DNA of 39,192 nt from a virus, in IMG/VR virus record IMGVR_UViG_3300026488_000006, positions 1 through 39,192 of that record. One strand, written 5' to 3'. This document shows, in pieces, positions 1 to 39,192 of the stretch. The position numbers and the translations under genes are program-made. Numbering within the stretch: position 1 is the stretch's first letter; the number at the start of each line of letters is the position of its first letter. The notes beneath the pieces are model-generated. The model worked only from the letters and a program-made list of their open reading frames with translations, searched no databases and had not been told where the DNA came from.

Positions 1-127
1 CTGCCGGACCGATGTTCCGGGCCTCGACCTCAAGGCGACCGGTGTTCAGCTCGACGGTAGCAGTCCAACGCCCCACATCGGGCTCAACGTTCACGTCGAG
101 AACCTCAATCTTAAACCGCCTCTTCCT
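1..127. repeat. Terminal direct repeat, copy 1 (identical to 39066-39192); circular-permutation overlap
   Basis: Read directly: nt 1-127 are identical to the last 127 nt of the window. Confidence 0.9.
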
Positions 128-137
128 TGGCATTAAA

Positions 138-1802
138 TCACCTCCTAACGACCTGTTTAAGATATGCCGTCGCCTGCGCGAGCTTCGGGCGTAGGAACGG
201 GTAAGGACCGCGGGTTATCACGACGGCCTCGCGGGCGCGAGTTAGGGCTACATACCAAACGCGCACCTCCGCCTCGAAATCCTCGCGGTCGCCCTCTTCG
301 AGCTCCGTGCGAATCCTCGGCGTGATGGTATCGTAAATTATCACCACGTCGGCCTCACGCCCCTTGGCCGAGTGAATAGTATCAATGTAGATTTCACCAG
401 CCGGCTTCTCCATCCGGCCATTAAGCCGAGCGCGCAACGCTTCGAGGGCAACCTCGGCTAAGGACTGACTACCAAGCGCCTCGGCCACCTTCTCCGGCTT
501 GAGCGGGCCGAGCGGGTCGCGGATTATCTTCTCGGCCAGTAGGTTTGATGGGTTAGCTGTGAGAACCTCGACGGCGCGGTCGAGCTTCGGGCCTTCGAGC
601 CCGGTGAGCCTAAGGTAAAAGCGCGCGTCGGAGCGGAGCGGTGGCTTCCTCTCCTTGAGCGTCTCGATGAAGTTCTCAATCCTGTCCACGAAGTCCTTCC
701 ACACCTGCATCCGGCGCGTCTTGAAGCGGTAGAACGGAACGCCCTTCTGGAGGAAGAGCTCTTCGAGGTCCTTCACCTGGCTGTTCGTGCGCGCGAGCAC
801 CATAACGGAGAAGCCCTTCCGCGCGAGGAGCAAGGCGTTGTCCGGGATACTCATAAAGTCTATGTCGCGCATCAACACCTTTCCACCCCGCACCCTCGGC
901 TGAAACTTCTTCGGGTAGCGGTTGCGGACGAAGAGCTTGACGAGGAGCTGTGAGGCGAGGAGCACTTGGGATGGTAAGCGGAAGGAGCGCTTGAGGACGA
1001 CAGTCTCGTCGGCGGGGAACTCGTGGAGCAAGAAGTCCGGAGAGGCGCCCTGGAAGCGGAAGAGCGTTTGGTCATCATCACCACTGATGATAGTAAATTC
1101 AGTGTCCACCATCCAGTTCTTAAAGACCTCCCATTGGAGCGGGCTGAAGTCCTGGAACTCATCCGCGATGAGCACCGGGCGCTCCGGGTGCACATCCGTG
1201 ACGAACGCCAGGGCGAGGATGTCATCGAAGTCTATGATTTTCTCGCGCCGTTTGAACTTGAGCCATTGCTCCGCAAGGACGCCCCACTCCTCGTTTTCAG
1301 CCATCAACTTGTCCACGACACGTCCGAGGTTTAAGAAGCGCGGGAAGTAAACGTTGACGGCGTAAGTGTAGGCGTTGAAGAACTGGTTGCCGGGCAGAGT
1401 CGTGAGCTCCTCGTTGGGGTCATAAGGGACGCCGACCTCGCGGGCGAACTTGGCCTTCCACCAGCCGACGGCCCCGGGCTTGCCGAGCGTCCGGCTGACC
1501 ACCCGGGGCGAGACAATGCGGGCAGAGCGGAGTAGGTGAAGCGCTATGCCGTGCATCGTGCCAAAGAGGCCCGCGCGGTAGCCACGCCGGAAGCCGACCC
1601 TGCCGACGAGCTCGTCAACCGCACTGTTGGTGAAGCTCATAAGGACGACTTCGCGGGGCGAGTAGGCCTTGTGCGGGAGGTCGAGGTCGTACTCTGCGAG
1701 CCACTCCGAAGCGTCGAGCCGGCCGGTTAGGTGGCCGAGTATCTGCGTGAGCGCGTAGGTCTTCCCCGTGCCCGGCGGGCCGAAGATTCGGAGGTTCACC
1801 AC
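138..1802 (-). CDS. Superfamily 1 DNA helicase, UvrD/Rep/PcrA-like
   Basis: Walker A GPPGTGKT; motif II ADEFQDF; motif III GDDDQTLFRFQGA; motif V TIHSAKGREADVV; motif VI VALTRAREAV. RBS GGAGGGGTGAT precedes the GTG start; the gene stop overlaps the RBS of the next gene across the origin. Confidence 0.85.
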   Translation of the reverse strand: MVNLRIFGPPGTGKTYALTQILGHLTGRLDASEWLAEYDLDLPHKAYSPREVVLMSFTNSAVDELVGRVGFRRGYRAGLFGTMHGIALHLLRSARIVSPRVVSRTLGKPGAVGWWKAKFAREVGVPYDPNEELTTLPGNQFFNAYTYAVNVYFPRFLNLGRVVDKLMAENEEWGVLAEQWLKFKRREKIIDFDDILALAFVTDVHPERPVLIADEFQDFSPLQWEVFKNWMVDTEFTIISGDDDQTLFRFQGASPDFLLHEFPADETVVLKRSFRLPSQVLLASQLLVKLFVRNRYPKKFQPRVRGGKVLMRDIDFMSIPDNALLLARKGFSVMVLARTNSQVKDLEELFLQKGVPFYRFKTRRMQVWKDFVDRIENFIETLKERKPPLRSDARFYLRLTGLEGPKLDRAVEVLTANPSNLLAEKIIRDPLGPLKPEKVAEALGSQSLAEVALEALRARLNGRMEKPAGEIYIDTIHSAKGREADVVIIYDTITPRIRTELEEGDREDFEAEVRVWYVALTRAREAVVITRGPYPFLRPKLAQATAYLKQVVRR

Positions 1803-1803
1803 A

Positions 1804-2757
1804 TCACCCCTCCGCGTCGTTCACGTAATCCCAGTCCCCAAAGTCGGTGCGGGTGCGCTCGATAGCCGAGAGAGCCTCATCAATCTCCGAGTGCGCCGGC
1901 TTGAGCTCGCGCTCCGTGAGCTCGACGAAGACCGCCTCTGGCACGAGGTAGTAGTACGGCCTCTTATATCCCACTCTAATCTGGCGCCTCTCGATGCCGA
2001 ACTTCCTAAGCGTCTCCGCGAGCTTCTTGATTGAAGTGATGCCCAGCATTGAGCGAGCCTTCTGACGGACGAGGCGCGCAAGGACGGCGTAGTACTTCCC
2101 GCGCTTGTCCACGTAAATCATCGCCTCGGGCACGGTCGCCTTGTCCTTCGCGCTCTCAAGGCTGATGGGCGGATAGAGGTCGTAGAGCTCTGCCATCAAC
2201 TCACCGACGCCGATGTCATCCTCGCGCACCATCACGGCTTGCTCGAAGGCGCGGGTAATCAACTGTTGAAGCTGGTCAACGCGCTCGCCGTCCTCGGTCT
2301 GATAGGTGCGCAGGATAATTGGGACATTGAAAAGCTCAAGCGTGAAAGAAGCAATCTCGCCGAGGACGGAGCGACGGTCAGAGGCGATGGATTTGACCGG
2401 GATGATAAGAGGCTCGTCCTTGCCGTAGAAGTAGATTTTAAGCTCCCGCGTCGCGCGGTTGTAGAGGATTTTATCCGCAAAGCTCAGCATCAGCGACACG
2501 GGGTCCGTCGCGACCAGCGGGCAGTTCATGATGTCACAGACTTCCGGGGCGACTTGGTTCACGCTGAGGCAGGAGAACGGCCTCGTAGCCCCCTTGGCCT
2601 CGCGGAAGAGCTCGCTCGCGAGGTCGTCCCCGGCCAGCTCGGCCACGTCGTTGTACTTCGGCTGGTACTCGTGGATGTAAGCCAGCACGAGCTCCTTCTC
2701 CTCGCCCGTGAGAGTGCCCTTTTCAAGGAGCGCCCTAATGCACGGAGGGAGGCTCAT
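1804..2757 (-). CDS. Hypothetical protein (317 aa) with a Cys cluster (CLSVNQVAPEVCDIMNCP); possible replication-associated protein
   Basis: RBS GGAGGTGAGGGT before ATG; its stop overlaps the helicase start. Function not recognisable. Confidence 0.6.
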   Translation of the reverse strand: MSLPPCIRALLEKGTLTGEEKELVLAYIHEYQPKYNDVAELAGDDLASELFREAKGATRPFSCLSVNQVAPEVCDIMNCPLVATDPVSLMLSFADKILYNRATRELKIYFYGKDEPLIIPVKSIASDRRSVLGEIASFTLELFNVPIILRTYQTEDGERVDQLQQLITRAFEQAVMVREDDIGVGELMAELYDLYPPISLESAKDKATVPEAMIYVDKRGKYYAVLARLVRQKARSMLGITSIKKLAETLRKFGIERRQIRVGYKRPYYYLVPEAVFVELTERELKPAHSEIDEALSAIERTRTDFGDWDYVNDAEG

Positions 2758-3347
2758 ACCCTCACCTCCATCACCGCCTCGTAGGCGACCTCCTCGCTAA
2801 TGAGCCCCTTATTTATAATATATAGTAGGTATCCAGCAACGTCTCTCTGCCTCAGCGGGAGCTTCACACCACGCCTCCAGAGCTCGTCGAGGAGGTAGCG
2901 CGAGGCGACCACGAAGAACACCTGTGGCTGGCGGAAGTTGTAGTTGAACGGGCCGAGGCGGAGAGTTGGGCCGAAGTGGAACTCCACGACGAGGTAACGG
3001 GCGACCGGTATCTCACCACGCTCAAGGCGGGCGTCCTTGAGCATACGCTTAAAGGCCTCAAAGGGGTCGGCGAACGGACAGGCCTTCCGGCGCTCCTCGT
3101 TGCAGTACTTCTTCAGGTGCTCCGGCTTTGCACCGAAGGGGCACGGAAAGAGCGGGGCGGTGTTCAGCATCGCCCGAATCCCGCGCTTCCTCTGTTCATA
3201 AGTATCGAAAGAGTAGTAGCCGAGGCTCCAGAGGGCCGGCTCAAGCTTTTCGTCGCCGAAGGTGTGGAAAAAGGATAAGAGGTCGTCGAGGGCCTCGGTG
3301 TCGCGGGCGGAGATGGCGTTTTTGACGCACTCCGGGAGCTCACTCAT
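2754..3347 (-). CDS. Hypothetical protein (about 197 aa) with Cys-rich segment (CPFGAKPEHLKKYCNEERRKACPF)
   Basis: Track ORF 2754..3419; start moved to the ATG at 3347, which follows RBS AAGGAGGTGG; the upstream part of the track ORF is probably untranslated. Confidence 0.55.
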   Translation of the reverse strand: MSELPECVKNAISARDTEALDDLLSFFHTFGDEKLEPALWSLGYYSFDTYEQRKRGIRAMLNTAPLFPCPFGAKPEHLKKYCNEERRKACPFADPFEAFKRMLKDARLERGEIPVARYLVVEFHFGPTLRLGPFNYNFRQPQVFFVVASRYLLDELWRRGVKLPLRQRDVAGYLLYIINKGLISEEVAYEAVMEVRV

Positions 3348-3522
3348 CGTGAGCCACCTCCTTGCGGACGACCAGCTTGTCGGCATAAACCTCGACCTTG
3401 ACGCGCTCGGTGTTGCCAATCCACCAGCGCGGGATGCTTATCCTCGGCGAGGTCCGGAACCTCTTGTCGAGGTACATTACCTTCCTTTCGAGGACAGCAG
3501 TCGGCTTCTCCATACGCACCAC
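3340..3522 (-). CDS. Small hypothetical protein (60 aa), first gene of the origin-spanning minus operon
   Basis: C-terminal codons contain the RBS of the next gene and its stop overlaps that gene's ATG (ATGAGTGA); TATA-like ATATTTAAGG lies upstream on the minus strand. Confidence 0.4.
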   Translation of the reverse strand: MVRMEKPTAVLERKVMYLDKRFRTSPRISIPRWWIGNTERVKVEVYADKLVVRKEVAHDE

Positions 3523-3708
3523 CGGGCATTAGTTAGTGCACTTCTCCTTAAATATCTTGCGAAAGCAGTTCCGTTTAACGCCGGCGGGCTTGTTAATTAG
3601 GCAAACACTTCTGTTTAACACTAGGGCAAGAGTTAGGCGCCACCGTTGCTGTGGGTCAGCCAGCCTCGACGGGCGCCGAAAATCCGGGGTAGCCAGCCAC
3701 TCTACATT

Positions 3709-4233
3709 GTCTTCACGTCATCGCAACGGGGCCCGGCGTTGCGGTGATGAAGACACATAGGTTTAAACTTGTCCGTTTTGTTACCCACTTCTGTTCCTAT
3801 GATGTGCTTATGTGGACGCCGAAAAAGGTAGGAGCGGGCTTTTTCGGTGTACAAAAGTGTTCTGAAGACAAAATCGCTTCTCACGAAGACACGTAATAAG
3901 GTGATGAAGACACAAAGGTTGACCTTATCACGGAAACAAGAGAGGGCTTTTTTGCCCATTTTAAAGGTAGGAGAATGCCGTTTCAATGTACAAAAGTGTT
4001 CTGAAGACAAAACCACTTCTCACGAAGACACGTAATTTCGGGCCCTGCTCCACTGACAGTAGTACTGCATCACCATAGGCCAGCATTACCAACGGCGGTG
4101 GCTCAACGCTTTGCTGGAAAAAATGTGCACATCTGGGGAATCAAGGTCAACCCCGTGTCTTCATCACTTTGTTACGTGTCTTCGTGAGAAGCGATTTTGT
4201 CTTCATCACCCCCATTACGTGTCTTCGTGAGAA
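3709..4233. repeat. Iteron array / putative replication origin or master regulatory region
   Basis: Two 49-bp direct repeats (3849-3897, 3988-4036); GTGATGAAGACAC at 3744-3756 and 3901-3913; inverted copies at 4155-4167, 4172-4209 and 4214-4233. At least 11 GAAGACA cores in about 525 bp, switching orientation around a 120-bp centre. Confidence 0.6.
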
Positions 4234-4335
4234 CCCAAAACAAGGGTATTTTTGGCTTATATGGTTAAACATGTGTGGTTTTACGGCGACTGTCTAAAAA
4301 CCGTAAAAAAGAAGTTAAGTCCCGGCGCTGGATGT

Positions 4336-5565
4336 CTAGAGCCACTGCCCCAACCGGTGGTTTTTGGCCACATCGCCAAGCTCCCGCTCAAACCTCCGCC
4401 TTATGATTTCGCAGTAGTCCGGATTCATCTCGATACCGACCCAACGCCTACCGAGCTTCTCCGCCACGACGAGAGTAGTCCCTGCTCCAGCAAACGGGTC
4501 GAGGACTACGCCGTCCTTCGGGCAAGCGACCTTAATTAAGAGCTCCGGGACGTCTGGCGGGAAGACCGCAAAGTGGGCGTCCTTGAACGGGCGGACGTTT
4601 ATTTGGATAACATCATTCGGGCGGACTTTGTAATCCCCCTCTCGTATCTTGCGGGCTATTCCTTCGTTGATTTCTCTAGAGCTCCTCGGATAAAGTTCGC
4701 CCTTGTTGTGAGGGCCAACTCTCCAGCGATACTTGGCTCGTTCCCGGGTCAATTCTGACGGTTCTGGTGCGACGGCTTTCCAATCAAAATAATACTTCGG
4801 CCTCTTCGTGAAGTGGAAGATGTACTCCCAGCTGTGGCTGAAGCGGTCTCTGACTGATTCGGGCATGGCGTTACCCTTCGTCGTCCTGTCTTTGTAAAAG
4901 TGCACTTTCTTTGCCCAGATTATTTTCTCCCGCAGAATCCAGCCCTCGTCGTAAACCATCTTGACGGCGAAGAGTTCAGGCACGAGAGCGAGGGACTTTT
5001 TCTTTAGTCCATCTGGCCACGCAACCTTTGGGACGTTGCTCCTCCCGTTCCACTTCGGGTCGTTGTCGTTGCCGAGACCATAACCGTGCCCACCACCAAC
5101 CCACGTGTCGTCAATGTTCACGAAGAGGCTCCCCGTCGGCTTGAGGACACGCTTGACCTCACGGAAAATCTCGACGAGGTGCTCGACAAACATCTGAGGA
5201 GTCGGCTCAAGGCCGAGCTGTCCATACCACGCCCCGCACTTCTTACAGATGAGGGCCGTCCGCTTGTTATACTTCTTTATCCGGGTCGTGCCCCTCGCTC
5301 CGACCACTTCGTCCTGCTTCCCGCGGACGTTGTTTCTGTTCTCGTGCTGAAGGCCAACTTCTTGCCCCACCCACTCGTGGTCGCAGTCCGGGTCGCCTCC
5401 AAAGACGGTGAACGTGGCGTCGCCGTAGTCCCTCTTGGCCCAATAGGGTGGAGAAGTAATTACCACATCCACGCTCTCATCAGGGAGATAGCGGAGCACT
5501 TCGAGGGCGTCTCCACAGTAGAGCCTGCCGAGCCGGGTTTCGAAGTAGGGCTCCATTCCAACCAT
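4336..5565 (-). CDS. DNA methyltransferase, beta-class amino-MTase (N6-adenine or N4-cytosine)
   Basis: Motif IV SPPYW near the N-terminus and motif I DPFAGAGTT near the C-terminus (order IV then I is the beta class). Track ORF 4336..5586; likely start is the ATG at 5565 after RBS GAGGTGGTG. Confidence 0.85.
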   Translation of the reverse strand: MVGMEPYFETRLGRLYCGDALEVLRYLPDESVDVVITSPPYWAKRDYGDATFTVFGGDPDCDHEWVGQEVGLQHENRNNVRGKQDEVVGARGTTRIKKYNKRTALICKKCGAWYGQLGLEPTPQMFVEHLVEIFREVKRVLKPTGSLFVNIDDTWVGGGHGYGLGNDNDPKWNGRSNVPKVAWPDGLKKKSLALVPELFAVKMVYDEGWILREKIIWAKKVHFYKDRTTKGNAMPESVRDRFSHSWEYIFHFTKRPKYYFDWKAVAPEPSELTRERAKYRWRVGPHNKGELYPRSSREINEGIARKIREGDYKVRPNDVIQINVRPFKDAHFAVFPPDVPELLIKVACPKDGVVLDPFAGAGTTLVVAEKLGRRWVGIEMNPDYCEIIRRRFERELGDVAKNHRLGQWL

Positions 5566-5576
5566 CCCGCACCACC

Positions 5577-6314
5577 TCACAGCCACCCCTTCTCGGCCTC
5601 AGCCTCCAGGAAGTCAAGAACCGAGCGGAGGCACTCCTTCAGCTTGGCAACCTTCGCCCGCCTCTGCTGGACCTCCTCGTCGCTCTCGCCGGCGCGCTTC
5701 AGCGTGAGCGTGTCGAGCATCAGCCTGAGGTACTTCGCGTGGGTCCTTGCCTCGTCGAGGCTGTCGCCGTGCACCTGGATGAGGGACTGTCCGTTGAACA
5801 GCACCGCGTCGGCGCCGAAGCGGTAGCCCGCGATGACCACCTCGTCCACGCCCCTGATACCGCTGTCCGGGTCGGCGAAGACCAGGAGCGCGACGGCGCG
5901 GTCGGTGCGGGTGTGTTCATCGAGCTCGACCGGCCCGTGACTACCGGTTAAGCGAAGGCGGTAGATGACTTTCCCGGGCACGGCCACGGCGACGGCCCTG
6001 TCGAGCTCGAACGCCGGGTAGCCGGCCAGCTGGAGCGCCCTGGCGAACACGCGGTTTGGCCCGAGGAGCGTCCAGCCGTACTCTGGGTCGCCCCACTCCT
6101 CGACGAGGCCGGACAGGGACCTTATGAGCTCCCCCAGCGCCTGCTTCGTGAGCGGTAGCCTGTTCTCCTGCCAAAGCGAGCGGAGCTTTTCGGCCAGCTC
6201 GGCCACGCTCTCGCTGTCGGCCACGGCGTCCGCTATGTCGTGGTAGAGCCGGACGAGCTCCGCCCTGTCGGGAATCACTATGTGGTCGAGCTCGTAGCGC
6301 GCCACCTCACGCAC
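5577..6314 (-). CDS. Hypothetical protein (245 aa) immediately upstream of and overlapping the methyltransferase
   Basis: Co-oriented, 3' end overlaps the MTase start; no convincing nuclease motif seen. Confidence 0.55.
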   Translation of the reverse strand: MREVARYELDHIVIPDRAELVRLYHDIADAVADSESVAELAEKLRSLWQENRLPLTKQALGELIRSLSGLVEEWGDPEYGWTLLGPNRVFARALQLAGYPAFELDRAVAVAVPGKVIYRLRLTGSHGPVELDEHTRTDRAVALLVFADPDSGIRGVDEVVIAGYRFGADAVLFNGQSLIQVHGDSLDEARTHAKYLRLMLDTLTLKRAGESDEEVQQRRAKVAKLKECLRSVLDFLEAEAEKGWL

Positions 6315-6405
6315 CTCCGCACCTGGCTTTTCTCTTCACGGCCCACTCTATGAGTGTAGCGCCGGCGTAAGCGAGAATCATGTCGGAGGATGGTGTCTTC
6401 ATGGC

Positions 6406-6573
6406 TCACCACACCTCCTCGACGCGGACGAGGGCGACTTGTTTGAAAGACCCGGTTTTCCCTATGAGTTCGGCCACGGTTCGGGCCTTATCGCTGTCGT
6501 CGTTGGCGCAGAGGATGCGGAGGTAGTCGCGCCCTTGGACTTCTTCGACGCCAAGGACCCAATACCGGGTCAC
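6406..6573 (-). CDS. Small hypothetical protein (55 aa)
   Basis: Not in the ORF track (<60 aa). GTG start two nt after the upstream stop; C-terminal codons GAGGAGGTGTGGTGA carry an RBS; protein-like composition. Confidence 0.35.
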   Translation of the reverse strand: MTRYWVLGVEEVQGRDYLRILCANDDSDKARTVAELIGKTGSFKQVALVRVEEVW

Positions 6574-6575
6574 GT

Positions 6576-6836
6576 TCACCACCTCACCGCGACCATTGTC
6601 CAGGTGGCGTTCTCGCCGAGCGCGACTTTGAAGTCGTAGCCGTTCTCTTTAAGCCATGTGATGGCCTTCTCCGCCGGGCCGTCGGCGGGCCCGCCTCTGA
6701 ACCACGCGAAGACTGTGCTTTTCTTTGGCGAGTAGCTGATGAGGTATGCTCCGAGCTCCTCAAGCTTTGCCACGAGGCGTCCAAAGTGGTAGTAGTCACC
6801 CGCCTTGAAGAAGCCCTTAGCTATCACCATCACCAC
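6576..6836 (-). CDS. Hypothetical protein (about 85 aa)
   Basis: RBS GGAGGTGGTG then ATG; stop overlaps the next start. Confidence 0.5.
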   Translation of the reverse strand: MVMVIAKGFFKAGDYYHFGRLVAKLEELGAYLISYSPKKSTVFAWFRGGPADGPAEKAITWLKENGYDFKVALGENATWTMVAVRW

Positions 6837-7359
6837 CTCCGAGCGTCTGGGTGAACCAGCCCTTCGTGGCGAGTACCTTCACGGCCTGCTCGGCAGGGAT
6901 GATTTTATCCAGTAGGCCGGCGAGTTCAGCCCAGCGCTCGTCCGGGTAGAACATTGCCGATTGGGCGACGCGCCTGAGGTTCTTTAGCGCTTTCACCGCG
7001 AGCATTCCGGCTTCCCTCGGCGTGACGAACCACTCCGGGGCGAGGACGAAGCCCGCCTTGGCGCCGTTGGTGTAGATGGTCAGCCGGCGCATCTTCCGCG
7101 CCCCACTCTTTGTGAGCAGGTTGAGGAAAGCCAGCGGGAGCGTTAGTACGTTCCGCTCGCCCTCGGCTACGCCTTGGAACTCCTTCTTCAGCCCCGCCGG
7201 GATGTGGTGCTCCTCGACTGCCACGAGGAAGTTGCTGTTCGTCCAGAGGTAGTAGGTGCCCGGTGCCACCGTTAGTCTCGCTTGGTGGCCAGGGATGAGG
7301 AGTAAGTACCTACTCGCCGGCCTGAGCTCTTGTTTAAGTGCCCAGTCGAGCGGAGTCAT
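6817..7359 (-). CDS. Hypothetical protein (180 aa)
   Basis: RBS GGAGGTGATG before ATG at 7359; C-terminus ends in Gly-rich codons that form the next gene's RBS. Confidence 0.55.
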   Translation of the reverse strand: MTPLDWALKQELRPASRYLLLIPGHQARLTVAPGTYYLWTNSNFLVAVEEHHIPAGLKKEFQGVAEGERNVLTLPLAFLNLLTKSGARKMRRLTIYTNGAKAGFVLAPEWFVTPREAGMLAVKALKNLRRVAQSAMFYPDERWAELAGLLDKIIPAEQAVKVLATKGWFTQTLGGGDGDS

Positions 7360-8057
7360 TCGGCATCACCTCCGAGCTTCATCCAGTGGTCGTACTCATC
7401 GAGGAGCAACTTTATCGCGTCGCGGGCGAGTGGGCGCATTTTCGGGAGGCAGGCCTTCACGAGCTTGCTGTAAACTTCCAGCTCGCCCGCGCCGACCTCG
7501 CCGGCGTTGAGCTCGCGAACGATGTTCCGCGCCTGCATAACTACTGTGTTCTCGGTTATGTGGTGGACGCCCCCCCTCGTGCCCAACGCCTTCATGGAGT
7601 AGTTGCCAGTGATTGGGTTGAAGAACACGCGCACCTTCCGGAACGTCCATAGTGGAACGCTCTTGCTGGCCTTGACCTTGCCGTCGAGCTTGTAGTAAAC
7701 ACGCCCGTCAATGATGCGCATTTCCCCCTCCTTGAGCTCGTCCTTGAGCACCCACTTGCCCACTTTCTTTGGACTCTTCGCTTTCTTTCCCGGCCCGGCC
7801 CCGGCTTTGTCCTCTACCTCGGCGCCTTTGTCGGCGAGGCCGAGCTCCGGCGCCTCCGTTTTGGCCGGTTGGGGGGCCGGGACAACATTGGGGCTTTTCT
7901 TGCCCAGCCTAATGGAGTCCTCAATGTTCTTTATGAAGACGTGGGCGGTTCGCTTGCTGACGCCGACCTTGAGGAGCTCCTCTTCGAGGGCCTTCTTGGC
8001 AGAAAAATATTCGGAGACGGCGGAAACGAAGCGGGCGACGGCTTCGTCGAGGCTCAT
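7356..8057 (-). CDS. Hypothetical protein (233 aa) with a Lys/Ala/Pro-rich basic linker; possible DNA-binding protein
   Basis: RBS GGGGGTGA before ATG; low-complexity basic segment PAPQPAKTEAPELGLADKGAEVEDKAGAGPGKKAKSPKK. Confidence 0.55.
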   Translation of the reverse strand: MSLDEAVARFVSAVSEYFSAKKALEEELLKVGVSKRTAHVFIKNIEDSIRLGKKSPNVVPAPQPAKTEAPELGLADKGAEVEDKAGAGPGKKAKSPKKVGKWVLKDELKEGEMRIIDGRVYYKLDGKVKASKSVPLWTFRKVRVFFNPITGNYSMKALGTRGGVHHITENTVVMQARNIVRELNAGEVGAGELEVYSKLVKACLPKMRPLARDAIKLLLDEYDHWMKLGGDAE

Positions 8058-8317
8058 TTGGTGTCACCCCCGAGCGCGACCAGCAACGCTTCCACGAGGC
8101 GCCAGGACTTCGGCCCGGTGAGGATTGCGTCAAAGTGGTCGTCGTGCTCAAGCGTGTGGACCTCGCGGAGCTCGGCGTTGCCTTTCACCCAGGCGCCCCT
8201 CCTGGCGTCGAAGTTCCAGCCGGCCCTTTCGAGGACGGCCCAAAGCGTCTGTGGCCTCATCTCCGGCACGAGGATGAAGAACTCCTGCCCCGCGAGCCTC
8301 AGCGCGAGCTCAATCAT
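8054..8317 (-). CDS. Hypothetical protein (87 aa)
   Basis: RBS GGGGGAGGTG before ATG at 8317; tiled in operon. Confidence 0.5.
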   Translation of the reverse strand: MIELALRLAGQEFFILVPEMRPQTLWAVLERAGWNFDARRGAWVKGNAELREVHTLEHDDHFDAILTGPKSWRLVEALLVALGGDTK

Positions 8318-8643
8318 GTTGCACCTCCCCCAGCGCCTTTATTGCTCGGCTGATTTGAGTTAGGCTGATTCGAGCCCTGGTTTGAGCCGGCCTGATTTGA
8401 GCGCGCTTCGGCTATAGCTTCGGCGAGCGCCAATTCTGCGAGCTTCGTGGCCACGCTCTTTCCGTCAGCGTCAATCATCATCAAGAACAGGCCAAAGCTT
8501 TCGTCTTCCTTCCCCTGCTCGCGGAGTTCGGCAATTTTCTCGGCCAGCTGTCGGTTCCACTCTTCACGGCTTAGCCCGCTCTCCTGCCACAGCTCCTCGG
8601 GCGTGACGACCTTCGCTCCGGCGTGCCTAACTTTGGCCTTCAT
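8314..8643 (-). CDS. Hypothetical protein (109 aa) with C-terminal SNQ-repeat low-complexity tail
   Basis: RBS GAGGGGGGTGAGCT before ATG at 8643; tail encoded by imperfect tandem repeat at 8349-8402. Confidence 0.5.
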   Translation of the reverse strand: MKAKVRHAGAKVVTPEELWQESGLSREEWNRQLAEKIAELREQGKEDESFGLFLMMIDADGKSVATKLAELALAEAIAEARSNQAGSNQGSNQPNSNQPSNKGAGGGAT

Positions 8644-8749
8644 AGCTCACCCCCCTCATGAAAGAATAGCACAGGCCGGCGCGGTACTTCATAGCAGTAC
8701 CACCGGTGCTACTACGGCGCTGGGGCTTATAAGGATTGCCACCACAAAG

Positions 8750-9313
8750 TCAAAGAAAAGGTTGGCGAATGTAAAGGTAGTGGAGCTCGGCTCCTTTATG
8801 AGCCCCAGCGCCAGACTCATTGGCTCCATCCCAACCGAGAATTTGCCTCAGCTTCTCGGAGTCGCCCCAAATGCCCTCGTTCAGAGCCACAGTTCGTATC
8901 TCGGAGGCCTTCTTCAATAGCTTGTCGAACGAGATGTTGCGCTCGCAGACGTGGAGCACGATTTCGCCACCGGCGACCCTTCTGAACTCAACGACCCTCG
9001 GCTCGTTGCTTCTGTCTTGTAGTAAATACTTGCGGTACACCTTGCCATCCTTGGTGAGCTCGATGCAACACTTGTGCCCCCACTGGTATTCGTCGAGCAC
9101 GTACTCTTCAATCCTCGCGTCGTCAGTCTCGTACTGGTTCCAGAACCTTACTAAAGACTCTGCTTTTTCCCTGTCTGAGAATACGGCCAGTATGCGGTAG
9201 TCTGAATACTCGCCCGCCGTGACCACGTACACTTTCTTAGCCGGCGCTTCATTTCTGTTTAGAACTGGGGTGCCGTTCGCACCCTCCCCGACGAGAACCC
9301 GGTACCCCGGCAT
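8750..9313 (-). CDS. Hypothetical protein (187 aa)
   Basis: ATG at 9313 after GGTGATG; TATA-like TTCTTAAATATT upstream on the minus strand. Confidence 0.5.
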   Translation of the reverse strand: MPGYRVLVGEGANGTPVLNRNEAPAKKVYVVTAGEYSDYRILAVFSDREKAESLVRFWNQYETDDARIEEYVLDEYQWGHKCCIELTKDGKVYRKYLLQDRSNEPRVVEFRRVAGGEIVLHVCERNISFDKLLKKASEIRTVALNEGIWGDSEKLRQILGWDGANESGAGAHKGAELHYLYIRQPFL

Positions 9314-9392
9314 GTGACATCACCAAGTACAACCTGACGTTTGGAATATTTAAGAATTGTCACCAGAATGTAAAGGAAAAGCTTGGCAAACG

Positions 9393-9539
9393 TCAAGAAG
9401 AGGTGCCCGAGTCGAGCTCGTCAATCTTCCGCTTTACCCAAACGCTCGCCTTCCACCAGCCGTAGCTTATCAGCCCGAGCAGGAAAATGTAAAAGAGGCG
9501 CTCGGCGAGGTTGTTTTTTCGCTCCGGTTGCCCCGGCAT
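9393..9539 (-). CDS. Small putative membrane protein (48 aa)
   Basis: Not in the ORF track. RBS GAGGTGG overlaps the upstream stop; ATG at 9539; one hydrophobic helix (LFYIFLLGLISYGWW). Confidence 0.3.
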   Translation of the reverse strand: MPGQPERKNNLAERLFYIFLLGLISYGWWKASVWVKRKIDELDSGTSS

Positions 9540-9549
9540 GCTCGCCACC

Positions 9550-10803
9550 TCACTTGGAGCTTAGTGCCTTCGCCACGCTGACAGCCACGACGGCCCCAAC
9601 GCCGAGCATGATGAAGTTCGCCATCTTGTCCAGGGCTGAGCCACCGCCACCACCGCCTGAGCCACCGCTCGGCTTGGTCGCGTTGGCCACGTCGGTCACG
9701 TGCTTGAGGAGCTCCTGACAGGCGGGGTTGTTCGGGTCGCTACACGCGCTCGTCACGAAGTTGATGTACTGGCTGAAGGCCTCGGCGCGCTTCTTGTCGG
9801 CCTCGGCGTAGATTGCGTCCACCCTGACGACCTTGACCGCGAAGGCGATGGCTATGACTATCACCGCCAGCGCCACGAGGACGTAAACGACCGGCATGAG
9901 CTCCGGCCCGAGCGAGCCCGCCTTGACCACGGGCACGAGCACGGTGTAGGTGCCGTCATGGTTCTTGACGATGTACGGCCCACGGAGCTTCTGCCCGGCG
10001 TAGGTGTACTCGTAGGTCGTGTCAACAACGAACCCCAGGGGCGCCACCATCTTGGCCGTCTCCTGCACGGCCCTGGCCAGCACGTCCTCCATCTTGGGGC
10101 ACTTCTTGATGATGCCCAGCACTTTCTGGCACTCGTCCTCGACCGTCACGGCCAGCACGGCGCGGTTGGAGTTCAGCAATACGCCCGGCGGGGTCATTAG
10201 CGACGCCTGGTAAGCGACCCAGTAGTAGCCACGCGGGATTGTGACCCCGAACTTCTGCTCGAACTCCTGTATTGTCTCCTCGGGCACGCTCGCGTTGGGG
10301 AGCCTCAGCCTGGACAGCATGACGCCGTTCTGCCAGTCGGTCACCTGGTCCTTGAGCTCGCGCTCCGGAGGCTGGTTTGGCCCGGCGTACTTGAAGCCGA
10401 TGACCGTCGAGTAGTCCACGAAGAGCACTGGCACGGCGTCAATGACGTTCACGCAACCCACGTCCGGCACCGGCAACACGGGGCCATGAGCGTTGGGGCT
10501 CTTCTGACCGCACACCTCGTGGCTGAAGTACTGGTACATTGCGAGCCACAGGTTGGGGCTCGTCCAGAGCGCCACGTCCCCATTCTCGCCGTGGATGGTT
10601 TTCTTTTTCCAGCTCGGCTTGGCCTCGGGAATCTCGCCGGTCTCAACGTCGAACGGTACGTATGTGGCCCGGTAAGTGCCCTGCCACGCTCCCCGTGCGA
10701 GGAGCACCCAGAGCGCGTAGGTCAGCTTGTCCATCGGCTTTGATGGGTCAACCGGCGTCAGCCCGACCGCCTCGACGTAGCTCATCCTGTCCTTGTAGCT
10801 CAT
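9550..10803 (-). CDS. Putative membrane-anchored virion/envelope protein (417 aa)
   Basis: RBS GAGGTGA before ATG; internal hydrophobic helix; Gly-rich linker (SGGSGGGGGGS) followed by a C-terminal transmembrane anchor. Confidence 0.6.
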   Translation of the reverse strand: MSYKDRMSYVEAVGLTPVDPSKPMDKLTYALWVLLARGAWQGTYRATYVPFDVETGEIPEAKPSWKKKTIHGENGDVALWTSPNLWLAMYQYFSHEVCGQKSPNAHGPVLPVPDVGCVNVIDAVPVLFVDYSTVIGFKYAGPNQPPERELKDQVTDWQNGVMLSRLRLPNASVPEETIQEFEQKFGVTIPRGYYWVAYQASLMTPPGVLLNSNRAVLAVTVEDECQKVLGIIKKCPKMEDVLARAVQETAKMVAPLGFVVDTTYEYTYAGQKLRGPYIVKNHDGTYTVLVPVVKAGSLGPELMPVVYVLVALAVIVIAIAFAVKVVRVDAIYAEADKKRAEAFSQYINFVTSACSDPNNPACQELLKHVTDVANATKPSGGSGGGGGGSALDKMANFIMLGVGAVVAVSVAKALSSK

Positions 10804-10818
10804 CTCTCGTCACCTCGG

Positions 10819-11682
10819 TTATTCCTTGTGGGTGGCCTTCGCGAGGGCGTAGGCCGTCACCAACCCGGCTCCAAGGAGCGCGAGGCCGGCTAAACTATTT
10901 TTTTCCTCCGTCGTGTTGACCCCGGGGCCGGGCCCCGGCCCGGGCCCCTCTGCCGGCTTTATCTCGACAGTTATTGTATTCTGGTAGGCGAGCCGGTCAT
11001 CGACATAAACTTTCACGACTGCCTGTATCGTCCCCTTTGCGTTCTTTGGTATTTGGATGGGTAGGTTAAAGCGGGCTCCATAGGCGCCCTTTGTCGTCAC
11101 CGGGCCGGACTTCACGGTTCCAAACGGCGTGTCCATCTCGGCGAGGAACTTGTGGGTGTTGTAGTCATTCAGCACGCGGGCGTTCACAGTGACGGTTAGG
11201 GTTCCACCCGCCTTGACGGAGCTCGGCGCATTTATGCTCACGTCAACCTTTGGTAGCTGGTACTCGCCTGCCTTGACCTTTGCGCTGGCTATTAGTGTCC
11301 CGCTCGGCACGTCGGCAGGGCTGGCGAAAGCAACGATGGTAACGCCTTCCTCCGGCATCGTTATGTAGCCAACGGTCGCGATTTGGCACTTGTTTAGCTT
11401 AACGGCGCCGAGCTTTGTCCCCTTCTTGTTGCTCGCCGTGATGTAAGCATCCGGCCCTGTCCCCTTAGCGTACCAAACCTCAATGGTCACCGGGAAACTC
11501 TTCCAAATGGCCCAGTCCGGCACGCCGACGATAACCGGCACCTTCTGCCCCGGAGGTGCCGAGGCTGGCACATTGAGTATCTCTTCGGGGCACGGCTGGG
11601 GGGTCGGTTCGGGGCCGGCCTGGCTAACGTTCACCCCAAAGGACTTGGTATCAACAACGTGCCACTCCGCCATCTCCATCAC
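10819..11682 (-). CDS. Putative surface protein (about 285 aa) with C-terminal TM anchor
   Basis: N-terminus MAEWHVVDTKSFGVNV is paralogous to the N-terminus of 12185..12496; PGPGPGPG linker then hydrophobic anchor. True start is probably the third ATG (about 11673). Confidence 0.6.
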   Translation of the reverse strand: MMEMAEWHVVDTKSFGVNVSQAGPEPTPQPCPEEILNVPASAPPGQKVPVIVGVPDWAIWKSFPVTIEVWYAKGTGPDAYITASNKKGTKLGAVKLNKCQIATVGYITMPEEGVTIVAFASPADVPSGTLIASAKVKAGEYQLPKVDVSINAPSSVKAGGTLTVTVNARVLNDYNTHKFLAEMDTPFGTVKSGPVTTKGAYGARFNLPIQIPKNAKGTIQAVVKVYVDDRLAYQNTITVEIKPAEGPGPGPGPGVNTTEEKNSLAGLALLGAGLVTAYALAKATHKE

Positions 11683-11686
11683 CCCC

Positions 11687-12136
11687 TCAACTAAGCAATA
11701 ACAACATGGCGCCGGCGATTAGCCACCAGGGAACGTTCCCTTCCTCCTGAGCTTCCGCCTGGGCCGTTGCCCCCTGTTTGGCGGTGGGCCCGAGGATGGT
11801 CACCGCGAACGTCGCCGTGCCGAGTAGGCGCCCGTACTTGTCCCTTACTTCGAGGGTAAACGTTCTCTTACCGCCCGGGACTGTTCCCTTACACGCAATT
11901 GGATACCCTGTCACCGTGCGTCCGGGAACGACCGTGCACCCCGGCACTTGGACTGCTAAACGGACGATGGTTGGTGGCTGGAGGTCCCTTATCGGGCCCG
12001 CGCGCCACTCGTAGCCCATGCCCTTCAACACGAGGACTGCGTCGAAGGGTACGGGCGCGCCCTTAATCTTGACCCAAACTGTCATGACTTCGCCCGGCCT
12101 ATAAATCTGCTTCTCGGGTATGGCTTCAACTTCCAC
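11687..12136 (-). CDS. Putative membrane-anchored protein (149 aa)
   Basis: RBS AAGGAGGTGAT before GTG start; C-terminal hydrophobic anchor (VPWWLIAGAMLLLLS). Confidence 0.55.
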   Translation of the reverse strand: MEVEAIPEKQIYRPGEVMTVWVKIKGAPVPFDAVLVLKGMGYEWRAGPIRDLQPPTIVRLAVQVPGCTVVPGRTVTGYPIACKGTVPGGKRTFTLEVRDKYGRLLGTATFAVTILGPTAKQGATAQAEAQEEGNVPWWLIAGAMLLLLS

Positions 12137-12184
12137 AGAGCATCACCTCCTTGCGTGCCGGGGTGCACGGCTCCGCACCCCGGC

Positions 12185-12496
12185 TCAGTAGTAGGCGCTC
12201 AGCGTCACGGTTCCGGTGTAGTACCCCGGCTTGGACGGTGCCGTAAGGTCGAAAGTCAGCTCGACTTTTTGCCCGGCCCTGTATGCTGTCCCGTTCTGTG
12301 AGTATGTCTTGCCGAAGATGTTTATGGTGGCGCTGACTGGCACCGGCCTGTCGGTCGGTATCGCCCACACCGTCACCGTAAACTTCTCCCCGGCGCGCAC
12401 TTCCTTCGGGACGCTTACACCCCATTTTATGTTTGGCGCGGGCATCTGGACGTTCACCCCGAAAGTTTTTTGCCCAACAACGTGCCACGTTGCCAT
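12185..12496 (-). CDS. Hypothetical beta-rich protein (103 aa), paralog of the N-terminal domain of 10819..11682
   Basis: RBS AAGGAGGTGGTG before ATG; shared N-terminal motif MATWHVVGQKTFGVNV. Confidence 0.55.
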   Translation of the reverse strand: MATWHVVGQKTFGVNVQMPAPNIKWGVSVPKEVRAGEKFTVTVWAIPTDRPVPVSATINIFGKTYSQNGTAYRAGQKVELTFDLTAPSKPGYYTGTVTLSAYY

Positions 12497-12538
12497 TCCA
12501 CACCACCTCCTTCCTTTTTGTCGTTATGATTTTAACCC

Positions 12539-12850
12539 TTATTTGAGCGCCTGGATTAGATACTCAATGAGCGTGATAATTGCCCCTAAAACTGAAATTG
12601 CGCCCCACAAGCGGTTCCTATCCCGTTCGAGGCGCCGGATGCGCTCCTCGTGGTCTTTGAACTTTTCGTCGTGCTCGCTTTTGATTTCCCCAATCATCCG
12701 GGCCACAGAGTCGTTGTTCTCATCTATCTTCCTGCTGAGTTGCGTTAGCATTTCTTTCACCCACTCCATATCCGTGGACAACTTTGCCATAGCAACGGCG
12801 AGCCCTTCCTTCGATAGCAAGCTGGCGTCATAATTGGTTTTGTCATCCAC
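12539..12850 (-). CDS. Coiled-coil protein with C-terminal TM helix (103 aa)
   Basis: RBS GGGGGGTGA before GTG start; heptad-like charged region; hydrophobic C-terminus. Confidence 0.5.
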   Translation of the reverse strand: MDDKTNYDASLLSKEGLAVAMAKLSTDMEWVKEMLTQLSRKIDENNDSVARMIGEIKSEHDEKFKDHEERIRRLERDRNRLWGAISVLGAIITLIEYLIQALK

Positions 12851-12864
12851 CCCATCACCCCCCG

Positions 12865-13155
12865 TTAATCCCAGTCTTCCATTTCAGACCGCTTGTCATT
12901 AACGAGGACCTTATGGAGGGCATCATGGAGCTGGGCAACGTCCAACTTGAGCGCCTCAACGTCGCCAACAAGCTTCCGCACTTGTTCCTTCAGGAGCCTA
13001 ACGTCTTCTTCGAGGTCTCTGATGGACTTTTCCAACGCGGTGACGCGCTCCTCCTTAACGGCCCTTCCTGTTTTTTCCATTAACCACTTTGCCCCAATGA
13101 GGGCGAGCGCCCCACCGGCCAACGTTGACACGAAAGCGCCGAGGTCAAACGCCAT
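12865..13155 (-). CDS. Small membrane protein with N-terminal TM helix and coiled coil (96 aa)
   Basis: RBS GAGGTGAAGGAG before ATG; N-terminal hydrophobic segment. Confidence 0.5.
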   Translation of the reverse strand: MAFDLGAFVSTLAGGALALIGAKWLMEKTGRAVKEERVTALEKSIRDLEEDVRLLKEQVRKLVGDVEALKLDVAQLHDALHKVLVNDKRSEMEDWD

Positions 13156-13519
13156 GCTCCTTCACCTCGATGGTGTACTTGTGGGCGAGCCACCCGTGCC
13201 TTACCGTGATTGACACGCGCCTCGCGTTGCACTTCATAGCGGTGACCCACACCGTGGTTTTCTTGGAGACCTCCAGCTCGATTGAGCCGGAGCCCCTGAC
13301 CTGAGAGCTCCCCTCCACCAGCACTATGAAGTCTGAGCCCGGTACTTCTATCTTGACCTTCACGGGCGTGAAGTACGGCTCAATCTGGGCGCCGAAGATT
13401 ATCGCACCGCTCTGGCTCTTGATTAGCTTTCCGTCGTCGAGCCCGAGCAATGTGACGCTCGCCGGCCCCTTGCCAAGGATGAAATATAGGATTTGGCGGA
13501 GGAGCTCACGCCACCGCAT
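13145..13519 (-). CDS. Hypothetical protein (124 aa)
   Basis: ORF tiled in operon; RBS weak. Confidence 0.45.
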   Translation of the reverse strand: MRWRELLRQILYFILGKGPASVTLLGLDDGKLIKSQSGAIIFGAQIEPYFTPVKVKIEVPGSDFIVLVEGSSQVRGSGSIELEVSKKTTVWVTAMKCNARRVSITVRHGWLAHKYTIEVKEHGV

Positions 13520-13525
13520 ACCGCA

Positions 13526-13996
13526 TCACGGGAATGTTATTGTGACGTAGATGTCGAGCAAGATGGTGTTGTCCTTCGTTATGGCGGGGTCAATGTTCAC
13601 GTGGTTGATGAGCGTGCCGGTGGTGTAGTCGTTGCCGTCCGTGTGCTCATAGATGCCCGCCTCGGTATAGGTGTAGCCGTTCGCCTCCTCGGGCATGTAG
13701 CGGACGTAGTACTGCACCGTGTTGTTGCTGACCGTCAGCTGTCCGGTCTTGGCAGTCGAGGCGACAGGCTGGAAGAGGCCGGTGTCGCTCTCGCTGGGCG
13801 TCCCGGAGCCGGTACCGAGGACCAGCATCCAGTTTGAGGAGCCCTGGCTGTTGCCCCACGCCTGCGCCAGTAACTTCTTGAACTCCGTCGTTAGGACGTT
13901 CTTGCGCTCCACCTCGTCCAACACGGCGCCCGTGCGGGCGTCCCTTATGACGAACTTCCAAACGGCCTTGGCTGTGGCGGTTTCCCCAACCTTCAC
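13526..13996 (-). CDS. Putative structural protein (156 aa), paralog A of an adjacent pair
   Basis: RBS AAGGAGGTGAT before GTG; shares motifs with 14009..14713 (VLGTGSGTP.SD.TGLF, RYMPEE.NG.T.TE.G.YE, KD.T..D.YV.I). Confidence 0.6.
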   Translation of the reverse strand: MKVGETATAKAVWKFVIRDARTGAVLDEVERKNVLTTEFKKLLAQAWGNSQGSSNWMLVLGTGSGTPSESDTGLFQPVASTAKTGQLTVSNNTVQYYVRYMPEEANGYTYTEAGIYEHTDGNDYTTGTLINHVNIDPAITKDNTILLDIYVTITFP

Positions 13997-14008
13997 GTTA
14001 TCACCTCC

Positions 14009-14713
14009 TTAAACTTGGTTCACGTAAATGCTTACGTACACGTCAATCATCTTCGTGTCGTCCTTCTCAATCGGGGACGGCAACATAGCGTGCTCGAAGA
14101 GCTGGCCGTTCTGGTACTCCTGTGGCGGGATGTAGTGGTGCTCATAGACCGGGTTCCCGCCGACGGTCGGCGTGTAGCTGTACCAGTGGAACGGGATGTT
14201 CTCATAGACGCCGACCTCCGTAATGGTTTGACCATTGAGCTCCTCGGGCATGTAGCGGGCCCAGTAGCGCCAGCCGTTGCTCAGCTGTTCGAGCTTTGCG
14301 TCGGCGCCCCACGGCAGGGGTGTGATGACGAGCCTCTCGCCGACCTTCTCGTTCTGGTTGTTGTAGATGTCCTCAACGGAAATGCTGAGGCCGTCTTGAC
14401 CCTCGCCACGGGCCGATGCGTTGATGGGGTTGAACAGTCCGGTGTCGCTCACGTCCGGCGTCCCGGAGCCGGTGCCGAGGACGATTGCCCACTGCGGGCG
14501 CCTGTAAAGGGAGATGTCGTTCGGGCACTGATACGTCTCGTCGGGCTTCTTGTACTCCGCGACGAACTTGCCGGTGAGCCAAGCCTGCTGGAGTAGGGCG
14601 ATGCCGGCCGAGGTGATAACGTTGTCCGTCTCCACCTTCCAGCGCTCGCCGGTCTCAACGTCCGTGACCACGACCATCACGTGCCCCTTGATAATGGCGC
14701 CGTTAAGTTTCAT
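14009..14713 (-). CDS. Putative structural protein (234 aa), paralog B of an adjacent pair
   Basis: RBS GGGGGTGGTTGA before ATG; conserved blocks shared with 13526..13996. Confidence 0.6.
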   Translation of the reverse strand: MKLNGAIIKGHVMVVVTDVETGERWKVETDNVITSAGIALLQQAWLTGKFVAEYKKPDETYQCPNDISLYRRPQWAIVLGTGSGTPDVSDTGLFNPINASARGEGQDGLSISVEDIYNNQNEKVGERLVITPLPWGADAKLEQLSNGWRYWARYMPEELNGQTITEVGVYENIPFHWYSYTPTVGGNPVYEHHYIPPQEYQNGQLFEHAMLPSPIEKDDTKMIDVYVSIYVNQV

Positions 14714-15348
14714 TCAACCACCCCCAGCTCCTTAAGGATGTCTGATAGGGTTTTAACCCGTCTGACCAATCCGATGCCCTTTATTCTGTGACGTATCATC
14801 CAGATGTTGATGAGGCGAGATTTTGTTTCTGGTGGGAGCTGTCCGAGTGTCGTTGTGGTGGGCACGGATTTTCCAATTTTTCTTGCTATTCTTTGTGACG
14901 CTTTGGCCCCGAGTATTTTCTCCCCGTTGATATAAACCCCCTCTGTGCGCAGTTCTACCTTCGAGAAGTCGTCAGGTATGTCGTCTATGCTGAATGGGTC
15001 ATTTGGGTCGTTGTGTTTTAGCATCAAGCTGGTTTGGAACAATACATCGTCGCGAGGGAAGATGTATTGTTCTTCGTTTGGAAGGAGTTCGAGTATTGCC
15101 CGGTCAATATTCTTTATGCCTTCTATGACTTCGACCCCGGGAACATTGCGGTACTGTTCAATATCCCTGTCGTCAACTACGAGACGTATCTCGTAGCCGT
15201 CTTCGAGGTTCTGCACTAATGTGTAGAGGCCGGGGTCTCTTGGATTGATGCCACCTGCCCTTTCTCCTGTTTGGAAGTTCACTTTTATTTTCAGGGCCAC
15301 ATATCTTTTTAAGTTGCGTAAGTCATTCAACAACACCACCTCCTTCAC
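14710..15348 (-). CDS. Hypothetical protein (about 205-212 aa)
   Basis: Start codon ambiguous: RBS AGGAGGTGGTG lies inside the track N-terminus, so the true start may be a TTG near 15330. Lower-GC sequence. Confidence 0.5.
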   Translation of the reverse strand: MKEVVLLNDLRNLKRYVALKIKVNFQTGERAGGINPRDPGLYTLVQNLEDGYEIRLVVDDRDIEQYRNVPGVEVIEGIKNIDRAILELLPNEEQYIFPRDDVLFQTSLMLKHNDPNDPFSIDDIPDDFSKVELRTEGVYINGEKILGAKASQRIARKIGKSVPTTTTLGQLPPETKSRLINIWMIRHRIKGIGLVRRVKTLSDILKELGVVE

Positions 15349-16835
15349 TTACCGCCTATTCCTTGAGTGTCTGACCCAGGAGCTCCGCCTGATTTAACTA
15401 TACTAAAGTCTGAGGGGGACAGTTGGTATAATCTACCGGAGTTATCAGAGTACCAGATAATTTCGGGGCTACCACCTATACCGCGAGGCGTGGATGTGGG
15501 CGCAGATGCGTTGCGTATTATACTAAAATCGTCAGGGGATAGTTCGTATATTGTTGAGGAACGCTGTCCTTTGACAGTCCACACTGTTGAATAATCACCC
15601 CCTGCTCCACCAAGGTAAGATGTTAAACTTTTACTCCTTAGGATAGATAAATCTTGAGTTGATACTTCGTACACATTGCCATTGTTCCAATTGGAGGCCC
15701 AAAATGTGTTGTCATCTCCTCCGGCGCCGGACATACCAATGTATGAGCTACTAAGATGGTTACTGCGCGTCAAGCTGAGGTCTTGGGGTGAAATTTCGCA
15801 AAGATAAGCAAGACCACTGGCAAACCAAATGACATCTTTGTTACCACCTATTCCTTGTGGGTAGGCATAGGGACTGGGTGTTGACCTGACTACTGAAAAA
15901 TCGTTGGGTGAGAGTTCATATATTGTATCATTTCCATCGTCAACGTGCCACACTACGTGTTGGACAACTGGTTCTGTTGAGACCGAGATTGAGTCCACGC
16001 TCGCCTGCTCCTCGGCCAGCGTGCTGAGGGCGCCCTTCTGGTACAGCAACCTGTCGCTGGCGTACACTGAGTTGGCGAAGGCCCTAATGACCAGCGTCTC
16101 CCCGCCCTGCGGAACGTAACCGACAGGTATGTCCTCACTGGCCTGTACTTCGCTTATATCGTAGCTCTCGGCTTCGGAGAAGGTAGCTGATACACCGCCA
16201 TCCACGACCCCAACTTCGCTGACCGAGGAGGTCACGAGGGAAGCAACGTTGTGCGAGCTGGAATCGTTGGTCTCTGCAAGCTCGTCGAACACGAGTTTGA
16301 TGACTTGGGCTTGGTTTATGAGAACGTTTTCCTGTGCGCTAACGGTCTCAATGAGGGTGGGGGTGAGTATTTGGCCGGCCCATACTTCCACATTGGCCTC
16401 GTCGAGGAGGCGCTCGTTTATGGAGGATGTTACACGGTCGGCCGTTTTTGTTGCAACGGAGTCAGTGGCCCCTTGAGTGTCGCCGGCCGTCCGATATTTT
16501 CTCAGCTTGGTATCATAACTTAGGCCGTCGGTGCTGGCCTGCTCCTCGGTCAGTGGCCTGATGACCAGCGGTCTCTCGACTGCCGTCGCGCTGTCGTTAA
16601 TCAGGTACTCAAGCTCCCTTGCCACCACCTCGTCGGCTATTACGGCGATGGCGTCCTCCGGGACGGCGGTTCTTTCTCTGACCGTGTATGCGTACCTGCC
16701 GTGGATTATCACGAGCGTGGTGTCTCCGCTGTGGTGGACCTCGGCCTCGACGGCCTCGCTGAGTAGGTCAATTAACTTCCTCGGCCCGAATCTTGTACTG
16801 CCGACCTTCAGCACCGACGGCCAGCGCCTCCTCAT
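15345..16835 (-). CDS. Repeat-containing protein (496 aa) with beta-propeller-like C-terminal repeats; candidate receptor-binding protein
   Basis: RBS GGGTGGGGTGAAGT before ATG; at least 5 repeats of about 45 aa in the C-terminal half (pattern IYELSP.DFS..RS ... GIGG ... W); AT-richer than neighbours. Confidence 0.6.
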   Translation of the reverse strand: MRRRWPSVLKVGSTRFGPRKLIDLLSEAVEAEVHHSGDTTLVIIHGRYAYTVRERTAVPEDAIAVIADEVVARELEYLINDSATAVERPLVIRPLTEEQASTDGLSYDTKLRKYRTAGDTQGATDSVATKTADRVTSSINERLLDEANVEVWAGQILTPTLIETVSAQENVLINQAQVIKLVFDELAETNDSSSHNVASLVTSSVSEVGVVDGGVSATFSEAESYDISEVQASEDIPVGYVPQGGETLVIRAFANSVYASDRLLYQKGALSTLAEEQASVDSISVSTEPVVQHVVWHVDDGNDTIYELSPNDFSVVRSTPSPYAYPQGIGGNKDVIWFASGLAYLCEISPQDLSLTRSNHLSSSYIGMSGAGGDDNTFWASNWNNGNVYEVSTQDLSILRSKSLTSYLGGAGGDYSTVWTVKGQRSSTIYELSPDDFSIIRNASAPTSTPRGIGGSPEIIWYSDNSGRLYQLSPSDFSIVKSGGAPGSDTQGIGGK

Positions 16836-16838
16836 ACT

Positions 16839-17150
16839 TCACCCCACCCACATGACGTAAATCTTCTGTGCGTTTTGCCCGCTGACAACGTAAACCTTTC
16901 CGAGGTTGTCAATCACGATGTCCACGCTCTCACCGGGGTCGAGGGCGAACCCGGTCCCGGTACTAACCGAGTCGTCGAAGCCGATGTAAACGGCGTCCGT
17001 GTTGGCCTTGTCGGCCTTGATGGTGACCATCTTCACCTCCAGCGCCCCGAGGGCGGTCGGCGTCGTGCTGACTGTGAACTGAAAGGTCCCGCCCTTCGAG
17101 GGCGAGCCCAGGAGGTCTTTCATTGCGCGGTAGCTAATCATGGCGACCAC
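16839..17150 (-). CDS. Small beta-rich hypothetical protein (103 aa)
   Basis: ORF tiled in operon; stop overlaps the RBS of the next gene. Confidence 0.5.
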   Translation of the reverse strand: MVAMISYRAMKDLLGSPSKGGTFQFTVSTTPTALGALEVKMVTIKADKANTDAVYIGFDDSVSTGTGFALDPGESVDIVIDNLGKVYVVSGQNAQKIYVMWVG

Positions 17151-17563
17151 CTCACCTGTCTGCCCCCAACCTCAAGGGTCGCCACCACGTTGGAGCTTGG
17201 GCTTTGGTTCACCTTGACGTAGAGCGCGAGTGCTTTAAGGCCAGTTAGGGCTCCAAAGTCCGAGGCGTCAAGGAGGAGTGTGCCGGTGGTGTTCTTAGCC
17301 AGCAGGGGCGTGCCACCCTCGTCCGTCGTGGCTATGACGTTGCCCTCTGTACCGTCTGGGAGGGTAATACGCACATACGAGACATCGAGTAGGTAGCCGT
17401 CATCAGGCTCGAAGGTGGCGGTAAACTCTGACCCCACCGGTGAGCCGGCTGGTATAGTCAGCTCGACCTTAGAACCCTTTGGTATTGGCTTGTAGGAGCT
17501 GAAGGTCGGCCCAAGCGCCCGCTTGAGTCGGTCATAATCAACACCTATCGAGCGCCCAAGCAT
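17138..17563 (-). CDS. Hypothetical protein (141 aa)
   Basis: ORF tiled in operon. Confidence 0.5.
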   Translation of the reverse strand: MLGRSIGVDYDRLKRALGPTFSSYKPIPKGSKVELTIPAGSPVGSEFTATFEPDDGYLLDVSYVRITLPDGTEGNVIATTDEGGTPLLAKNTTGTLLLDASDFGALTGLKALALYVKVNQSPSSNVVATLEVGGRQVRWSP

Positions 17564-17574
17564 TGCTCATCACC

Positions 17575-18159
17575 TCACGGCAGGAACCCGGTGTACTGGC
17601 TCGGTGCCACCGGCGGTAAAGTAACCGGCTGTCTGGGCCGTTCCGGCTGTCTGATTGGCTGGTTCAGGAGCTGGATTATCGTTTCAATGCCAAATATGAC
17701 CCTAAGTGAGTCAACGAAGACCCCGATGTCGGTCACTTCGAGGATTAGCACGTCGTAGTTTACCGTAGCATCGGTGGAACCTGGGACTGCCGTAATTGTC
17801 AGCGTGCCCTTTAGGCTCAAAGGTGGCTGGGGCGTGAACTCTGCTGTGTATTTGCCGGCCGGGTCGTAGTTGGCTACGTAGGGCATGTTGCTCTTGTCAA
17901 AGTAGCCAGCGTCGTAGAGTTCCTGCGGTATGAGGGAGAACTGGAGAGACTGTCCGCTCTCTTCGGGGTCGTAGGATATGCGTAGGCCCGCATCTGCTAC
18001 ATCGGTGCTGACGCGGGCGCTTATGAGCCAACCGAACTCGCCGTTTTCACTTTCGTAAAGTTCTTTTGGGGCGTCGTCGGCGTTTAGTTTCTCGCTACCG
18101 TTCACTCTAACCCAATTCCATCCATTGAGGATGGGGAGTAACCCGAGTATGTCCACCAT
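17575..18159 (-). CDS. Hypothetical protein (about 194 aa)
   Basis: Track ORF 17575..18231; start moved to ATG at 18159, preceded by GGTGGGAGG and directly after the upstream stop. Confidence 0.5.
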   Translation of the reverse strand: MVDILGLLPILNGWNWVRVNGSEKLNADDAPKELYESENGEFGWLISARVSTDVADAGLRISYDPEESGQSLQFSLIPQELYDAGYFDKSNMPYVANYDPAGKYTAEFTPQPPLSLKGTLTITAVPGSTDATVNYDVLILEVTDIGVFVDSLRVIFGIETIIQLLNQPIRQPERPRQPVTLPPVAPSQYTGFLP

Positions 18160-18163
18160 AGTA

Positions 18164-18727
18164 TCATTCCTCCCACCAGTCAACGCGGATGCTAATCTGA
18201 TTGGCGTTTGAGCTTTTGTTGATGACTTCAAAGAGGACGCTGTGTCCCGGTGGTATCACGAAGGCTACGAGGCCCTCGTCCATACCGCCGACCGCTTTGT
18301 TGCCAGAGCCTCCAGGGATGACCTCTTCTCCCACCACAGTACCGCCGGAGTAGTTGGTCACGTCAATGATGACCTGTGCCACGCTCGTTGCAGTGGAACC
18401 GACCCGGAACGGGACGGGCTGTATCTGGGTCCCGCCTTGGAGTGTGGGGTCAATGACGTACTTAATCCACGCCTGGTCTGTCGTGCTCATCTTGGTGGTC
18501 ATGATGTGGATAGTTTTACCGCTCCCGGCCGGGTTGATGATGGTTAGGTCGGCAGTCGCTCCGCTGGAGATGTGGGGCCAAAGCTTTGAAACGAAGAACG
18601 CCTTGTCCTCGCTGGCCTTTATCTGGTACTGGGTGTAGGCGATGGTGTGGTCTGTGTCAGCTTTTGTAATCTTGGCGTTGATTTCTGCCGTGTTGGGGTC
18701 GCTCCTAAACACTCCCGTTACGGTCAC
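18164..18727 (-). CDS. Hypothetical protein (187 aa)
   Basis: ORF tiled in operon. Confidence 0.5.
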   Translation of the reverse strand: MTVTGVFRSDPNTAEINAKITKADTDHTIAYTQYQIKASEDKAFFVSKLWPHISSGATADLTIINPAGSGKTIHIMTTKMSTTDQAWIKYVIDPTLQGGTQIQPVPFRVGSTATSVAQVIIDVTNYSGGTVVGEEVIPGGSGNKAVGGMDEGLVAFVIPPGHSVLFEVINKSSNANQISIRVDWWEE

Positions 18728-18731
18728 CCCC

Positions 18732-19046
18732 TCAGATTAGTTCGTAGGTGACCGTAACGAGCACCGTACCACTTGCACTTAGGGAGCCAACGAGTTTGAA
18801 TCCCCTATCGAGGTCGTAAACGCCCCAGCACCCGTCAGCCATCTCGCTCTGGCCGGACTGGAGCACGATGGTGTCAACGTCCTTGCTGAGCGAGCCGTCC
18901 GGGCTGACTTGCTTTAAGCTGACGTTCACGGCGGACGAGCCGGTGTTGACGAACTTGACGTAGCGCACCCTGACCTTGCGGTGCTTTGGCGGGACTATAA
19001 GGTCAACTTCGGTCGTGTCGGTAAGGGTTTTGTGCACCGTCGGCAT
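18732..19046 (-). CDS. Small beta-rich hypothetical protein (104 aa)
   Basis: ORF tiled in operon. Confidence 0.5.
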   Translation of the reverse strand: MPTVHKTLTDTTEVDLIVPPKHRKVRVRYVKFVNTGSSAVNVSLKQVSPDGSLSKDVDTIVLQSGQSEMADGCWGVYDLDRGFKLVGSLSASGTVLVTVTYELI

Positions 19047-19049
19047 TCA

Positions 19050-19709
19050 TCACACCCCCGTACCCATTAGCTCGTTCCACCTCTTTGATGCGTACTCAAA
19101 TAGGTCGTCTCCAACGAGCTTTTTAAGCCACATCGGGGCCTCGTATGGCTCAAGGAAGGTGTATATCTTGCAGGCCTTCTTGCCCTCGATGAGGGAGTCA
19201 ATCTTCTTCGTGTCCCTGATGACGCGGTAGGAGTACTTGGCGATGTCGAAGCTGAGCATAGCGTAGATGTCCTGGCCACTTTGGTTGCTTATCTTAAAGC
19301 TCGGGTAGAGGTCGAGGAAGGTTATTAGCTCAGCCCTAGCGTCCGGGTCCTCGAACGGGCTTATTATGCCGTCAATCCACTTTGTCTTGCCGGGCACTGA
19401 ACGAGTGCCACGGAGGCTGTACCTGGCGACCCTTGGCGGAAAGTCGAGGTAAACCTCCGCCTCTTCTGGCGCAACGCCGACGAAGGTGTGCAGTATGAAC
19501 CTCTCGCGCTCGGGCTCAAGAACTCTATCGTTCGTCCCTGGGAAGGTTGGTTCAATCCAGTCGGTGGTCTTGCCGGCCTGAACCACGCCAACCTCGTACG
19601 GCTCGTAGCTCATTATTTCTCTACCTGTCACCCTAAAGAACACGGGGCCCTCACGGAAGGCCACCGCGAGGTAGTGTCCGGGCTTAAGGAATTCTGGCTT
19701 TTCGCGCAT
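19050..19709 (-). CDS. Hypothetical protein (about 219 aa)
   Basis: Track ORF 19050..19724; ATG at 19709 after RBS GGGAGGTGGTGA; TATA-like TTATTTATAA about 95 nt upstream on the minus strand. Confidence 0.5.
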   Translation of the reverse strand: MREKPEFLKPGHYLAVAFREGPVFFRVTGREIMSYEPYEVGVVQAGKTTDWIEPTFPGTNDRVLEPERERFILHTFVGVAPEEAEVYLDFPPRVARYSLRGTRSVPGKTKWIDGIISPFEDPDARAELITFLDLYPSFKISNQSGQDIYAMLSFDIAKYSYRVIRDTKKIDSLIEGKKACKIYTFLEPYEAPMWLKKLVGDDLFEYASKRWNELMGTGV

Positions 19710-19831
19710 TTCACCACCTCCCAAAGTTATAACTGCCGAGAACAGTGTTCCCGGCCTTCTCTCTCTTCGGCCGTCCGGTCACCTTTGCCACCTCCGTTAC
19801 GGAGTTATAAATAAGGAAAAGATGTTAGGCT

Positions 19832-20515
19832 TCAGAAGTGGGTCTTGAAGAACCTACCGCGGGCGACGGTGAATCCAAGGAGCTTCAGCTCGCCGGTGGT
19901 CGGGCTGGAGCTGTTGGCGTCCGGGCTGTGAACCTCAATCTTGTAGTAGTCCTTCGGAACAATGGGGACGCTGTTAAAGTTCCAGACGGCGACGCCGTTC
20001 CTGTTGTCCTTTATGACGGCGTTGCTAACGTCAATCGGCAGGAGCTGTCTCTGGCCGACGGCGAACCTAATGCCGTCAATCCTGGCGGTGACGTCGGTGC
20101 CGTCGTAGAAGTCAACGATACCGAAGATGAGGTATCCGGCGTCGTCGTGTGCGGTGCCCTCGGCGAGGGTCTTCCACTCGGCGTCGAAGCTGACCTTGAA
20201 CCTGTCGCCGTAGGCAGTGACGCCGGCGCCGAGGGTGCTGTTCCCGCCGTTGTCAACGAAGTGGCCTGGCCTAAGCGGGGTGAGGCCAATCTCCATGTCT
20301 GACGCAACCTGGCCACCGAACTTGGCGCCACCGAGGCTGTGCTTGACAGCCTCAACGAAGCCCCTTATCTGCCTCTTGTAAGTCTGGAGGAGCTCGTAGA
20401 TGACGCCATCCTTGGGGCCGAAGAGGTTGTCGAGCTGGGCGTTCAGCTTGGCCTCTTCCTTCGGGTCGAGTGGAAGGGTGTTAAGGTCGGTGTCAATAGA
20501 CTCGAACCTAACCAT
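19832..20515 (-). CDS. Hypothetical protein (227 aa), candidate virion protein
   Basis: RBS GGGGGTGAAGAGCA before ATG at 20515. Confidence 0.55.
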   Translation of the reverse strand: MVRFESIDTDLNTLPLDPKEEAKLNAQLDNLFGPKDGVIYELLQTYKRQIRGFVEAVKHSLGGAKFGGQVASDMEIGLTPLRPGHFVDNGGNSTLGAGVTAYGDRFKVSFDAEWKTLAEGTAHDDAGYLIFGIVDFYDGTDVTARIDGIRFAVGQRQLLPIDVSNAVIKDNRNGVAVWNFNSVPIVPKDYYKIEVHSPDANSSSPTTGELKLLGFTVARGRFFKTHF

Positions 20516-20529
20516 TGCTCTTCACCCCC

Positions 20530-20967
20530 TCAGAACAAATACTCCTCCTCTTCCTCTACTGGAGCCGGCTGGGTCTCAACCGGAGCCGGGGTGACGGCCA
20601 CGGTAATCGGCTGGGCGACGGGGGCGCTCATAGCGACCTTGTTCCAGGTGAGGCCGAGGTTGCTGGCGACCTTATCGGCGAGCTGGTCGGGCGAAACCTT
20701 GTCGTTAACCCACTCCCAGATTGGCGGGAACAGCGCACCGAAGACAGCGTAGCCCCTCCACTCGGGGTGGCCCATCTTGTCAGCGACCCAGCTCATCAGT
20801 CCGGCGCCAAGGACGTTTCCGAAGTAGCCGAGCCACTTGTTGCCGTTGCCGGCCCTCTCAAGGACGCCACCGATGACGGCGCTGGCGAGGCCGGAGACGG
20901 TCGCGTATCCGAGGCCGACGACGGTCTTCTCCGTGAAGATGTTCTTTATGTCCTCAACAAATCCCAT
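20530..20967 (-). CDS. Putative membrane protein (145 aa) with acidic C-terminal tail
   Basis: Gly/Ala-rich hydrophobic segments; C-terminus EEEEYLF. Confidence 0.55.
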   Translation of the reverse strand: MGFVEDIKNIFTEKTVVGLGYATVSGLASAVIGGVLERAGNGNKWLGYFGNVLGAGLMSWVADKMGHPEWRGYAVFGALFPPIWEWVNDKVSPDQLADKVASNLGLTWNKVAMSAPVAQPITVAVTPAPVETQPAPVEEEEEYLF

Positions 20968-21007
20968 CTCGCGTCACCTCCATCCGCTAAATAATGAGGG
21001 GTGGGCG

Positions 21008-21442
21008 TCAGAGCCCAGCGCCTCTGAAGAACTCTCCAGCCTTGTATGTGCCATACTCTTCGCCCTTCTTCGCCCTAAGCATAGCCTCAAGCTCAGCGAC
21101 GGTGTGGTAGCTCTTCTTGACCCTGCTCGGGTATTCCTCAGGCTTCATAGCGTCTGGGGCGCGGTAACCCCTCATCTCCTCGGATATCCTCCTCAGCCTC
21201 TCGGCGAGAGGCATTCCCTTGGTGGCGCTCGCAATCTTGGCGAACTCCAGCCTGGTCTCAATCTGGCCGAGGTGCGGGCTCTCGATGGTGTACGGGAGGT
21301 TCGCGAGTATAGCTCCGCTCTTCTTGACCCACCAGCGCGCACCGACGCTCTGGATGTAGAATCCCTTAGCTCCGATGTTATTCATAGGAGTTGCCTTACC
21401 GGCGAGACCGGCAACGAGGGTCTGGGGCCTTATCTTCGTCAT
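21008..21442 (-). CDS. Hypothetical protein (about 144 aa), candidate abundant structural protein
   Basis: Track ORF 21008..21532; ATG at 21442 after strong RBS GGAGGTGGTG; own TATA-like box (CATAAATATC) upstream. Confidence 0.5.
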   Translation of the reverse strand: MTKIRPQTLVAGLAGKATPMNNIGAKGFYIQSVGARWWVKKSGAILANLPYTIESPHLGQIETRLEFAKIASATKGMPLAERLRRISEEMRGYRAPDAMKPEEYPSRVKKSYHTVAELEAMLRAKKGEEYGTYKAGEFFRGAGL

Positions 21443-21649
21443 CTCAACACCACCTCCAGTGGTTCTTTTTGTTGCCGGGTTTCGGCCCCCGGTAGGGCTC
21501 CCGGTCTCGTTCTCTGTGTATGTTTTTTGCAAAAGAGATATTTATGTCTTTCGCTCCGCAAAACCCGCCCTTTGCAGAAAGCAATGTTTCGCATGTGGTT
21601 GGTCAACGGTTGAGTTTACAAATGTAAAAGAAAAGGTTGCGTGGCACAG

Positions 21650-22174
21650 TCACTCCAGCGCCCACTCAAGGATGTCGAGGAGCTTGTCGAGCTTTGTCCT
21701 CGGTCTCGCCCACCGCTTGCCCTTCAACAGCTTCACCATCGCCTGACTCTTTGTGAGCAGTTGGCCGTCAACGAGGACGGCCTTCTTACCCACGAGCCCC
21801 GGCCTGCCGAGGTATCTGCCAACGTCCACAACCTCACCACCCACGAGCTCCGCAACCTCCTCGTGGCTCAACTCTCCGGCGAGCTTTGCCAGCTTTGCCA
21901 TTTCCTCCCACGCCTTCCGCTTCGCCTCGGTCGGTGGCTTCTCCGGCGTCCGGCGGAAGTAAATGGTGTCACCCCTTTTGGCAACCACGACGGCCCTTGA
22001 GCCCTTCATAGGCTTCGCCGGCGTGCTCATAGCCTTCCGGTAGAGCCTTTCCAACCTCGCGAGCCTGTCCTGGTCGAGAGGTCCCCCATTCAGCTCCACC
22101 GCCAACGGCGACGGCTTGAGCTTTGGACGCCCTTCTTTGAGCTCGTAGGCGACCTTGGTTAGGAGTGTCTCCAT
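21650..22174 (-). CDS. Hypothetical basic protein (about 174 aa)
   Basis: Track ORF 21650..22219; ATG at 22174 after GAGGTGGTGCTT, directly after the upstream stop. Confidence 0.5.
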   Translation of the reverse strand: METLLTKVAYELKEGRPKLKPSPLAVELNGGPLDQDRLARLERLYRKAMSTPAKPMKGSRAVVVAKRGDTIYFRRTPEKPPTEAKRKAWEEMAKLAKLAGELSHEEVAELVGGEVVDVGRYLGRPGLVGKKAVLVDGQLLTKSQAMVKLLKGKRWARPRTKLDKLLDILEWALE

Positions 22175-22184
22175 AAGCACCACC

Positions 22185-22715
22185 TCAGACGCCGAAGCCG
22201 AGGAAGCCGAGCTTCTCAAGGTCGGTTAGCCGGCGCCTGTTTAGGATTTTCACGCGCCCGTTTTCCCACATCATCACGCCTTCTCTGCTGAAGACCTTTA
22301 AGACCTCCTGCGGGTCTTCGTAGCCGAGCTCCCGGATGCGCTCCATAAGCTCCTGTATGTCGTAGTCGCGCCCGCGCAGGTAATCGTAGGCTCGGTCGTA
22401 GGGCTCCGGGATTTTCGGTATCTCGGCGATGAGCTTTGCGACGGCCTTTTTCACGCCGGTCGCCACGCTCCCGTATTGCCTCTCCAGCTCCCTCGCGTGG
22501 TCGAGGGAGATGTAAACGTTGCTCAGCCGGACGGTCTTATACTTGAGCCTCCTTATCTGCGCGGGGCTGAGCTTGTACCCCCAGCGCCTTTCAATCTCGG
22601 CTTGGAGCGTCTTGTCGGTGAACTTGCTAACGACGGGCATCTTACCCCAGTTCTCCTCGACGAACTCCTCAATCTGAGCCAGCACCGGCGCCGGGATGTC
22701 CGCGAGCCTAACCAT
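22185..22715 (-). CDS. Hypothetical protein (176 aa)
   Basis: ORF directly downstream of the giant gene. Confidence 0.5.
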   Translation of the reverse strand: MVRLADIPAPVLAQIEEFVEENWGKMPVVSKFTDKTLQAEIERRWGYKLSPAQIRRLKYKTVRLSNVYISLDHARELERQYGSVATGVKKAVAKLIAEIPKIPEPYDRAYDYLRGRDYDIQELMERIRELGYEDPQEVLKVFSREGVMMWENGRVKILNRRRLTDLEKLGFLGFGV

Positions 22716-22721
22716 ACCCCA

Positions 22722-25700
22722 TCACCTCAGCTCCTTCCTCAACTCCGCAACGAACTTTTCATATATCTCGTTGAACGGCCAGGGGAATTCTGGCTCGTAG
22801 CCAAGACTCTTCAGCACCGTCGCGGGCACCACTGCGACCAAGTAGAACATCGTGGGCTCGCAAAGCCAGCCCTTCTCGTTCTCTCCGAGCTCGTCCTCAA
22901 ACTTGACCTGCACCGTGAAGTGGTTGTAGTCCGCCTTGTGGCAAATCTTTCTGTGCTTTCTGAGGAAAGCCAGCACGGCAGTACTGTAAGGCTCGCCCGC
23001 CTTAGCATTCCTCTTCAGCCATGCACGTATGAGGCTCGCAACCTTCCTATATACCTCGTGGATGCCACCCTCGACCAGAGCACCGCCCGCCTGCTCCACA
23101 GCGTATAGCGCCATCGCTTCGGCGAACGTCAGCGGGGCCCTCTTCTTCCTGTCTATGTACTCGCCGATGATGTTCTCCCCGAGCCACTTCTTGAGAAAGT
23201 CGGCATACATGCTGGCGTCCGAGTGAGTCTTGGCCTTCTCCTTAAGGTAGCGCTCAACGCCATACCACAGCATAGCTGAGAGCTCGCGCGGGTCTTCGAG
23301 GGCCCGACTGAGCCACTCCGGCACCTCGCCGAGGTACTGGTAGATGTTCTTTGGCTTCGATAGTTCTTTCCTCCGCTCGACTATCTCAGTTGCTGAAACC
23401 ACCCCACCCGAGCGCTTCTTCATCTCGACCGGGAGCTCTCGGCGCCCGACCTTTTGGTTGTACACACTTGTGGCCAACTTCGAGGCTTCGATGACGGCGC
23501 TGTCGAACGGGAGCTCGCCCTTGGCCACCATATCCGCGAGAACCCATAGGTCGCGCTCGATGTCGGGGAGCACGAAGTCGAGGTCAATGTTGCGCTTGAG
23601 TAGTCTGCGGTCGAGGCTCTTGAGTAGGCGCTCATAGGTGGCTCTAACTTCCTCTGGCACTTCCGGTGCTCTTCTTGGCTCAATCTCTTCGCTTATGGCC
23701 TCTTCTTCCGGCGTCAACTCCTTCACCTCCCTTTCGGCCCTGCGCTCGGGTTTTGCACCCAGCATTTTCTTCGCTTCCTCGACCTTCGCCTTCGGCAACG
23801 CCTTCCGCGCCTCCTTCATCACGATGGCCATCGCCCTCGGCTGGGTGAGCCTGCCTTCATAGACCTCGCGGGCGAGGCGCTCGATGAGCTCAAGCGGGGG
23901 CTCCGGCGGTCTGACATCGTGGAGCTCGAAGTAGCCTTCCCAGGTGTCGGTCAGCTTGCGCCTGATGAAGCGGAGGTCTTCCTCCTCCTGCGTCGCCATC
24001 TCGGCGACTTCTTCGAGCGGGAGCTCCGTCGCCTCGCCGTGCACCTTGACCGGGACCTCAACCTCCTCAAGCGGGGCCCCCTCTTTCTCCCCGGCAATAG
24101 TTCTCACCATGGACTCCTCCGGGATTTCGGCCTTCTGCTTCTCCTCCAGCTCGGCCTCAAGCTCCGGTAGCTCTTCCGGTGCCGGCGGTAAGTATTCCTT
24201 CGCCAGCTCGCGGACGTGGCGTGCCCATTCTTCCGGCGTCATCCCGAGGCGCCTGGCGAACTCTTCATCATTGGCCAACTGCTCGACCACTTCCTCGGCG
24301 CTGGTGGCACCGTACTGCTCCGGGTGCTCAAGGGCGTCGCGGATGTAGTCGTCAACCTGCCTCAGCAACTCGGCCCGCTCTTCCGTCTCAGTTGGCTTGA
24401 GCTTCCACCTCATAACCTCGGCTCCAGCCCTCGCGAGGAGCGCCTCCTCCTTGTTGGTCGGGAGCGTCCGGGCGTAGTGGACGAGCATATCATAGACCGT
24501 ACGGAACGGGTAGTAGTCGAGCTTCTGCCAGTCATAGTCTTCGACCTCGCTCGGGCTGATTGCGCCGAGGAGGACGAGCGTCTTGGCCACGCGCTCCGGC
24601 GTCGGCTTTAGGCCGAGGTAAAAGCCGAGCTGGGCGCGCTCTATTGAGGGCTTCGGCTTCTCCTCGCGGGCGGGCTTAGGCTCTGGCTGTGCGGACTTGG
24701 CAGTCCCCGGGACTTCTCTCGGCTTTTCCACCTTCTTCTTGCATTTTTCCACCTGTGGTGCCAGGAAGCGCTCAAAGTACGTAGTCACCAGCTCCTGTAA
24801 GTAGTTGGCTTTGACAAAGTTTAGGTGGCCGGGCTTGAGCTCGCGACGGACGACGTTGTAATACCCGCGGGCGTTGTCTGAGATGTGGCACACGCCGTTG
24901 GGGTAGTGTTTCTCGGGGTACAAAAACTCCTCACGGACGCCGAACTCGCGCTCAAGGTGGCGGGCGAAAACGTCCCTCGGAGCTGTCTTGGCGAACTCCT
25001 CGACTTGCTTCGTGAGCTCCGGCGTCACGTAGCGGACGTTGTAGTTTGGCTCATAAGACTCCGATTGTTTTGCTAATGCCTCAAGCTCAGCCTTTACTCT
25101 GTTGAGCGTCTCCCGCACGTCTTCCATCTGCTCCTTGAGCTCCTCGTCGCTCACGCGCGGGTTGCCTATCATCCTCCCAAGCACGCGCACCTTCACCTTT
25201 AGCGAGTTCTTAATGGTCGTGCTTAGCTTCCAAGGGAGCTTTTCCGGCAGGTTCTTGCGGAGCTCTTCGTATTCCTTGATTAGCTTCCTGGCCTCTTCCT
25301 CAAGCGCAAGGCGCTTTTCCGCCTCGGTGCCGGCCTTTGACTTAACGCCCAGCCCGCTCGTCAGGTAGCCGACGTATTTGCAGAAGTCCGGCATATTGGC
25401 GTCCTTCCACGTGAAGTTGGAGAGGTACTGGGCGAGGTAGAGTATCTCGCGGTCGAGCGGGTTGGCGCCGTGCCACTTGGGGATTTTTCCACGCTTTATG
25501 TCGGCACAGGCCATATCGAGCGGTATGAGCACGGCTTTGACCGGCTCGACCTTCCCGGCGTTGTAAAGCTTCCACGCCATAGCCGTGAGCGCCATGAGCT
25601 CCCTAAGCTTCTTCAGGCAGTCGTAGGGGCTCCTGCTGTCCCTACACAACTTATCGTAGTCGGTCCTCAATAGGATGAGCTTTCCGCCCGACAGGCACCA

Positions 25701-27761
25701 CCCAAGCTTTTTGCGCTCTATGAACTCACATATCTCGTCCGCCGAGACCTCCGCACCCATCCTGGCCAGCCTGCTCACCAGCCCCGGTAGCGTGTCCCAG
25801 ATTGAGAAGACCGTTGGGCTCTTGTTTAGCTTCTCGTCAATTATCTTCATTAATTCCTCGCGCCAGTCCACCTTTTTCGGACTCAGCCTCTCCAGAACTT
25901 CCTTTGTGAGCTCACGGGCGAGTGAGTGGACGCAGGGAACGTACTTACGCGGGTCTTTTCCACGACCAACCTCACAAACCCCGTCGAGCTCGATGGTCTC
26001 GCCGTTCACCCTTGCGCTCAACGTGATGTAGGCGCCGTGTAACTGCCCCAACCTCATCGTCAGCTCGAAGTCGCCCACCGCCGTCTTGACGAGCCACGTT
26101 TTTTCAGCCTGCGTGTCGCTGTTCCATTCCTTGACTGCCTTCCAGTCCAACGGGGGCTTCCCGGTCTCGTGGAGCACTACCTCGTACACCCCGTCGTAAA
26201 GCGCCTTCCGAGCATTCTTCCATACCTCGTTCCAGGGCTCCTTGAGCTCCGGCGGGTTAAGGCGGACTTCGCCGAACTTCTTTGAGAGGCCGGGAACGTT
26301 CATAGTGCGCTCGATGATTTCGAGGGCGTCGGCGATGGCGTTATCAGTCAGCTTCCTTACCCACGCCTTCCGCTTCGGCGACCAGCGGAACCCGTGCGCC
26401 TTGAGCTCGCGCCTAACCTCTGCCGGCGGGGCGCTCGTAAAGACCACCCAGAGCCTATCGTCGGCGTGGTTAGCAATGATTTTCCAGCCGTCACCCTTGG
26501 CCAACACCTGAACACCGCTTGTCGTGCCCTTGGCCTGCGCTTCTTTTTTCTCTAACTCCTCAATACGGGCCTTGAGGCGCTTTATTTTTTCACCAACACG
26601 GCGGAGCTCAAAGTCGGGGAAACCAATCCTGCCCAGCTCGTCCGGCTCCGGCCAAAAGAAGAAGTGGCCGGCCTCTGCAACTTTAAATGCGCCAATCTCT
26701 TTAAGCTTCCTCTCCTTCTCTTCGGGCGTGAGCTTCTTTGAGCGGATGATTTTGTTCGCTTCCTTCATTATCTCACGGCGCTTTTCGAGTATCGCCAACT
26801 CTTCCTTTAACCTCTCCAGTTCGCCAACGGCCTTTTTGTTCACGGCGCCCTGCTTCAGAGCTTCCTGCTCCTTCTTCAGCTCCTCTGCCAATTTATCAAG
26901 CTTCTTAAAGGCGTTCTTGATGAACTCGTCGAGCGCTGACAGCTTCCTATGTTCAGTCCGCCAGAGCTTTTCGAGCCGGTCTTGGCTCGGCATCCTCGCC
27001 GGCCCAACCACGTGGGCGCTCGGAATTCTCGCCCTCGTCGTTAAGTAGTCCTCATAAAGCTCAATGTAGCGCTTCGAAAAGTTTTGTATCAACCTCTTCG
27101 CCCGTTCGGGGCCGATGAGCGGGCAGAGCTTCTGCACCTTCTCAGCGTAGCGGTTCAGAGTGCGGAGGTAAGAGAGCTGGTCATACTCCGCGTCTTTCTC
27201 CGGGGTCCACGAATTAATAGAATACGCGCCCTTCGCCCGCTCAAACGGGAACGGTGTAACTTTGACGGGGATTATATCAGCCTTCCCGCCATAGTAACAC
27301 TCGATTTCAAGCGTCCAATTGTCCTGAATAAACGGGCCCCGTTCCCGCTTCGCCCTAACAACTGTCAAGATTTTATCAACGGGGCGCTCAAGCTCTTCTA
27401 CAAGAGAGTTCAATTGCGGGAGCTCGGATTTAAGCCTCTCAATAGCACCCTTGAGCTTCTCAACGTCTTCTGGTGTGAATTTATAGCGCCCAATGTCGGC
27501 CTCTCTCATTAAGTCGCGGTAGCGGTCAATGAGCTTATTCACGGCCACCCAGTCCCTCCACAGCCTCAAGAACTCCTCAACGCGCTCTTTCATCCCGGGC
27601 GGGAACTCCTCGCCGGCCTGTCTAATCTCATCTATATGTTCCTTGAGCCATAGGGCGCGGACGTAGTTCTTCATATCCTTTGTTCCCGAGAACCACCCGT
27701 TTTCGGCCCGGATGTCGTTAAACTCCCAGATGAGCTTTTGGACTTCATCGTACAGGTTCAC
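22722..27761 (-). CDS. Giant multidomain protein (1,679 aa) of unknown function
   Basis: Uninterrupted 5 kb ORF; GTG start at 27761 after RBS GGGGGTGGTGGC; coiled-coil-like and highly acidic/basic segments; no Walker A, no polymerase or primase motif that I could confirm. Confidence 0.7.
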   Translation of the reverse strand: MNLYDEVQKLIWEFNDIRAENGWFSGTKDMKNYVRALWLKEHIDEIRQAGEEFPPGMKERVEEFLRLWRDWVAVNKLIDRYRDLMREADIGRYKFTPEDVEKLKGAIERLKSELPQLNSLVEELERPVDKILTVVRAKRERGPFIQDNWTLEIECYYGGKADIIPVKVTPFPFERAKGAYSINSWTPEKDAEYDQLSYLRTLNRYAEKVQKLCPLIGPERAKRLIQNFSKRYIELYEDYLTTRARIPSAHVVGPARMPSQDRLEKLWRTEHRKLSALDEFIKNAFKKLDKLAEELKKEQEALKQGAVNKKAVGELERLKEELAILEKRREIMKEANKIIRSKKLTPEEKERKLKEIGAFKVAEAGHFFFWPEPDELGRIGFPDFELRRVGEKIKRLKARIEELEKKEAQAKGTTSGVQVLAKGDGWKIIANHADDRLWVVFTSAPPAEVRRELKAHGFRWSPKRKAWVRKLTDNAIADALEIIERTMNVPGLSKKFGEVRLNPPELKEPWNEVWKNARKALYDGVYEVVLHETGKPPLDWKAVKEWNSDTQAEKTWLVKTAVGDFELTMRLGQLHGAYITLSARVNGETIELDGVCEVGRGKDPRKYVPCVHSLARELTKEVLERLSPKKVDWREELMKIIDEKLNKSPTVFSIWDTLPGLVSRLARMGAEVSADEICEFIERKKLGWCLSGGKLILLRTDYDKLCRDSRSPYDCLKKLRELMALTAMAWKLYNAGKVEPVKAVLIPLDMACADIKRGKIPKWHGANPLDREILYLAQYLSNFTWKDANMPDFCKYVGYLTSGLGVKSKAGTEAEKRLALEEEARKLIKEYEELRKNLPEKLPWKLSTTIKNSLKVKVRVLGRMIGNPRVSDEELKEQMEDVRETLNRVKAELEALAKQSESYEPNYNVRYVTPELTKQVEEFAKTAPRDVFARHLEREFGVREEFLYPEKHYPNGVCHISDNARGYYNVVRRELKPGHLNFVKANYLQELVTTYFERFLAPQVEKCKKKVEKPREVPGTAKSAQPEPKPAREEKPKPSIERAQLGFYLGLKPTPERVAKTLVLLGAISPSEVEDYDWQKLDYYPFRTVYDMLVHYARTLPTNKEEALLARAGAEVMRWKLKPTETEERAELLRQVDDYIRDALEHPEQYGATSAEEVVEQLANDEEFARRLGMTPEEWARHVRELAKEYLPPAPEELPELEAELEEKQKAEIPEESMVRTIAGEKEGAPLEEVEVPVKVHGEATELPLEEVAEMATQEEEDLRFIRRKLTDTWEGYFELHDVRPPEPPLELIERLAREVYEGRLTQPRAMAIVMKEARKALPKAKVEEAKKMLGAKPERRAEREVKELTPEEEAISEEIEPRRAPEVPEEVRATYERLLKSLDRRLLKRNIDLDFVLPDIERDLWVLADMVAKGELPFDSAVIEASKLATSVYNQKVGRRELPVEMKKRSGGVVSATEIVERRKELSKPKNIYQYLGEVPEWLSRALEDPRELSAMLWYGVERYLKEKAKTHSDASMYADFLKKWLGENIIGEYIDRKKRAPLTFAEAMALYAVEQAGGALVEGGIHEVYRKVASLIRAWLKRNAKAGEPYSTAVLAFLRKHRKICHKADYNHFTVQVKFEDELGENEKGWLCEPTMFYLVAVVPATVLKSLGYEPEFPWPFNEIYEKFVAELRKELR

Positions 27762-27846
27762 GCCACCACCCCCTACTCGACCGCTCCCCGATGTTCGTAG
27801 TTAGGCGCTCGAAGTATAAACCATTTTCGCCGGAGCCACCGAGAAA

Positions 27847-27860
27847 CCTATATAATATTG
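27847..27860 (+). promoter_or_regulatory. TATA-like box (CCTATATAATATTG) for the 27878 gene, probably leaderless
   Basis: AT-rich box about 20 nt upstream of the GTG start, in the divergent intergenic region shared with the giant gene. Confidence 0.4.
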
Positions 27861-27877
27861 TACAACGTATCCCCTAA

Positions 27878-28189
27878 GTGGTGATTAGCGTGCCGTCCCA
27901 CCGCTACCACAAAGCCCTTAACCGGCTCGTGCTCGGCGACGACTGCGAGCCCGTGAACCTCATCAAGGACGCACCCTACCGGCTCTTTCCCGGCAAAAAG
28001 CACCGGCAGTACTTCCACGACCGGGCCACGAACTTCTGGCTCGGCATTCTCCTTGGGCCGAAGGCCTTCCTTGCCGGTGAGCTCCACGACTGGCTGGATA
28101 GGGAGTTCATCGAGGACAGGGAAACGGGCCGGCTCGTCCCGCGAGAAAAGTGGATAACTAAGAGGCGCCGGCGAAAGAAGAGGCGTTAG
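27878..28189 (+). CDS. Hypothetical protein (103 aa) with strongly basic C-terminus (KRRRRKKRR)
   Basis: GTG start just downstream of the TATA-like box; stop overlaps the stop of the convergent gene (TTAG). Confidence 0.5.
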   Translation: MVISVPSHRYHKALNRLVLGDDCEPVNLIKDAPYRLFPGKKHRQYFHDRATNFWLGILLGPKAFLAGELHDWLDREFIEDRETGRLVPREKWITKRRRRKKRR

Positions 28190-28428
28190 CCTTCCTTTTT
28201 CCGGGGCCGGATGATGGCCACGCGCCCCGGCAGGAGGAAAACCTCCAGCTCCTCGCCCGGCTCGTAGAAGCCGAACGGGATAAATACTGCGATGCCCCTG
28301 TCGTTGAACTTCGACGCCTTCCGGATGAGCCTCACACCCTCTTTGTCCTTGATTTTGACCTGCCGAGCGAGCTTCGGCTTCGGTCCTTTCACGATTACCT
28401 TGTCCTGACGAACCTCGACCTCCGTCAT
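28186..28428 (-). CDS. Small basic hypothetical protein (80 aa), possible DNA-binding protein
   Basis: Track ORF 28186..28632; ATG at 28428 after RBS GGGGTGGTGGGA; the longer track ORF runs into promoter DNA. Confidence 0.5.
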   Translation of the reverse strand: MTEVEVRQDKVIVKGPKPKLARQVKIKDKEGVRLIRKASKFNDRGIAVFIPFGFYEPGEELEVFLLPGRVAIIRPRKKEG

Positions 28429-28527
28429 TCCCACCACCCCGATGATGTTTTGTTTAAACGAGTATATAAAGGATTCCCCGGCCGAGCTCGGGAGCGAGCC
28501 GGAGCGATTACTACTGCCCGACGTGCC

Positions 28528-28563
28528 GTTGCAAAAAAGTTGTAAAAACGGCAGATTTTTAAG
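28528..28563 (+). promoter_or_regulatory. Conserved early-promoter element (GTTGCAAAAAAGTTGTAAAAACGGCAG plus TATA-like ATTTTTAAGG)
   Basis: 24 of 27 nt identical to 29887-29913; same distance (57-58 nt) from motif end to the start codon. Confidence 0.5.
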
Positions 28564-28611
28564 GTCTAAACTGCTAATATATTTTGAAGAACGCAAAGGT
28601 GGTGGTGAAAA

Positions 28612-28800
28612 ATGGCGAAGGAAAGAATACACCTCGGATGGGCTTCTGTGGACGTGGAGAGGTACGCAGTGAAGGGAAAAGACGGTAGGTGGTATATCAG
28701 ACAGCAGAGCAACCGTGCGGGAGACCCTGGGTACATGATAGCGGTTGTCAGGACGAGGGAAGAAGTCGAAAAGTACAGGATTGGTGAGGTGAGAGCATGA
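28612..28800 (+). CDS. Small hypothetical protein (62 aa)
   Basis: RBS AGGTGGTGGTGA before ATG; first gene of the plus-strand operon. Confidence 0.55.
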   Translation: MAKERIHLGWASVDVERYAVKGKDGRWYIRQQSNRAGDPGYMIAVVRTREEVEKYRIGEVRA

Positions 28801-29102
28801 GCGTCGAGCGCGTGACGGACGCCCTTGTGGATGCCTACCAGCTTCTCGACCTCTCCGAGCGCCTCATCGAGGAGCTCGAAAGCGCCCCGCTCTCCGAGCT
28901 CCCGCGCCTACTTCAGTTTTTGAAAAAGAACATCCGCGACGCGAAGGCGCTGATAAACGACGCCGAGGCCGAGCTCGACAAGACGGTCAGGGAGCTCGAT
29001 GAGGCAGAGGTGAAAGACCTACTCGTTGATATGGAGGTTGAAGAAACCAGGCGCTACGAGGCGCTCGCGAGGGAAGCTGACCGCGCGGGGGTGATGTTAT
29101 GA
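28797..29102 (+). CDS. Hypothetical acidic coiled-coil protein (101 aa)
   Basis: RBS GGTGAGGTGAGAGC; ATGA start/stop overlap. Confidence 0.55.
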   Translation: MSVERVTDALVDAYQLLDLSERLIEELESAPLSELPRLLQFLKKNIRDAKALINDAEAELDKTVRELDEAEVKDLLVDMEVEETRRYEALAREADRAGVML

Positions 29103-29335
29103 AGCTGGTCATAACCATAGCCGACGAGCTGGACGAGTGGTTTTCAAAAATGAGCTTCAAAATCGAGAAGGACGGCAAAACGATACTTAACGACGAGATG
29201 ACCAACTGGGACAACTCAGCGTTTGAGGAATGGTTGGTGGATATGTTTGTGGAGGTTCTGAAGAACTTAAAAGAAGTGGATGAATGGGCCTTTAAGAAGG
29301 CCCTTCAGCGCTTCGTCGGAGGTGATGGACAATGA
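29099..29335 (+). CDS. Hypothetical protein (78 aa)
   Basis: RBS GGGGGTGATG; ATGA overlap. Confidence 0.55.
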   Translation: MKLVITIADELDEWFSKMSFKIEKDGKTILNDEMTNWDNSAFEEWLVDMFVEVLKNLKEVDEWAFKKALQRFVGGDGQ

Positions 29336-29535
29336 AGGTCACGAAAGTTGAGCGCTTTAAGAGGACCTCACGGGTCTGGTTCGACGACGGCACAATCGCG
29401 ATAATCTACGACCTCGGCGGGAAGGACTGGGCGAGCGTCATCACGGCGGACAAAAAAGACATCACGGCGACGCAGAGGGGGCGCGCCTACCTGGCTGAGG
29501 CATACCGCGCCCTAGCGGAGGAGGTGGGCGTATGA
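29332..29535 (+). CDS. Hypothetical protein (67 aa)
   Basis: RBS GGAGGTGATGG; ATGA overlap. Confidence 0.55.
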   Translation: MKVTKVERFKRTSRVWFDDGTIAIIYDLGGKDWASVITADKKDITATQRGRAYLAEAYRALAEEVGV

Positions 29536-29687
29536 GGTGGGTGGTCATCTCCCGCGACCGCGAGCTCAAGGTCGAGACAGCGACGAACCAAAAGGAGGCA
29601 TTATTTAGGCAGAAGCTCCACCGCAACGCCCTCGCCCTACCAGTCCGCGAGGTCCCAACTCTTATCCACCTCCTCCAGCACCTTTGA
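29532..29687 (+). CDS. Small hypothetical protein (51 aa)
   Basis: Not in the ORF track. RBS GGAGGTGGG before ATG; ATGA overlap with upstream stop; followed by an oligo-T tract. Confidence 0.4.
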   Translation: MRWVVISRDRELKVETATNQKEALFRQKLHRNALALPVREVPTLIHLLQHL

Positions 29688-29688
29688 A

Positions 29689-29747
29689 CCTTCTTTTTTT
29701 CGCCCGCTTTATAACCCGGTTATAATTTCTCACAACCGGGTTTTGCC
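29689..29747 (+). terminator. Terminator-like element: oligo-T plus palindrome TTATAACCCGGTTATAA and AACCGGGTTTTGCC
   Basis: T9 run immediately after the operon's last stop; about 80 percent identical to 30326-30382. Confidence 0.45.
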
Positions 29748-29886
29748 TGGGGGGCTACATATATACTACATATAATTCCACGCCCCAAGTTTCACCACGA
29801 TAACTTAGTTTTAGCAGTTGATAACTCGGTTATGTCGCGTGAGTTTCTGACGCGACTCCGAGGCGCTCTCAGACGCGAGAACTTTG

Positions 29887-29932
29887 TTGCAAAAAAGTTT
29901 CAAAAACGGAAGGTTTATATATGTGTTTAAAC
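29887..29932 (+). promoter_or_regulatory. Conserved early-promoter element, second copy (GTTGCAAAAAAGTTTCAAAAACGGAAG plus TATA-like GTTTATATATG and GTTTAAAC)
   Basis: See 28528-28563. Confidence 0.5.
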
Positions 29933-29969
29933 ATAAGAGAGAACGAAGAATGTGATAGAGGTGGTCGTG

Positions 29970-30323
29970 ATGGAGAAGGTGAGAATCATACCGCACAGGT
30001 TTGAGGACAAGGAAGAGTACATCAACGCCCTCGTCGGGACCTGGAAGCGCAACTGGGAAATCTTCAAGAAGGAGCACCCGCGCGTCGCTAAGCGCTTTGA
30101 GGAGGCAGTCGAGAAGTACGGCGGTATGGATACTATGCTTAGGAAGTTCGCAGAAGACATAGCTTTTGACAAGCGGAGGACGAGGGTTCAGGTTCCCCTC
30201 ACATGCAGAAGATACTTATACAATGACTACGGTATGAGCATCAAGTTCTACGACGACGGCGACATCGTGTATGCGAGGGGCTCAATCAGCTCAAGCGTCC
30301 GCGACATCCTGGGTGTTTGCTGA
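29970..30323 (+). CDS. Hypothetical protein (about 117 aa)
   Basis: Track ORF 29952..30323; ATG at 29970 after RBS GAGGTGG. Confidence 0.55.
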   Translation: MEKVRIIPHRFEDKEEYINALVGTWKRNWEIFKKEHPRVAKRFEEAVEKYGGMDTMLRKFAEDIAFDKRRTRVQVPLTCRRYLYNDYGMSIKFYDDGDIVYARGSISSSVRDILGVC

Positions 30324-30325
30324 CC

Positions 30326-30382
30326 CTTCTTTTTTCGCCCGCCTTATAACTCGGTTATAGCTTTTCTTAACTCGGTTTTGCC
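30326..30382 (+). terminator. Terminator-like element, second copy: oligo-T plus palindrome TTATAACTCGGTTATAG and AACTCGGTTTTGCC
   Basis: Immediately after the stop of 29970..30323; homologous to 29689-29747. Confidence 0.45.
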
Positions 30383-30512
30383 AAGGAAGGACACGTAACC
30401 CTCACCCCCAACTCTATGTTTAAACTCCCGCAACCCCGACCTTTACAGATGCAAAACCTTAAATACCCCTTTTGCAAAAATCTTATACGAACAACGTCAA
30501 GGGGGTGGCACT

Positions 30513-31598
30513 GTGGACGACGAGGAAAAGCGCGAGAAGGCCGGGGAAAACCGCCCCGACGACTTCAGCGAGCTCGACGACCTTTTAGAAGCCCTTATGG
30601 GCGCCGAGGAGGTGGCAGAAGACAGCCAAAGCGAGGAACCACCCGACGACGCCAAAGAACCACCCGCCGAACCCAAACACAGAAAGTACGCCCCAAACCC
30701 GTACAGCAAAATCAAAGACATCCCCGAAGACTTCCTCACGTTCCTCCTTGAGACGGACGCGAAGTGGGCAAAGCGCAAGCTGTGGCGCGGAATCATCAGA
30801 AGCATCTACGAGAACCCGCGCGCGCACTCGACAGACATTGCCAAGCTCCTCGACACGACGCCCTCCACCGTCATGCGCACCGCCGAGCGATATAGGGCTA
30901 TGTGGAACGAGCTTCGCGAGGACTACGAGGAGTGGAAGCGGAAGCTTGAGGAAGGCGTCCCGGGCGAGTTAGAGTCGAAGCTCCCACCAACCAAAGCCCC
31001 TTCCCCACAGCCGGCCCCGGAGCCGGCGCCGAAGAAGCGTGGGGGCTCGAAGAGCTCTACGGGTGGCGAGAAAGAAGAAAAAATCCCGCAGAAGCTCTAC
31101 GAGTTCACCAAGAGCACGACGACCTTCAAAGAGATTGATAAGACGCTTAGCGAAGTGCTCGGTGCTCAGTTCCACGATACGGCGGTTAGAAAGGAAGTTT
31201 ACGCCCGGCTCGGCGAACTGCTGATTTTCAGCCTCCTCCAGCTCGGTGTGGTCGAGCGTGATAAAATAGTCGCCTACTCTGAACAGCTCTCGACCGACCC
31301 GGACAGGCTCTACGAGTACGTCAAAAACCAGCTCGACGCCGTTCTCCGCTTAACCGACGCCGAGACGCTCCAGCGCGTCTGGGTCGAGCTAACCGCGCTC
31401 AGGCGCCAGGTCAGGGCACTCGAAGCGACCGCCGACATGCTCAGCGACACGCTAAAAGAGTACGAGGACGCCATCCGGTTCCTCATGGGTCTTCTCACGC
31501 GCGACCAGCTCGAAAAGTTCTCCGCGTATGTGTTTATGAAGGAGTTTATGAAGCAGTACGCGCCCCTGCAGGGCGCCGTTCCTGGAGGTGGTAGATGA
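30513..31598 (+). CDS. Hypothetical protein (361 aa) with acidic N-terminus and a helix-turn-helix-like segment; possible transcription regulator
   Basis: RBS GGGGGTGG before GTG; segment RAHSTDIAKLLDTTPSTVMRTAERYRAMWNE resembles an HTH; C-terminal codons form the next gene's RBS. Confidence 0.55.
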   Translation: MDDEEKREKAGENRPDDFSELDDLLEALMGAEEVAEDSQSEEPPDDAKEPPAEPKHRKYAPNPYSKIKDIPEDFLTFLLETDAKWAKRKLWRGIIRSIYENPRAHSTDIAKLLDTTPSTVMRTAERYRAMWNELREDYEEWKRKLEEGVPGELESKLPPTKAPSPQPAPEPAPKKRGGSKSSTGGEKEEKIPQKLYEFTKSTTTFKEIDKTLSEVLGAQFHDTAVRKEVYARLGELLIFSLLQLGVVERDKIVAYSEQLSTDPDRLYEYVKNQLDAVLRLTDAETLQRVWVELTALRRQVRALEATADMLSDTLKEYEDAIRFLMGLLTRDQLEKFSAYVFMKEFMKQYAPLQGAVPGGGR

Positions 31599-32779
31599 TG
31601 GAAGCCGTGCAGGTCGAAAAGACCGCCGAGGAGGCGCCGACCGAGGTGCCGAAGCTCGAAGAGTTTCTCCCCGTCGGAGAAGCCCAGCCCGCCGAGGAAA
31701 ACGCCCCAGAGCTCCCGAAAGAGGTGCAGAACCAGATTGCGACGACAATCGTCCAGGGCCAGATGGCCGGCCTAAGCGAGGAGGAGATAAAGGAGAAAAT
31801 CAAGGAGCGCTACGGCCTAAGCGACGAGGAAGCTGAGCTCACGATGCAGATGATAATGAAGTACCTCGACCGCTCCCAGAGACAGGAATACGAGCTCAAG
31901 AAGACCGCACTCGGAATGATGCCGGCGCTCGCGGAGACTATGGCGCAGAGCCAGAACCCGCTCGCCCCGCTGATTATGCAACGCCTCATCGAGATGGCCG
32001 GATTCAAGGAGGAGAAAGACGACTTCGTGAAGGACATCGTGGAGGCGAAAAAGCAACTCTACAAGGTCAAGATGATAAGCGAGGTGCTCAAGGACGACGA
32101 GGGCAAAAAGTCCGGCTCGTTCGACGCGCTCATCCTTGAGATGATACGTCAGATGGAGCGGGAGAAGGCCGAGGCCCAAAAGATGCTCTACCAGCTCCTC
32201 CTTGAGGAGCGGAACAGGAAGGACAGTGGGGAGACCGAGGCGCTAAAAGAGGCACTCGTGAAGTTCATAGACGCGATAGACCAGCGCCTCGAAATGATGA
32301 TGGAGATGATACAGGAACAGAAGAGCACGCCGGTCAACGGGGGCCCGCGCTACAAGGACCCGCTTGAGGAGCTTTTGGAGCACCAGCAGAAGCTCAACCA
32401 GCTCCTTGAGACCCTCGAAAAGGCCGGGCTCGTGAAGCGCAACGATGACGAGTCCAGCCTCCTTGAGGCTCAGCTAAAGCTCAAGGAGTTCGAGCTCAAG
32501 CAGAAGGAAGTCGAGGCGAAGCAAATATTCTACTCGAAGCTCGCCGAGGCGCTGAGCAACCCACAGACGCTCCGGGTCATCTTCGACGGGCTCAGAGGCA
32601 TCTTCGCCGGGCTCCTCGGTAGGGCGCCGAGCCCACAGACCTTCAACAACGCCCTCGCTCAAGCACCTGTCCAGGCGCCGGCCCCCACGCCGGCCCCCGT
32701 CCCCAAGCCAGAACCGCCGGCGGACATTCCGAGCCTTGAGGAGTTCGTCCAGCAGGCCGGGGGTGAGGGTGGTGGCTGA
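31595..32779 (+). CDS. Coiled-coil rich hypothetical protein (394 aa)
   Basis: RBS GGAGGTGGT; ATGA overlap; E/K/Q/L-rich heptad-like sequence; Pro/Ala-rich region near the C-terminus. Confidence 0.6.
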   Translation: MMEAVQVEKTAEEAPTEVPKLEEFLPVGEAQPAEENAPELPKEVQNQIATTIVQGQMAGLSEEEIKEKIKERYGLSDEEAELTMQMIMKYLDRSQRQEYELKKTALGMMPALAETMAQSQNPLAPLIMQRLIEMAGFKEEKDDFVKDIVEAKKQLYKVKMISEVLKDDEGKKSGSFDALILEMIRQMEREKAEAQKMLYQLLLEERNRKDSGETEALKEALVKFIDAIDQRLEMMMEMIQEQKSTPVNGGPRYKDPLEELLEHQQKLNQLLETLEKAGLVKRNDDESSLLEAQLKLKEFELKQKEVEAKQIFYSKLAEALSNPQTLRVIFDGLRGIFAGLLGRAPSPQTFNNALAQAPVQAPAPTPAPVPKPEPPADIPSLEEFVQQAGGEGGG

Positions 32780-32987
32780 ACCGAACCCCAAGACAGTCGC
32801 AGTCTTCCGCTGGCTCGCCCAGACGCTCCGGGCGGGCTACAACAACCCCGCCGTGCTTTTGAAGGCGAAAGATGAGATAAAGAAAAACGAAAAGGTGATT
32901 GAGGGGGCGGTGAGGGATGCCATTCGGCCCGAATTTGAGGAATACGTCGAGCTCGTTAAGTCCCTCCTCGGCGGAGGCTCAGCTTGA
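32772..32987 (+). CDS. Small hypothetical protein (about 71 aa)
   Basis: Track ORF 32736..32987 begins at a TTG; an in-frame GTG at 32769/32772 follows RBS GGTGAGGGTG and is the more likely start. Confidence 0.45.
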   Translation: MAEPNPKTVAVFRWLAQTLRAGYNNPAVLLKAKDEIKKNEKVIEGAVRDAIRPEFEEYVELVKSLLGGGSA

Positions 32988-33306
32988 CAAAGCGCTTGAG
33001 GAGTACGACCGACTCTTTCAGGAGGAGTTCGAGCGGAAGAAGGCGATTTGGCTCAAGATGACGCAGGAACAGCGCGACCAGTACACCCGCACCGTGCTCG
33101 GCCGGATACTCAAGAAGGCCAAGGAAAACCCGCTTGAAGGACTAAAAGCCTTTGCCCAGCTCATAGGCTCGCCAGAGGGTGTTTTGGTGTGGGCCAACAT
33201 CTGGAAGCCGGAGTACTGGCCTTACGTGGCGGAAGTTACCGGGGAGGCCTACAAGCTGATGGTGAAGTTCGCCGTGCTCAGTGAGGTCGGGGGTGGGCAG
33301 AAGTGA
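32917..33306 (+). CDS. Hypothetical protein (up to 129 aa), start uncertain
   Basis: Overlaps the previous ORF by about 70 nt in the +1 frame; alternative start at ATG 33058 has a weak RBS; end is well defined (GTGA overlap with the next gene). Confidence 0.4.
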   Translation: MPFGPNLRNTSSSLSPSSAEAQLDKALEEYDRLFQEEFERKKAIWLKMTQEQRDQYTRTVLGRILKKAKENPLEGLKAFAQLIGSPEGVLVWANIWKPEYWPYVAEVTGEAYKLMVKFAVLSEVGGGQK

Positions 33307-33713
33307 GCCTCGAACTCATGCGCCGATGGGTCGCCTCGCTCCCGCCGGCGGAGCGGTCGCTCCCACTCCTCCACGTGGGCGAGGCCTTCTACACACCATT
33401 GCAAGCGCTCCGAGAAGTTGAAAAAGGTACAACGATTGGTGAAAAACTACAACAGCTCGTAGAGCAAGGGCGCTTTGGGACGGACTTAAACGCCCTTGCA
33501 AAGGCCCGCCTCCAGCTCCTCCTTGAGCGGGCGAAGGGCTACGAGATAGCCTCGCTCAGCGGGATAAGCATTCCCACTGACAAGCTCGCCAAGCTCGTGG
33601 CTCAAGGCGACCTATCAAATCCACTCATCCAAGAGCTCGCGGAGGCCGACCTCCTTCTCGCCCAACAGGCGCTCAAGCTCGGTAAAAAGCTCGCTGGAGG
33701 TGGTGGGAAATGA
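33303..33713 (+). CDS. Hypothetical protein (136 aa)
   Basis: RBS GGGGGTGGGCAG before GTG; GTGA overlap; Gly-rich C-terminal codons form the next RBS. Confidence 0.55.
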   Translation: MSLELMRRWVASLPPAERSLPLLHVGEAFYTPLQALREVEKGTTIGEKLQQLVEQGRFGTDLNALAKARLQLLLERAKGYEIASLSGISIPTDKLAKLVAQGDLSNPLIQELAEADLLLAQQALKLGKKLAGGGGK

Positions 33714-33997
33714 CGCCGGCTGAGCTCCTCGCTCAGGTTGAGGCGCTCCTCGACGCGGGGCGCTACAACGAGGCCCTTCGGCTCCTCGCCTCGGATAGGG
33801 CACTCTACCAGCGCGTCACTCAGGGCGTCATCAGGGCCCTTGAGAGCGACCCCCATGGCATCATCACGGACATAAACGGCAACGTGTGGCGCACGAGCGA
33901 CCTAATCCGCTACGTCAGAGCCGGCCACTGGTTCGGCCCGCTGTTCAACCTGCTCCGCTCCGAGGTCGAGCTCCTCCGGCGCCAGCTCGGGGGGTGA
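33710..33997 (+). CDS. Hypothetical protein (95 aa)
   Basis: RBS GGAGGTGGTGGG; ATGA overlap. Confidence 0.55.
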   Translation: MTPAELLAQVEALLDAGRYNEALRLLASDRALYQRVTQGVIRALESDPHGIITDINGNVWRTSDLIRYVRAGHWFGPLFNLLRSEVELLRRQLGG

Positions 33998-34767
33998 CGC
34001 CCTTGCTTTACATTTTGCCGACCACGCACGGTGTTGACGTGCCGAGCACGATAATGAAGAACGTCGCGCCCCAGATTGACGAGAGCCCGATAATCCTCTG
34101 GGACGGCGAAGCGACCGCCGAGAACGCCAGGAAGGCCATCCTTGGGCACAACCCGCCGTACATTTTCACGACCGGCCATGGGCTCCCGTGCGCCACCACG
34201 CTCCAGGACTTACAGCCGTTCATCAGCCTCGCAGAGCCCCAGATGAGCCCCTACTGTAAGGCCGAGCGCAACCTCGACATCGTGAAGGGTCGCGTCTGGC
34301 ACGTCCACTCGTGCTGGTGCGGGCTCCAACTCGCACAGGAGATGGTCAAAAGGGGCGCCTGGGCGGTCTTCGCCCACGACAAGGAGTTTTTATTCCTTAT
34401 GCCCAAGACGGGCAAGATTGACATCATTACCGCCACGCCGTTTCTCGCAGAGTTCACCGTTGACAGTGCAATGCTCAGCGGAATGACCGCCGGCGAGGCG
34501 CAGAAGGCAAGGGAAAAGGCCTATGACCATTGGCTCGACTACTTCCTCAAGGGCGAAGGGCAGAAGCTCGACCCGGCCCCGCTCGTGGCGCGCATCGTCC
34601 TCGCCGACAAGATGATTAGCAAGCTCTACGGCGACCCGACAGCAACTGTAACAAAGCCCGGACCAAGAAAGACCTTCCAGCTCGGCCTCCCTCTCGATAG
34701 GCCAGTGGGCGGTTCCGCCATTTGGCTCGCGCTCCCCGTGGCACTCCTGATGTTTGCAAGGGGGTGA
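33994..34767 (+). CDS. Hypothetical Cys/His-containing protein (about 257 aa) with C-terminal hydrophobic anchor
   Basis: Track ORF 33886..34767; in-frame GTG at 33994 overlaps the upstream stop (GTGA); conserved-looking His/Cys residues (HGLPCATT, HSCWCG); C-terminal AIWLALPVALLMF. Confidence 0.5.
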   Translation: MTPLLYILPTTHGVDVPSTIMKNVAPQIDESPIILWDGEATAENARKAILGHNPPYIFTTGHGLPCATTLQDLQPFISLAEPQMSPYCKAERNLDIVKGRVWHVHSCWCGLQLAQEMVKRGAWAVFAHDKEFLFLMPKTGKIDIITATPFLAEFTVDSAMLSGMTAGEAQKAREKAYDHWLDYFLKGEGQKLDPAPLVARIVLADKMISKLYGDPTATVTKPGPRKTFQLGLPLDRPVGGSAIWLALPVALLMFARG

Positions 34768-34771
34768 GCCT

Positions 34772-34939
34772 ATGGCGAGGCGCGACACCACCGCAATCCT
34801 CAAACGGCTAAAAAAGCGCCTCGACCGGGCGAGAAAAGCCCTCCTCGTTGAGGACAGCGCCACGGCGCTGGAGCACGTGGATTGGGCAATCCTTGAGCTC
34901 GAAGAGCTCGCCGAAGAAAGTGCGGAGGTGGGAGAGTGA
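34772..34939 (+). CDS. Small hypothetical protein (about 55 aa)
   Basis: Track ORF 34754..34939; ATG at 34772 after RBS GGGGGTGAG. Confidence 0.45.
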   Translation: MARRDTTAILKRLKKRLDRARKALLVEDSATALEHVDWAILELEELAEESAEVGE

Positions 34940-35295
34940 TACCGCCGAGCTGGGCCTACGGGATAAGTACGGGAAGCCTGCTAACGATGCTACTCGGCGT
35001 CCTCCTCGGGGCGACGCTCGGGACCATCATCGGCACCGAGATTGCTTACCGGCGCACCGAGCGGTGGCTACGAAAGCTCCTAACAGACAAAGAGTTTCAG
35101 AACCTCGCCGTCGGCTGGCTCAAGCGGACGGCTCAGCAGTTCGAGAACGAGTACGTGAAACCGAAAATCGAAAGCGAGGAGTTCCGCGAGCTCGTCAGGA
35201 AGGCGAAAGAACAGGCAATGCAGGCGCTCCTCGGGCCGGGCGAGCCCCCAACCGACGTGCCGAGCCTTGATGACTTCGTAGGGGGTGAGGGGTGA
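34936..35295 (+). CDS. Membrane protein (119 aa) with N-terminal TM helix
   Basis: RBS GGAGGTGGGAGA before GTG; hydrophobic N-terminus LLTMLLGVLLGATLGTIIG. Confidence 0.55.
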   Translation: MIPPSWAYGISTGSLLTMLLGVLLGATLGTIIGTEIAYRRTERWLRKLLTDKEFQNLAVGWLKRTAQQFENEYVKPKIESEEFRELVRKAKEQAMQALLGPGEPPTDVPSLDDFVGGEG

Positions 35296-35507
35296 TGGAC
35301 GTTGCCTTGTTAGCCGAGGTGTTGACGGCCATCCTGGCCGTCGTGAGCTTCCTCCTTGGAGCGAAGTGGAGGAAGGCAAAAGCCGTGCTCCGCGACCTCG
35401 CGAAGGCCCTCGAAGACACGTACCAAGCCCTCGAAGACGACAAGCTGACAAAGGAAGAGCTCAAGCAGTTGATAAAAGACTGGAAAAAAGTGCTGGAGAA
35501 CGTTTAG
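35295..35507 (+). CDS. Small membrane protein (about 70 aa), TM helix plus coiled coil
   Basis: ATG at 35295 after RBS GGGGGTGAGGGGTG; last gene of the plus operon. Confidence 0.5.
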   Translation: MDVALLAEVLTAILAVVSFLLGAKWRKAKAVLRDLAKALEDTYQALEDDKLTKEELKQLIKDWKKVLENV

Positions 35508-35788
35508 GCCCAGCCCCCGCCGTTTGGGCCGGGCCACTCCGGGCGGAGCCGTACTGGCTCCACCGCCCCTCTTTTTAGGAGCACGCCCCAGACGCCAGGG
35601 GGCATAGCGTTGGCCGTCACGAGGTCGCCCTTTCTGAACGGCCCGCGCGGGCCGTCCGGCGTCATAATGCCTTCTGGAAAGTCCATGAGGAACCGGTAGG
35701 CCCACTGCGGGGCCGGGCGCTCAGTTCTCGCCGTCCTGGCCTTCGGCCTCGCCTTCACCCAGCCGAGGAGGCTCGCCTGTGCCACCAC
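35504..35788 (-). CDS. Hypothetical protein (94 aa), last gene of the origin-spanning minus operon
   Basis: GTG start just after the upstream stop; its stop overlaps the stop of the convergent plus-strand gene. Confidence 0.45.
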   Translation of the reverse strand: MVAQASLLGWVKARPKARTARTERPAPQWAYRFLMDFPEGIMTPDGPRGPFRKGDLVTANAMPPGVWGVLLKRGAVEPVRLRPEWPGPNGGGWA

Positions 35789-35791
35789 CCA

Positions 35792-35956
35792 TCACCCCCT
35801 CTCTCCGCTCTGCTCGCCGGGCGTGAAAAGAACGAAAGGCCGAAAGTCGGGCGCCGGGAAGGTGATTACTGCCCCGCAGTGCGGGCAGTGAACCGGGCGG
35901 TGGATGTCCTCGACCTCGAAGGGCTGTCCGCAGTAAGGACAACGGACGCGCATCAT
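35792..35956 (-). CDS. Zinc-ribbon protein (about 54 aa)
   Basis: Track ORF 35792..36001; ATG at 35956 after RBS GGAGGGGGT; two CxxC pairs (CPYCG ... CPHCG). Confidence 0.5.
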   Translation of the reverse strand: MMRVRCPYCGQPFEVEDIHRPVHCPHCGAVITFPAPDFRPFVLFTPGEQSGERG

Positions 35957-36249
35957 TTTGCCGACCCCCTCCACCTCATCATCCTCCGTAGCTTTCTCCA
36001 AACAGGGATTGTTTCTCTACTCATATAGTTTCTTTTAGCGAGCCACTCTTTGAACTTCTCGTCACACTCCTCGTCTTCATCAAGGAAGTCGAGTAGTTGA
36101 AGGACTTCCTTATATCTGCCGTACTTCCGCCACACGGCCCACAAGACTTGAGCTCCGAGCCATACCATGAATGCCACAAGCGCCCACGCAAGCGCCGTTA
36201 GCACGGCGAAGCCGGTGTAGGTCCAGATAGTTTCAATGCTCACGGCCAT
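35953..36249 (-). CDS. Small membrane protein (about 98 aa)
   Basis: Track ORF 35953..36324; ATG at 36249 inside a 19-bp sequence also found at the dpdA-like start; hydrophobic helices. Confidence 0.5.
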   Translation of the reverse strand: MAVSIETIWTYTGFAVLTALAWALVAFMVWLGAQVLWAVWRKYGRYKEVLQLLDFLDEDEECDEKFKEWLAKRNYMSRETIPVWRKLRRMMRWRGSAK

Positions 36250-36320
36250 CACGCTCCTTTTTTCTTTCAGAGTGCACATAGTGGAACCACCATATGTAAT
36301 ACTCCTCCGTGATTCCCATT

Positions 36321-37130
36321 TCACACATTCGAAATCACCTCAGTAAGGCTTTTCTGACGGGAGTTTTGGAACCCATCTAATAACCGAACCCAATGGAGTA
36401 CTCTCTGTCGTATCTGCATCCAGATAGGCTTAGAGTTCTTCACGCGGTCAATACCATACCTATATGCCAAACTGTCCGCCGAGTAAAGAGCTTCTCTCAC
36501 GTCAGGATACCTGAGCACTCCAAACTTTACTCCAAAAGCGTGCAACTTAACCCTCCTTGGTGTCGCTTCTCTTATTGCGAGTATGTATCTCCGTATTTGC
36601 GGTTCTTGCCCGCGCCGGCACATTGTGCCGAGGCCGAGAAGTTCAGTCAGGAGACCATGCTCCTTCATATAATCGAGCATCCAGAGATAGTCGTCAAGCG
36701 CCCACCCCTGCAATACTGCCACAAAGTGCTTCTTAAGTTCAGGATACTGGTCGTCAATTAGATTCTGAATTACAATCTGGTTTTCTATCGTTTTCATCTG
36801 ATTTTCTCGAACCGTGCGACCCCACTTCTTGCGGACTTCCGGTTCGCACGGATAATCCCTATTCGCAAAGAGGACATTCTCAAAGCGTCCAGAATTGAGC
36901 TGACGAAGGACAAACTCAAGGTAGCGCTCGTGTGGGTCCGGGTATTCTTGCATGCGGTAAAAAAAGCTGAAGCCTCCGCTGTCAATGAACAACCAGCTTG
37001 TGTTCCTAGGTGGGGTTCTAACTCTGGAAGCATAGTTAATCATAACATTGAACTTGCGCGGAGCGAGGCTTTCAAATGCCTTTTTTGCTGAACCATCCCC
37101 CACACCAAAAAAGAAACTAAACACGGCCAT
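36321..37130 (-). CDS. TGT-family transglycosylase, DpdA-like (7-deazaguanine DNA transglycosylase candidate)
   Basis: Motif WLFIDSGGFSFF matches the tRNA-guanine transglycosylase active-site motif (E. coli Tgt ILTDSGGFQVF); downstream blocks align loosely with TGT (VAVLQG, LLGLGTM, YSADSL); no CxCxxC...H zinc site. Track ORF 36321..37271 starts at a TTG; ATG at 37130 follows RBS AGGAAGGAGCGTG. Confidence 0.7.
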   Translation of the reverse strand: MAVFSFFFGVGDGSAKKAFESLAPRKFNVMINYASRVRTPPRNTSWLFIDSGGFSFFYRMQEYPDPHERYLEFVLRQLNSGRFENVLFANRDYPCEPEVRKKWGRTVRENQMKTIENQIVIQNLIDDQYPELKKHFVAVLQGWALDDYLWMLDYMKEHGLLTELLGLGTMCRRGQEPQIRRYILAIREATPRRVKLHAFGVKFGVLRYPDVREALYSADSLAYRYGIDRVKNSKPIWMQIRQRVLHWVRLLDGFQNSRQKSLTEVISNV

Positions 37131-37296
37131 CACGCTCCTTCCTAAGTGTTGCAATAAAGCACTCGTCGAAAAACTCACAAGCTTCACAGAGCGAGTCGCC
37201 CTGAAAGTCTCCAAAGCAAGGCGGTAGTTCCTCAGCGCCCTCATTGTCGAATTCGCCCCAAACCTCTCCAAAAACCGTTATGAGAACCTTAGCCAC
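37117..37296 (-). CDS. Small Cys-rich protein (59 aa), possible metal-binding
   Basis: Not in the ORF track. GTG start after RBS GGGGGTGACGGGGC, directly after the upstream stop; C-x11-C-x2-C-x5-C; overlaps the dpdA-like start by 14 nt in another frame. Confidence 0.35.
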   Translation of the reverse strand: MAKVLITVFGEVWGEFDNEGAEELPPCFGDFQGDSLCEACEFFDECFIATLRKERDGRV

Positions 37297-37310
37297 GCCC
37301 CGTCACCCCC

Positions 37311-37547
37311 TTAAACTTCCACCTCGGCCTTTCGGCCGGCGGGCTCGCCGAGGCGGACGACGGCGTAGCCATGCTTTGCAAGGGCCTTAATGATTTTGAG
37401 AGCCTCGGCGTCGTCGCTGAGTACGGCGAGCAAGATGTCCTTGCCGTCCGGCAGGCGCCCGTGGAGCTCGCCACAGCAGTACTCGACGTGATGGAGCTCG
37501 TAAACGCCGTAGGTGTTGTCGAGGCCGTCAATCACGGCGACCCTCAT
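37311..37547 (-). CDS. Hypothetical protein (78 aa) with HHVEYCCGELHG motif
   Basis: ORF tiled in operon next to the dpdA-like gene. Confidence 0.5.
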   Translation of the reverse strand: MRVAVIDGLDNTYGVYELHHVEYCCGELHGRLPDGKDILLAVLSDDAEALKIIKALAKHGYAVVRLGEPAGRKAEVEV

Positions 37548-37577
37548 GCTTCCACCTCCAAAAATTTAAGAAAGGGT

Positions 37578-37880
37578 CTAATCGGCCTCATTCTCTTGGA
37601 AGTATCTTCTCGTGTCATCATCGAAGAGGCTGATATCTTCTTCCTTATAGAAAAACATTGCTAAAGCTCTGGACTTTAGGAGGTTGTTGAGGTCGTCCTT
37701 TCCAAAAACATTCCTTGATACGGCAAAACTTGTCTTATAGTATCCTTTCTTTTTAGATGGTGCGCTCCAGTCACCAACAGGGTCCTCTGCAATTACTACG
37801 TACTTAAAACCGGCCTCCTTGTGCTTCTGGAGGTAGTCTATAACCTCATCAATAGTTGCAATCATTGTCGCCATTCTCAT
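37578..37880 (-). CDS. Hypothetical protein (100 aa), AT-richer gene
   Basis: ORF with noticeably lower GC than the genome average. Confidence 0.5.
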   Translation of the reverse strand: MRMATMIATIDEVIDYLQKHKEAGFKYVVIAEDPVGDWSAPSKKKGYYKTSFAVSRNVFGKDDLNNLLKSRALAMFFYKEEDISLFDDDTRRYFQENEAD

Positions 37881-37891
37881 ACACCCCCGAC

Positions 37892-38395
37892 TTATCCTTC
37901 AACCATTATCCAACGCTCCCGGCGGGCGTACTGCGGGAGCATGACGCGAACCCACCACTCGACGAAGGCCCAAGGCACGTGGTAGCCCTTTCCCGGGACG
38001 TAGAAGTCGCGGGGCTCGTAGCCGTTGCGGTAGCACCACCACTTAAAGTCGTTGCGGAGCGTGTATTCGCCGACGACGTGACGGTAGCGCCTCATCAGCT
38101 CGCTGAGCTTCACGCGCCGGCCCTCGCAGAGCGCATACTCGGTCACGAGGTCAAAGTGCCTATCTGGCTCAGTCGGCGTCCGCTCGTCAACCAGCATCTC
38201 CTCGTAGCGCACCTTTGCCCAGAAGTGGTTCTTGAGCCAGTGCTTTTCGAGGGCGTCAATGTAGTGGTAGGCCGTGTGCACCTGGTAGCCTCTGACGAGC
38301 CACAGGTAGGCAAAGTAGGGGCCGGCCCGGACGAGCCAGCCGTGGCGGAGGGTTAGTCGCTTAAACTTACCCATAGACACCACCCTGCGAGCCAC
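37892..38395 (-). CDS. Trp/Tyr-rich hypothetical protein (about 160 aa)
   Basis: RBS GGAGGTGG upstream; true start probably the ATG of MGKFKRL. Confidence 0.5.
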   Translation of the reverse strand: MARRVVSMGKFKRLTLRHGWLVRAGPYFAYLWLVRGYQVHTAYHYIDALEKHWLKNHFWAKVRYEEMLVDERTPTEPDRHFDLVTEYALCEGRRVKLSELMRRYRHVVGEYTLRNDFKWWCYRNGYEPRDFYVPGKGYHVPWAFVEWWVRVMLPQYARRERWIMVEG

Positions 38396-38472
38396 CTCCT
38401 TCGGTAGAACTTATGTTTAAACTTATTAAAAGCTTTGCGGTTGGGGAATGCAAAGGTAGGATTTTGCAAAAG

Positions 38473-39192
38473 TCAATGCTCGGGGTAAGCCACGACTAAA
38501 AACGGGCCGACGCACCAAGTGTCGAGGAGCGCGAACTCGTAAACCGGCGTGTAGCCGGCCCTCTCGCCGACACGGCGGACTATCTCCTCGGCCTCTTCGA
38601 GGTCGTCGGCCCAGCCCTCGTACTCCTCGCCGGAGACCGTGTTCTTCACCACGATGCGGTAGCCAGCCGGCTTTTGCTTTTTGAACCGGCGCATCTTCTC
38701 CCAGCGCTCCGGCCAGGTCTTCCTCCACTCTGCCTCGCGCTTCTGCCACTCCGAGAGGTCGCCAGTGCGTTTCTCGTTGCGCGGGAGCTGGACGCGCTTT
38801 GAAAGGGCTTTCATCACCATCGCCAGCGCAAACGGGCCGAGCTCCCTGTTGAAAAAGCGGACGCGGACGAAGGCACCGGGGCGCTCAGCAACGAAAAAGT
38901 ACGCGACCTTTGGGTCGTCGGGCAGGGTGGCACCTTCCCTCACGAGCTCGTCCCAGAGCTCGTCGCGACCTGAGCGGAGCTTCCAGCCGGCGAAGTGCCT
39001 CAGCCCAATGCCCAAAAGCGGGCCGAGCCCCTGCCTGTTCATACCCAACAATAGCTTTTCGGCTTCTGCCGGACCGATGTTCCGGGCCTCGACCTCAAGG
39101 CGACCGGTGTTCAGCTCGACGGTAGCAGTCCAACGCCCCACATCGGGCTCAACGTTCACGTCGAGAACCTCAATCTTAAACCGCCTCTTCCT
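38473..39192 (-). CDS. Hypothetical protein (about 241 aa), wraps across the window boundary
   Basis: Track ORF 38473..39159 starts at a GTG; in circular coordinates an in-frame ATG at the position equivalent to 131-133 follows a strong RBS (GGAGGTGATTTA) just after the helicase stop. The first two codons lie outside the window end but are present at 128-133. Confidence 0.55.
   Translation of the reverse strand, partial: RKRRFKIEVLDVNVEPDVGRWTATVELNTGRLEVEARNIGPAEAEKLLLGMNRQGLGPLLGIGLRHFAGWKLRSGRDELWDELVREGATLPDDPKVAYFFVAERPGAFVRVRFFNRELGPFALAMVMKALSKRVQLPRNEKRTGDLSEWQKREAEWRKTWPERWEKMRRFKKQKPAGYRIVVKNTVSGEEYEGWADDLEEAEEIVRRVGERAGYTPVYEFALLDTWCVGPFLVVAYPEH
39066..39192. repeat. Terminal direct repeat, copy 2 (identical to 1-127)
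   Basis: Read directly; implies a unit length of about 39,065 bp. Confidence 0.9.

Follow-up and report, generated by a model that had tools for sequence, protein, structure and literature searches.

Among the known systems closest to the element analysed here are the Portogloboviridae, represented by Sulfolobus polyhedral virus 1, and the viruses and plasmids of Thermococcales from hydrothermal vents, for which 19 candidate families were proposed in 2026 (PMC12934983). In that set, genomes of 8-29 kb that encode a DJR capsid protein or an FtsK-HerA ATPase belong to the icosahedral families, TerL, portal and HK97 characterize the head-tailed ones, and the spindle, rod and ovoid families possess alpha-helical capsid proteins. 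The same preprint calls genomes complete from terminal repeats, as can be done for the record studied here.

The window, i.e. the whole stretch of 39,192 nt that was analysed, shares several traits with the Thermococcales vent viruses (PMC12934983). They share a habitat and a sample series (JGI vent metagenomes labelled REYS20 and JOHN19), all samples that carry the element being deep-sea hydrothermal vent metagenomes, and they have in common the "core plus variable" layout and a replication module with a UvrD-like SF1 helicase. A further shared trait is seen in the relatives of the element, which carry lectin, DUF2341 and beta-helix proteins in a variable host-recognition locus. As in the element, several jelly-roll core proteins are found in "Shabalaviridae", and some of the Thermococcales families possess 7-deazaguanine genes. 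Compared by described traits, the element fits none of the 19 families. Two of them were considered and rejected, namely "Satanviridae" (29-36 kb, head-tailed), because the element is devoid of TerL, portal and HK97, and "Shabalaviridae" (many jelly-roll core proteins, DUF2341), because of the genome size and the absence of a DJR capsid protein from the element. Relatives are present in IMG/VR as viral contigs, and none were found in phage or plasmid databases. When GTDB genomes were scanned, neither the helicase nor an alignment of a conserved 227-aa protein retrieved any relatives, and hence no provirus or binned host emerged.

Terminal overlap and independent assemblies

Prefix and suffix of the window match exactly over at most 127 nt (positions 1-127 = 39066-39192), with 127 of 127 positions identical, as the preliminary description had reported; a match of this kind cannot have arisen by chance. 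The copy at the start (1..127) lies within codons 3-44 of a gene that spans the junction, and the copy at the end (39066..39192) is redundant, so that trimming it gives a unit of 39,065 bp. Apart from the overlap, no repeat of at least 75 nt was found within the window, and since the longest other direct repeat of the unit is only 74 nt at 88% identity, the 127-mer lies outside any repeat family. Inverted repeats reach at most about 51-55 nt.

Contigs that read through the junction contain the 127-mer as a single uninterrupted copy. One of them (L001) follows the window across the junction with 14,267 of 14,267 identities and no gaps, and a Logan contig (L002, 2,577 nt) and a JGI contig (L003, 1,264 nt) cross it at 100% identity, likewise ungapped; the junction is spanned by four relatives as well. 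Pattern searches for the junction gave 0 matches, both with an exact 40-nt pattern in IMG/VR and with a two-anchor pattern in JGI metagenome contigs; neither collection contains the window's own record.

The decisive evidence comes from a second assembly of the element, the MEGAHIT contig ena:ERZ27262635:k141_279034 (39,206 bp, reassembled from L009, L015 and L001), which passes through the junction of the window at 100% identity. This contig begins and ends with the same 141 nt, exactly the k that its MEGAHIT name states. The unit is likewise 39,065 bp and differs from that of the window by 6 substitutions, all of which fall within an intergenic hairpin (29716..29727). The two assemblies are separate computations on libraries that are possibly the same or sister ones, and the samples are not necessarily independent. 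The break point of this contig, i.e. its 141-nt overlap, corresponds to positions 34932..35072, about 4 kb from the window ends. The largest k of SPAdes is 127, and the 127-nt overlap of the window presumably equals the k of its assembler.

Because k141_279034 overlaps over 141 nt at another place, the assembler determines how long the overlap is (127 vs. 141), and the position of the break is arbitrary. The unit is the same, it is broken elsewhere, the junction is read through and the gene that spans it is selected (see below); thus, at the level of sequence, the comparison demonstrates that the 127-nt overlap is an assembler artefact rather than a biological terminal repeat, and that the sequence closes on itself. 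This is the k-mer overlap of circular contigs from de Bruijn graphs, used as the CheckV-type signal "DTR = complete genome". The window shares with such contigs the exact identity of prefix and suffix, the arbitrary break and the identical unit between assemblers, with no substantive difference, and the equality of overlap length and k is seen directly in its twin k141_279034 (141 nt).

The junction gene and a putative replication module

Analysis of the junction confirmed two further claims of the preliminary description, that the ORF at the window end continues in frame into the start copy, and that it reaches an ATG with a strong ribosome-binding site directly after the helicase stop. The joined ORF comprises 726 nt and encodes an uncharacterised product of 241 aa. 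Its 5' part (1..133, minus strand, ATG at 133..131) holds codons 1-44, and its 3' part (38473..39065, minus strand) is the in-frame continuation with codons 45-241 and the stop. The Shine-Dalgarno sequence GGAGGTGA (138..145, minus strand), with GGAGG at 145..141, includes the helicase TGA at 140..138, and the sequence upstream of the ATG reads GGTCGTTAGGAGGTGATTTAATG. The N-terminus of the protein, MPRKRRFKIEVLDV, is conserved in the homologs P0002-P0004, and conservation extends across the cut point. The 241-aa protein (P0001) is called intact and identical on other contigs spanning the junction, in relatives, homologs sharing 73% identity immediately follow the helicase, and dN/dS ratios are 0.17-0.40. 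The gene is under purifying selection, and these observations establish it as real. The artificial cut falls within this conserved gene, in the interior of an extended block of co-directional genes that on the minus strand runs from 27761 through 1/39065 to 35310, and the gene would be translationally coupled to that of the upstream helicase.

The UvrD-like SF1 DNA helicase (138..1802, minus strand, 554 aa; PF00580 2.9e-17, PF13361 2.1e-13, PF13245, phrog_1967 3.2e-58) is conserved at 47-99% in relatives and contains the only P-loop (Walker A) of the element. The order of the helicase and the junction gene is kept in a strain variant (L008 and L010, 93% nucleotide identity) and in the relatives L004, L005 and L014. 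A related scaffold of 26.8 kb (L024) stops 93 nt upstream of the giant gene that it carries and is uninformative on circularity.

Upstream of the helicase there are two genes for cysteine-rich proteins of 317 aa and 197 aa (1804..3347, minus strand), which are kept together with it in L004, L008, L014 and L016. A replication role is suspected for this pair, in which a faint match to PriL was detected (residues 3-56, NF007127, E 0.0027, far below the cutoff). Beyond it lies a non-coding repeat field of 820 bp (3513..4336), which may serve as replication origin or in regulation and in which no genes are called in L001. The field contains seven of the nine GAAGACAC octamers of the window (1.4 expected), four on the plus strand followed by three on the minus strand, as well as the 74-nt direct repeat and inverted arms of 51 nt at 96% identity. 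The cumulative GC skew, both raw and detrended, tracks the direction of transcription, with a minimum at 28.4 kb that coincides with a divergent gene switch, and yields no signal from which an origin or a terminus could be placed. Replication may start at the repeat field, driven by the adjacent 197-aa gene, the 317-aa gene and the helicase.

Predicted DNA-modification, giant and jelly-roll proteins

The element encodes a DpdA-like DNA/tRNA-guanine transglycosylase of the 7-deazaguanine DNA modification family (36321..37244, minus strand; PF23859 1.9e-20, phrog_1279 2.2e-27), with 40% identity to its counterpart in the archaeal Caudoviricetes sp. vir519. Because its score against PF23859 is above the cutoff (73.5 bits vs. 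27), while that against the NCBIfam equivalog NF041059 is far below (only 14.5 bits vs. 200), we regard it as a member of the DpdA family and not as an ortholog from the bacterial Dpd system. Among the window ORFs scanned we found neither the genes of preQ0 synthesis (FolE, QueD, QueE, QueC), so the base would have to be supplied by the host, nor DpdB/C partners. An N6/N4 DNA methyltransferase is encoded next to the repeat field (4336..5565, minus strand; PF01555 1.6e-45, phrog_67 1.4e-68). The DNA may be protected by DpdA-type 7-deazaguanine modification together with methylation.

The long minus-strand block begins with the gene for a giant protein of 1,679 aa (22722..27761, minus strand; phrog_19458 1.4e-34), for which no match was found in Pfam. 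Its residues ~170-484 resemble a domain of plasmid and phage polyvalent proteins (the ArdC-N/YodL/DUF4316/LPD giants), to which they align at 26-28%, with tblastn matches to YodL/DUF4316 proteins; the distant homologs P0030 and P0031 carry ArdC-N, ArdA, YodL, M78 peptidase and LPD domains. Only this one domain is in common, and the remaining ~1,300 residues are without a match in Pfam, PDB and NCBIfam. The PHROG label "primase" was not adopted, as no primase family match backs it. PDB sequence searches gave no match for the 1,679-aa, 496-aa and 317-aa proteins. In two paralogs we observed weak tail-fibre-like matches (Phage_tail_fib, E 3.3e-4; phrog_4176, 8.4e-5).

Two adjacent conserved proteins of ~220 aa are predicted to fold as jelly rolls, and not as HK97. 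The first, of 219 aa (19050..19709, minus strand), is the best candidate for the major capsid protein. Its family comprises more than 100 diverged clusters and is covered by no Pfam or PHROG model, which suggests that a fairly large group of vent elements has been overlooked; the family profile matched no PDB sequence, and tblastn searches of phage and plasmid collections gave no match. The second, the 227-aa protein (19832..20515, minus strand), combines N-terminal helices with a jelly roll and is a candidate capsid or fibre protein; a BFVD fold search returned only matches of low TM (fibre, minor-tail, C1q-like), which are not diagnostic. The element may be a virus with a shell built from these two proteins.

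In ORFs of at least 200 aa, Pfam, PHROGs and NCBIfam revealed no terminase, portal, HK97 capsid or integrase. An FtsK-HerA-type packaging ATPase, which would be expected of the tailless icosahedral jelly-roll viruses in Singelaviria and Varidnaviria, was not found, nor any P-loop protein besides the UvrD-like helicase. Family searches for plasmid functions (Rep, ParA/ParB, relaxase, T4SS) gave no matches, a result that novel genes could escape; ParA is present in a distant relative (L022). The window contains no tRNA or tmRNA genes, no Rfam families and no detected att-like feature. We classify the element as an unclassified vent mobile element that is probably a virus, and its host is probably archaeal.

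Physical form and nature of the element

The preliminary description had proposed a circular or circularly permuted molecule of about 39,065 bp rather than a linear one with biological terminal repeats, and the second assembly, broken elsewhere, supports this. Were the 127-nt repeat instead a biological direct terminal repeat of a linear genome with physical ends at 1 and 39192, the existence of an exact repeat would be explained, and nothing else. The twin contig, broken 4 kb away with its 141-nt overlap, the single copy of the 127-mer read through at this place, the location of the repeat within conserved coding sequence under purifying selection, and the coincidence of 127 with a standard maximal k-mer all speak against it, so we give this reading next to no chance and consider it refuted for practical purposes. 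Almost as implausible is an assembly error, whether through a path that is chimeric or collapsed or through closure of an integrated element by way of flanking repeats, in which case 39,065 bp would not be one replicon. Metagenomic graphs with co-existing strains may give false cycles, and variants of 93-99% identity do co-occur in the samples; however, the two assemblers, which differ in k, agree on both the length and the sequence of the unit, internal repeats of at least 75 nt that could mediate false closure are absent, integrase, tRNA and att-like features were not found, and relatives keep the gene order around the junction.

The form of the DNA in the virion is a different matter, since an assembly reveals closure of the sequence and not the topology of the molecule: a closed circle assembles just like a linear genome that is permuted, cos-ended or equipped elsewhere with terminal repeats of more than 141 nt. 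Short-read assemblers collapse permuted, cos-ended or long-terminal-repeat linear genomes into a circle. A genome that is linear in the virion, whether permuted and terminally redundant (headful), cos-ended, or with terminal repeats longer than k elsewhere, predicts in each variant exactly the two assemblies seen; the weak tail-fibre-like matches hint at phage-like host-recognition proteins, and the nearest relative of the DpdA-like gene belongs to a tailed archaeal virus. On the other hand, the large terminase, portal and HK97 capsid, which are readily annotated in vir519, are missed by Pfam and PHROGs in ORFs of at least 200 aa, the helicase is the sole P-loop ATPase, and the conserved candidate structural proteins are predicted jelly rolls, not HK97 folds. 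We therefore judge a virion-linear genome rather unlikely. The DNA is most likely physically circular, at least in its intracellular form.

We are fairly confident in the following explanation. A de Bruijn-graph assembler would have walked a circular path and output a linear string, leaving a 127-nt k-mer overlap without biological meaning and cutting the closed 39,065-bp unit inside a real gene; most likely, the molecule is circular dsDNA in covalently closed form and belongs to an uncultivated, non-integrating virus-like element of a hyperthermophilic archaeon from deep-sea vents. In practical terms, the 127 nt should be trimmed, the record treated as a complete, circularly closed genome of 39,065 bp, and the 241-aa gene annotated across the numbering origin and not as two fragments. 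The finding about the ends is itself routine and its practical consequences are small. With the element, a reference genome that is complete becomes available for vent mobile elements of a group that has no counterpart in phage and plasmid collections, that falls outside the 19 Thermococcales virus families, and in which most proteins, including the 1,679-aa protein and the widespread jelly-roll family, are uncharacterised. More tentatively, and with the odds rather against it, the element could belong to a family of viruses of hyperthermophilic archaea that has yet to be described and be its first member with a complete genome, with a circular dsDNA of ~39 kb, two adjacent single-jelly-roll virion proteins, no FtsK-type ATPase, a giant polyvalent-type protein and DpdA-based hypermodification. 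If so, it would represent a Portoglobovirus-like strategy outside Sulfolobales.

Circular closure of the sequence

The window (39,192 nt, 57.8% G+C) begins and ends with the same stretch: positions 1-127 are identical to 39066-39192, as had been noted in the preliminary description. This is the longest exact prefix-suffix match in the window (127 nt), and trimming one copy gives a unit of 39,065 bp. Other direct repeats in this unit reach at most 74 nt (88% identity), and inverted repeats have arms of no more than about 51-55 nt. The terminal 127-mer thus occurs nowhere else in the genome and does not belong to a dispersed repeat family. As 127 is the largest k of SPAdes, we infer that the overlap corresponds to the k value of the assembler, which is undocumented for this record.

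Searching with the 241-aa protein encoded across the junction (39065|1, where the end of the window rejoins its start) revealed identical, intact copies on other assemblies, including a second assembly of the whole element, the MEGAHIT contig ena:ERZ27262635:k141_279034 (39,206 bp), which we rebuilt from its overlapping pieces L009, L015 and L001. The prefix and suffix of this contig are identical over exactly 141 nt, i.e. the k indicated in the contig name, and its unit is likewise 39,065 bp long. Once rotated and reverse-complemented, this unit matches that of the window except at six positions, all within 29716-29727; the contig is cut at window positions 34932-35072. Across the junction the L001 piece matches the window at 14,267/14,267 positions, and two shorter contigs, one from Logan (SRR7968109, 2,577 nt) and one from JGI (3300026382, 1,264 nt), span the junction with 100% identity. 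The same circle has thus been cut at two arbitrary places with overlaps of 127 and 141 nt, the latter equal to the k of its assembler and the former presumably so, a pattern characteristic of a circular path in the de Bruijn graph and not of physical ends. The sequence is complete and closes on itself, and the overlap is an ordinary assembler artefact, in itself a routine result; one copy needs trimming, and the gene for the 241-aa protein should be annotated as one gene over the point where numbering begins.

A linear genome bounded by a genuine 127-nt terminal repeat at the ends of the window is excluded for practical purposes, as the second assembly contains the same unit cut elsewhere; the earlier preference for a circular or circularly permuted molecule of about 39,065 bp over biological terminal repeats is thereby borne out. 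A false circle created during assembly is unlikely, because two k values yielded the same unit, no internal repeat is long enough to mediate closure, and the synteny at the junction is conserved in relatives. The DNA could nevertheless be linear, either circularly permuted and terminally redundant, or cos-ended, or with terminal repeats of >141 nt at another position, given that all these forms collapse to the same circle in assembly. We favour a true circle, since no large terminase, portal or HK97 capsid protein was detected in Pfam, PHROGs and NCBIfam searches with every ORF of at least 200 aa, and the only Walker A motif of a P-loop protein in the six frames is that of the helicase.

The six differences between the two full assemblies all fall in the left arm of a hairpin within a 60-nt intergenic element, which occurs twice (29688-29747 and 30323-30382, 80% identity) and comprises the hairpin (AACCCGGTT...AACCGGGTT) followed by TTTTG. 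In the assembly variant, the same right arm re-pairs with a different left arm (GTTGTG/CACAAC), and the element is probably a terminator, or else a regulatory hairpin, whose two alleles fold differently.

The gene across the junction

The junction is located in the middle of a long co-directional minus-strand block, which extends from 27761 downwards, across 1/39065, to 35310, with a shorter plus-strand block occupying 27878-35295. The junction gene itself (minus strand, from the ATG at 133..131 via 1/39065 to the stop at 38473) comprises 726 nt, or 241 codons, joined in frame. The sequence upstream of its ATG is GGTCGTTAGGAGGTGATTTAATG, and its Shine-Dalgarno sequence GGAGGTGA at 145..138 on the minus strand contains the TGA stop of the helicase gene (140..138). 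Both the gene across the junction and the strong ribosome-binding site with an ATG right after the helicase stop, as initially proposed, are therefore found in the sequence.

Two homologues of the junction protein (P0002 and P0003, 73% identity) and a fragment of a third (P0004, 62% identity) align without a break over residue 44/45, where the window is cut. The order of the helicase followed by the junction gene is kept in a strain variant (contigs L008 and L010, 93% identical) and in relatives represented by L004 from the metagenome 3300005095, an East Pacific Rise chimney study (PMC7329443), by L005, and by L014 (IMG/VR UViG_3300005095_000458). Pairwise dN/dS values for the junction gene are 0.17 (L008), 0.24 (L004) and 0.40 (L005), and remain below 1 over the first 60 codons alone, which indicates a real coding gene; its product matches no Pfam or PHROG family. 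In a more distant relative, L016 (ena:ERZ27262687:k141_945865, 47,387 bp), a DpdA-like gene directly follows the helicase (1378-3844), and neither the junction gene nor the two genes downstream of it are present in the 16.8-kb part of the contig examined, hence these three genes appear to be accessory.

Putative replication, modification and virion-like modules

The helicase (138..1802, minus strand, 554 aa) is a UvrD-type superfamily 1 member (PF00580, 2.9e-17; PF13361, 2.1e-13; phrog_1967, 3.2e-58), encoded in an operon with proteins of 197 and 317 aa (1804-3347, minus strand). Both of these have a helix of the form P(P/E)C(I/V)...L at the N-terminus as well as cysteine clusters, and may form a divergent primase module; a faint match of the 317-aa protein to the PriL Fe-S domain (E 0.0027) is the sole support for a primase-like role. 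Directly upstream of this operon lies a non-coding stretch of 820 bp with lower GC (3513-4336), which contains seven of the nine GAAGACAC octamers of the window (1.4 expected), four on the plus strand followed by three on the minus strand, as well as a 74-nt direct repeat (3824-3897/3963-4036) and 51-nt inverted arms (3863-3913/4155-4205). It is likely a replication origin adjacent to its replication module.

Two genes suggest DNA modification dependent on a host-made 7-deazaguanine precursor: an N6/N4 DNA methylase (4336-5565, minus strand; PF01555, 1.6e-45) and a DpdA-family transglycosylase (36321-37244, minus strand; PF23859, 73.5 bits; phrog_1279), the latter 40% identical to its counterpart in the archaeal tailed virus vir519. 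No preQ0 synthesis genes were found alongside it in the window. The long minus-strand block opens with a gene (22722-27761) for a giant protein of 1,679 aa, whose homologues (963-1,867 aa) are confined to related vent contigs. Its similarity to a domain of polyvalent ArdC/YodL/DUF4316/LPD proteins from conjugative plasmids and phages covers residues ~170-484; the remainder has no match in Pfam, PDB or NCBIfam. The label "primase" assigned to this protein in PHROGs was rejected, as the shared region is the polyvalent-protein domain.

A conserved block extending from 20967 down to ~16839 (proteins of 145, 227, 219, 104, 182, 194, 141 and 100 aa) is shared with relatives on contigs of 26-47 kb, and gives way to a variable locus with different contents in different elements. 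Here the locus (13526-16835, minus strand) encodes a 496-aa protein with five C-terminal repeats of ~45 aa (IYELSPxDFSxxRS...GIGG) of propeller-like appearance, and two paralogues (234 and 156 aa) with the common motif LGTGSGTPxxSDTGLF and weak tail-fibre-like matches at the N-terminus; the relatives possess instead DUF2341 (ConA-like) or beta-helix proteins. The three proteins are likely involved in host recognition, and the arrangement is reminiscent of a virion module with host-recognition proteins after it.

The two most conserved members of the block, the adjacent 227-aa and 219-aa proteins (19050-20515, minus strand), are predicted to adopt jelly rolls, with N-terminal helices in the former (pLDDT 86.5) and C-terminal helices in the latter (pLDDT 95.8). 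The 219-aa family comprises at least 108 representatives at 50% clustering in a library of 1.8 billion proteins, a scan of 61 members gave no Pfam or PHROG match, and the protein has no counterpart in PDB or in phage and plasmid collections. A 31-kb vent contig that encodes a ParA has one member (33% identical) in a small module of similar make-up.

Further along the genome (9550-12136, minus strand), three consecutive proteins of 417, 287 and 149 aa each possess a hydrophobic C-terminal anchor, suggestive of membrane-anchored or envelope proteins; the 287-aa protein shows a weak Ig-like match. At least ten proteins have glycine-rich C-terminal tails (GGGG, GGDGQ, GGEG and similar), a consequence of the overlap between the 3' end of each such gene and the GGAGGTGA-type ribosome-binding site of the gene that follows. 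Long plus-strand ORFs at 12231-12833 and 20837-21613 are spurious, being antisense to real minus-strand genes.

Habitat and affinities of the element

The contigs with the element or its relatives originate from metagenomes of deep-sea hydrothermal vents; the sample labels include REYS20, SPET22 and JOHN19. K, R and E are abundant in the proteins, about half of the listed gene starts have GGAGGTGA-type ribosome-binding sites, and TTTAAA-type boxes precede two gene starts by ~20-26 nt; these features are compatible with a thermophilic archaeal host but no more than hints. No relative turned up in two scans of GTDB genomes, so no host was identified, and searches of the window revealed no integrase, tRNA or Rfam family.

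In a 2026 preprint on Thermococcales vent viruses, genomes were called complete on the basis of terminal repeats of the same kind, and element communities without a recognisable capsid protein were classed as probable plasmids (PMC12934983). None of the families described there fits our element, which differs from the icosahedral ones (8-29 kb, with an FtsK-HerA ATPase or DJR capsid protein), from the head-tailed ones (TerL, portal, HK97) and from the remaining ones, with alpha-helical capsid proteins. The nearest functional analogy is provided by Portogloboviridae, whose circular dsDNA genomes of ~20 kb encode two single-jelly-roll shell proteins and very few functionally assigned ORFs (PMC8459092); the lack of sequence similarity and the generic fold scores leave membership in this family unsupported. 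Two relatives are filed in IMG/VR as viral contigs. The element is more likely to be a virus than a plasmid, though this is not established. The window thus holds the complete genome of a vent mobile element that is unclassified and almost entirely dark, which gives it some residual value.

Follow-up and report, generated by a model that had tools for sequence, protein, structure and literature searches.

In the pTN2/pEXT9a plasmids of Thermococcales, the closest systems described, the predicted origin is the largest intergenic region, which precedes an operon encoding a replication protein and a helicase (PMC2926602; Krupovic et al. 2013, PMC3543421). PolpTN2 has been characterised as a primase-polymerase and harbours a PriL-like Fe-S domain (PMC3973330). 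In pTN2, pAMT7 and pMETVU01, this intergenic region carries short, plasmid-specific repeats in two inverted arrays, with a spacer of ~40–110 bp between them. The locus described here lies in a window of 39,192 nucleotides (the whole stretch of DNA analysed) and shares both features with these plasmids, namely the order of largest intergenic region, small protein, replication protein and helicase, and the two inverted, replicon-specific repeat arrays around a short spacer. It departs from them in that the repeats recur with a 21–22 bp period and have unique DNA between their cores, whereas the plasmid arrays are contiguous 9-bp tandem units, in that two small paralogous four-cysteine proteins (197 and 317 aa) take the place of a single replication protein, and in that the host replicon is a 39-kb, probably viral element.

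The 39-kb element is circular and represents an archaeal virus or plasmid, probably a virus. The same 39,065-bp circle was also assembled in an ENA contig, and a JGI contig carries the repeat-region sequence at 100% identity, hence an assembly artefact does not explain the repeats. The source samples are those behind ERZ27262635 and JGI 3300026382, and IMG/VR lists a related contig. The gene-free gap that contains the repeats extends over 822 bp between the methyltransferase stop (4336) and the ATG of the 57-aa protein p57 (3513). It is by far the largest gene-free stretch in the genome, in line with the preliminary description (which gave a length of 810 bp); all others are 321 bp or shorter. 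No genes were called inside it by the gene caller, including a 104-aa ORF (3702..4016) that we do not consider a real gene. Translated similarity from gap to gap was found in every frame and on both strands, indicating conservation of the DNA rather than of a gene. The gap had no matches in Rfam or, by BLAST, in the phage and plasmid collections, and no tRNA-like sequence was found. Scans of viral contigs with the exact motif, and in a first peptide scan, gave no match; genome contigs scanned with a profile of the 197-aa protein (p197) yielded no relative, and the conserved promoter segment, used to scan metagenomes, retrieved only the two types that were already known. Features of the gap and of the operon are collected in Table 1.

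Table 1. Coordinates of sequence features in the gene-free gap and the adjacent operon (window numbering; a dot marks features without strand)
Feature	Position	Strand	Description
AT-rich segment	4238..4317	.	34% GC, the lowest of any 80 bp in the gap; flanks the distal array on its outer side
Distal iteron array (far from operon)	4155..4233	-	four minus-strand GAAGACA at 4156, 4177, 4198 and 4220; spacing 21/21/22 bp
Spacer between facing arrays	4037..4154	.	118 bp, 54% GC
Proximal array, block B1	3998..4036	+	GAAGACA cores at 4003 and 4024; inside second copy of the 74-nt duplication
Proximal array, block B2	3859..3913	+	three GAAGACA cores at 3864, 3885 and 3906; 21-bp spacing
74-nt direct duplication, first copy	3824..3897	+	second copy 3963-4036, 88% identity
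Conserved non-iteron block CACCGAAAAAGCCCGCTCCT	3830..3849	-	partial second copy 3940-3952
Promoter-side palindrome	3706..3757	.	cores 3708-3714 (-) and 3749-3755 (+), GC-rich centre
Two GTTAAAC boxes	3613-3619 and 3573-3579	-	separated by 40 bp; immediately precede the operon promoter
TATA-like element AAGATATTTAAGG	3547..3559	-	starts 46 nt upstream of the p57 ATG; found by eye
p57	3340..3513	-	57 aa, first operon gene
p197	2754..3347	-	p317 paralog with N-terminal four-cysteine domain
p317	1804..2757	-	PriL-like four-cysteine replication protein
SF1 (UvrD/PcrA-like) helicase	138..1802	-	last operon gene

The repeats previously noted in this gap are all present: two 49-bp direct repeats (3849-3897 and 3988-4036, matching at 47 of 49 positions), two copies of GTGATGAAGACAC (3744-3756 and 3901-3913) and inverted copies at 4155-4233. 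Their longest inverted pair covers 51 nt at 96% identity (3863-3913 against 4155-4205). Common to the repeats is a 7-bp core, GAAGACA, which occurs 16 times in the window against 5.2 ± 2.5 copies expected from shuffles, with 11 of the 16 confined to 3708-4226. At the density seen outside the gap, 0.11 copies would be expected within it (Poisson P ~2e-16, a post hoc value as the core was picked from the gap itself). Core starts are phased by 21–22 bp within the blocks. The proximal side of the spacer has two blocks with five forward sites between them, facing four inverted sites on the distal side, and two further sites form a palindrome on the operon side. A 74-nt duplication has doubled part of the proximal array; it is specific to the window element, and the proximal array of its relatives is single. 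We also considered GAAGAC as a BbsI restriction site linked to the neighbouring methyltransferase, and dropped this idea because the hexamer is not avoided elsewhere (34 copies outside the region, ~28 expected genome-wide).

Five related metagenomic elements (L004, L008, L009, L010 and L013) have the same layout in a gap of 700–820 bp upstream of the equivalent operon, which encodes the 57-aa, 197-aa and ~317-aa proteins followed by the SF1 helicase. Orthologs of p317 or p197 in these elements range from 81% to ~50% identity. Each element has an equivalent of the distal array (3–6 sites), a spacer (innermost sites 69–150 bp apart), a proximal array in the opposite orientation and, ~104–123 bp beyond it, one or more additional sites. 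Phased copies of one asymmetric site, part of the general definition of an iteron origin, are present in the window and in all five relatives. The array block always lies upstream of this same operon, regardless of the gene on the other side of the gap. In contrast to the layout, the 7-bp cores are element-specific with almost no cross-occurrence: GAAGACA in the window, TGGGCAA in L004, and TAAGTAA, TGGRYAA and TGGGAKA (two elements) in the others. In places the core alone has been replaced within conserved flanks, for example CCAAAATTACGTTGCCCAGTTTTAATG in L004 versus CCAAAATTACGTTACTTAGTTTTAATG in L008.

The window and L004 come from overlapping samples and are 97–99% identical genome-wide, yet their repeat regions have no similarity beyond two short islands. 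Divergence in the operon is confined to p197 residues 141–197 and p317 residues 1–85, 184–204 and 244–284. The C-terminal 57 residues of p197 are 67% identical between the two elements, compared to 96% for its N-terminal part, and the variable segments of p317, which change along with the iterons, are 62–67% identical. The helicase is 99% identical and p57 is 100% identical, which excludes p57 as the specificity partner of the iterons. The pair is a natural specificity swap, in which the cores co-vary with p197 and p317 and not with p57 or the helicase.

This comparison bears on the possibility of a host-dependent origin of the archaeal chromosomal type, with ORB-like boxes bound by host Orc1/Cdc6 around an unwinding element. 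The inverted arrays around a spacer of ~120 bp do resemble inverted ORB elements, and archaeal chromosomal origins likewise have oppositely oriented asymmetric sites across a spacer. Here, however, the core is wholly different between near-isogenic genomes, so that one host protein cannot be its reader; in addition, the scan of ORFs revealed no gene for Orc1/Cdc6 or MCM, the spacer lacks AT-richness, and the sites, with a 7-bp core and ~13–20 bp in all, are short and regularly phased. We regard this explanation as highly improbable, and host Orc1/Cdc6, suggested earlier as a binder, is an unlikely one. Of the other binders suggested, the products of 1804..2757 (p317) and 2754..3347 (p197) appear to be the right candidates, while the giant protein encoded by the element gained no support.

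p317 and its paralog p197 are also related to plasmid replication proteins. The p317 family aligned with plasmid Rep proteins in hhalign (probability 96.5%, E 7.7e-10), a match that is significant only when the 16-sequence family alignment is set against a 7-plasmid Rep alignment; earlier runs with shallow alignments were not significant. The aligned span links p317 residues 2–301 with pAMT7 Rep residues 258–603, i.e. the PriL-like and C-terminal region, making p317 homologous to that part of Rep. Of the four conserved cysteines, three are invariant in 16 of 16 family members, and the first is missing only in the two members that lack the N-terminus. NCBIfam gave a weak PriL match for p317 (E 0.0027), with no significant family for p57, p197 or p317 in Pfam, PHROGs and NCBIfam. 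Fold searches returned no significant match, and a profile search of PDB sequences gave no match for p317 and only noise for p57. A by-eye guess that p57 is an AbrB/SpoVT-type protein was not supported by any tool. In pAMT7, the Rep segment aligning to p317 residues ~212–280 also exists as a separate 85-aa gene beside the intergenic region (E 8e-16), fitting an autonomous DNA-binding module. We consider p317 the best candidate for an iteron-binding initiator, and p197 a candidate co-determinant of iteron specificity.

The closest annotated relatives of the window helicase are the homologous SF1 helicases of pTN2/pEXT9a-type plasmids (pAMT7, pMETVU01, pIRI33, pEXT9a, pTN2 and pP12-1; tblastn 29–31% identity over 95% of its length, E 3e-63 to 1e-43). 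The p197 and p317 genes are translationally coupled to the helicase gene through overlapping starts and stops, and the operon with p317 and the helicase lies directly downstream of the gap in the window and in all relatives. No N-terminal PriS-like prim-pol domain, a feature of the pTN2 subfamily only, was found in the scanned ORFs, p317 beginning at its PriL-like domain, and the element yielded no match to a catalytic primase or polymerase. Replication proteins of the pEXT9a type are also without a PriS-like prim-pol domain (PMC3543421). Their N-terminal part of ~250 aa is missing here.

The content of the operon also helps to judge two further functions for phased repeats. A partition centromere of the parC/ParR type, where a small adaptor on the repeats links DNA to a segregation NTPase, would account for two phased-repeat blocks upstream of an operon that starts with a small protein, as in R1 parC. 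We think this very unlikely, given that no ParA, ParM or TubZ-like NTPase was found in the operon or the scanned ORFs, that p57 is identical in elements with differing cores, and that the downstream genes are homologs of replication proteins. A further candidate is a recombination or packaging site, at which an integrase would bind attP-like arms or a small terminase would bind a pac sequence: direct and inverted sites around a core segment also fit lambda attP or SPP1 pac, but no integrase/recombinase or terminase was detected among the scanned ORFs, tRNA-like sequence is absent, and the array layout goes with the replication cassette and is seen again in pTN2-family plasmids, which are not viral. 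We rate its likelihood as minimal.

In the wider comparison, the arrays resemble bacterial iteron origins (pPS10, pSC101, F, R6K, P1 and the lambda O/ori system) in having multiple asymmetric sites phased at about two helical turns, with a palindromic copy nearer the promoter of the initiator gene. Initiator and iterons are known to change together between close replicons, as in lambda, 434, phi80 and 82. Unlike in these bacterial origins, the candidate initiator is PriL-like, a putative Fe-S protein, and unrelated to winged-helix Rep proteins or lambda O, there are two facing blocks rather than one direct block beside an AT-rich region with DnaA boxes, and the setting is an archaeal host with an SF1 helicase instead of a DnaB-type hexamer. 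A second resemblance is to the replicons of phage P4, SaPI and PLE. In P4, a single octamer is repeated in both orientations. In all three, two sets of short iterons flank a central segment, and the specificity of the initiator varies from element to element around a conserved motor part (PLE: PMC8263062). There, however, the initiator is the helicase itself (an SF3/SF4 enzyme that binds DNA through a C-terminal domain) and the iterons enclose an AT-rich segment, whereas here the helicase is a separate, invariant SF1 enzyme and the variable parts reside in PriL-like proteins.

Besides the arrays, several elements of the gap are shared among relatives. The palindrome cores are 41 bp apart start to start, and an equivalent '< >' pair at 37–41 bp is present in L004, L008 and L009, and thus in four of the six elements. 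Its predicted hairpin (-15.6 kcal/mol, z-score -4.95) has a counterpart in L004 (-18.9 kcal/mol, z-score -6.1), and we consider the palindrome a candidate dimer-binding or autoregulatory site. The CACCGAAAAAGCCCGCTCCT block is unchanged in L004, has a single mismatch over 20 positions in L008 and can be recognised in L009, despite the differing cores of these elements; in the window it is part of a hairpin with a 9-bp stem (DNA fold -9.4 kcal/mol, z-score -3.9). The GTTAAAC boxes are kept in elements with different iterons, which makes them a candidate site for a conserved factor, e.g. p57. The TATA-like element is conserved in the relatives and is the probable operon promoter.

The central segment is, as first described, flanked by direct and inverted sites (118 bp, against 120 bp given earlier), but its comparison to an unwinding element is not supported. 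It is GC-richer than the gap as a whole (54% vs 47.6%), its duplex stability is above the gap mean, and no significant single-strand structure was predicted (fold z-score +0.98). It does contain a TGTGCACATTTTTTC motif related to the TGYACA..TTC motif of the relatives. There is hence no obvious unwinding element where archaeal or SV40-type models place one. If the gap is an origin, the AT-rich segment beyond the distal array would be the sole candidate for unwinding.

Cumulative GC skew, to which the preliminary description had looked for a minimum, has no inflection at the locus, only a broad shoulder, and after detrending its minimum (28,440) and maximum (20,696) lie elsewhere. The locus differs in this from the pTN2/pEXT9a plasmids, whose origins are themselves predictions. 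The minimum coincides with a switch to divergent transcription, and since skew in this genome tracks gene orientation we give it little weight. The two most AT-rich 80-bp stretches of the genome, at 28,534 and 29,880, are likewise outside the gap.

Such observations would fit arrays that serve control alone, as operators or copy-control (handcuffing) sites by which a regulator of the p317/p197 type governs the replication operon, with replication starting elsewhere, e.g. at 28.4–30.4 kb. The arrays would then resemble P1 incA or the P4 crr region. In addition to the skew minimum and the AT-richest windows, the 28–30 kb region has divergent transcription and near-palindromic repeats of its own (ATAACYCGGTTWT). 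The lack of AT-richness in the spacer points the same way, and phased, co-varying sites fit a pure repressor-operator system equally well. Co-variation of site and protein is also a hallmark of the heteroimmune repressor-operator cassettes of lambdoid phages. Against control alone, the co-varying proteins are homologs of plasmid replication proteins and not of known repressors, their genes are translationally coupled to the helicase gene, and the main arrays are located 360–715 bp upstream of the ATG, far from the promoter. Furthermore, the small plasmids of the superfamily have analogous arrays in what is essentially their sole large intergenic region. We treat a control-only function as rather unlikely.

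On balance, we favour as probable that the gap serves as an iteron-type origin and controls replication, with p317 and/or p197, and not host Orc1/Cdc6, recognising its sites. Supporting this reading are the layout kept in five relatives, the sites that change with p197 and p317, and the pTN2/pEXT9a cassette, to which both p317 and the helicase are homologous. The earlier proposal of an origin or master operator tied to the helicase operon is partly supported by these same observations, and finds no backing in the GC skew or in a central unwinding element. Most likely, we are looking at a familiar origin design in which the recognition word has been swapped between near-identical relatives. We infer physical binding, the protein or domain that reads the core, the place of melting and the start of replication at this locus.

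We postulate that the repeats at 3708-4233 are asymmetric sites for an element-encoded protein, with the 7-bp GAAGACA as specificity core, and that a spacing of two helical turns would present all sites on one face of the DNA. The PriL-like p317, probably together with its paralog p197, would bind the phased sites cooperatively, and binding may wrap or distort the DNA and open it, with the spacer and the AT-rich flank as the two alternative places of opening. The complex would then recruit the co-encoded SF1 helicase as well as a primase and polymerase, probably those of the host. The palindromic pair and the GTTAAAC boxes would probably feed back on expression of the operon.

A more specific version of this origin is conceivable, and we judge it improbable. 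The four-cysteine PriL-like p317 and p197 would themselves be the sequence-specific origin recognisers, an Fe-S primase-regulatory domain having turned into an exchangeable DNA-reading module. The cores, which occupy opposite strands on the two sides of the spacer, would be read, possibly in single-stranded form, as priming sites, and host PriS and the element's own SF1 helicase would be steered to bidirectional synthesis without Orc1/Cdc6 or MCM.

To our knowledge, almost all origins of archaeal viruses and plasmids are computational predictions, and we know of no DNA-recognition mechanism for initiators of the pTN2 superfamily. The window and L004 provide a natural experiment, with near-identical genomes, site arrays that share no recognisable similarity, and protein differences limited to several short stretches in the two small PriL-like proteins, which renders the pairing of site and protein directly testable. 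The system could yield a compact replicon of programmable specificity for hyperthermophile genetics. If the Fe-S PriL-like domain reads sequence, this would be a new role for that fold; if it does not, the locus would be an ordinary iteron origin in a new archaeal element. Should these proteins prove to be the recognisers, their reading segments would be exchanged along with the iterons, giving rise to mutually compatible replicons in one host population.

Every repeat listed in the preliminary description, which proposed an iteron-bearing replication origin in the gap upstream of the SF1 helicase operon, was found in the window, and all share a 7-bp core, GAAGACA. The window has 16 copies of this word where 5.2 are expected, and 11 of them lie at 3708-4226. 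Following the operon's direction, a distal array is followed by a spacer, an inverted proximal array that was doubled by a 74-nt duplication, and a promoter-side pair forming a palindrome capable of hairpin folding; core starts are 21-22 bp apart inside each array. An independent JGI contig has the identical sequence. The gap itself, between the methyltransferase stop and the p57 start codon, measures 822 bp and is the largest gene-free stretch of the genome, and since translated similarity between gaps shows up in every frame of either strand, nothing in it is coding.

Coordinates of the operon, the repeat region and other features of the window
Feature	Position	Strand or orientation	Remarks
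N6/N4 DNA methyltransferase	4336-5586		other border of the gap; stop at 4336
p57	3513..3340	minus	operon gene 1, 57 aa, ATG at 3513; whole protein 100% identical to L004
p197	3347..2754	minus	operon gene 2, 197 aa; aa 141-197, 67% identical to L004
p317	2757..1804	minus	operon gene 3, 317 aa; identity to L004: aa 1-85, 62%; aa 184-204, 67%; aa 244-284, 66%
SF1 UvrD-like helicase	1802..138	minus	operon gene 4
Distal array	4220 to 4156	one orientation	four sites
Spacer			118 bp, between distal and proximal arrays
Proximal array	4024, 4003 and 3906, 3885, 3864	opposite orientation	two plus three sites
Promoter-side pair	3749 and 3708	opposed	41 bp apart, ~115 bp past proximal array
Second repeat family	29711-29745, 29800-29834, 30346-30380		unrelated to the arrays
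1679-aa ORF	22722-27761	minus	no Pfam match at all
Tail-fibre-like match	13526-13996		PF12571 (phage tail-fibre N-terminal), weak, E 3e-4
DpdA-like protein	36321-37271	minus	queuine/archaeosine tRNA-ribosyltransferase-like; Pfam PF23859, E 2e-20

The ends of the window (1-127 and 39066-39192) are identical over 127 bases owing to assembler overlap, and the true molecule is either a circle of 39,065 bp or a circularly permuted genome; the same length and the same circle follow from an ENA contig (39,206 bp, k=141). Minus-strand genes run from ~28.6 kb down to 138. Like the 1679-aa ORF, most other ORFs of the element are orphans, and the tail-fibre match is the sole virion-like hint. The DpdA-like protein is also present in related contigs (L004 9991-10794, L012 3446-4237), and this conservation suggests 7-deazaguanine modification of the element's DNA.

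Searches with p317 retrieved four relatives (81, 71, 61 and 51% identity) and those with p197 further ones, all metagenomic contigs (L004-L014) carrying the same operon; IMG/VR also lists a related contig. In every relative with upstream DNA a gene-free gap of 700-820 bp precedes the operon, while the gene upstream of it varies. In each of these gaps a distal array with 3-6 sites is followed by a spacer (69-150 bp between innermost sites) and then by an inverted proximal array, past which at least one extra site lies at ~104-123 bp; phasing is 21-22 bp in all arrays. The core, GAAGACA in the window, is TGGGCAA in L004, TAAGTAA in L008, TGGRYAA in L009 and TGGGAKA in L010 and L013. There is almost no cross-occurrence of cores between elements, and each is strongly enriched in its own gap by a post hoc statistic. 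At several places the core alone is replaced inside conserved flanks (L004 CCAAAATTACGTTGCCCAGTTTTAATG versus L008 CCAAAATTACGTTACTTAGTTTTAATG), and four kinds of non-iteron island, namely CACCGAAAAAGCCCKCTCCT, two GTTAAAC boxes beside the promoter, a TATA-like element and a TGYACA..TTC motif, are kept across elements with different cores. Contigs L011, L012 and L014 terminate within or just beside the repeat-bearing gap, consistent with assembly-graph breaks at a region varying between co-occurring strains.

Over most of their length, window and L004 share 97-99% identity, and their helicase proteins are 99% identical, yet BLAST found no similarity across the repeat region (3585-4337) except two short islands. 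The methyltransferase gene is also replaced (a 416-aa N6/N4 enzyme versus a 276-aa one, L004 2650-3480). Within the operon, divergence is limited to segments of p197 and p317 (see table), the remainder being 96-100% identical. Since divergence is so confined, what varies together with the sites is p317 and/or p197 rather than p57, the helicase or a host protein, which speaks against host Orc1/Cdc6, earlier suggested as a binder. Three rival readings, namely an origin served by host Orc1/Cdc6, a centromere, and an attP or pac site, all lack a defining feature, and even taken together we regard them as improbable. Across elements, swapped or inserted methyltransferase genes surround the replication module: in L008 a C5 methylase (10960-11586) separates the p317 and helicase genes, and L011 has two methylases there (1649-3868).

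No above-threshold match to p57, p197 or p317 was found in Pfam, PHROGs or NCBIfam. The p317 family is very small, with 15 cluster representatives in a set of 1.84 billion proteins. Three cysteines and Arg266 are invariant when 16 sequences are aligned, and the first cysteine, which belongs to an LPPC motif near the N-terminus, is missing solely in two members without an N-terminus. The closest annotated relatives of the helicase are SF1 helicases of the Thermococcales plasmids pAMT7, pEXT9a, pIRI33, pTN2 and pP12-1 and of pMETVU01 (Methanocaldococcus). We extracted the replication proteins of these plasmids for profile comparison, in which p317 family aa 2-301 aligned with pAMT7 Rep aa 258-603 (probability 96.5%, E 7.7e-10). 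This part of Rep comprises a PriL-like four-cysteine Fe-S domain, described for the biochemically characterised primase-polymerase PolpTN2 (PMC3973330), and a C-terminal part common to pEXT9a-type proteins (PMC3543421). A weak match of p317 aa 3-56 to NCBIfam PriL (E 0.0027) agrees with the profile alignment, and p197 and p317 are paralogs (E 1.6e-9). The p317 structure model was mediocre (pLDDT 67), with only sub-threshold matches, including winged-helix and PriL Fe-S domains. In pAMT7, the gene at 6196-6453, which comes first after the large intergenic region, encodes an 85-aa paralog of aa 497-580 in that plasmid's Rep (35% identity, E 8e-16), a part aligning with p317 aa ~212-280. Its occurrence as a separate gene suggests that this segment is an autonomous DNA-binding module, and the 85-aa protein may act by itself in DNA binding or copy control. 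In some relatives (L011 735-1652; proteins P0014, P0024 and P0027) p317 is encoded by a split gene, or its C-terminal half alone occurs as a separate 115-165-aa protein; L011 has a 139-aa and then a 165-aa ORF. P0009, a p197 homolog, carries 85 additional aa at its C-terminus.

Origins of these plasmids were predicted, from GC skew and repeats 'reminiscent of iterons', to lie in the largest intergenic region, ahead of the replication-protein and helicase operon, and neither report describes their experimental mapping (PMC2926602, PMC3543421). On direct inspection, the pTN2 intergenic region has approximately eight GTGGCTRAA units, ~90-108 bp, then approximately five inverted TTTGACCAC units; in pAMT7 and pMETVU01 the facing arrays consist of CCCCA/TGGGG-type units, pMETVU01 also having CTACCTTT-type units. 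The window therefore shares with pTN2-type plasmids a design in which two arrays of short, replicon-specific repeats face each other before a replication cassette, although the repeat period is 21-22 bp in the window and 9 bp in the plasmids.

We favour, with some reserve, an iteron-type origin and replication-control region that would be read by PriL-like p317 and/or p197. The helicase operon would supply this origin with machinery linked in cis, and feedback probably acts through the promoter-side palindrome and the GTTAAAC boxes. Anatomy, conservation, co-variation and homologies were observed directly; binding, melting and initiation at the arrays are what we infer. Our reserve reflects three observations that leave some room, if not much, for a control region only, with the origin elsewhere. 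First, GC skew, put forward as a check on the origin, has no inflection at the locus, its detrended minimum lying at 28,440, where transcription diverges. Second, the spacer, once likened to an unwinding element, is GC-richer than its surroundings, and the sole AT-rich stretch of the gap (4238-4317, 34% GC) is not enclosed by the arrays but lies beyond them. Lastly, the 80-bp windows richest in AT genome-wide (28,534 and 29,880) adjoin the second repeat family. The 35-nt unit of that family, in short gaps of a plus-strand gene block, has two ATAACYCGGTTWT near-palindromes ~22 bp apart; the family also adjoins the divergent-transcription switch (28632/28797) and the skew minimum, and could represent classical operators or an alternative origin region.

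Iterons before a replication cassette, specifically in the pTN2-superfamily layout, are a known kind of feature. What appear to be new are this family of elements, the split PriL-like protein pair without a prim-pol, the two-turn phasing of sites and, most notably, how cleanly near-isogenic genomes have naturally swapped site core and protein segments. The more novel, and testable, possibility is that the sequence might be read by a PriL-like Fe-S domain.

Follow-up and report, generated by a model that had tools for sequence, protein, structure and literature searches.

We found that the 8-bp palindrome GTTTAAAC is over-represented in the genome of an uncultivated Thermococcales-type virus-like element and that it lies mostly just after the TATA box of presumed early-gene promoters; hence, the likeliest account is that a gene regulator specific to the virus docks there, in preference to the word being a leftover of restriction avoidance. 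More specifically, we propose, with a probability of roughly 55%, that the palindrome serves as an operator particular to this lineage, at which a dimeric regulator encoded by the virus would block the recruitment of RNA polymerase. The window analyzed here (39,192 nucleotides) represents a complete circular metagenomic genome of 39,065 bp, and no integrase or sign of lysogeny was seen in it. The gene calls of public assemblies of the same genome, taken together with our own map of the open reading frames, divide it into 36.5 kb of coding sequence and ~2.4–2.9 kb of non-coding DNA (~7% of the 39,065 bp), with the intergenic DNA (43–50% GC) being AT-richer than the genome as a whole.

Intergenic excess of the palindrome

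An earlier sequence-only reading of this DNA had counted five copies of GTTTAAAC, assigned all of them to non-coding DNA and estimated that composition alone would yield fewer than one; each of these statements withstood closer scrutiny. With both strands scanned, the word occurs at 3761, 28452, 29925, 30418 and 38415 and nowhere else, and by both the public gene calls and our own map all five copies are non-coding. They are exact across the 8 bp and palindromic, with differing flanks, and are accompanied by two or three one-mismatch copies, every one of which is likewise intergenic. Dinucleotide shuffles of the whole window yield a mean of 0.33 copies and a maximum of 2, with none of 100 reaching 5. 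The same reading had offered intergenic AT-richness as the factor that might account for the count. When every intergenic segment is shuffled on its own, such that its AT-richness and dinucleotides are kept, the mean is 0.14 and the maximum 3, with 0 of 5000 shuffles reaching 5; the excess in intergenic DNA is thus ~35-fold. Markov models of orders 0–3 trained on intergenic DNA likewise predict 0.04–0.19 copies, and a Poisson estimate with the 0.14 mean gives ~4e-7 per word, or ~0.01 when corrected over the 32,896 reverse-complement-collapsed 8-mers. A further claim, that the extended form (T)ATGTTTAAAC is present three times, holds when both strands are read and fails on one strand alone: the extended word TATGTTTAAAC (0.02 expected) is found at 30415 and 38412 on the plus strand and at 29925–29935 on the minus strand. 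Finally, in codon-preserving shuffles of the coding DNA, 0.12 copies are expected when synonymous codons are exchanged and 0.17 when the codon order is permuted, for which the probabilities of finding none are, respectively, 0.88 and 0.85. The signal is an intergenic excess and not a coding deficit.

A fixed slot downstream of the TATA box

Three of the five sites (28452, 29925 and 38415) lie 0–3 bp downstream of a TATA-like box, at ~−21 to −12 from the predicted transcription start. The geometry of Thermococcus promoters, in which the TATA box occupies −30 to −20 and an element rich in A/T follows at −10 (PMC5316973), led us to place the predicted starts at a conserved GAAG, 30 nt past the first T of the TATA box. 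Judged on these sequence-based predictions, the palindrome overlaps or abuts the core promoter at 28452, 29925 and 38415, as does a one-mismatch variant at 28564; the remaining two of the five sites (30418 and 3761) lie outside the core promoter.

The second site (28452–28459) belongs to the leftward promoter of a gene coding for an 80-aa protein (28186–28428, minus strand), where 3 bp separate it from the upstream TATA box TTTATATA (28463–28470, minus strand), placing it at ~−19 to −12 from the predicted start. The divergent, rightward early promoter P1 (operon 28612–29687) is built on a family-wide scaffold (28529–28563, plus strand) comprising TTGCAAAAAAGTTGTAAAAACGGCAG and the TATA box TTTTTAAG (28556–28563), directly after which comes the one-mismatch copy GTCTAAAC (28564–28571, plus strand), so that the junction reads TTTTTAAG-GTCTAAAC. 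The same family-wide scaffold recurs in the early promoter P2 (29887–29921, plus strand) as TTGCAAAAAAGTTTCAAAAACGGAAGG and the TATA box TTTATATA (29914–29921), with the third site (29925–29932) 3 bp downstream of that box, at ~−20 to −13 relative to a start predicted at GAAG (29945) and ahead of the gene for a 117-aa protein (29970–30323). The arrangement TTTATATA-N3-GTTTAAAC at 28452 and at 29925, being on opposite strands, constitutes a 23-nt inverted repeat, the P2 arm of which spans 29914–29936. The fifth site (38415–38422) abuts the TTTTAATA(A) box (38424–38431, minus strand) of a leftward promoter, where it can be read as TTTTAATAA-GTTTAAAC; this promoter drives an operon that starts with a gene for a 160-aa protein (37892–38374).

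As for the two sites outside the core promoter, the TTAAATAC box (30459–30466) in the promoter of an operon headed by the gene for a 361-aa protein (30513–35295) follows the fourth (30418–30425) at a distance of 33 bp, with the ATA flank of this site facing the opposite way from that of the third. The first (3761–3768) lies in an 822-bp non-coding, iteron-rich, origin-like region, 5 bp from a 19-pair hairpin (3708–3755). Ahead of this site on the minus strand stands CAAAACGGACAA, a sequence similar to the part of the scaffold that immediately precedes the TATA boxes of the family. The same region harbors the one-mismatch copy GGTTAAAC (4263–4270, plus strand), located after TTATAT. Another near-copy, GTATAAAC at 27814, constitutes on the opposite strand the TATA box GTTTATAC of the gene for a 1679-aa protein. 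In the large unidirectional cluster, the promoters (8643, 9313, 21442 and 27761) have TATA boxes and lack the post-TATA word.

Variation of the slot word among related viruses

We compared these promoters with those of relatives in a small set of about seven independent genomes. In the strain variant L012/L013, three of the GTTTAAAC sites are intact despite the early genes having been swapped. In L012, the second site is kept even as identity across the spacer next to the leftward TATA box has dropped to only about a half, and the P1 copy GTCTAAAC is unchanged; the conservation in L012 extends over the whole promoter, beyond the 8-mer alone. Across the relatives, the promoter alignment displays a conserved upstream element and TATA box, followed by ~25 variable nucleotides and then a conserved TGAAGAA.

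The word in the slot differs among related viruses with the same core promoter, and these alternative words are partly palindromic. L023, whose neighboring protein is 62% identical, has after the TATA box GGTTAAAC, the same word as the copy at 4263 of the window, and a second, inverted GGTTAAAC upstream of the promoter of a gene for a 364-aa protein. The occurrence of this word twice in L023 has a probability of 0.011, and the relative orientation of the pair matches that of the third and fourth sites in the window; the upstream word is 65 nt from its TATA box in L023 versus 33 nt in the window. In the L024/L025/L109 group, the words located precisely at TATA+3 are GTTGCTAC, GTTGCGAC, ATTGCGAC and GTTGCAAC, the last being a perfect palindrome; together they generalize to GTTGCNAC, with L024 representing the other GTTnnAAC lineage. 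In L021, ACGTCGT or ACGACGT (ACGNCGT) follows four TATA boxes, including that of a divergent small gene.

A candidate regulator and a proposed mechanism

We infer that the best candidate for the binder of GTTTAAAC is the 80-aa protein, as the second site lies in the promoter of this protein's gene, the gene is divergent from the early operon and its relatives are AbrB/MazE-like; alternatively, the word could be bound by a different viral protein or by a factor of the host. This orphan gene is called in the public assemblies, and its product is restricted to this lineage except for a single homologue, a 56-aa protein of L024 (39% identity over 41 aa), the gene for which is also divergently transcribed; among the relatives, a homologue is detectable in the L024 group and in no other. 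All detectable relatives of the protein belong to this virus group and are small and AbrB/MazE-like. In comparisons with the AbrB/MazE/SpoVT profiles, neither protein attains the curated threshold: for the Pfam MazE_antitoxin profile (PF04014), with its 24.7-bit cut-off, the 80-aa protein scores 11.5 bits (E = 0.31) and the L024 homologue 17.8 bits (E = 0.0033). Likewise, the top three matches of a family profile against the PDB are MazE/PemI proteins, at E = 0.5–0.8. Both AlphaFold models are all-beta with low confidence (pLDDT 59–60), and such monomer models may miss the swapped-hairpin beta-barrel fold, which is obligately dimeric; Foldseek searches with them returned no match at E ≤ 0.001. 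By sequence, a 57-aa paralogue (3340–3513, minus strand) belongs to the same small family, and two GTTAAAC(R)GAA(S)TG boxes (3573 and 3613), present also in L026, lie upstream of its TATA box.

The suggestion of the earlier reading that the palindrome may be a regulator-binding site gains support from the fixed slot by the TATA boxes, its retention in the strain variant and the alternative words in relatives, with the binder itself being a candidate. Starting from the predicted transcription starts and a presumed early timing, we infer protein binding, the likely binder and repression along the following lines. A dimeric DNA-binding protein would occupy the slot, which is bounded by the TATA box and the A/T-rich −10 element. 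In this position, it would still allow the binding of TBP and TFB and yet block either the recruitment of RNA polymerase or the opening of the promoter. The outcome would be the repression of early and accessory genes, along with that of the regulator's own gene.

Alternative explanations

An unlikely alternative is that GTTTAAAC is a part of the core promoter, acting as a second or bidirectional TATA-like box or as a readily melting run of A/T by which early promoters are strengthened, and is thus read by the host TBP, TFB and RNA polymerase with no dedicated regulator. Apart from its end bases the word is pure A/T, and an A/T interior with TTTAAA could act as a basal element; moreover, the near-copy at 27814 doubles as a TATA box on the other strand, and at 3761 the word fills the expected position of a TATA box after a CAAAACGG-like element. 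Its last bases also overlap a recurrent ACATAAG at ~−13 to −7 that is common to several relatives, and an A/T-rich element is found near −10 in Thermococcus promoters (PMC5316973). However, the homologous promoters of relatives keep neither its presence nor its composition: with the same scaffold and spacing, their slots contain words with G/C (GTTGCAAC, GTTGCGAC) or unrelated sequences, indicating that A/T-richness at the slot is not required. Further, a basal role accounts poorly for five palindromic copies that agree at all 8 positions amidst differing flanks, for the good TATA box already present 0–3 bp upstream at three sites, or for the change of both copies in L023 to the same variant word. 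We consider it quite unlikely that the binder is instead a regulator from the Thermococcales, for instance a winged-helix dimer resembling SurR, coupling viral early expression to host physiology. SurR itself is a redox-sensing winged-helix protein of the host, whose box, GTTn3AAC or GTTn3AACn5GTT, has GTT and AAC half-sites and mediates activation or repression by its position relative to the TATA box (PMC12162507). The half-sites of GTTTAAAC are the same, GTTn2AACn6GTT is listed as a mutated long SurR motif (PMC12162507), and the site at 3761 reads GTTTAAAC-n6-GTT, while that at 30418 reads GTTTAAAC-n5-GTT on the minus strand. Against this, the spacer is 2 bp rather than 3 in all five copies, and the only intergenic GTTn3AAC, at 29817, is unrelated to the GTTTAAAC sites. 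The slot word also changes among related viruses that presumably share host genera, which is better explained by a virus-encoded factor, and a scan of genome contigs for TATA-N3-GTTTAAAC provided no support, as among the matches listed there were only chance ones in AT-rich genomes.

It is very unlikely that the copies are without function, being products of chance or relics of promoter duplication in an AT-rich intergenic background. While P1 and P2 are clearly paralogues built on a single scaffold and the intergenic DNA is indeed AT-richer than the genome, the composition-matched intergenic shuffles never reach five copies, and it is the paralogue P1 that has the mismatched copy. The leftward promoter at 28452, the promoter at 38415 and the sites at 30418 and 3761 share little except the 8-mer (plus ATA); hence, duplication does not account for them. 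The earlier reading had also raised the depletion of the word from coding DNA through restriction avoidance. In this case, GTTTAAAC, known as an 8-bp restriction site (PmeI/MssI-type), would have been purged from coding DNA and tolerated in intergenic DNA or protected there by a viral methyltransferase. The virus does encode an N6/N4 DNA methyltransferase (4336–5565) and, within the operon headed by the gene for the 160-aa protein, a DpdA-like DNA-modification enzyme. Nevertheless, we hold this explanation to be extremely improbable: with just 0.12–0.17 copies expected in coding DNA their absence is uninformative and no depletion, the word is enriched rather than depleted genome-wide, and avoidance explains neither the ~35-fold intergenic excess nor the fixed place by TATA boxes.

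Relationship to known promoter elements of archaeal viruses

Virus-specific sequences around strong early promoters have been described in archaeal viruses, with the Aca8 regulon as an example (PMC11065993), and archaeal viral repressors that bind their own promoters too include F55 and the AbrB-like C68 (PMC5569661). As in the SIRV2 Aca8 regulon, a strong core promoter is flanked in the window by a word repeated across a single viral genome, including in the promoter of the putative regulator (PMC11065993). As in that regulon and its analogues, the flanking word differs among related viruses (PMC11065993) and the genes that we propose to be under the control of GTTTAAAC would likewise be small, fast-evolving early genes. 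The differences are that the host order is Thermococcales (Euryarchaeota) rather than Sulfolobales, that the element, known here from its sequence, is a compact and exact palindrome of 8 bp, situated past the TATA box and ahead of the start site, and that the candidate, in contrast to the winged-helix Aca8, is predicted to be a small all-beta protein, an orphan whose similarity to AbrB/MazE is faint.

The proposed system would also parallel that of SSV1 F55, a small dimeric viral repressor acting on short repeats carried by its own promoter as well as by those of early transcripts, where they overlap core promoter elements in a divergent promoter layout (PMC5569661). However, F55 is a ribbon-helix-helix protein recognizing tandem direct repeats, ATAGATAG, which overlap the BRE and the start site (PMC5569661), as opposed to the 8-mer considered here, a single inverted repeat located past the TATA box. 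Similarly, the candidate may be likened to C68 of pSSVx, an AbrB-like swapped-hairpin protein, in being a very small protein of an archaeal mobile element, predicted to be beta-rich and possibly of the AbrB/MazE type; C68 binds the intergenic region beside its own gene, the layout that we propose for the 80-aa protein, but its target, TATG(C/GG)TTTTC, is no palindrome (PMC5569661). As summarized in PMC5569661 from Kessler et al. 2004, the GTC motif of SIRV1/SIRV2 is likewise a virus-specific conserved word immediately downstream of the TATA box; it is, however, 3 bp long and found in most promoters of these viruses, in contrast to the 8-bp GTTTAAAC, which is confined to a subset of promoters, presumably early ones. 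On our reading, GTTTAAAC falls among the virus-specific early-promoter elements of archaeal viruses, a known kind.

Over-representation of the palindrome in non-coding DNA

The 8-base palindrome GTTTAAAC, built of GTT and AAC half-sites around a 2-bp spacer, occurs five times in the window and nowhere else in it (start positions 3761, 28452, 29925, 30418 and 38415), as the sequence-only reading had it. All five sites are non-coding by both the gene calls of public assemblies and our own ORF map, with the non-coding share of the genome amounting to about 2.4–2.9 kb (6–7.5%). The rough prior estimate of less than one expected copy holds in whole-window dinucleotide shuffles, which yield 0.33 copies, with 0/100 reaching five. 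Intergenic AT-richness, named beforehand as the explanation that would overturn the claim, fails to account for the count: none of 5000 per-segment intergenic shuffles reaches five (mean 0.14, maximum 3), and intergenic-trained Markov models of orders 0–3 predict 0.04–0.19 copies. By our own calculation, a Poisson estimate from the mean of 0.14 gives about 0.01 after correction for all 8-mers. The longer word TATGTTTAAAC is likewise present in three copies, one of them on the minus strand, against 0.02 expected. The over-representation of GTTTAAAC is thus real, and the intergenic shuffles rule out chance or AT-richness as its source.

These statistics bear on two of the explanations for the sites. 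That the copies are without function is excluded by the shuffles, and we regard it as highly improbable. The sequence-only reading had also raised a depletion from coding DNA through restriction avoidance; this part did not stand, as synonymous-codon and codon-order shuffles predict just 0.12 and 0.17 coding copies, respectively, making zero the expected outcome. Restriction avoidance is hence unsupported, and scarcely credible as the origin of the pattern.

The genome carrying the sites

An exact terminal direct repeat of 127 nt (1–127 and 39066–39192; a MEGAHIT-type overlap), taken together with a public assembly that holds this sequence and bridges the window ends, indicates that the genome is circular and complete at 39,065 bp. 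The same sequence is found in vent-type metagenome assemblies (ENA ERZ27262635, JGI 3300026382 and 3300026484, SRR7968106/9). Its features are archaeal: TTTATATA-type TATA boxes, GGTGGTG/GGAGGTG ribosome-binding sites and T-run terminators; a scan with bacterial sigma-70 and terminator models, which have no bearing on an archaeal element, returned 0 promoters. Homologues of its 361-aa protein (30513–31598) are 37–98% identical and lie on metagenomic contigs of 12–34 kb. Two of the homologues carry the label 'MAG: Thermococcus sp.', and several of the contigs come out of Reysenbach vent data sets that also served the recent Thermococcales virome study (PMC12934983), with its set of 620 genomes. 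Megablast of 12 kb of the window found no match among deposited phages, tblastn of the 393-aa protein none among phages and plasmids, and an IMG/VR scan no relatives of the 417-aa protein; Rfam gave no matches over the whole window and a tRNA search found none.

Most of the approximately 45 proteins compared with Pfam, PHROGs and NCBIfam are without annotation. The exceptions include a UvrD-like helicase (138–1802), an N6/N4 DNA methyltransferase (4336–5565, minus strand), a DpdA-like protein (36321–37244, minus strand; Pfam PF23859, E = 1.9e-20), a DUF7336 protein and weak matches to a tail fibre and to HTH_24. The DpdA family of DNA transglycosylases is associated with the presence of 7-deazaguanine in DNA; the DpdA-like protein and the methyltransferase together suggest that this Thermococcales-type virus modifies its DNA itself. 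GTTTAAAC precedes the operon with the DpdA-like gene, among others.

Promoter anatomy of the sites

Several sites share a position directly after a TATA box. At 28452 (minus strand), TTTATATA-ctc-GTTTAAAC is followed by 23 nt, including GGGGTGGTGGGA, and then by the ATG of an orphan 80-aa gene (28186–28428); at 29925 (plus strand), 37 nt separate TTTATATA-tgt-GTTTAAAC from the ATG of a 117-aa gene. The two promoters are related as inverted repeats over 23 nt, at a distance of 1.4 kb. The site at 38415 (minus strand) reads TTTTAATAA-GTTTAAAC-ATAAG and precedes a leftward operon, headed by a 160-aa gene, to which the DpdA-like gene belongs. A one-mismatch copy at 28564, TTTTTAAG-GTCTAAAC, occupies the same slot in the rightward promoter facing the 80-aa gene. 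The site at 30418 lies 33 bp upstream of a TTAAATAC box, which suits the start of the operon of the 361-aa gene, and its ATA flank has the opposite orientation to that of site 29925.

Promoters of Thermococcus have a TATA box at -30 to -20, with an A/T-rich element around -10 as well as a pyrimidine–purine step at the start (PMC5316973). Applying this geometry, the predicted starts fall on a conserved GAAG, 30 nt past the first T of the TATA box, and GTTTAAAC would lie at about -21 to -12. Starts are predicted near 28440 (minus strand), 28586 (plus), 29945 (plus), 30489 (plus) and 38401 (minus). The promoters of the long unidirectional gene cluster (e.g., upstream of 8643, 9313, 21442 and 27761) have TATA boxes without a GTTTAAAC-like word. 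A second palindrome, TTATAAC-YCG-GTTATAA, occurs at 29709–29725 (perfect over 17 bp) and 30344–30360, in two intergenic regions that open with T-run terminators and a CGCCCGC box, which it directly follows; it is partial at 29820–29834. The half-site-like AACYCGGGTTTTGCC lies about 30 nt beyond the palindrome, and variants of the latter are present in the strain variant L012.

A family-wide scaffold with a genome-specific slot

In the relatives, recovered as metagenomic loci, promoters follow a common scaffold: TTGCAAAAAA-nn-T-nn-CAAAAACG-n-AAG, GTTTATA(TA), about 25 variable nt, TGAAGAA, GGAGGTG and ATG. The element immediately before the TATA box, TTGCAAAAAAnnTnnCAAAAACGnnAG, is found in the window at 28529–28555 and 29887–29913, and in L016, L018, L019, L021 and L023–L027. 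As it persists in viruses with only about 40% protein identity, this element may act as a strong BRE/UAS or be bound by a conserved factor. The palindrome TTTTGCAAAA occurs near other promoters, window positions 21525, 30470 and 38462 belong to the same set of promoter elements, and TTGCAAAA, with eight copies, is the commonest intergenic 8-mer. The word ACATAAG recurs at about -13 to -7 in several genomes, the window included.

GTTTAAAC falls within the variable stretch of about 25 nt, which is repeated among the promoters of one genome and differs from genome to genome. The strain variant represented by L012/L013, whose 80-aa homologue is 97% identical, keeps GTTTAAAC at all three sites that its contigs cover, with the spacer beside the leftward TATA box strongly diverged; its early genes differ, and it has gained a 104-aa gene. 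In contrast, GTTTAAAC is absent from L016–L021 and L023–L026, with other words taking its place. In L023, where a neighboring protein is 62% identical, GGTTAAAC stands immediately after the TATA box, and a second, inverted GGTTAAAC lies upstream of the promoter of a 364-aa gene, in the intergenic region equivalent to that of window site 30418. The relative orientation of this pair is as in the window, at a TATA distance of 65 nt versus 33 nt, and two occurrences of the one-mismatch word in 570 nt of intergenic DNA have P = 0.011 by shuffling. The L024/L025/L109 group has GTTGCTAC, GTTGCGAC and ATTGCGAC, with the perfect palindrome GTTGCAAC in L109; each of these words stands precisely at TATA+3 and, like the word of the window, has ATAAG after it. 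The word form in L024/L025 is GTTGCKAC (L024, 2333–4112). L021 has ACGTCGT past three rightward TATA boxes and, read on the plus strand, ACGACGT after the TATA box of a divergent small gene, making four promoters in all (8048–9649); in L018 and L026, TTGAAG...CTACATAAGA recurs on each arm of the divergent promoters. As words differing by genome occupy a homologous position, the slot between TATA box and start holds a genome-specific, often palindromic word, with the GTTnnAAC form present in two lineages. A metagenome scan for the scaffold gave, among the matches listed, mostly chance ones, along with at least about five family loci, three of which were known beforehand.

The promoters and the 361-aa operon of L012/L013, a variant that co-occurs with the window's sequence, are 96–100% identical to those of the window; its early small genes encode 111, 64 and 108 aa, versus 62, 101, 78 and 67 aa in the window. 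The early small-gene stretch at 28186–29700 is a hypervariable early/accessory cassette of the kind mined for anti-defense genes in other archaeal viruses. We also considered GTTTAAAC as a boundary of module exchange and rejected this, as the divergence of L012 begins past the TATA box and not at the palindrome.

The candidate regulator

Against 5.8 billion proteins, a single-sequence search with the 80-aa protein yielded nothing but its 97% variant. Tblastn of the fetched relatives recovered one remote homologue, a 56-aa protein of L024 (39% identical across 41 residues; E about 2e-5 for a small database), encoded in the other GTTnnAAC lineage and also divergently from an early promoter. With Pfam MazE_antitoxin, this homologue scores E = 0.0033, below the gathering score, and the 80-aa protein E = 0.31. 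A profile of the small family, including the 57-aa protein (3340–3513), places MazE/PemI as its top three PDB matches at non-significant E-values and, from a large database, retrieves just 11 small unnamed proteins, each belonging to this virus group. Low-confidence all-beta structures came from two AlphaFold runs (pLDDT about 60); two Foldseek searches returned no significant match, and comparing the 80-, 117- and 57-aa proteins with the PDB by phmmer gave nothing meaningful. On these weak but consistent indications, the family appears AbrB/MazE-like. On contig P0024, the gene looked up sits in a non-divergent context.

From where its gene lies, its restriction to the lineage and its faint similarity to the family, we infer that the 80-aa protein is the probable binder of GTTTAAAC. 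The 62-aa protein encoded first in the early operon is less likely to set specificity, since it is 89% identical in L021, which has a different word; the 117-, 67- and 51-aa proteins stay candidates, being likewise restricted to the lineage.

The origin-like region

Site 3761 lies within an 822-bp non-coding region (3514–4335), 5 bp from a 19-pair hairpin (3708–3755; z = -3.4), and the same region contains the one-mismatch copy GGTTAAAC at 4263. With seven GAAGACAC iterons, a 74-nt direct repeat and 51-nt inverted repeats of 96% identity, adjoining a module of 57-, 197- and 317-aa genes and the UvrD-like helicase, this region looks like a replication origin; a syntenic module in L026 is led by 600 bp of non-coding DNA. 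The TATA box of the AbrB-like 57-aa gene is preceded by GTTAAAC(R)GAA(S)TG boxes (3573–3579 and 3613–3619, minus strand), which are kept in L026 (387 and 830) though the 57-aa proteins are just 33% identical. GTTAAAC is GTTTAAAC minus one T, and the boxes with the 57-aa protein hint at a paralogous protein–site pair. The genome-wide count of GTTAAAC alone is not significant (5 copies versus 3.0 expected).

Mechanism and alternatives

We favor the reading, at a probability of roughly 55%, that GTTTAAAC is the operator of a dimeric virus-encoded regulator. Bound between TATA box and start, such a regulator would prevent recruitment of RNA polymerase or opening of the promoter. Phr, LrpA and MDR1 are repressors of Thermococcales and other archaea that act by such blocking. 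The viral regulators F55, C68 and Aca8 also bind their own promoters (PMC5569661, PMC11065993).

The position of the word could instead reflect a basal promoter element, which we hold to be unlikely, as relatives have G/C-containing words in the same slot. The variation of the slot word among related viruses also weighs against the site of a host factor, which we judge improbable. One such factor would be a SurR-like protein: its half-sites agree with those of GTTTAAAC, but the spacer here is 2 bp and not 3 bp (PMC12162507), and the wrong spacing led us to reject a SurR box. A genome scan for TTTATATANNNGTTTAAAC gave, among the matches listed, chance ones in AT-rich bacteria and none in Thermococcales.

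Broader significance

Viruses of Thermococcales are nearly all known from metagenomes alone (PMC12934983), and the text of that study, in which the words 'promoter' and 'repressor' are absent, is silent on gene control in them. For viruses of Sulfolobales, it is established that strong early promoters are surrounded by virus-specific sequences and that small repressors bind these (PMC11065993, PMC5569661); the present case would follow the same logic in this newly recognized group of Thermococcales viruses. Of direct use are a candidate operator of 8 bp, together with a handful of candidate binders, and the scaffold TTGCAAAAAAnnTnnCAAAAACGnnAG-TATA-(about 25 nt)-GAAG as a marker of presumed early/accessory genes, a class mined for anti-defense genes in Sulfolobales viruses (PMC11065993).

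More tentatively, and as a joint proposal that we consider possible but doubtful, the AbrB/MazE-like orphans and the post-TATA GTTnnAAC-type palindromes would constitute matched, fast-diversifying repressor–operator pairs (on GTTTAAAC in the window, GGTTAAAC in L023 and GTTGCAAC in the L024 group) that form an immunity-like switch of early genes, with the paralogous 57-aa/GTTAAAC(R)GAA pair serving the replication-origin module. Were the pairing true, it would provide orthogonal, thermostable regulatory parts for Thermococcus genetics. These viruses would thereby have their first described regulatory circuit, and the switch would define specificity groups among the newly discovered viruses of Thermococcales.

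What the first reader, a model, noticed from the sequence alone, without database searches (positions are those of the whole stretch)
4336..6314. Beta-class DNA methyltransferase with an overlapping upstream gene: orphan MTase or compact R-M pair
The MTase has motif order IV (SPPY) then I (FAGAGTT). The 245-aa protein upstream overlaps its start and has no recognisable family. If it is a restriction endonuclease the pair would be a type II system carried by the element; if not, the MTase is likely a self-protective orphan.
Basis: partly seen in the sequence, partly recalled or inferred. Interest (0 to 1): 0.5.

Follow-up and report, generated by a model that had tools for sequence, protein, structure and literature searches.

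The report
Orphan DNA methyltransferase, no restriction partner
A roughly 39-kb mobile element, a virus or a plasmid from an uncultivated microbe, carries a stand-alone DNA methyltransferase that most likely protects its own DNA from host restriction enzymes; the gene in front of it is a conserved gene of unknown function, not a restriction enzyme, so the arrangement is ordinary.

Summary
The methyltransferase is real. ORF 4336..5565/5586(-) matches PF01555 (E 1.6e-45), with motif IV SPPY placed before motif I FAGAGTT, the beta-class order. SPPY and its nearest solved relatives point to N4-cytosine methylation. The "overlap" with the upstream gene depends on the start codon. The source gene call starts at ATG 5565, 11 nt after the upstream stop, with a GAGGTG ribosome-binding site in between.

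The 245-aa upstream protein has no hit in Pfam, NCBIfam, PHROGs or PADLOC. Its two AlphaFold models match no nuclease fold.

Comparative context decides the question:
- Relatives keep the 245-aa gene but follow it with unrelated small ORFs.
- A sister strain, 97.7% nt identical over the upstream flank, has a different, shorter DPPY-type methyltransferase in the same slot.
- Orthologues of this methyltransferase sit elsewhere in other relatives, or behind an unrelated gene.

So this is not an R-M pair. It is a solitary cargo methyltransferase in a swap-prone slot. The element also lacks GATC, GCNGC, CTCGAG and GTCGAC entirely and carries a DpdA-like gene, which fits heavy restriction pressure. 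This is an ordinary kind of feature. The function of the 245-aa family remains unknown.

The parts
4336..5565 (-). Beta-class DNA methyltransferase, 409 aa from ATG 5565. The longest ORF would start at GTG 5586 and give 416 aa.
   Evidence: PF01555 E 1.6e-45; phrog_67 E 1.4e-68; PADLOC MTase_II E 6.9e-82; identical 409-aa gene call P0004 on the source contig.
5443..5454 (-). Catalytic motif IV, SPPY
   Evidence: Position. Of the 120 closest homologues, 113 have SPPY and one has SPPF. SPPY is the motif of the N4-cytosine enzyme N4CMT, while the adenine enzyme CcrM has DPPY (PMC10406627).
5227..5385 (-). Cys/His-rich insertion (CDHEW ... CKKCGAW) between motif IV and the GQLGLEPT block; a probable zinc ribbon
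   Evidence: Positions. A C-x-H...C-x-x-C pattern is present in 95 of 120 homologues. Weak zinc-ribbon hits in Pfam and NCBIfam. Metal binding is inferred, not shown.
4474..4494 (-). AdoMet-binding motif I, FAGAGTT
   Evidence: Position. Aligned to motif I of PDB 2zie and of M.PvuII. The DPFAG.G core is invariant in A4.
5573..5578 (-). GAGGTG, a Shine-Dalgarno-like sequence 7 nt before ATG 5565; it overlaps the last two bases of the stop codon of the 245-aa gene
   Evidence: Read directly from the sequence.
5577..6314 (-). 245-aa conserved gene of unknown function. Invariant in the closest homologues (A1): DPDSG, 148-152, inside the sequence FADPDSG at 146-152; RFGAD, 165-169, inside GYRFGAD at 163-169; HGD, 182-184. 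It is not a recognisable nuclease.
   Evidence: Homologues; alignments A1 and A2; no family hits; structure models and fold searches; synteny.
3585..5493 (.). Segment replaced between this element and its sister strain L016. It holds the body of the methyltransferase gene and most of the non-coding region; only the 3' end of the MTase gene (4338-4514) is still alignable.
   Evidence: blastn and the identity profile of window against L016; ORFs of L016; protein comparison.
3523..4335 (.). 813-nt non-coding region downstream of the methyltransferase, GC 0.47, with 11 copies of GAAGACA[C/A]: six on the + strand at 3749-4024, one on the - strand at 3707, and four on the - strand at 4155-4226. This is context, not part of an R-M system.
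   Evidence: GAAGACAC occurs 9 times in the window against 1.4 expected.

Best explanation
The methyltransferase is a solitary (orphan) beta-class DNA methyltransferase, probably N4-cytosine-specific. It is carried as accessory cargo at the 3' end of a long minus-strand operon of a roughly 39-kb circular or terminally redundant mobile element. During replication it most likely methylates the element's own DNA at a short motif, which blocks one family of host restriction enzymes. This would work alongside complete purging of several restriction sites and a DpdA-like base-exchange enzyme. The slot it occupies is a recombination hot spot: relatives hold unrelated small ORFs there, and a sister strain holds a different, DPPY-type (adenine-type) methyltransferase exchanged within the conserved gene ends. 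The upstream 245-aa gene is a conserved gene of this lineage of elements with unknown function. Its predicted shape is a helical N-terminal bundle, a beta-rich core with an invariant acidic loop, and a C-terminal helical hairpin. It is not the methyltransferase's restriction partner. Shown: family membership, intact motifs, lack of linkage between the two genes, the cassette replacement and the site avoidance. Inferred: the base methylated, the anti-restriction role, and any role of the 245-aa protein.
Against: No methylation data exist, so activity, target motif and base are unproven. Restriction enzymes evolve fast and often lack detectable family or fold matches, so the negative searches on the 245-aa protein are weak evidence taken alone. 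The AlphaFold models are only moderately confident (pLDDT 79 and 75), and the most conserved loop, 163-172, is below 50 in the full model. The relatives' contigs are incomplete, so a methyltransferase elsewhere in those genomes cannot be ruled out; L001 does carry a C5 MTase fragment near its helicase. The AFDB fold library was unavailable. Host and lifestyle are unknown; no capsid or terminase gene was recognised.
Confidence: 0.77

Rival explanations
1. Compact type II R-M pair: the 245-aa protein is a restriction endonuclease of an unrecognised family and the downstream methyltransferase is its cognate partner.
For: The two genes are adjacent, on the same strand and tightly spaced. The 245-aa protein has invariant acidic and histidine residues in its closest homologues: DPD 148-150, D169, HGD 182-184. 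Restriction enzymes are often orphans by sequence.
Against: The 245-aa gene persists at 92% identity next to a methyltransferase of a different type (DPPY, 276 aa) in the sister strain. It persists next to no methyltransferase at all in L001 and L002/L003. MTase orthologues occur without it. It has no hit to restriction-enzyme or nuclease profiles and no nuclease fold. Across the wider family only D148, G163, R165, F166 and G167 are invariant, and there is no (D/E)xK, HNH or GIY-YIG pattern.
Confidence: 0.03
2. The methyltransferase is mainly regulatory. It methylates sites in the adjacent iteron-rich non-coding region, a putative origin or operator, and so controls replication or transcription of the element, as Dam and CcrM do at bacterial origins.
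For: The gene abuts an 813-nt non-coding region with 11 GAAGACA[C/A] repeats in direct and inverted blocks. In the sister strain the MTase body and this region were replaced together, and the repeat motif changed as well, to a TGGGCAA type.
Against: Joint replacement is expected from physical linkage alone. In L009 and L057 the orthologue is not next to such a region. In L058 a 63% orthologue sits beside a region with a different repeat set, but its specificity may differ. L001 and L002 have such regions without any MTase in the slot. The target motif of the enzyme is unknown.
Confidence: 0.12
3. The 245-aa protein is a nuclease of another kind, independent of the neighbouring methyltransferase. 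It could degrade host DNA or depend on modification, while the element's DNA is spared through its DpdA-type or methyl modifications.
For: It is conserved in the lineage whatever sits in the MTase slot. It has an acidic invariant loop. The element carries a DpdA-like gene.
Against: No nuclease family or fold match was found. Whether the relatives carry DpdA could not be determined because their contigs are incomplete. Nothing specific points to nuclease chemistry.
Confidence: 0.05

Closest known systems
Beta-class N4-cytosine DNA methyltransferases of PF01555 (M.PvuII, PDB 1boo; rotifer N4CMT, PDB 8s9m-8s9o)
   Same: Same Pfam family. Same circular permutation, with motif IV before motif I. 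S-P-P-aromatic motif IV and FxGxG motif I. These enzymes are among the best sequence matches in the PDB.
   Different: This enzyme has a Cys/His insertion of about 60 residues after motif IV and a longer variable region (409 aa against about 250-320 aa). The match covers mainly the N-terminal about 40 and C-terminal about 65 residues. M.PvuII works with R.PvuII, whereas no partner is found here. The methylated base is untested.
Solitary methyltransferases of phages and archaeal viruses (phrog_67; for example the annotated N4-cytosine methyltransferase of Halorubrum tailed virus 29)
   Same: A stand-alone PF01555 gene on a mobile element with no nuclease partner, variable between related genomes, and a presumed anti-restriction role.
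   Different: Identity to every deposited phage or virus record is below 40%. The carrier element has no relative among the deposited phage records by DNA (window 4000-8000) or by the 245-aa protein, and the 245-aa protein has no relative in IMG/VR.
Type II restriction-modification systems (e.g. PvuII)
   Same: Contains a type II-like methyltransferase (PADLOC MTase_II) with a tightly packed neighbouring gene.
   Different: The neighbour has no nuclease signature or fold, and the two genes do not co-occur in relatives.
Regulatory orphan methyltransferases (CcrM, Dam)
   Same: CcrM is also a beta-class PF01555 enzyme without a nuclease partner (NCBIfam CcrM model E 6.8e-17, far below its cut-off).
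   Different: CcrM and Dam have DPPY and methylate adenine, and they are conserved chromosomal genes. This gene is a swappable cargo gene with SPPY.

Membership tests
Beta-class N6/N4 DNA methyltransferase (PF01555) | Profile match above the curated threshold over the whole domain | tested here: met
   156.2 bits against a cut-off of 26.7, profile positions 1-220 of 221.
Beta-class N6/N4 DNA methyltransferase (PF01555) | Catalytic motif IV, (S/D/N)PP(Y/F), lies N-terminal to AdoMet motif I, FxGxG | tested here: met
   SPPY at residues 45-48 and FAGAGTT at 365-371 of the 416-aa ORF; aligned to the same motifs of 2zie and M.PvuII.
Beta-class N6/N4 DNA methyltransferase (PF01555) | AdoMet-dependent methylation of DNA | not testable with these tools
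   Needs a methylome or an enzyme assay.
N4-cytosine-specific subgroup | Serine rather than aspartate at the first position of motif IV | tested here: met
   SPPY. N4CMT has SPPY and CcrM has DPPY (PMC10406627). The rule is a tendency and does not prove the base.
N4-cytosine-specific subgroup | Product is N4-methylcytosine | not testable with these tools
   Needs SMRT or nanopore sequencing, or mass spectrometry.
Type II restriction-modification system | An adjacent gene encodes an endonuclease (PD-(D/E)xK, HNH, GIY-YIG, PLD or half-pipe fold or family) | tested here: not met
Type II restriction-modification system | The methyltransferase and nuclease genes are inherited together | tested here: not met
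   The 245-aa gene occurs without this MTase in L001, L002/L003 and L016. The MTase occurs without the 245-aa gene in L009, L057, L058, L010 and L011.
Type II restriction-modification system | Site-specific cleavage blocked by the cognate methylation | not testable with these tools
   Needs biochemistry.
Solitary (orphan) methyltransferase of a mobile element | No cognate nuclease in the neighbourhood, and the gene's presence or position varies among related elements | tested here: met
   See the two rows above. The slot holds unrelated ORFs or another MTase in relatives.
Solitary (orphan) methyltransferase of a mobile element | Protects the element's DNA from host restriction | not testable with these tools
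   Indirect support only: complete absence of GATC, GCNGC, CTCGAG and GTCGAC.

The most novel reading that the evidence does not exclude
The methyltransferase and the adjacent iteron-rich non-coding region form one exchangeable module. In this reading the enzyme's target lies in the lineage-specific repeats (GAAGACA[C/A] here, TGGGCAA-type in the sister strain, which has a DPPY enzyme), so that methylation sets origin or operator identity and the two are swapped together. Separately, the 245-aa 'GDPDSG...GYRFG.DD...VHGD' family, about 40 members with no fold match, could be a new kind of replication-associated protein.
Probability: 0.07. Interest if true: 0.55.

Novelty: new member of a known kind. 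Interest (0 to 1): 0.2.

Why it matters
Such enzymes are common on viruses and plasmids, so the finding is of limited significance in itself. Two things have modest value. First, it gives a clear natural example of an anti-restriction slot in which nearly identical elements carry methyltransferases of different predicted base specificity, exchanged within conserved gene ends, in a genome that has also purged four restriction sites completely. Second, it flags a small, uncharacterised protein family with no detectable fold relatives.

Tried and rejected
2. Metallophosphoesterase-like motifs (GDxxDxG, HGD). The order and spacing do not fit and there is no profile hit.
3. CRISPR mini-array in 3523-4335. 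Rejected: repeat spacing is 139 nt, both orientations are present, and there is no Rfam hit.
4. Recent foreign origin of the MTase judged from composition. GC3 is 0.70 against about 0.8-0.9 in the neighbours, but this is within the genome's range of 0.58-0.90, so it is not diagnostic.
5. Searches that found nothing: GenBank phage records by DNA and by the 245-aa protein; IMG/VR for the 245-aa family; PDB sequence profiles; BFVD.
6. The genome-contig scan with the MTase gave only hits of 45% identity or less over near-full length, in unrelated bacteria and archaea, so there is no host clue. The A2 profile was too divergent for a loci scan. The afdb50 library was unavailable.
7. The sigma-70 promoter and intrinsic terminator scan of 3300-6600 was not above background.
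8. The dN/dS of 1.55 for the 317-aa gene comes from a gapped alignment and should not be trusted.

Full report
**1. What is at 4336-6314**

Two minus-strand ORFs fill the interval: 4336..5586 (416 aa from the first GTG) and 5577..6314 (245 aa).
- The first matches PF01555 N6_N4_Mtase at E 1.6e-45 over the whole profile, phrog_67 "DNA methyltransferase" at E 1.4e-68 and PADLOC MTase_II at E 6.9e-82.
- SPPY is at residues 45-48 and FAGAGTT at 365-371.
- Of the 120 closest database relatives, 113 have SPPY and one has SPPF. A C-x-H...C-x-x-C insertion after motif IV is present in 95 of them.
- The subfamily is large: 7217 proteins at E 1e-10 or better among the candidates scored.
- The best solved-structure sequence matches are a putative Thermus methylase (2zie), M.PvuII (N4-cytosine) and the N4CMT structures.
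- In beta-class enzymes SPPY is the motif of the cytosine-N4 enzyme N4CMT, and DPPY that of the adenine enzyme CcrM (PMC10406627). I therefore predict m4C. This is an inference, not a result.

**2. The overlap**

The overlap exists only with the GTG at 5586. The gene called on the source contig (ena:ERZ27262635:k141_279034, 39,206 nt) is 409 aa from ATG 5565. The upstream stop is TGA 5579-5577. GAGGTG lies at 5578-5573, and the ATG follows after 7 nt. Most close homologues place SPPY at residue 35-38, as the 409-aa form does. In the gene table, 8 of the 21 junctions of this operon overlap and 16 are 15 nt or less. Tight packing is therefore the norm and carries no information about coupling.

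**3. The 245-aa protein**

It is a real gene. Homologues at 92, 61 and 39% identity align over the full length. It evolves under purifying selection between sister strains (dN/dS 0.44).

It is rare. Only three relatives turned up among 5.8 billion clustered proteins. A profile search of 1.84 billion representatives found 24 at E 0.001 or better, and none is annotated.

The wider family shares a core of the form GRA...V...GDPDSG...GYRFG.DD...VHGD. Only D148, G163, R165, F166 and G167 are invariant.

No family or fold could be assigned:
- Pfam, NCBIfam, PHROGs and PADLOC give no hit for the protein itself. Scanning all 25 family members gives only a C-terminal phosphotyrosine-phosphatase fusion in two distant members (Pfam) and matches of three members to two PHROG families with no description.
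- PDB sequence profiles give nothing below E 0.1.
- AlphaFold gives a moderately confident model (pLDDT 79). It has an N-terminal strand, three helices, a beta-rich core and a long C-terminal helical hairpin.
- The BFVD library of predicted viral structures gives nothing at E 0.001 or better.

**4. Comparative context, the deciding evidence**

tblastn of the window's proteins against the fetched loci gives this backbone order...417aa...109-87-233-180-83-57-31-245aa-[slot]-non-coding region-60aa-197aa-317aa-UvrD helicase-241aa.

What sits in the slot:
- **This element:** the 409-aa SPPY methyltransferase.
- **L001** (helicase 86% identical; 245-aa homologue 61%): three ORFs of 130, 142 and 190 aa with no Pfam hit.
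- **L002/L003** (helicase 57%; homologue 39%): ORFs of 72 and 173 aa.
- **L016/L005**, a sister strain (97.7% nt identity over 5494-8317; 245-aa protein 92%): a different PF01555 enzyme of 276 aa with DPPY. It shares only about 35-45 N-terminal residues and the C-terminal end with the window's enzyme.

Where orthologues of the window's enzyme sit:
- **L009 and L057** (74% identical): directly upstream of the helicase.
- **L058** (63%): in the same pre-non-coding-region slot but behind an unrelated 170-aa gene. A profile of the 245-aa family finds nothing in L057-L059.
- **L010 and L011** (61%): in other integrase-bearing elements that carry further PF01555 genes.

Distant members of the 245-aa family lie among unannotated genes (L012), or next to a primase, a ParB-like gene and a Rad51-like gene (L014). 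None has a methyltransferase beside it.

A cognate nuclease cannot stay 92% identical while its methyltransferase changes type. It also cannot persist where the methyltransferase is absent. The R-M reading is therefore rejected.

**5. How it most likely works**

The enzyme is the last gene of a long operon, and all its catalytic motifs are intact. I infer that it methylates the replicating DNA of the element and so blocks one class of host restriction enzyme.

The element is clearly under such pressure. Against a maximal-order Markov expectation:

| Site | Found | Expected |
|---|---|---|
| GATC | 0 | 99 |
| GCWGC | 0 | 68 |
| GCSGC | 0 | 149 |
| CTCGAG | 0 | 37 |
| GTCGAC | 0 | 17 |
| CTAG | 6 | 57 |

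The sister strain shows the same pattern, and the relatives share parts of it. The element also has a DpdA-like gene at 36321..37271(-) (PF23859, E 1.9e-20). Site purging, base exchange and methylation would then be three layers of anti-restriction.

The identity profile against the sister strain shows a replaced block at about 3585-5493, with divergence decaying into the 3' half of the 245-aa gene. The MTase orthologues themselves are mosaics of two variable regions. Both features fit repeated recombinational exchange of specificity.

**6. Rivals**

- **A regulatory role at the adjacent repeat-rich region.** This cannot be excluded, because the MTase body and that region were exchanged together and the repeat motif differs between strains. 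Linkage alone explains this, however, and orthologues occur away from such regions. I give it about 0.12.
- **A novel-fold nuclease role for the 245-aa protein.** I give about 0.03 for a cognate partner of this enzyme and about 0.05 for an independent nuclease.

**7. Verdict**

This is a new member of a well-known kind, and interest is low. The unknown 245-aa family and the swap-prone slot are the only parts worth a follow-up.

Noticed in passing
L016:3441-4271 (+), compared with window 4336-5565: A sister strain carries a different beta-class methyltransferase in the same slot: 276 aa, with DPPY instead of SPPY. Only the gene ends are conserved, so this is a cassette exchange that probably changes the methylated base and the target.
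   Followed up: yes
window 3523-4335; L016:4260-5010; L001:12170-12890; L058:5500-6330: The non-coding region after the methyltransferase has 11 GAAGACA[C/A] repeats in direct and inverted blocks. The equivalent region of each relative has the same layout but a different repeat: TGGGCAA-type in L016, and AAGTTAAGTAA every 21 nt in L001. By eye, a shared 'CAATG[CT]ACA' / 'ATGTACAAAAGTGTTC' element recurs in all three. It may be an origin or an operator; no Rfam hit.
   Followed up: partly
whole window 1-39192: GATC, GCWGC, GCSGC, CTCGAG and GTCGAC are completely absent (expected 99, 68, 149, 37 and 17). CTAG, CATG and GGWCC are strongly depleted. This is extreme restriction-site avoidance, partly shared by related loci.
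   Followed up: partly
window 36321-37271 (-): A DpdA-like gene (PF23859, E 1.9e-20), the DNA transglycosylase family of 7-deazaguanine DNA modification. No preQ0 synthesis genes were seen among the annotated neighbours.
   Followed up: no
window 1-127 and 39066-39192: The window has a 127-nt terminal direct repeat and is a rotated reverse complement of the ENA contig. This implies a circular or terminally redundant genome of about 39,065 bp.
   Followed up: partly
window 22722-27761 (-): A 1679-aa protein with a primase-like region at residues 206-482 (phrog_19458, E 1.4e-34). No capsid, portal or terminase gene was recognised among the large ORFs, so it is open whether the element is a virus or a plasmid.
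   Followed up: no
window 1804-3347 (-) against L016: The 317-aa and 197-aa genes just beyond the non-coding region are much more diverged between the sister strains (81% and 86% aa identity; nt identity 72-91%) than the adjacent helicase (99.5%) or the 60-aa ORF (100%). This is a second mosaic block.
   Followed up: partly
proteins P0129 and P0143 (distant members of the 245-aa family): Two distant family members carry a C-terminal low-molecular-weight phosphotyrosine phosphatase domain (PF01451, best E 9.6e-07). Several members have a Cys-rich N-terminus ('C...CPIADRC') in place of the helical bundle.
   Followed up: no
L001:14595-15221 and L009:1649-2626: Related elements carry a C5-cytosine methyltransferase (PF00145) just upstream of the helicase. 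In L009 it is immediately followed by the orthologue of the window's enzyme, giving a second methyltransferase hot spot in this lineage.
   Followed up: partly

Follow-up and report, generated by a model that had tools for sequence, protein, structure and literature searches.

Three copies of a 13-mer, GAATGYAAAGGWA, in an uncultivated circular element of 39,065 bp form part of a larger set of boxes clustered at most promoters of the element; a single transcription regulator therefore most likely binds them. The element is an archaeal-type, thermophile-type virus or plasmid; by the window we mean the entire stretch of 39,192 nucleotides that was analysed. The 13-mer makes up only part of an element of two boxes and is one sub-class within a broader box family: this has the core word TGYAAA on the plus strand, equivalent to TTTRCA, and TTGAC as a partner or variant box, and it is also found at plus-strand promoters. 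The boxes lie at promoter regions designated S1-S4 and B1-B3 (Table 1).

Table 1. Boxes, promoter elements and candidate regulator genes in the window; all BRE/TATA elements are predicted from sequence.
Feature	Sequence	Position	Strand	Remark
Copy 1	GAATGTAAAGGTA	8767-8779		written on the + strand
Copy 2	GAATGTAAAGGAA	9366-9378		written on the + strand
Copy 3	GAATGCAAAGGTA	38446-38458		written on the + strand
Iteron-region words	AAAGGTAGGAG	3824-3834 and 3963-3973		iteron region
S1 distal box	CTACCTTTACATTCGCCAAC	8761-8780	-	contains copy 1 (8767-8780 on the + strand)
S1 proximal box	TTTGACTTTGTGGTG	8740-8754	-	22 bp from distal box
S1 BRE/TATA	GCAATCC-TTATAAGC	8725-8739	-	predicted
S2 proximal box	CCTTTACATTCTGGTG	9361-9376	-	copy 2; 21 bp upstream of TATA start
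S2 distal box	TTGACGTTTGCCAAG	9382-9396	-	22 bp from proximal box
S2 BRE/TATA	ACAATTC-TTAAATAT	9346-9360	-	predicted
S3 proximal box	CTACCTTTGCATTCCCCAAC	38440-38459	-	copy 3; 23 bp upstream of TATA start
S3 distal box	TTGACTTTTGCAAAA	38462-38476	-	includes palindrome TTTTGCAAAA
S3 BRE/TATA	GCAAAGC-TTTTAATAAG	38422-38438	-	predicted
S4 upstream cluster	CTTTTACATTTGTAAACTCAACCGTTGAC	21602-21630	-	fourth site related to the motif
S4 core promoter		21523-21577	-	three elements
S4 core, first element	TGCAAAGG	21569-21577	-	
S4 BRE/TATA	GCGAAAGACATAAATAT	21538-21554	-	predicted
S4 core, third element	TTTTGCAAAAAA	21523-21534	-	3 nt downstream of TATA box
B1 boxes	CCGTTGCAAAAAAGTTGTAAAAACGG	28526-28551	+	
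B2 boxes and BRE/TATA	GTTGCAAAAAAGTTTCAAAAACGG then GGTTTATATATG	29886-29923	+	
B3 promoter		30440-30502	+	upstream of 361-aa gene
Candidate regulator 1		30513-31598	+	361-aa protein, directly behind B3
Candidate regulator 2		28186-28428	-	orphan 80-aa all-beta protein, divergent from B1 operon

The original prediction, that each copy lies just upstream of a TATA-like box of a minus-strand gene, is borne out: all three are present at the reported positions, and all three lie in the same orientation 21-43 bp upstream of a predicted BRE/TATA-type element. The 13-mer pattern, taken as specified beforehand, has three matches against 0.13 expected, a figure that overstates the evidence because the pattern was picked after the data had been seen. 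Dinucleotide-shuffled genomes each yield about 105 13-mer centers with at least three sites within one mismatch. By itself, the three-fold recurrence is ordinary, and it is the placement that stands out: the real signal is the adjacency to a TATA box, the constant partner box at 22 bp and the excess of the core word in non-coding DNA.

Each copy of the 13-mer has a TTGAC box exactly 22 bp away. At S1, S2 and S3 the proximal box begins 21, 21 and 23 bp, respectively, upstream of the start of the predicted TATA box, with the partner box 22 bp further upstream. Several of these boxes overlap the ends of upstream genes: the S1 distal box sits within the 3′-terminal part of the 187-aa DUF7336 gene, whose TGA stop codon falls in the S1 proximal box, and the distal boxes of S2 and S3 include the TGA stops of a 48-aa ORF and a 241-aa gene, respectively. 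The predicted S1 promoter serves the operon that runs from the 109-aa gene as far as the methylase, that of S2 the 187-aa DUF7336 gene, and that of S3 the 160-aa gene and those following it, a DpdA homologue among them. In six class-A promoters, drawn from three elements, neither the AA of the BRE nor the TTA.A of the TATA box varies.

The remaining promoter regions carry the same words in other arrangements. The upstream cluster of S4 combines an inverted repeat, TTTACA-NN-TGTAAA, with a TTTAC/TTGAC pair at the 22-bp spacing, and its spacer is identical to those of S1 and S2 at 17 of 19 positions. The B1 boxes, 85% identical to those of B2, lie between divergent TATA boxes at 28462-28472 (minus strand) and 28554-28564 (plus strand). 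B3 is composed of an inverted repeat (TTTACAGATGCAAA), a TATA box (CTTAAATAC), the palindrome TTTTGCAAAA (30470-30479) and GTCAA; it is 71% identical to the S4 core promoter over 55 nt. Direct repeats have a 22-bp period at S1, S2, S3, S4 and B3 and an 11-bp period at B1 and B2. The palindrome is just downstream of the TATA box at S4 and B3 and inside the upstream box pair at S3.

Several promoters share the box family, which is scarce in the rest of the genome. Across the window and its distant relative L007, non-coding DNA (6.3 kb) contains 27 copies of TTTRCA and coding DNA (56 kb) 21, which amounts to an 11.5-fold enrichment (p = 3e-15); AT content can explain, by a rough estimate, only about 2.6-fold of it. 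For TTTGCAA the counts are 13 against 4. Of the 31 core words in the window, 17 fall in the seven promoter regions. Same-strand pairs of TTGAC, TTTAC or TTTGC at exactly 22 bp number six versus 0.45 expected, five of them in promoter regions, and none of 300 shuffles reached six pairs at any spacing from 5 to 45. The palindrome TTTTGCAAAA is found three times versus 0.02 expected, always in a promoter region, and TTTRCA-NN-TGYAAA twice versus 0.12 expected. A definition of the box unit as TTKRC-N-TT was rejected as too loose, since it matched many coding TTGGC sites.

Like the positions, phasing and enrichment of the boxes, their partial evolutionary conservation is directly observed. The near-identical metagenomic variants L001-L006 are 100% identical at S1 and S2 and give no footprint there. 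In strain variants the B1 boxes are invariant while the adjacent GC-rich spacer has diverged, and the S3 proximal box is identical in variants with different downstream genes. The only distant relative carrying the compared regions in metagenome and IMG/VR searches is L007 (55-60% protein identity). In its promoter orthologous to S1 the proximal box is kept as TTTTACGTTTTGGTG and the distal box is replaced; identity is about 74% from the proximal box to the Shine-Dalgarno sequence and about 33% further upstream. All three parts of the S4 core (TGCAAAGG, the BRE/TATA and TTTTGCAAAAAA) are conserved in the L007 orthologue, the only place where the S4 promoter pattern recurs in an IMG/VR search. 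This single distant relative does not preserve the 13-mer itself, lacks the 22-bp pairing and has no orthologous counterpart of S2 or S3. The proposal that the motif is an upstream activating or operator sequence is partly supported: a promoter-associated cis-regulatory role would fit the BRE/TATA position, phasing, non-coding enrichment, invariance among variants and the boxes of the relative.

Metagenome and IMG/VR scans contributed only L012 and the known L007 contig; megablast and tblastn against phage and plasmid collections gave no relatives of the element, the sole protein matches being distant ones of the N-terminal domain of the 1679-aa protein to bacterial plasmid and phage proteins; and two scans of GTDB genomes gave no match to the 417-aa protein or the helicase. 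IMG/VR contains 37 single matches to the extended motif ACCTTTRCATTCNCCAAC; they lie on unrelated contigs, none in a promoter-like context comparable to that of the element, and are therefore treated as chance. Among the titles and abstracts returned by a full-text search of the archaeal literature for TTTGCAAA, none is about such a regulatory motif.

On balance, these sequence features make it rather probable that the boxes are recognition sites of one sequence-specific regulator, activating from upstream and repressing from TATA-proximal positions; that a protein binds them, the sign of its regulation and its identity are what we infer. Its half-site would be TTTRCA (TGYAAA on the plus strand), and TTGAC would be a variant of it. 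At S1, S2 and S3 the two boxes 22 bp apart would present the same helix face just upstream of the BRE/TATA, such that an oligomer bound to them could recruit TBP/TFB and thereby activate transcription; alternatively, it might nucleate spreading along the DNA. At S4 and B3, TTTTGCAAAA would lie between the TATA box and the start site, the usual position of an archaeal repressor site. As the upstream boxes and the TATA-proximal palindromes have the same half-site, one protein could switch most transcription units on or off. More than one factor may act, since the half-site is short and degenerate and the arrangements differ between promoters: direct at 22 bp, direct at 11 bp, inverted with N2 and as an overlapping palindrome.

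The preferred candidate binder is the 361-aa protein encoded directly behind B3, an arrangement that would let it regulate its own gene; a host factor is just as possible. In the 361-aa protein, residues 92-122 give a sub-threshold match to an AsnC/Lrp-type helix-turn-helix (Pfam HTH_24, E = 0.001, 19 bits versus a cut-off of 21.9). Its low-confidence model is helical, with non-significant fold matches that are mostly HTH domains including AsnC/Lrp; it has no PDB sequence match, and a RAM/AsnC_trans_reg domain was not found in it. The other candidate, the 80-aa protein, reaches Pfam MazE/AbrB-type families at E = 0.31 only, its model has a pLDDT of 60 with no significant fold match and no PDB match, and no homologue beyond strain variants was found, 1.8 billion representatives being searched; its assignment as AbrB/MazE is hence unsupported. 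Pfam, PDB, model and fold, and homologue searches found no convincing DNA-binding regulator. A more specific version is improbable, though it would reach furthest: the 361-aa HTH protein would read TTTRCA/TTGAC at nearly every promoter, as a '-35-like' recruiter 21 bp upstream of TATA in one promoter class and, in another, as a repressor bound to TATA-proximal palindromes. If true, this would be a lambda-like global switch acting on an upstream core-promoter element, undescribed for archaea.

An unlikely alternative, and the one that survives best, is that these are paralogous promoter cassettes, i.e. duplicated or recombined modules in which only the BRE/TATA is functional and the upstream likeness is a relic or serves as homology for gene-cassette exchange. 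S1 and S2 indeed align gap-free over about 60 nt including the BRE/TATA; the distal box of S1 matches the proximal box of S3 at 19 of 21 positions, a stretch longer than a typical protein site; the cores of B2 and S3, and of B3 and S4, are homologous; and strain variants exchange genes right after the unchanged S3 promoter. The likeness of S1 to S2 and to S3 may in part come from duplication. However, TTTAC and TTGAC trade places between S1 and S2 with the register kept, enrichment of the core word extends to either orientation and to either side of the TATA box, and boxes are kept at orthologous promoters of L007 while the sequence further upstream is randomised.

It is less probable still that the boxes mark the end of the upstream unit, as an oligo-T archaeal terminator (CCAAsCTTTTCyTTT between the boxes) or a roadblock of the 'stoperator' type, rather than regulating the downstream promoter. 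The T4-C-T3/4 tracts separating the paired boxes of S1, S2 and S4, the TGA stop of the upstream gene within the TTGAC box at S1, S2 and S3, and the single orientation of S1-S4 relative to transcription fit this reading. Yet clear terminator-like tracts elsewhere are longer (T6-T7 at 29695 and 30330), the T tract of S1 precedes the stop codon, boxes occur at B1, B2 and B3 where there is no co-directional gene end, and no RNA structure is predicted. An RNA-level role of the boxes is rejected on the folding z-scores (-1.0 to +0.5) and the absence of Rfam matches. Stoperators of the mycobacteriophage L5 type, which are asymmetric and about 13 bp long, occupy short gaps between genes and keep a single orientation relative to transcription; each genome has dozens of them, acting on elongation in bacteria, whereas the element has three copies (about seven box clusters) adjoining promoters.

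A bacterial host, with the boxes as TTGACA-like -35 hexamers of sigma-70 promoters and the 'TATA boxes' as -10 elements, is very unlikely. Such promoters can be read at S2 (TTGACG-18-TACATT and TTTACA-18-AATATT), at S1 (TTGACT-16-TATAAG) and in the L007 promoter (TTGACA-19-TATAAC), but over 19 kb neither promoter-like matches (4 versus 5.1 expected) nor hairpin terminators (23 versus 21.3 expected) are enriched, and a spacing of 16-18 bp between the hexamers, as a sigma-70 promoter needs, is lacking at S3, S4 and B1-B3. Furthermore, purine-rich BRE-like stretches (GCGAAAG, GyAA) adjoin 8-bp TATA boxes, the BRE AA is invariant in six promoters while the '-35' position is not, and the element has weak protein matches to PriL and archaeal-virus proteins. 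As a general promoter type sigma-70 is rejected on the S1/S2-only fit, the lack of enrichment elsewhere and the conserved BRE-like AA.

Equally remote is chance recurrence of an A-rich 13-mer, or a part in the replication-origin system via AAAGGTAGGA in the iteron region. The shuffles above, and AAAGGTAG with five occurrences in non-coding DNA and none in coding DNA, would speak for these readings. Against them, chance would not be expected to produce the placement, the orientation, the 22-bp partners or the core enrichment, and the copies are dispersed (8.7, 9.4 and 38.4 kb) rather than clustered in the origin region as replication iterons are. The two iteron-region occurrences of AAAGGTAGGAG reported earlier are present, but a link of the motif to the iterons is not supported: the overlap is 10-11 nt, and both are the opening 11 nt of a single 74-nt repeat present in duplicate (88% identity) and therefore amount to a single occurrence. 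Origin and motif have only AAAGGTAGGA in common, at the start of this unit; the origin copies are without the TGYA part, and the iterons proper are GAAGACA-type words.

A regulator acting through shared boxes has several counterparts among archaea and their viruses. F55, SvtR and AvtR are each small regulators that bind box arrays at several promoters of an archaeal virus (PMC5569661). In the circular archaeal virus SSV1 (Fuselloviridae), F55 is a global switch acting on direct-repeat boxes at the promoters of several units (PMC5569661), and direct repeats are likewise found at several units' promoters in the element. The F55 boxes, however, are adjacent ATAGATAG repeats overlapping the BRE and the start site and bound by an RHH protein (PMC5569661), whereas the element has TTTRCA/TTGAC half-sites of unrelated sequence, in repeats spaced by 22 bp that for the most part precede the BRE, and no RHH family match was obtained among the 44 proteins scanned. 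SvtR of SIRV1 and AvtR of AFV6 have high-affinity sites upstream of the BRE/TATA at several viral promoters and oligomerise along DNA, and AvtR activates or represses (PMC5569661); they differ in consensus and in having RHH folds, and binding is experimental there and inferred here. Ss-LrpB, with the consensus TTGCAAAATTTGCAA in regularly spaced boxes of its control region, illustrates that archaeal HTH regulators use TTGCA-type half-sites in regular arrays (PMC1802622). The words TTGCAAAA and TTTGCAA are common to its consensus and the element; the 361-aa protein, moreover, has a weak AsnC-type HTH match. Lrp/AsnC operator arrays consist of regularly spaced semi-palindromic boxes of 13-15 bp with an AT-rich center; the element has regular spacing and some palindromic forms (TTTTGCAAAA and TTTACA-NN-TGYAAA), but the three flagged copies are asymmetric and non-palindromic, and the element has no AsnC ligand-binding domain; the resemblance is a lead, not membership. 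Finally, the sites of the activators Ptr2, TFB-RF1 and HhpR lie just upstream of the BRE/TATA and aid TBP or TFB recruitment (PMC11705074), a position comparable to that of the S1-S3 boxes; those are host regulons with unrelated sequences, and activation by the boxes of the element is a proposal only.

Shared operator and activator boxes in mobile elements are well established, so that the result is an added example and not a new concept. Almost nothing is known of gene control in uncultivated archaeal viruses and plasmids of hot environments. If the boxes are real regulator sites they would define a compact regulon of about seven promoters, and would serve as probes for finding the regulator and for sorting genes into co-regulated groups.

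The three copies of the 13-mer GAATG(T/C)AAAGG(T/A)A lie where the original prediction had placed them, all on the plus strand, and each is located, in the transcribed orientation, upstream of a predicted BRE/TATA element. The corresponding minus-strand promoters are termed S1 (ahead of an operon from a 109-aa gene to the methylase), S2 (a 187-aa DUF7336 gene) and S3 (a 160-aa gene). Read on the transcribed strand, all three copies contain CCTTTRCATTC. The fixed pattern matches three times in the window against 0.13 expected. The pattern having been picked after inspection of the sequence, the control used was dinucleotide shuffles, scored for any 13-mer with at least three sites at no more than one mismatch: a shuffled genome contains about 105 such 13-mer centres. 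Hence, the recurrence is by itself no evidence; what counts is the placement of the copies and their companions.

Each copy is half of a two-box element, with a partner box of the TTGAC type exactly 22 bp away; at S1, S2 and S3 the box nearer the promoter has its start 21-23 bp upstream of TATA. Same-strand 22-bp pairs of TTGAC/TTTAC/TTTGC number six against 0.45 expected, and none of 300 shuffles gave six pairs at any one spacing between 5 and 45 bp. Five of the six fall in promoter regions: S1, S2, S3, a fourth related minus-strand site termed S4 (21602-21630), and B3 (30478-30500), which along with B1 and B2 is a plus-strand promoter region with related boxes. The spacer of S4, AAAGAAAAGGTTG, is common to S1 and S2 (17/19 identity), and the S3 proximal and S1 distal boxes are identical at 19 of 21 positions. 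All six pairs are on the minus strand, and the non-palindromic single boxes at S1, S2, S3, B1 and B2 (8770, 9369, 28530, 28541, 29888, 38449) all read TGYAAA on the plus strand, regardless of the direction of the adjacent gene; such a pattern might have arisen by chance (with odds of about 1 in 16 to 1 in 32) or might reflect some strand-related constraint. The S1 boxes additionally encode the ten 3'-terminal codons of the 187-aa gene.

The boxes belong to a wider family. Unbiased k-mer counts over the non-coding parts of the window and of L007, the one distant relative with these regions, rank TTTGCAA, TTTTGCA and TTTGCA right after the ribosome-binding words. The 6-mer at the centre of the motif, TTTRCA, has 27 occurrences across 6.3 kb of non-coding sequence and 21 across 56 kb of coding sequence in these two elements, an 11.5-fold enrichment (p = 3e-15), of which AT content (49-51% non-coding versus 41% coding) accounts, by our estimate, for only about 2.6-fold. 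In the window, 17 of the 31 core words are within the seven promoter regions. The perfect palindrome TTTTGCAAAA is found three times against 0.02 expected, 3-5 nt downstream of TATA at S4 and B3 and within the S3 distal box; TTTRCA-NN-TGYAAA is likewise present at S4 and B3. Judged from sequence, the motif is a genuine cis-element associated with these predicted promoters and a candidate regulatory site, as first proposed; its original description was too narrow for what is a broader family of boxes.

Coordinates of boxes, predicted promoters and genes in the window
Feature	Position	Sequence	Remark
S1 13-mer copy	8767 (start)	GAATGTAAAGGTA	plus strand
S1 TTGAC-type box	8740-8754	TTTGACTTTG	promoter side of 13-mer; upstream gene's TGA stop 8750-8752
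S1 BRE/TATA	8725-8739		predicted
S2 13-mer copy	9366 (start)	GAATGTAAAGGAA	plus strand
S2 TTGAC-type box	9382-9396	TTGACGTTTGCC	distal side of 13-mer; upstream gene's TGA stop 9393-9395
S2 BRE/TATA	9346-9360		predicted
S3 13-mer copy	38446 (start)	GAATGCAAAGGTA	plus strand
S3 TTGAC-type box	38462-38476	TTGACTTTTGCAAAA	distal side of 13-mer; upstream gene's TGA stop 38473-38475
S3 BRE/TATA	38422-38438		predicted
B1	28526-28551		plus-strand promoter
B2	29886-29909		plus-strand promoter
B3	30440-30502		plus-strand promoter
DpdA homologue	36321-37271		recognisable gene
1679-aa protein	22722-27761		primase-like domain
UvrD-like helicase			recognisable gene
N6/N4 methylase			recognisable gene

The genes after S4 and S1 have orthologues behind matching L007 promoters. 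At S4, TGCAAAGG, the BRE/TATA element and TTTTGCAAAAAA are all kept. From the S1 proximal box (TTTGACTTTG versus TTTTACGTTTT) through TATA to the ribosome site identity is about 74%; further upstream, where the 13-mer sits, it drops to about 33%, so that L007 does not conserve the 13-mer as such. No counterparts of S2 and S3 are found in L007. In strain variants, the boxes of B1 are unaltered beside a GC-rich spacer with about 14 substitutions. The S3 promoter is identical as far as the ribosome site, beyond which the variants carry another gene cassette; this places promoter modules at mosaic boundaries. In L019/L020/L022 (2085-2500; cf. window 37892-38400) proteins of 108 and 162 aa replace the 160-aa one; the early plus-strand operon also differs among variants (L014-L016). 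The S4 5' leader (21465-21505, minus; L007 2235-2275) has a GC-rich hairpin-like GACCGGG...CCCGG kept in both elements. A 21-codon ORF, MKYRAGLCYSFMRGVSYEGQS (8626-8691, minus), begins some 32 nt past the S1 TATA box and overlaps the 109-aa gene start; it has an in-frame 3-nt insertion in L002 and L003.

Duplication of promoter cassettes, a less likely reading, may explain the similarity of the sites in part: it accounts for the long S1/S2 and S1/S3 similarities and for cassette swapping, but not for the facts that the core word is enriched in both orientations, that box types change places with the register kept, and that L007 retains boxes.

The promoters of the element look archaeal in type, with 8-bp TATA boxes preceded by purine-rich BRE-like elements (GCGAAAG, GyAA) and situated some 25-35 nt ahead of ribosome sites of the GGAGGTG type. 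In six class-A promoters, drawn from three elements, TTKAC or TTGCA stands at a comparable distance from CTTAWA, with the BRE AA and the TATA core invariant. Boxes are absent from the promoter of the replication operon, which bears a GTTAAAC-type motif of its own, and from a few other promoters. A sigma-70 reading of the boxes fits S1 and S2, but neither the remaining promoters nor the genome as a whole: across 19 kb, sigma-70-type promoters and hairpin terminators showed no enrichment. A terminator or roadblock role would fit the T4-C-T3/4 tracts between boxes and the position of upstream genes' TGA stops within TTGAC boxes, but boxes are also present where no gene ends, and RNA folding predicts no structure.

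The half-sites are short and degenerate, occur in direct, inverted and overlapping arrangements, are concentrated at promoters, are phased by whole helical turns, and lie upstream of BRE as well as in the stretch from TATA box to start site. The simplest account is that the boxes would be read by a dimeric or oligomeric DNA-binding regulator. The upstream pairs (S1-S3, B1, B2) would occupy the position used by archaeal activators or nucleating repressors, and the TATA-proximal palindromes (S4, B3) that from which archaeal repressors prevent the recruitment of polymerase. Among known systems, the operator sets of the archaeal virus regulators F55, SvtR and AvtR come closest (PMC5569661); further analogues are Lrp-type operator arrays such as that of Ss-LrpB, with its box TTGCAAAATTTGCAA (PMC1802622), and archaeal upstream activating sequences (PMC11705074). 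The layout is alike, but the present boxes belong to none of these systems by sequence or identified protein. One candidate for the box-binding protein is the 361-aa product encoded behind B3 (30513..31598, plus), which has a sub-threshold match to an AsnC-type HTH; the matches of its low-confidence helical model, most of them to HTH domains, all fall short of significance. A host factor is just as possible a binder. The AbrB-like resemblance of the 80-aa protein encoded divergently from B1 (28186..28428, minus), seen by eye, was supported by none of the tests run.

The proposed link of the motif to iterons finds no support: both AAAGGTAGGAG copies form the initial 11 nt of a single 74-nt origin repeat that is duplicated, while GAAGACA-type words make up the iterons of this origin-like region (3740-4235). 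The direct repeat (3824-3897 and 3963-4036, 88% identity) is accompanied by a 51-nt inverted repeat (3863-3913 and 4155-4205, 96%) and additional 19-21-nt repeats. The promoter (3550-3630, minus) of the replication operon (57-aa, 197-aa and 317-aa genes and the helicase) has at least two GTTAAAC-N5-TGTTTGC boxes, kept in three diverged elements (L007 18395-18470, L008 6790-6900), which are a candidate separate operator unrelated to the motif. The palindrome ATAACyCGGTTAT has three copies against 0.06 expected (29711-29723, 29821-29833, 30346-30358), two of them directly after T6-T7 terminator-like tracts CCTTCTTTTTT(T)CGCCCGC at plus-strand gene ends.

The window ends are identical over 127 nt (1-127 = 39066-39192), which makes the genome a complete circle of 39,065 bp; a 241-aa gene crosses the junction. 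The sequence corresponds to metagenomic contig k141_279034 (ENA ERZ27262635), and several further samples contain near-identical variants. The phage and plasmid collections and GTDB genomes held nothing similar; IMG/VR UViG 3300005095_000458 (L007/L013; 55-72% protein identity, same gene order) is the sole distant relative represented by long sequence, beside a few related fragments, L008, L010 and L012. The DpdA homologue suggests 7-deazaguanine modification of the element's DNA; the N-terminal domain of the 1679-aa protein is similar to primase or ArdC-like domains known from conjugative plasmids and phages. The element, which is itself novel, has a proteome whose composition (IVYWREL 0.434, charged-minus-polar 11.3%) is, by published indices, that of a thermophile.

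Follow-up and report, generated by a model that had tools for sequence, protein, structure and literature searches.

Possible membrane-anchored attachment proteins in a conserved gene block of a circular, virus-like element from hydrothermal vents

Which role is played by a compact set of membrane-anchored proteins that ends a long structural-looking operon and adjoins tail-fibre-like genes? The window, i.e. the whole stretch of DNA that was analyzed (39,192 nucleotides), is a circular metagenomic contig of ~39.07 kb from deep-sea hydrothermal vents (k141 assembly, terminal overlap 127 bp), and the element is present in six vent-type metagenome contigs. An earlier note on this DNA had proposed an envelope or spike module. 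The block consists of eight tightly packed genes on the minus strand (13519..9393), six of which carry hydrophobic anchors. It reaches past the region first noted to position 13519, since the gene of the 124-aa protein belongs to the conserved synteny. In the order of transcription, the features are as follows:

13526..14713, minus strand: two paralogous tail-fibre-like genes directly upstream of the block in the operon (context, outside the block)
13145..13519, minus strand: 124-aa protein with a weakly hydrophobic N-terminus, first gene of the conserved block (synteny, homology)
12865..13155, minus strand: 96-aa protein, N-terminal TM (residues 2-20; hydropathy 1.70), then a coiled coil of ~70 residues
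12539..12850, minus strand: 103-aa protein, coiled coil, then a C-terminal TM (residues 81-99; hydropathy 1.97), tail-anchored
12185..12496, minus strand: 103-aa soluble protein, 16-residue tag, then an Ig-like beta-sandwich ending directly after a PS.PG.Y.G.V strand
12449..12496, minus strand: tag MATWHVVGQKTFGVNV of the latter protein (pairwise alignment)
11687..12136, minus strand: 149-aa protein, tag-less Ig-like body, Ala/Gln/Glu linker, short hydrophobic C-terminal tail (sequence, hydropathy)
10819..11673, minus strand: 284-aa protein, N-terminal tag, Pro-rich linker, two Ig-like regions, (PG)n stalk, TM, basic end (hydropathy, homologues)
11626..11673, minus strand: tag MAEWHVVDTKSFGVNV of the 284-aa protein (pairwise alignment)
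9550..10803, minus strand: 417-aa protein, conserved core of the module, ~300-residue alpha/beta N-domain, TM1, helical Cys-containing loop, Gly-rich linker, TM2
9393..9539, minus strand: 48-aa single-pass membrane protein (LFYIFLLGLISYGWW...), always located after a 417-family gene

Membrane anchors and conservation of the block

TMs were called from hydropathy windows and from their conservation among homologues; independent gene calls come from six public contigs. The anchors predicted for six of the eight proteins were retained in every homologue found. Genes with hydrophobic anchors are over-represented in the block under a strict count (4/8 compared to 4/38 genes, Fisher p = 0.02) as well as under a relaxed one (6/8 compared to 5/38, p = 0.001). 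It had been claimed that three consecutive proteins end in a Gly- or Pro-rich linker followed by a single helix. The coordinates and the tail of the 284-aa protein were right, all genes lying on the minus strand; the 417-aa protein has two TMs, and the 149-aa protein differs in both linker and tail.

The 284-aa protein, counted from ATG (with the GTG at 11682 as start, 287 aa), closes with PAEGPGPGPGPG, some 10 further residues, a TM (residues ~259-279, nt 10837-10899) and KATHKE. Each 417-family gene examined has a homologue of it immediately upstream, and at the C-terminus all of these homologues have a TM behind a Pro/Thr stalk, followed by basic residues. In the 149-aa protein, the linker GPTAKQGATAQAEAQEEGN is rich in Ala, Gln and Glu rather than Gly and Pro. 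Its tail VPWWLIAGAMLLLLS (residues 135-149, nt 11690-11734) comprises a hydrophobic stretch of 13-15 residues without a basic end, which scores as TM only in short windows and resembles the PWW...TM tail of the relative L012.

The 417-aa protein ends in PSGGSGGGGGGS, a hydrophobic helix (TM2, residues ~391-411, nt 9571-9633) and a K-rich tail. Its internal TM1 (residues ~303-325, nt 9829-9897) is far stronger than the C-terminal one (Kyte-Doolittle 3.21 for residues 305-323), so that the protein forms a two-TM hairpin and not a single C-terminal anchor. We found 24 family members at E <= 0.001 among 1.84 billion representatives, with a constant layout of N-domain, strong TM, helical loop, C-terminal TM and basic tail. 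Each of the 21 members aligned carries two TMs and ends in a basic tail; a signal-like N-terminus was seen in none of them. The modelled fold had no match in PDB or BFVD; both of our structure models were built on shallow alignments (21 and 3 sequences).

The two small TM/coiled-coil proteins described earlier (12539..12850 and 12865..13155) were both confirmed by hydropathy. The former has homologues in L008 (E = 7e-11) and L018 (E = 1e-9), and its similarity to DUF7201 (E = 1.2e-5, 25.5 bits) is below the 27-bit cut-off. The 96-aa protein gave generic coiled-coil matches only, all below threshold, and has a 75-aa positional counterpart of the same architecture in L018. The 48-aa protein has homologues in the six loci L008-L013 (blastp E = 4e-10 to 6e-6), in L018 (E = 9e-14) and, by inspection, in L015. 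The 124-aa protein, which lacks a Pfam or PHROG match, is homologous to a 130-aa protein of L018 at the same syntenic position (blastp E = 4e-13), and this homologue has a clear N-terminal TM.

L018 has the genes of the block in the same order: 124/130 aa, tag-Ig, TM-coiled coil, coiled coil-TM, Ig-rich, tag...TM, 417 and small TM. Since synteny is maintained in relatives in which the 417-aa homologue is only ~25% identical (L018), the block is under selection. The trio of Ig-stalk-TM protein, 417-aa protein and small TM protein is also present in L008, L009, L011, L012, L013 and L015. No known family fits the module. The concatenated proteins from the 284-aa to the 124-aa protein had no match at E <= 0.1 (tblastn) in 50,697 phage and archaeal-virus records.

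None of the block proteins has an N-terminal signal peptide, nor is there room for one, because each ORF starts at most a few codons away from the stop of the one before. Lacking signal peptides, the proteins would be inserted by tail anchors, and their large domains would at first lie in the cytoplasm.

Ig-like bodies and a shared N-terminal peptide

The body of the 103-aa protein (12185..12496) is Ig-like, as known from adhesins, and so, judging from weak Ig-type profile matches, are those of the 284- and 149-aa proteins; the 103-aa protein likewise gave a weak match of this type. The 149-aa protein shows weak similarity to the Ig body of this 103-aa protein (E = 0.005) and to DUF7382 (E = 0.005, below cut-off). 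The tagged Ig domains end right after the PS.PG.Y.G.V strand, while complete homologues continue with DGKL.AT..V.V.V, a stalk and a TM.

The N-termini of the 284-aa protein and of this 103-aa protein had been described as near-identical, and indeed 12 of 16 residues are identical (pairwise BLASTP E = 8e-8). The shared part is a 16-residue peptide only, and the duplicated N-terminal domain proposed before is not present. At the DNA level, the 48 nt are about three-quarters identical (alignment judged by eye) with several synonymous differences. We found five copies of the tag in three lineages and none throughout the L008/L009/L021 lineage. It directly follows the start Met in all four copies with an N-terminus on the contig; the fifth, in L020, is cut. 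What comes after the tag varies: an Ig domain, a linker with two Ig regions and a TM, or a stalk and TM alone. The last arrangement is found in a 54-aa protein of L018 (peptide, Pro/Thr stalk, TM), whose N-terminus is similar to the 284-aa tag (E = 9e-5), and in L020 (at least 53 aa).

This conservation points to a docking function of the tag rather than to a recent domain duplication, and judging from sequence a short shared docking peptide may clip parts together. In an AF2 model, the tag was not confidently packed on its own domain (pLDDT ~30). When an HMM of the last strands of complete domains was run against 1305 six-frame ORFs, the L018 54-aa tag was the top non-training match, at values short of statistical significance (E = 0.09 in this direction, 3.9 in the other). 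Donor-strand-complemented fibres occur in bacterial chaperone-usher pili, Sulfolobus 'threads' and archaeal bundling pili. The module resembles them in an N-terminal extension with alternating hydrophobic residues before an Ig-like domain apparently without its last strand, and in acceptor-only, donor-plus-acceptor and donor-only parts that would correspond to a tip/polymer/terminator set. It differs in having no Sec signal peptide, chaperone or usher, and complementation is deduced here from sequence. We know of no counterpart of a membrane-anchored strand-only terminator as proposed here.

Genomic context

The two tail-fibre-like genes match phrog_18275/5417/4176 and Pfam Phage_tail_fib and are paralogous to each other (30.6% identity, E = 4e-23). 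They are 28.7-31.5% identical to ORF164 of Acidianus filamentous virus 9 and its relatives (tblastn E = 7e-16 to 2e-13). These tail-fibre homologues in common with betalipothrixviruses, and the relationship to a 33.8-kb contig from an East Pacific Rise sulfide chimney that is an IMG/VR UViG, make the window virus-like. Neither the block nor the remaining operon encodes a protein that matches a known virion protein, the fibre-like genes excepted, and beyond these the element has no sequence similarity to deposited viruses. With its vent origin and its IMG/VR relative, the element looks viral and archaeal or hyperthermophilic, and its host is presumably a hyperthermophilic archaeon. Since we recognised neither a capsid protein nor a portal, terminase or packaging ATPase in the element, its virion type and even its viral nature can only be inferred.

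In relatives, the fibre-like neighbours are swapped for proteins that by eye look like beta-helix tailspikes and for a DUF2341 protein, which fits the expectation for host-range cassettes. Three relatives carry glycosyltransferase genes 3' of the module. Farther upstream, the operon encodes very basic proteins (21008..22219), several small beta-rich proteins and a conserved Gly-rich hydrophobic 145-aa protein.

Possible role and known systems

In our best reading, on which our judgement is evenly balanced, the module would encode membrane-anchored attachment proteins of a lipid-containing virus particle, tail-anchored and joined by strand docking. The proteins would be made in the cytoplasm without signal peptides; their C-terminal helices would insert post-translationally, the 417-aa protein by its TM hairpin, leaving all large domains on the cytoplasmic face. 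They might then enter a lipid membrane picked up by the particle within the cell, whereby the cytoplasmic face would become the particle exterior. An external spike is possible only if the membrane is acquired in this way; outward budding would turn the domains inward, unable to bind the host. The putative attachment or entry complex would comprise the Ig-like proteins (284, 149 and 103 aa) on Pro/Gly/Thr stalks and the 417-aa protein, and may in addition serve as the mount for the exchangeable fibres and tailspikes whose genes lie just upstream. The 16-residue peptide could act as a docking beta-strand that ties the soluble Ig subunit and the membrane-anchored subunit to a common acceptor, probably completing an Ig-like domain without its last strand. 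As for the surface proteins of an enveloped or membrane-containing archaeal virus suggested earlier, conserved anchors, fibre-gene neighbours, the viral and archaeal look and the Ig-like bodies agree with the idea, and the virion type does not follow in the absence of a capsid protein.

One argument against an attachment role is that a lysis or egress cassette would look similar, with small TM and coiled-coil proteins behind the fibre genes. The 48-, 96- and 103-aa (12539..12850) proteins and the TM-hairpin protein might act late in the host membrane, in egress or membrane remodelling, similar to holin/spanin systems or the pyramid-forming PVAP proteins of Sulfolobus viruses, and not be virion parts. 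We regard this as unlikely. The block does occupy the usual site of phage lysis cassettes, missing signal peptides suit proteins working from the cytoplasmic side, and the 96-aa protein has a PVAP-like layout, an N-terminal TM followed by helical residues (here about 70). However, the PHROG matches (holin phrog_689, E = 0.0026; Rz-like spanin phrog_739, E = 0.011) fall short of the threshold and are of a kind that any coiled coil produces, the concatenation that found no match in phage and archaeal-virus records included both coiled-coil proteins, and there is no endolysin or peptidase nearby. Moreover, known lysis systems have neither Ig-like bodies on Pro/Thr stalks nor a conserved 300-residue domain.

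The tail-anchored topology deduced from the lack of signal peptides would equally suit domains that serve as a matrix or as a membrane-to-core or membrane-to-shell linker, either after budding through the cell membrane or in an internal membrane under a protein shell (PRD1-, STIV- or SPV1-type). The basic, beta-rich and Gly-rich proteins upstream in the operon are compatible with this, as is the missing packaging ATPase, which to our knowledge SPV1 lacks as well. Such an arrangement nevertheless seems quite improbable, as the element yielded no capsid protein, of jelly-roll type or other, stalks of Pro/Thr and Pro/Gly with Ig-like heads are typical of exposed adhesins, and the adjoining fibre/tailspike genes require an external attachment point. 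We consider it very improbable that the element is no virus at all but a plasmid or vesicle-forming element using these proteins in cell or vesicle membranes for transfer or adhesion. Such an origin would account for the missing hallmark capsid and packaging genes and for a circular replicon with helicase, methylase and DpdA; it is at odds with the two fibre genes homologous to betalipothrixvirus proteins, another gene resembling a haloarchaeal tailed-virus protein, the tailspike-like genes in relatives and the listing of one relative in IMG/VR. Furthermore, neither a conjugation ATPase nor a relaxase was found in the element, and 185,579 species genomes contained no copy of it.

Attachment proteins of archaeal viruses offer partial parallels to the attachment role favoured here. 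Pleolipovirus spikes (HRPV-type VP4/VP5), which mediate attachment and fusion in enveloped archaeal viruses, are likewise membrane-anchored ectodomains with a C-terminal TM. They are type I proteins with signal peptides, which the module lacks, and share no sequence or fold similarity with it. Lipothrixviruses have an envelope, which they gain intracellularly. The element has one gene family in common with betalipothrixviruses, the fibre-like genes adjoining the module (AFV9 ORF164, homologues in AFV3/6/7/8); their genomes are linear, whereas the genome here is circular, and contain no counterpart of the module.

Spindle-shaped Thermococcales viruses (PAV1/TPV1 relatives; 'Osirisviridae', 'Sethviridae') encode ConA-like adhesins with beta-sandwich domains, flexible linkers and C-terminal transmembrane helices, whose genes are interleaved with small TM proteins and adjoin a very large, poorly structured ORF; the genomes are circular, with exchangeable AEP/UvrD-type replication modules, a G+C content of 45-50% and a size of 14-34 kb (PMC12934983 and supplement). 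In contrast, the element has ~58% G+C and 39 kb, lacks ConA/LamG domains, an AAA ATPase and a recognisable hairpin capsid protein, and the anchors of the module are single helices instead of bundles. The two agree in habitat, linker-joined beta-sandwiches with a C-terminal TM, small TM genes in between, a large poorly structured ORF next to them, a circular genome and exchangeable AEP/UvrD-type replication modules.

Conserved block of membrane-anchored proteins

The minus-strand features that the earlier note had read as an envelope or spike module are real and conserved, and they fit no known family. They belong to a block of eight genes:

9393..9539, minus strand: 48-aa protein
9550..10803, minus strand: 417-aa protein
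10819..11673, minus strand: 284-aa protein
11687..12136, minus strand: 149-aa protein
12185..12496, minus strand: 103-aa Ig protein
12539..12850, minus strand: 103-aa coiled-coil protein
12865..13155, minus strand: 96-aa protein
13145..13519, minus strand: 124-aa protein

All genes named in the note are present, and gene calling on public contigs found them independently. Hydropathy analysis bore out the C-terminal helix of the 284-aa protein, which follows a (PG)n stretch, and the two small TM/coiled-coil proteins, namely the 103-aa coiled-coil protein with a C-terminal and the 96-aa protein with an N-terminal TM segment. The single anchor proposed for the 417-aa protein had to be revised: its C-terminal helix does follow a Gly run, but a second, far more hydrophobic segment lies at residues 305-323. 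Similarly, the 149-aa protein has a hydrophobic end, but one of only 13-15 residues, and its linker is composed of Ala/Gln/Glu instead of Gly/Pro. Anchors are commoner in the block than in the remaining window, on a strict (p = 0.02) as well as a relaxed count (p = 0.001).

Absent from the note was the lack of signal peptides, which constrains every functional model. In the block, at most a few codons separate each ORF start from the stop before it, leaving no upstream room for a signal peptide, and hydrophilic N-termini are found in the block, in 21 members of the 417-aa protein family, and in the Ig-type proteins of the relatives. The block proteins are thus tail-anchored and the 417-aa protein is hairpin-anchored, with large domains that start on the cytoplasmic side. 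With tail anchoring, these domains can come to lie outside only when the particle takes up its membrane within the cell, as reportedly happens in some enveloped or membrane-containing crenarchaeal viruses. A C-terminal hydrophobic helix (PVGGSAIWLALPVALLMFARG) without a signal peptide also occurs outside the module and on the opposite strand, in the 293-aa product of 33886-34767 (+).

Homologues of the 417-aa protein are carried by related loci in other metagenome contigs, here labelled L008 to L021. Wherever flanks were available, the gene upstream of the homologue encodes a Pro/Thr-rich stalk, a TM segment and basic residues at the end, and the gene downstream a TM protein of 38-48 aa that contains the motif FY(I/L)(F/L)LLGL.(T/S)Y.WW. 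In L018, the homologue is only ~25% identical, yet the order of the whole block is retained (130, 112, 75, 82, 321, 54, 417 and 38 aa), with pairwise homology for the 124-aa, both 103-aa, the 284-aa, and the 48-aa proteins (E = 4e-13 to 9e-5). L018's 75-aa protein has the position and layout of the 96-aa protein (N-terminal TM, coiled coil) and was left unpaired by blastp. Gene order and homology together set the conserved block at 13519..9393, larger than the earlier note had it.

The genes between this block and a conserved upstream core are exchanged among the relatives. In the window, they comprise tail-fibre-like genes and a five-repeat protein; sequences resembling beta-helix tailspikes, as judged by eye, replace the fibre genes in L008 (6946-9032), L021 (1267-5039), and L011 (1990-4618), and L011 has a DUF2341 protein in the exchanged region. 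Such exchange between conserved flanks is the behaviour of host-range cassettes. L021 encodes two tailspike-like proteins with a common N-terminus (MEFRRPYPNSGV) and a C-terminal domain of ~60 residues. After the module, a glycosyltransferase and a small DUF7557 protein follow in L008 (11940-13186), L009 (2705-3947), and L015 (1601-2632); at this place, the window has a DUF7336 protein.

Topology, signs of a virus and relatives of the element

The element is a circular (or terminally redundant) genome of ~39.07 kb. Bases 1-127 of the window recur without a mismatch as bases 39066-39192, making a direct terminal repeat of 127 bp. The public record, ENA ERZ27262635 k141_279034, is a 39,206-base MEGAHIT k141 contig; identical 127-base ends in a k141 assembly indicate a circularly closed sequence. 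The gene 38473..39159 extends into the repeat. Identical proteins occur on fragments in five further assemblies (JGI 3300026382, 3300026484, SRR7968109, SRR7968106 and ERZ27262631). The window has a G+C content of ~58%, no tRNA genes were found in it, and its minus strand carries one long array of genes from 27761 to about 4336. Genes with recognisable products include the following:

138..1802: UvrD-type helicase
4336..5586: N6/N4 DNA methylase
8750..9313: DUF7336 protein
36321..37271: DpdA homologue (Pfam DpdA, E = 1.9e-20)

The DpdA homologue suggests 7-deazaguanine modification of the element's DNA; no further dpd or queuosine-pathway genes were recognised in the window.

Searches with Pfam, PHROGs, tblastn, and PDB sequences recognised no capsid protein, portal, terminase, or packaging ATPase, and tailed-virus identity was rejected because terminase, portal and an HK97-type candidate were all absent among the window's matches. 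Signs of a virus come from other genes. Two paralogues, 13526..13996 and 14009..14713, gave matches to phage tail-collar-fibre profiles and share 28.7-31.5% identity with ORF164 of Acidianus filamentous virus 9 and of related viruses. In addition, 18164..18727 (187 aa) resembles a hypothetical protein of Halorubrum virus HATV-2 (29.6% identity, E = 2e-4) that is encoded there between portal and prohead protease, and it matches phrog_5335 (E = 1.4e-5). This gene is the sole link between the core genes and a tailed virus. Finally, the closest long relative, L008 (33.8 kb, from an East Pacific Rise sulfide chimney metagenome), is listed in IMG/VR. A search of IMG/VR for more relatives returned the L008 contig only, a scan of JGI metagenomes gave one extra locus, and two profiles run against 185,579 GTDB species genomes for a host found no relative.

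Five relatives of the 417-aa protein are 49-56% identical to it, and a profile search of 1.84 billion representative proteins yielded 24 members at E <= 0.001, half of them (12) below 1e-30. The family was found neither in PHROGs (21 members searched) nor in phage records or the 185,579 species genomes. All 21 aligned members share one layout, consisting of an N-terminal domain of ~290 residues, a strong TM segment, a helical segment of 60-110 residues in which paired Cys are frequent (CX3C in one branch), then a linker, another TM segment, and a basic tail. The predicted fold of the 417-aa protein (~400 residues, two TMs) had no match in PDB or BFVD. So far, the family comes from metagenome contigs only, and every traceable source is a hydrothermal vent or vent sediment; the sample labels JOHN19, REYS20, and DOMB18 on other relatives we take to denote vent studies.

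The shared N-terminal peptide

The 284-aa and the 103-aa Ig proteins had been thought to carry a duplicated N-terminal domain. Their likeness holds for the first 16 residues (12 identical, E = 8e-8), hereafter the tag, plus the start of the next domain, but does not amount to a duplicated domain. The corresponding 48 nucleotides are roughly three-quarters identical, judged by eye on the alignment, and contain several synonymous changes, which indicates that selection acts on the peptide. A recent duplication was rejected, since the peptide is kept in distant lineages while the DNA has diverged at synonymous sites.

In L018, one copy of the tag starts the 112-aa Ig protein (MGVVDLGTKTFTVRV), and a second (MAVIDLGTRTFTVTV) forms, with only a Pro/Thr stalk, a TM segment and RRRK, the 54-aa protein encoded directly upstream of the 417-aa protein homologue. 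A copy in L020 (..IFNLGTKSITVEV), followed by a linker, a TM segment and RRRG, is likewise located upstream of a 417-aa protein homologue. L020 is cut at the contig end; in each of the other four copies, where the contig includes the N-terminus, the tag immediately follows the start Met. On these occurrences, the tag is an autonomous module, and it is combined with three kinds of body. A reading as a conserved N-terminal docking peptide, common to one soluble and one anchored subunit, is well supported. A degenerate DNA pattern for the tag had no match in IMG/VR.

The second L018 copy follows an Ig-rich 321-aa gene without anchor, starting 10 nt after it in another frame (both genes together at 1527-2667), and the same split was seen in a second sample (L019). 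Together, the two genes resemble the window's 284-aa protein divided in two. Extending the second ORF upstream gives a 44-nt overlap with the first. A frameshift fusion is possible, though less parsimonious than separate translation, which we prefer on account of the tag's position after the start Met in four copies and the recurrence of the split.

By inspection, the Ig domains of the 103-aa Ig protein, the 112-aa protein of L018, and the C-terminus of the 321-aa protein of L018 end just after an F-like strand with the motif PS.(K/A)PG.Y.G.V. Complete domains of the 284-aa protein family run on through a turn and a last strand (G strand), DGKL.AT..V.V.V, to the stalk and TM segment. This last strand resembles the tag (ATRTFPIKV and ATRQVKVTV versus GTRTFTVTV), which an AF2 model leaves unpacked. 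With an HMM of the last strand only, the tag of the L018 54-aa protein was the best non-training match among 1305 six-frame ORFs (E = 0.09); the reverse test gave E = 3.9. Given these values, we put forward as a suggestive hypothesis, and not as a result, that the tag may be the missing last strand supplied in trans.

Ig-like subunits without a last beta-strand would then be completed by the subunit that follows, through its 16-residue N-terminal strand, the candidate incomplete subunits being the 103-aa Ig protein, the 112-aa protein, and the C-terminal domain of the 321-aa protein. A near-bare strand on a stalk and TM segment, the 54-aa protein in L018, would fasten the chain to the viral membrane, and in the window the docking strand would be fused to the anchored 284-aa protein. 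Every part would enter the membrane from the cytoplasmic side, with neither secretion nor a chaperone or usher. That the module builds a fibre or spike held by donor-strand complementation, with a strand-plus-anchor protein fastening it to the viral membrane, is a tentative proposal that we consider doubtful on balance; we know of no virus for which such a fibre or spike has been described. If true, strand docking would extend a pilus-assembly principle to virus particles and provide a minimal natural "strand plus anchor" tag that tethers Ig-like domains to membranes at high temperature.

Known systems, function and further window genes

Pfam, PHROGs, and NCBIfam gave no match above threshold for any module protein. 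In tblastn searches of 50,697 phage and archaeal-virus records, the 417-aa protein, the concatenated 284-aa to 124-aa proteins, and the concatenation of 14710..20967 all went unmatched, and PDB sequence searches with the 417-aa protein profile, the 284-aa protein, two capsid candidates, and two conserved proteins returned nothing meaningful. Archaeosortase/exosortase substrates (PGF-CTERM, PEF-CTERM) were rejected, as the N-terminal Sec signal is absent and no tail had a CTERM match. In an NCBIfam scan at E <= 1, no CTERM sorting signal covered a C-terminal tail of the module proteins; the sole CTERM-named match (PACE-CTERM-PROT, E = 0.29, 9.7 bits against a 110-bit cut-off) falls on the Ig-like body of the TM-less 321-aa protein of L018. 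Most module tails have a TM segment and a basic end without conserved motif. Pleolipovirus VP4/VP5-type spikes, which have type I topology, were dismissed for want of a tblastn match, a PHROG match (21 members of the 417-aa protein family), and a signal peptide; a BFVD fold search gave a best E of 0.02 at a TM-score of 0.12. The 103-aa coiled-coil protein was not assigned to Pfam DUF7201 (25.5 bits, E = 1.2e-5, below the 27-bit gathering cut-off), the precomputed match being weak or faint in relatives.

Donor-strand pilins (chaperone-usher pili, archaeal threads), in which an N-terminal extension provides the strand missing from a neighbour's Ig-like fold, would have the proposed principle in common with the module. 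However, they possess a secretion signal and a chaperone/usher or a secreted polymer, whereas the module proteins are without signal peptides and the module is without secretion or assembly factors; no chaperone or usher family was found in the window. The ORF164-like fibre gene alone is shared with Lipothrixviridae/Adnaviria, which have a linear genome and SIRV2-type alpha-helical capsid proteins; the window contig is circular, and no capsid match was obtained by sequence. Nearest in architecture are two groups of proteins from spindle-shaped Thermococcales viruses (PMC12934983 and its supplement), the adhesins, in which a ConA-like jelly-roll is combined with a TM segment, and the small TM proteins. 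The module similarly has beta-sandwiches on flexible linkers and C-terminal TM segments, a resemblance in architecture only: domain types, G+C content, size, and other core genes differ from those described there, and sequence similarity is lacking. Pfam matched no ConA/LamG domain in the module, and the one DUF2341 protein lies outside it, in a relative only. Assignment to one of the 19 Thermococcales virus families of PMC12934983 was rejected, as gene content, G+C content and size do not fit the family descriptions compared.

In the module, conserved membrane anchors occur together with stalked Ig-like heads and a place beside exchangeable fibre/tailspike genes. Based on these features and on the glycosyltransferases downstream in three relatives, we assign about even confidence to the view that it encodes proteins of a lipid-containing particle for attachment and entry, possibly carrying soluble fibres; the block proteins are plausibly virion-membrane attachment proteins. 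A role in egress or lysis seems unlikely. It would be in line with the 96-aa protein, whose TM segment (residues 2-20) and subsequent coiled coil recall PVAP, the STIV C92/SIRV2 P98 pyramid protein. PVAP comprises about 90-100 aa with an N-terminal TM segment followed by helices. The likeness is in architecture only, as a concatenated query with the 96-aa protein was unmatched in phage and archaeal-virus records at E <= 0.1 and no such PHROG was found. Matches to phage holin/spanin families were all sub-threshold and of coiled-coil type (E = 0.003-0.01), and no lysin/peptidase domain was found nearby, which speaks against a cassette of that kind. The large domains, which start on the cytoplasmic side, might alternatively face inward as a matrix or internal-membrane linker; next to exchangeable fibre genes, we rate this as quite improbable. 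A non-viral plasmid or vesicle function would suit the missing capsid and packaging matches and appears very improbable alongside the viral signs in the fibre genes, 18164..18727, and the listing of L008.

Viral membrane-anchored adhesins are already known as a kind. New are the protein families, several of which the module defines without annotated relatives, the lack of signal peptides throughout, the 417-aa protein with its two TM segments and unmatched predicted fold, and the portable N-terminal strand. Attachment proteins of this design also offer a testable rule, in that signal-peptide-less, tail-anchored adhesins imply a viral membrane acquired inside the cell. [quoted passage not shown]

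Among the further genes of the window, 15345-16835 (496 aa) has a Ser/Thr/Glu-rich N-terminal half and a C-terminal half of five ~41-residue repeats (IYELSP.DFS..RS....GIGG) whose sequence is suggestive of a beta-propeller head. It probably encodes an exchangeable receptor-binding protein; L008 and L021 have no counterpart. Two ORFs directly upstream of the UvrD-like helicase (1804-3419; 317 and 221 aa) are conserved in L008 and had no Pfam match; possibly they supply the primase of an AEP plus SF1-helicase replication module such as has been reported for vent archaeal viruses. The first ORF of the structural operon, 22722-27761, encodes a giant protein of 1679 aa, in which residues ~160-485 match a domain of ORFs annotated as primase in Faecalibacterium/Clostridium phages and a Methanofastidiosa virus (E = 1e-9 to 2e-16). 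Outside this region, the protein is coiled-coil and rich in Glu/Lys, and the ORF recalls the large 'SMC3-like' ORFs of Thermococcales spindle viruses. A candidate membrane or hairpin-type capsid protein, judged from its sequence, is encoded by 20530-20967, a conserved Gly-rich hydrophobic protein of 145 aa that shares 54% identity with its L008 counterpart, contains two or three hydrophobic helices and an acidic Pro/Ala-rich tail, and has no family match. It is preceded by three conserved proteins (21008-22715), two of them very basic (174 and 189 aa) and one helical (176 aa), which are possible nucleoproteins and had no match in PDB sequences or, by tblastn, in the 50,697 phage and archaeal-virus records. 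The helical protein is 83.5% identical in L008 and thereby the most conserved gene.
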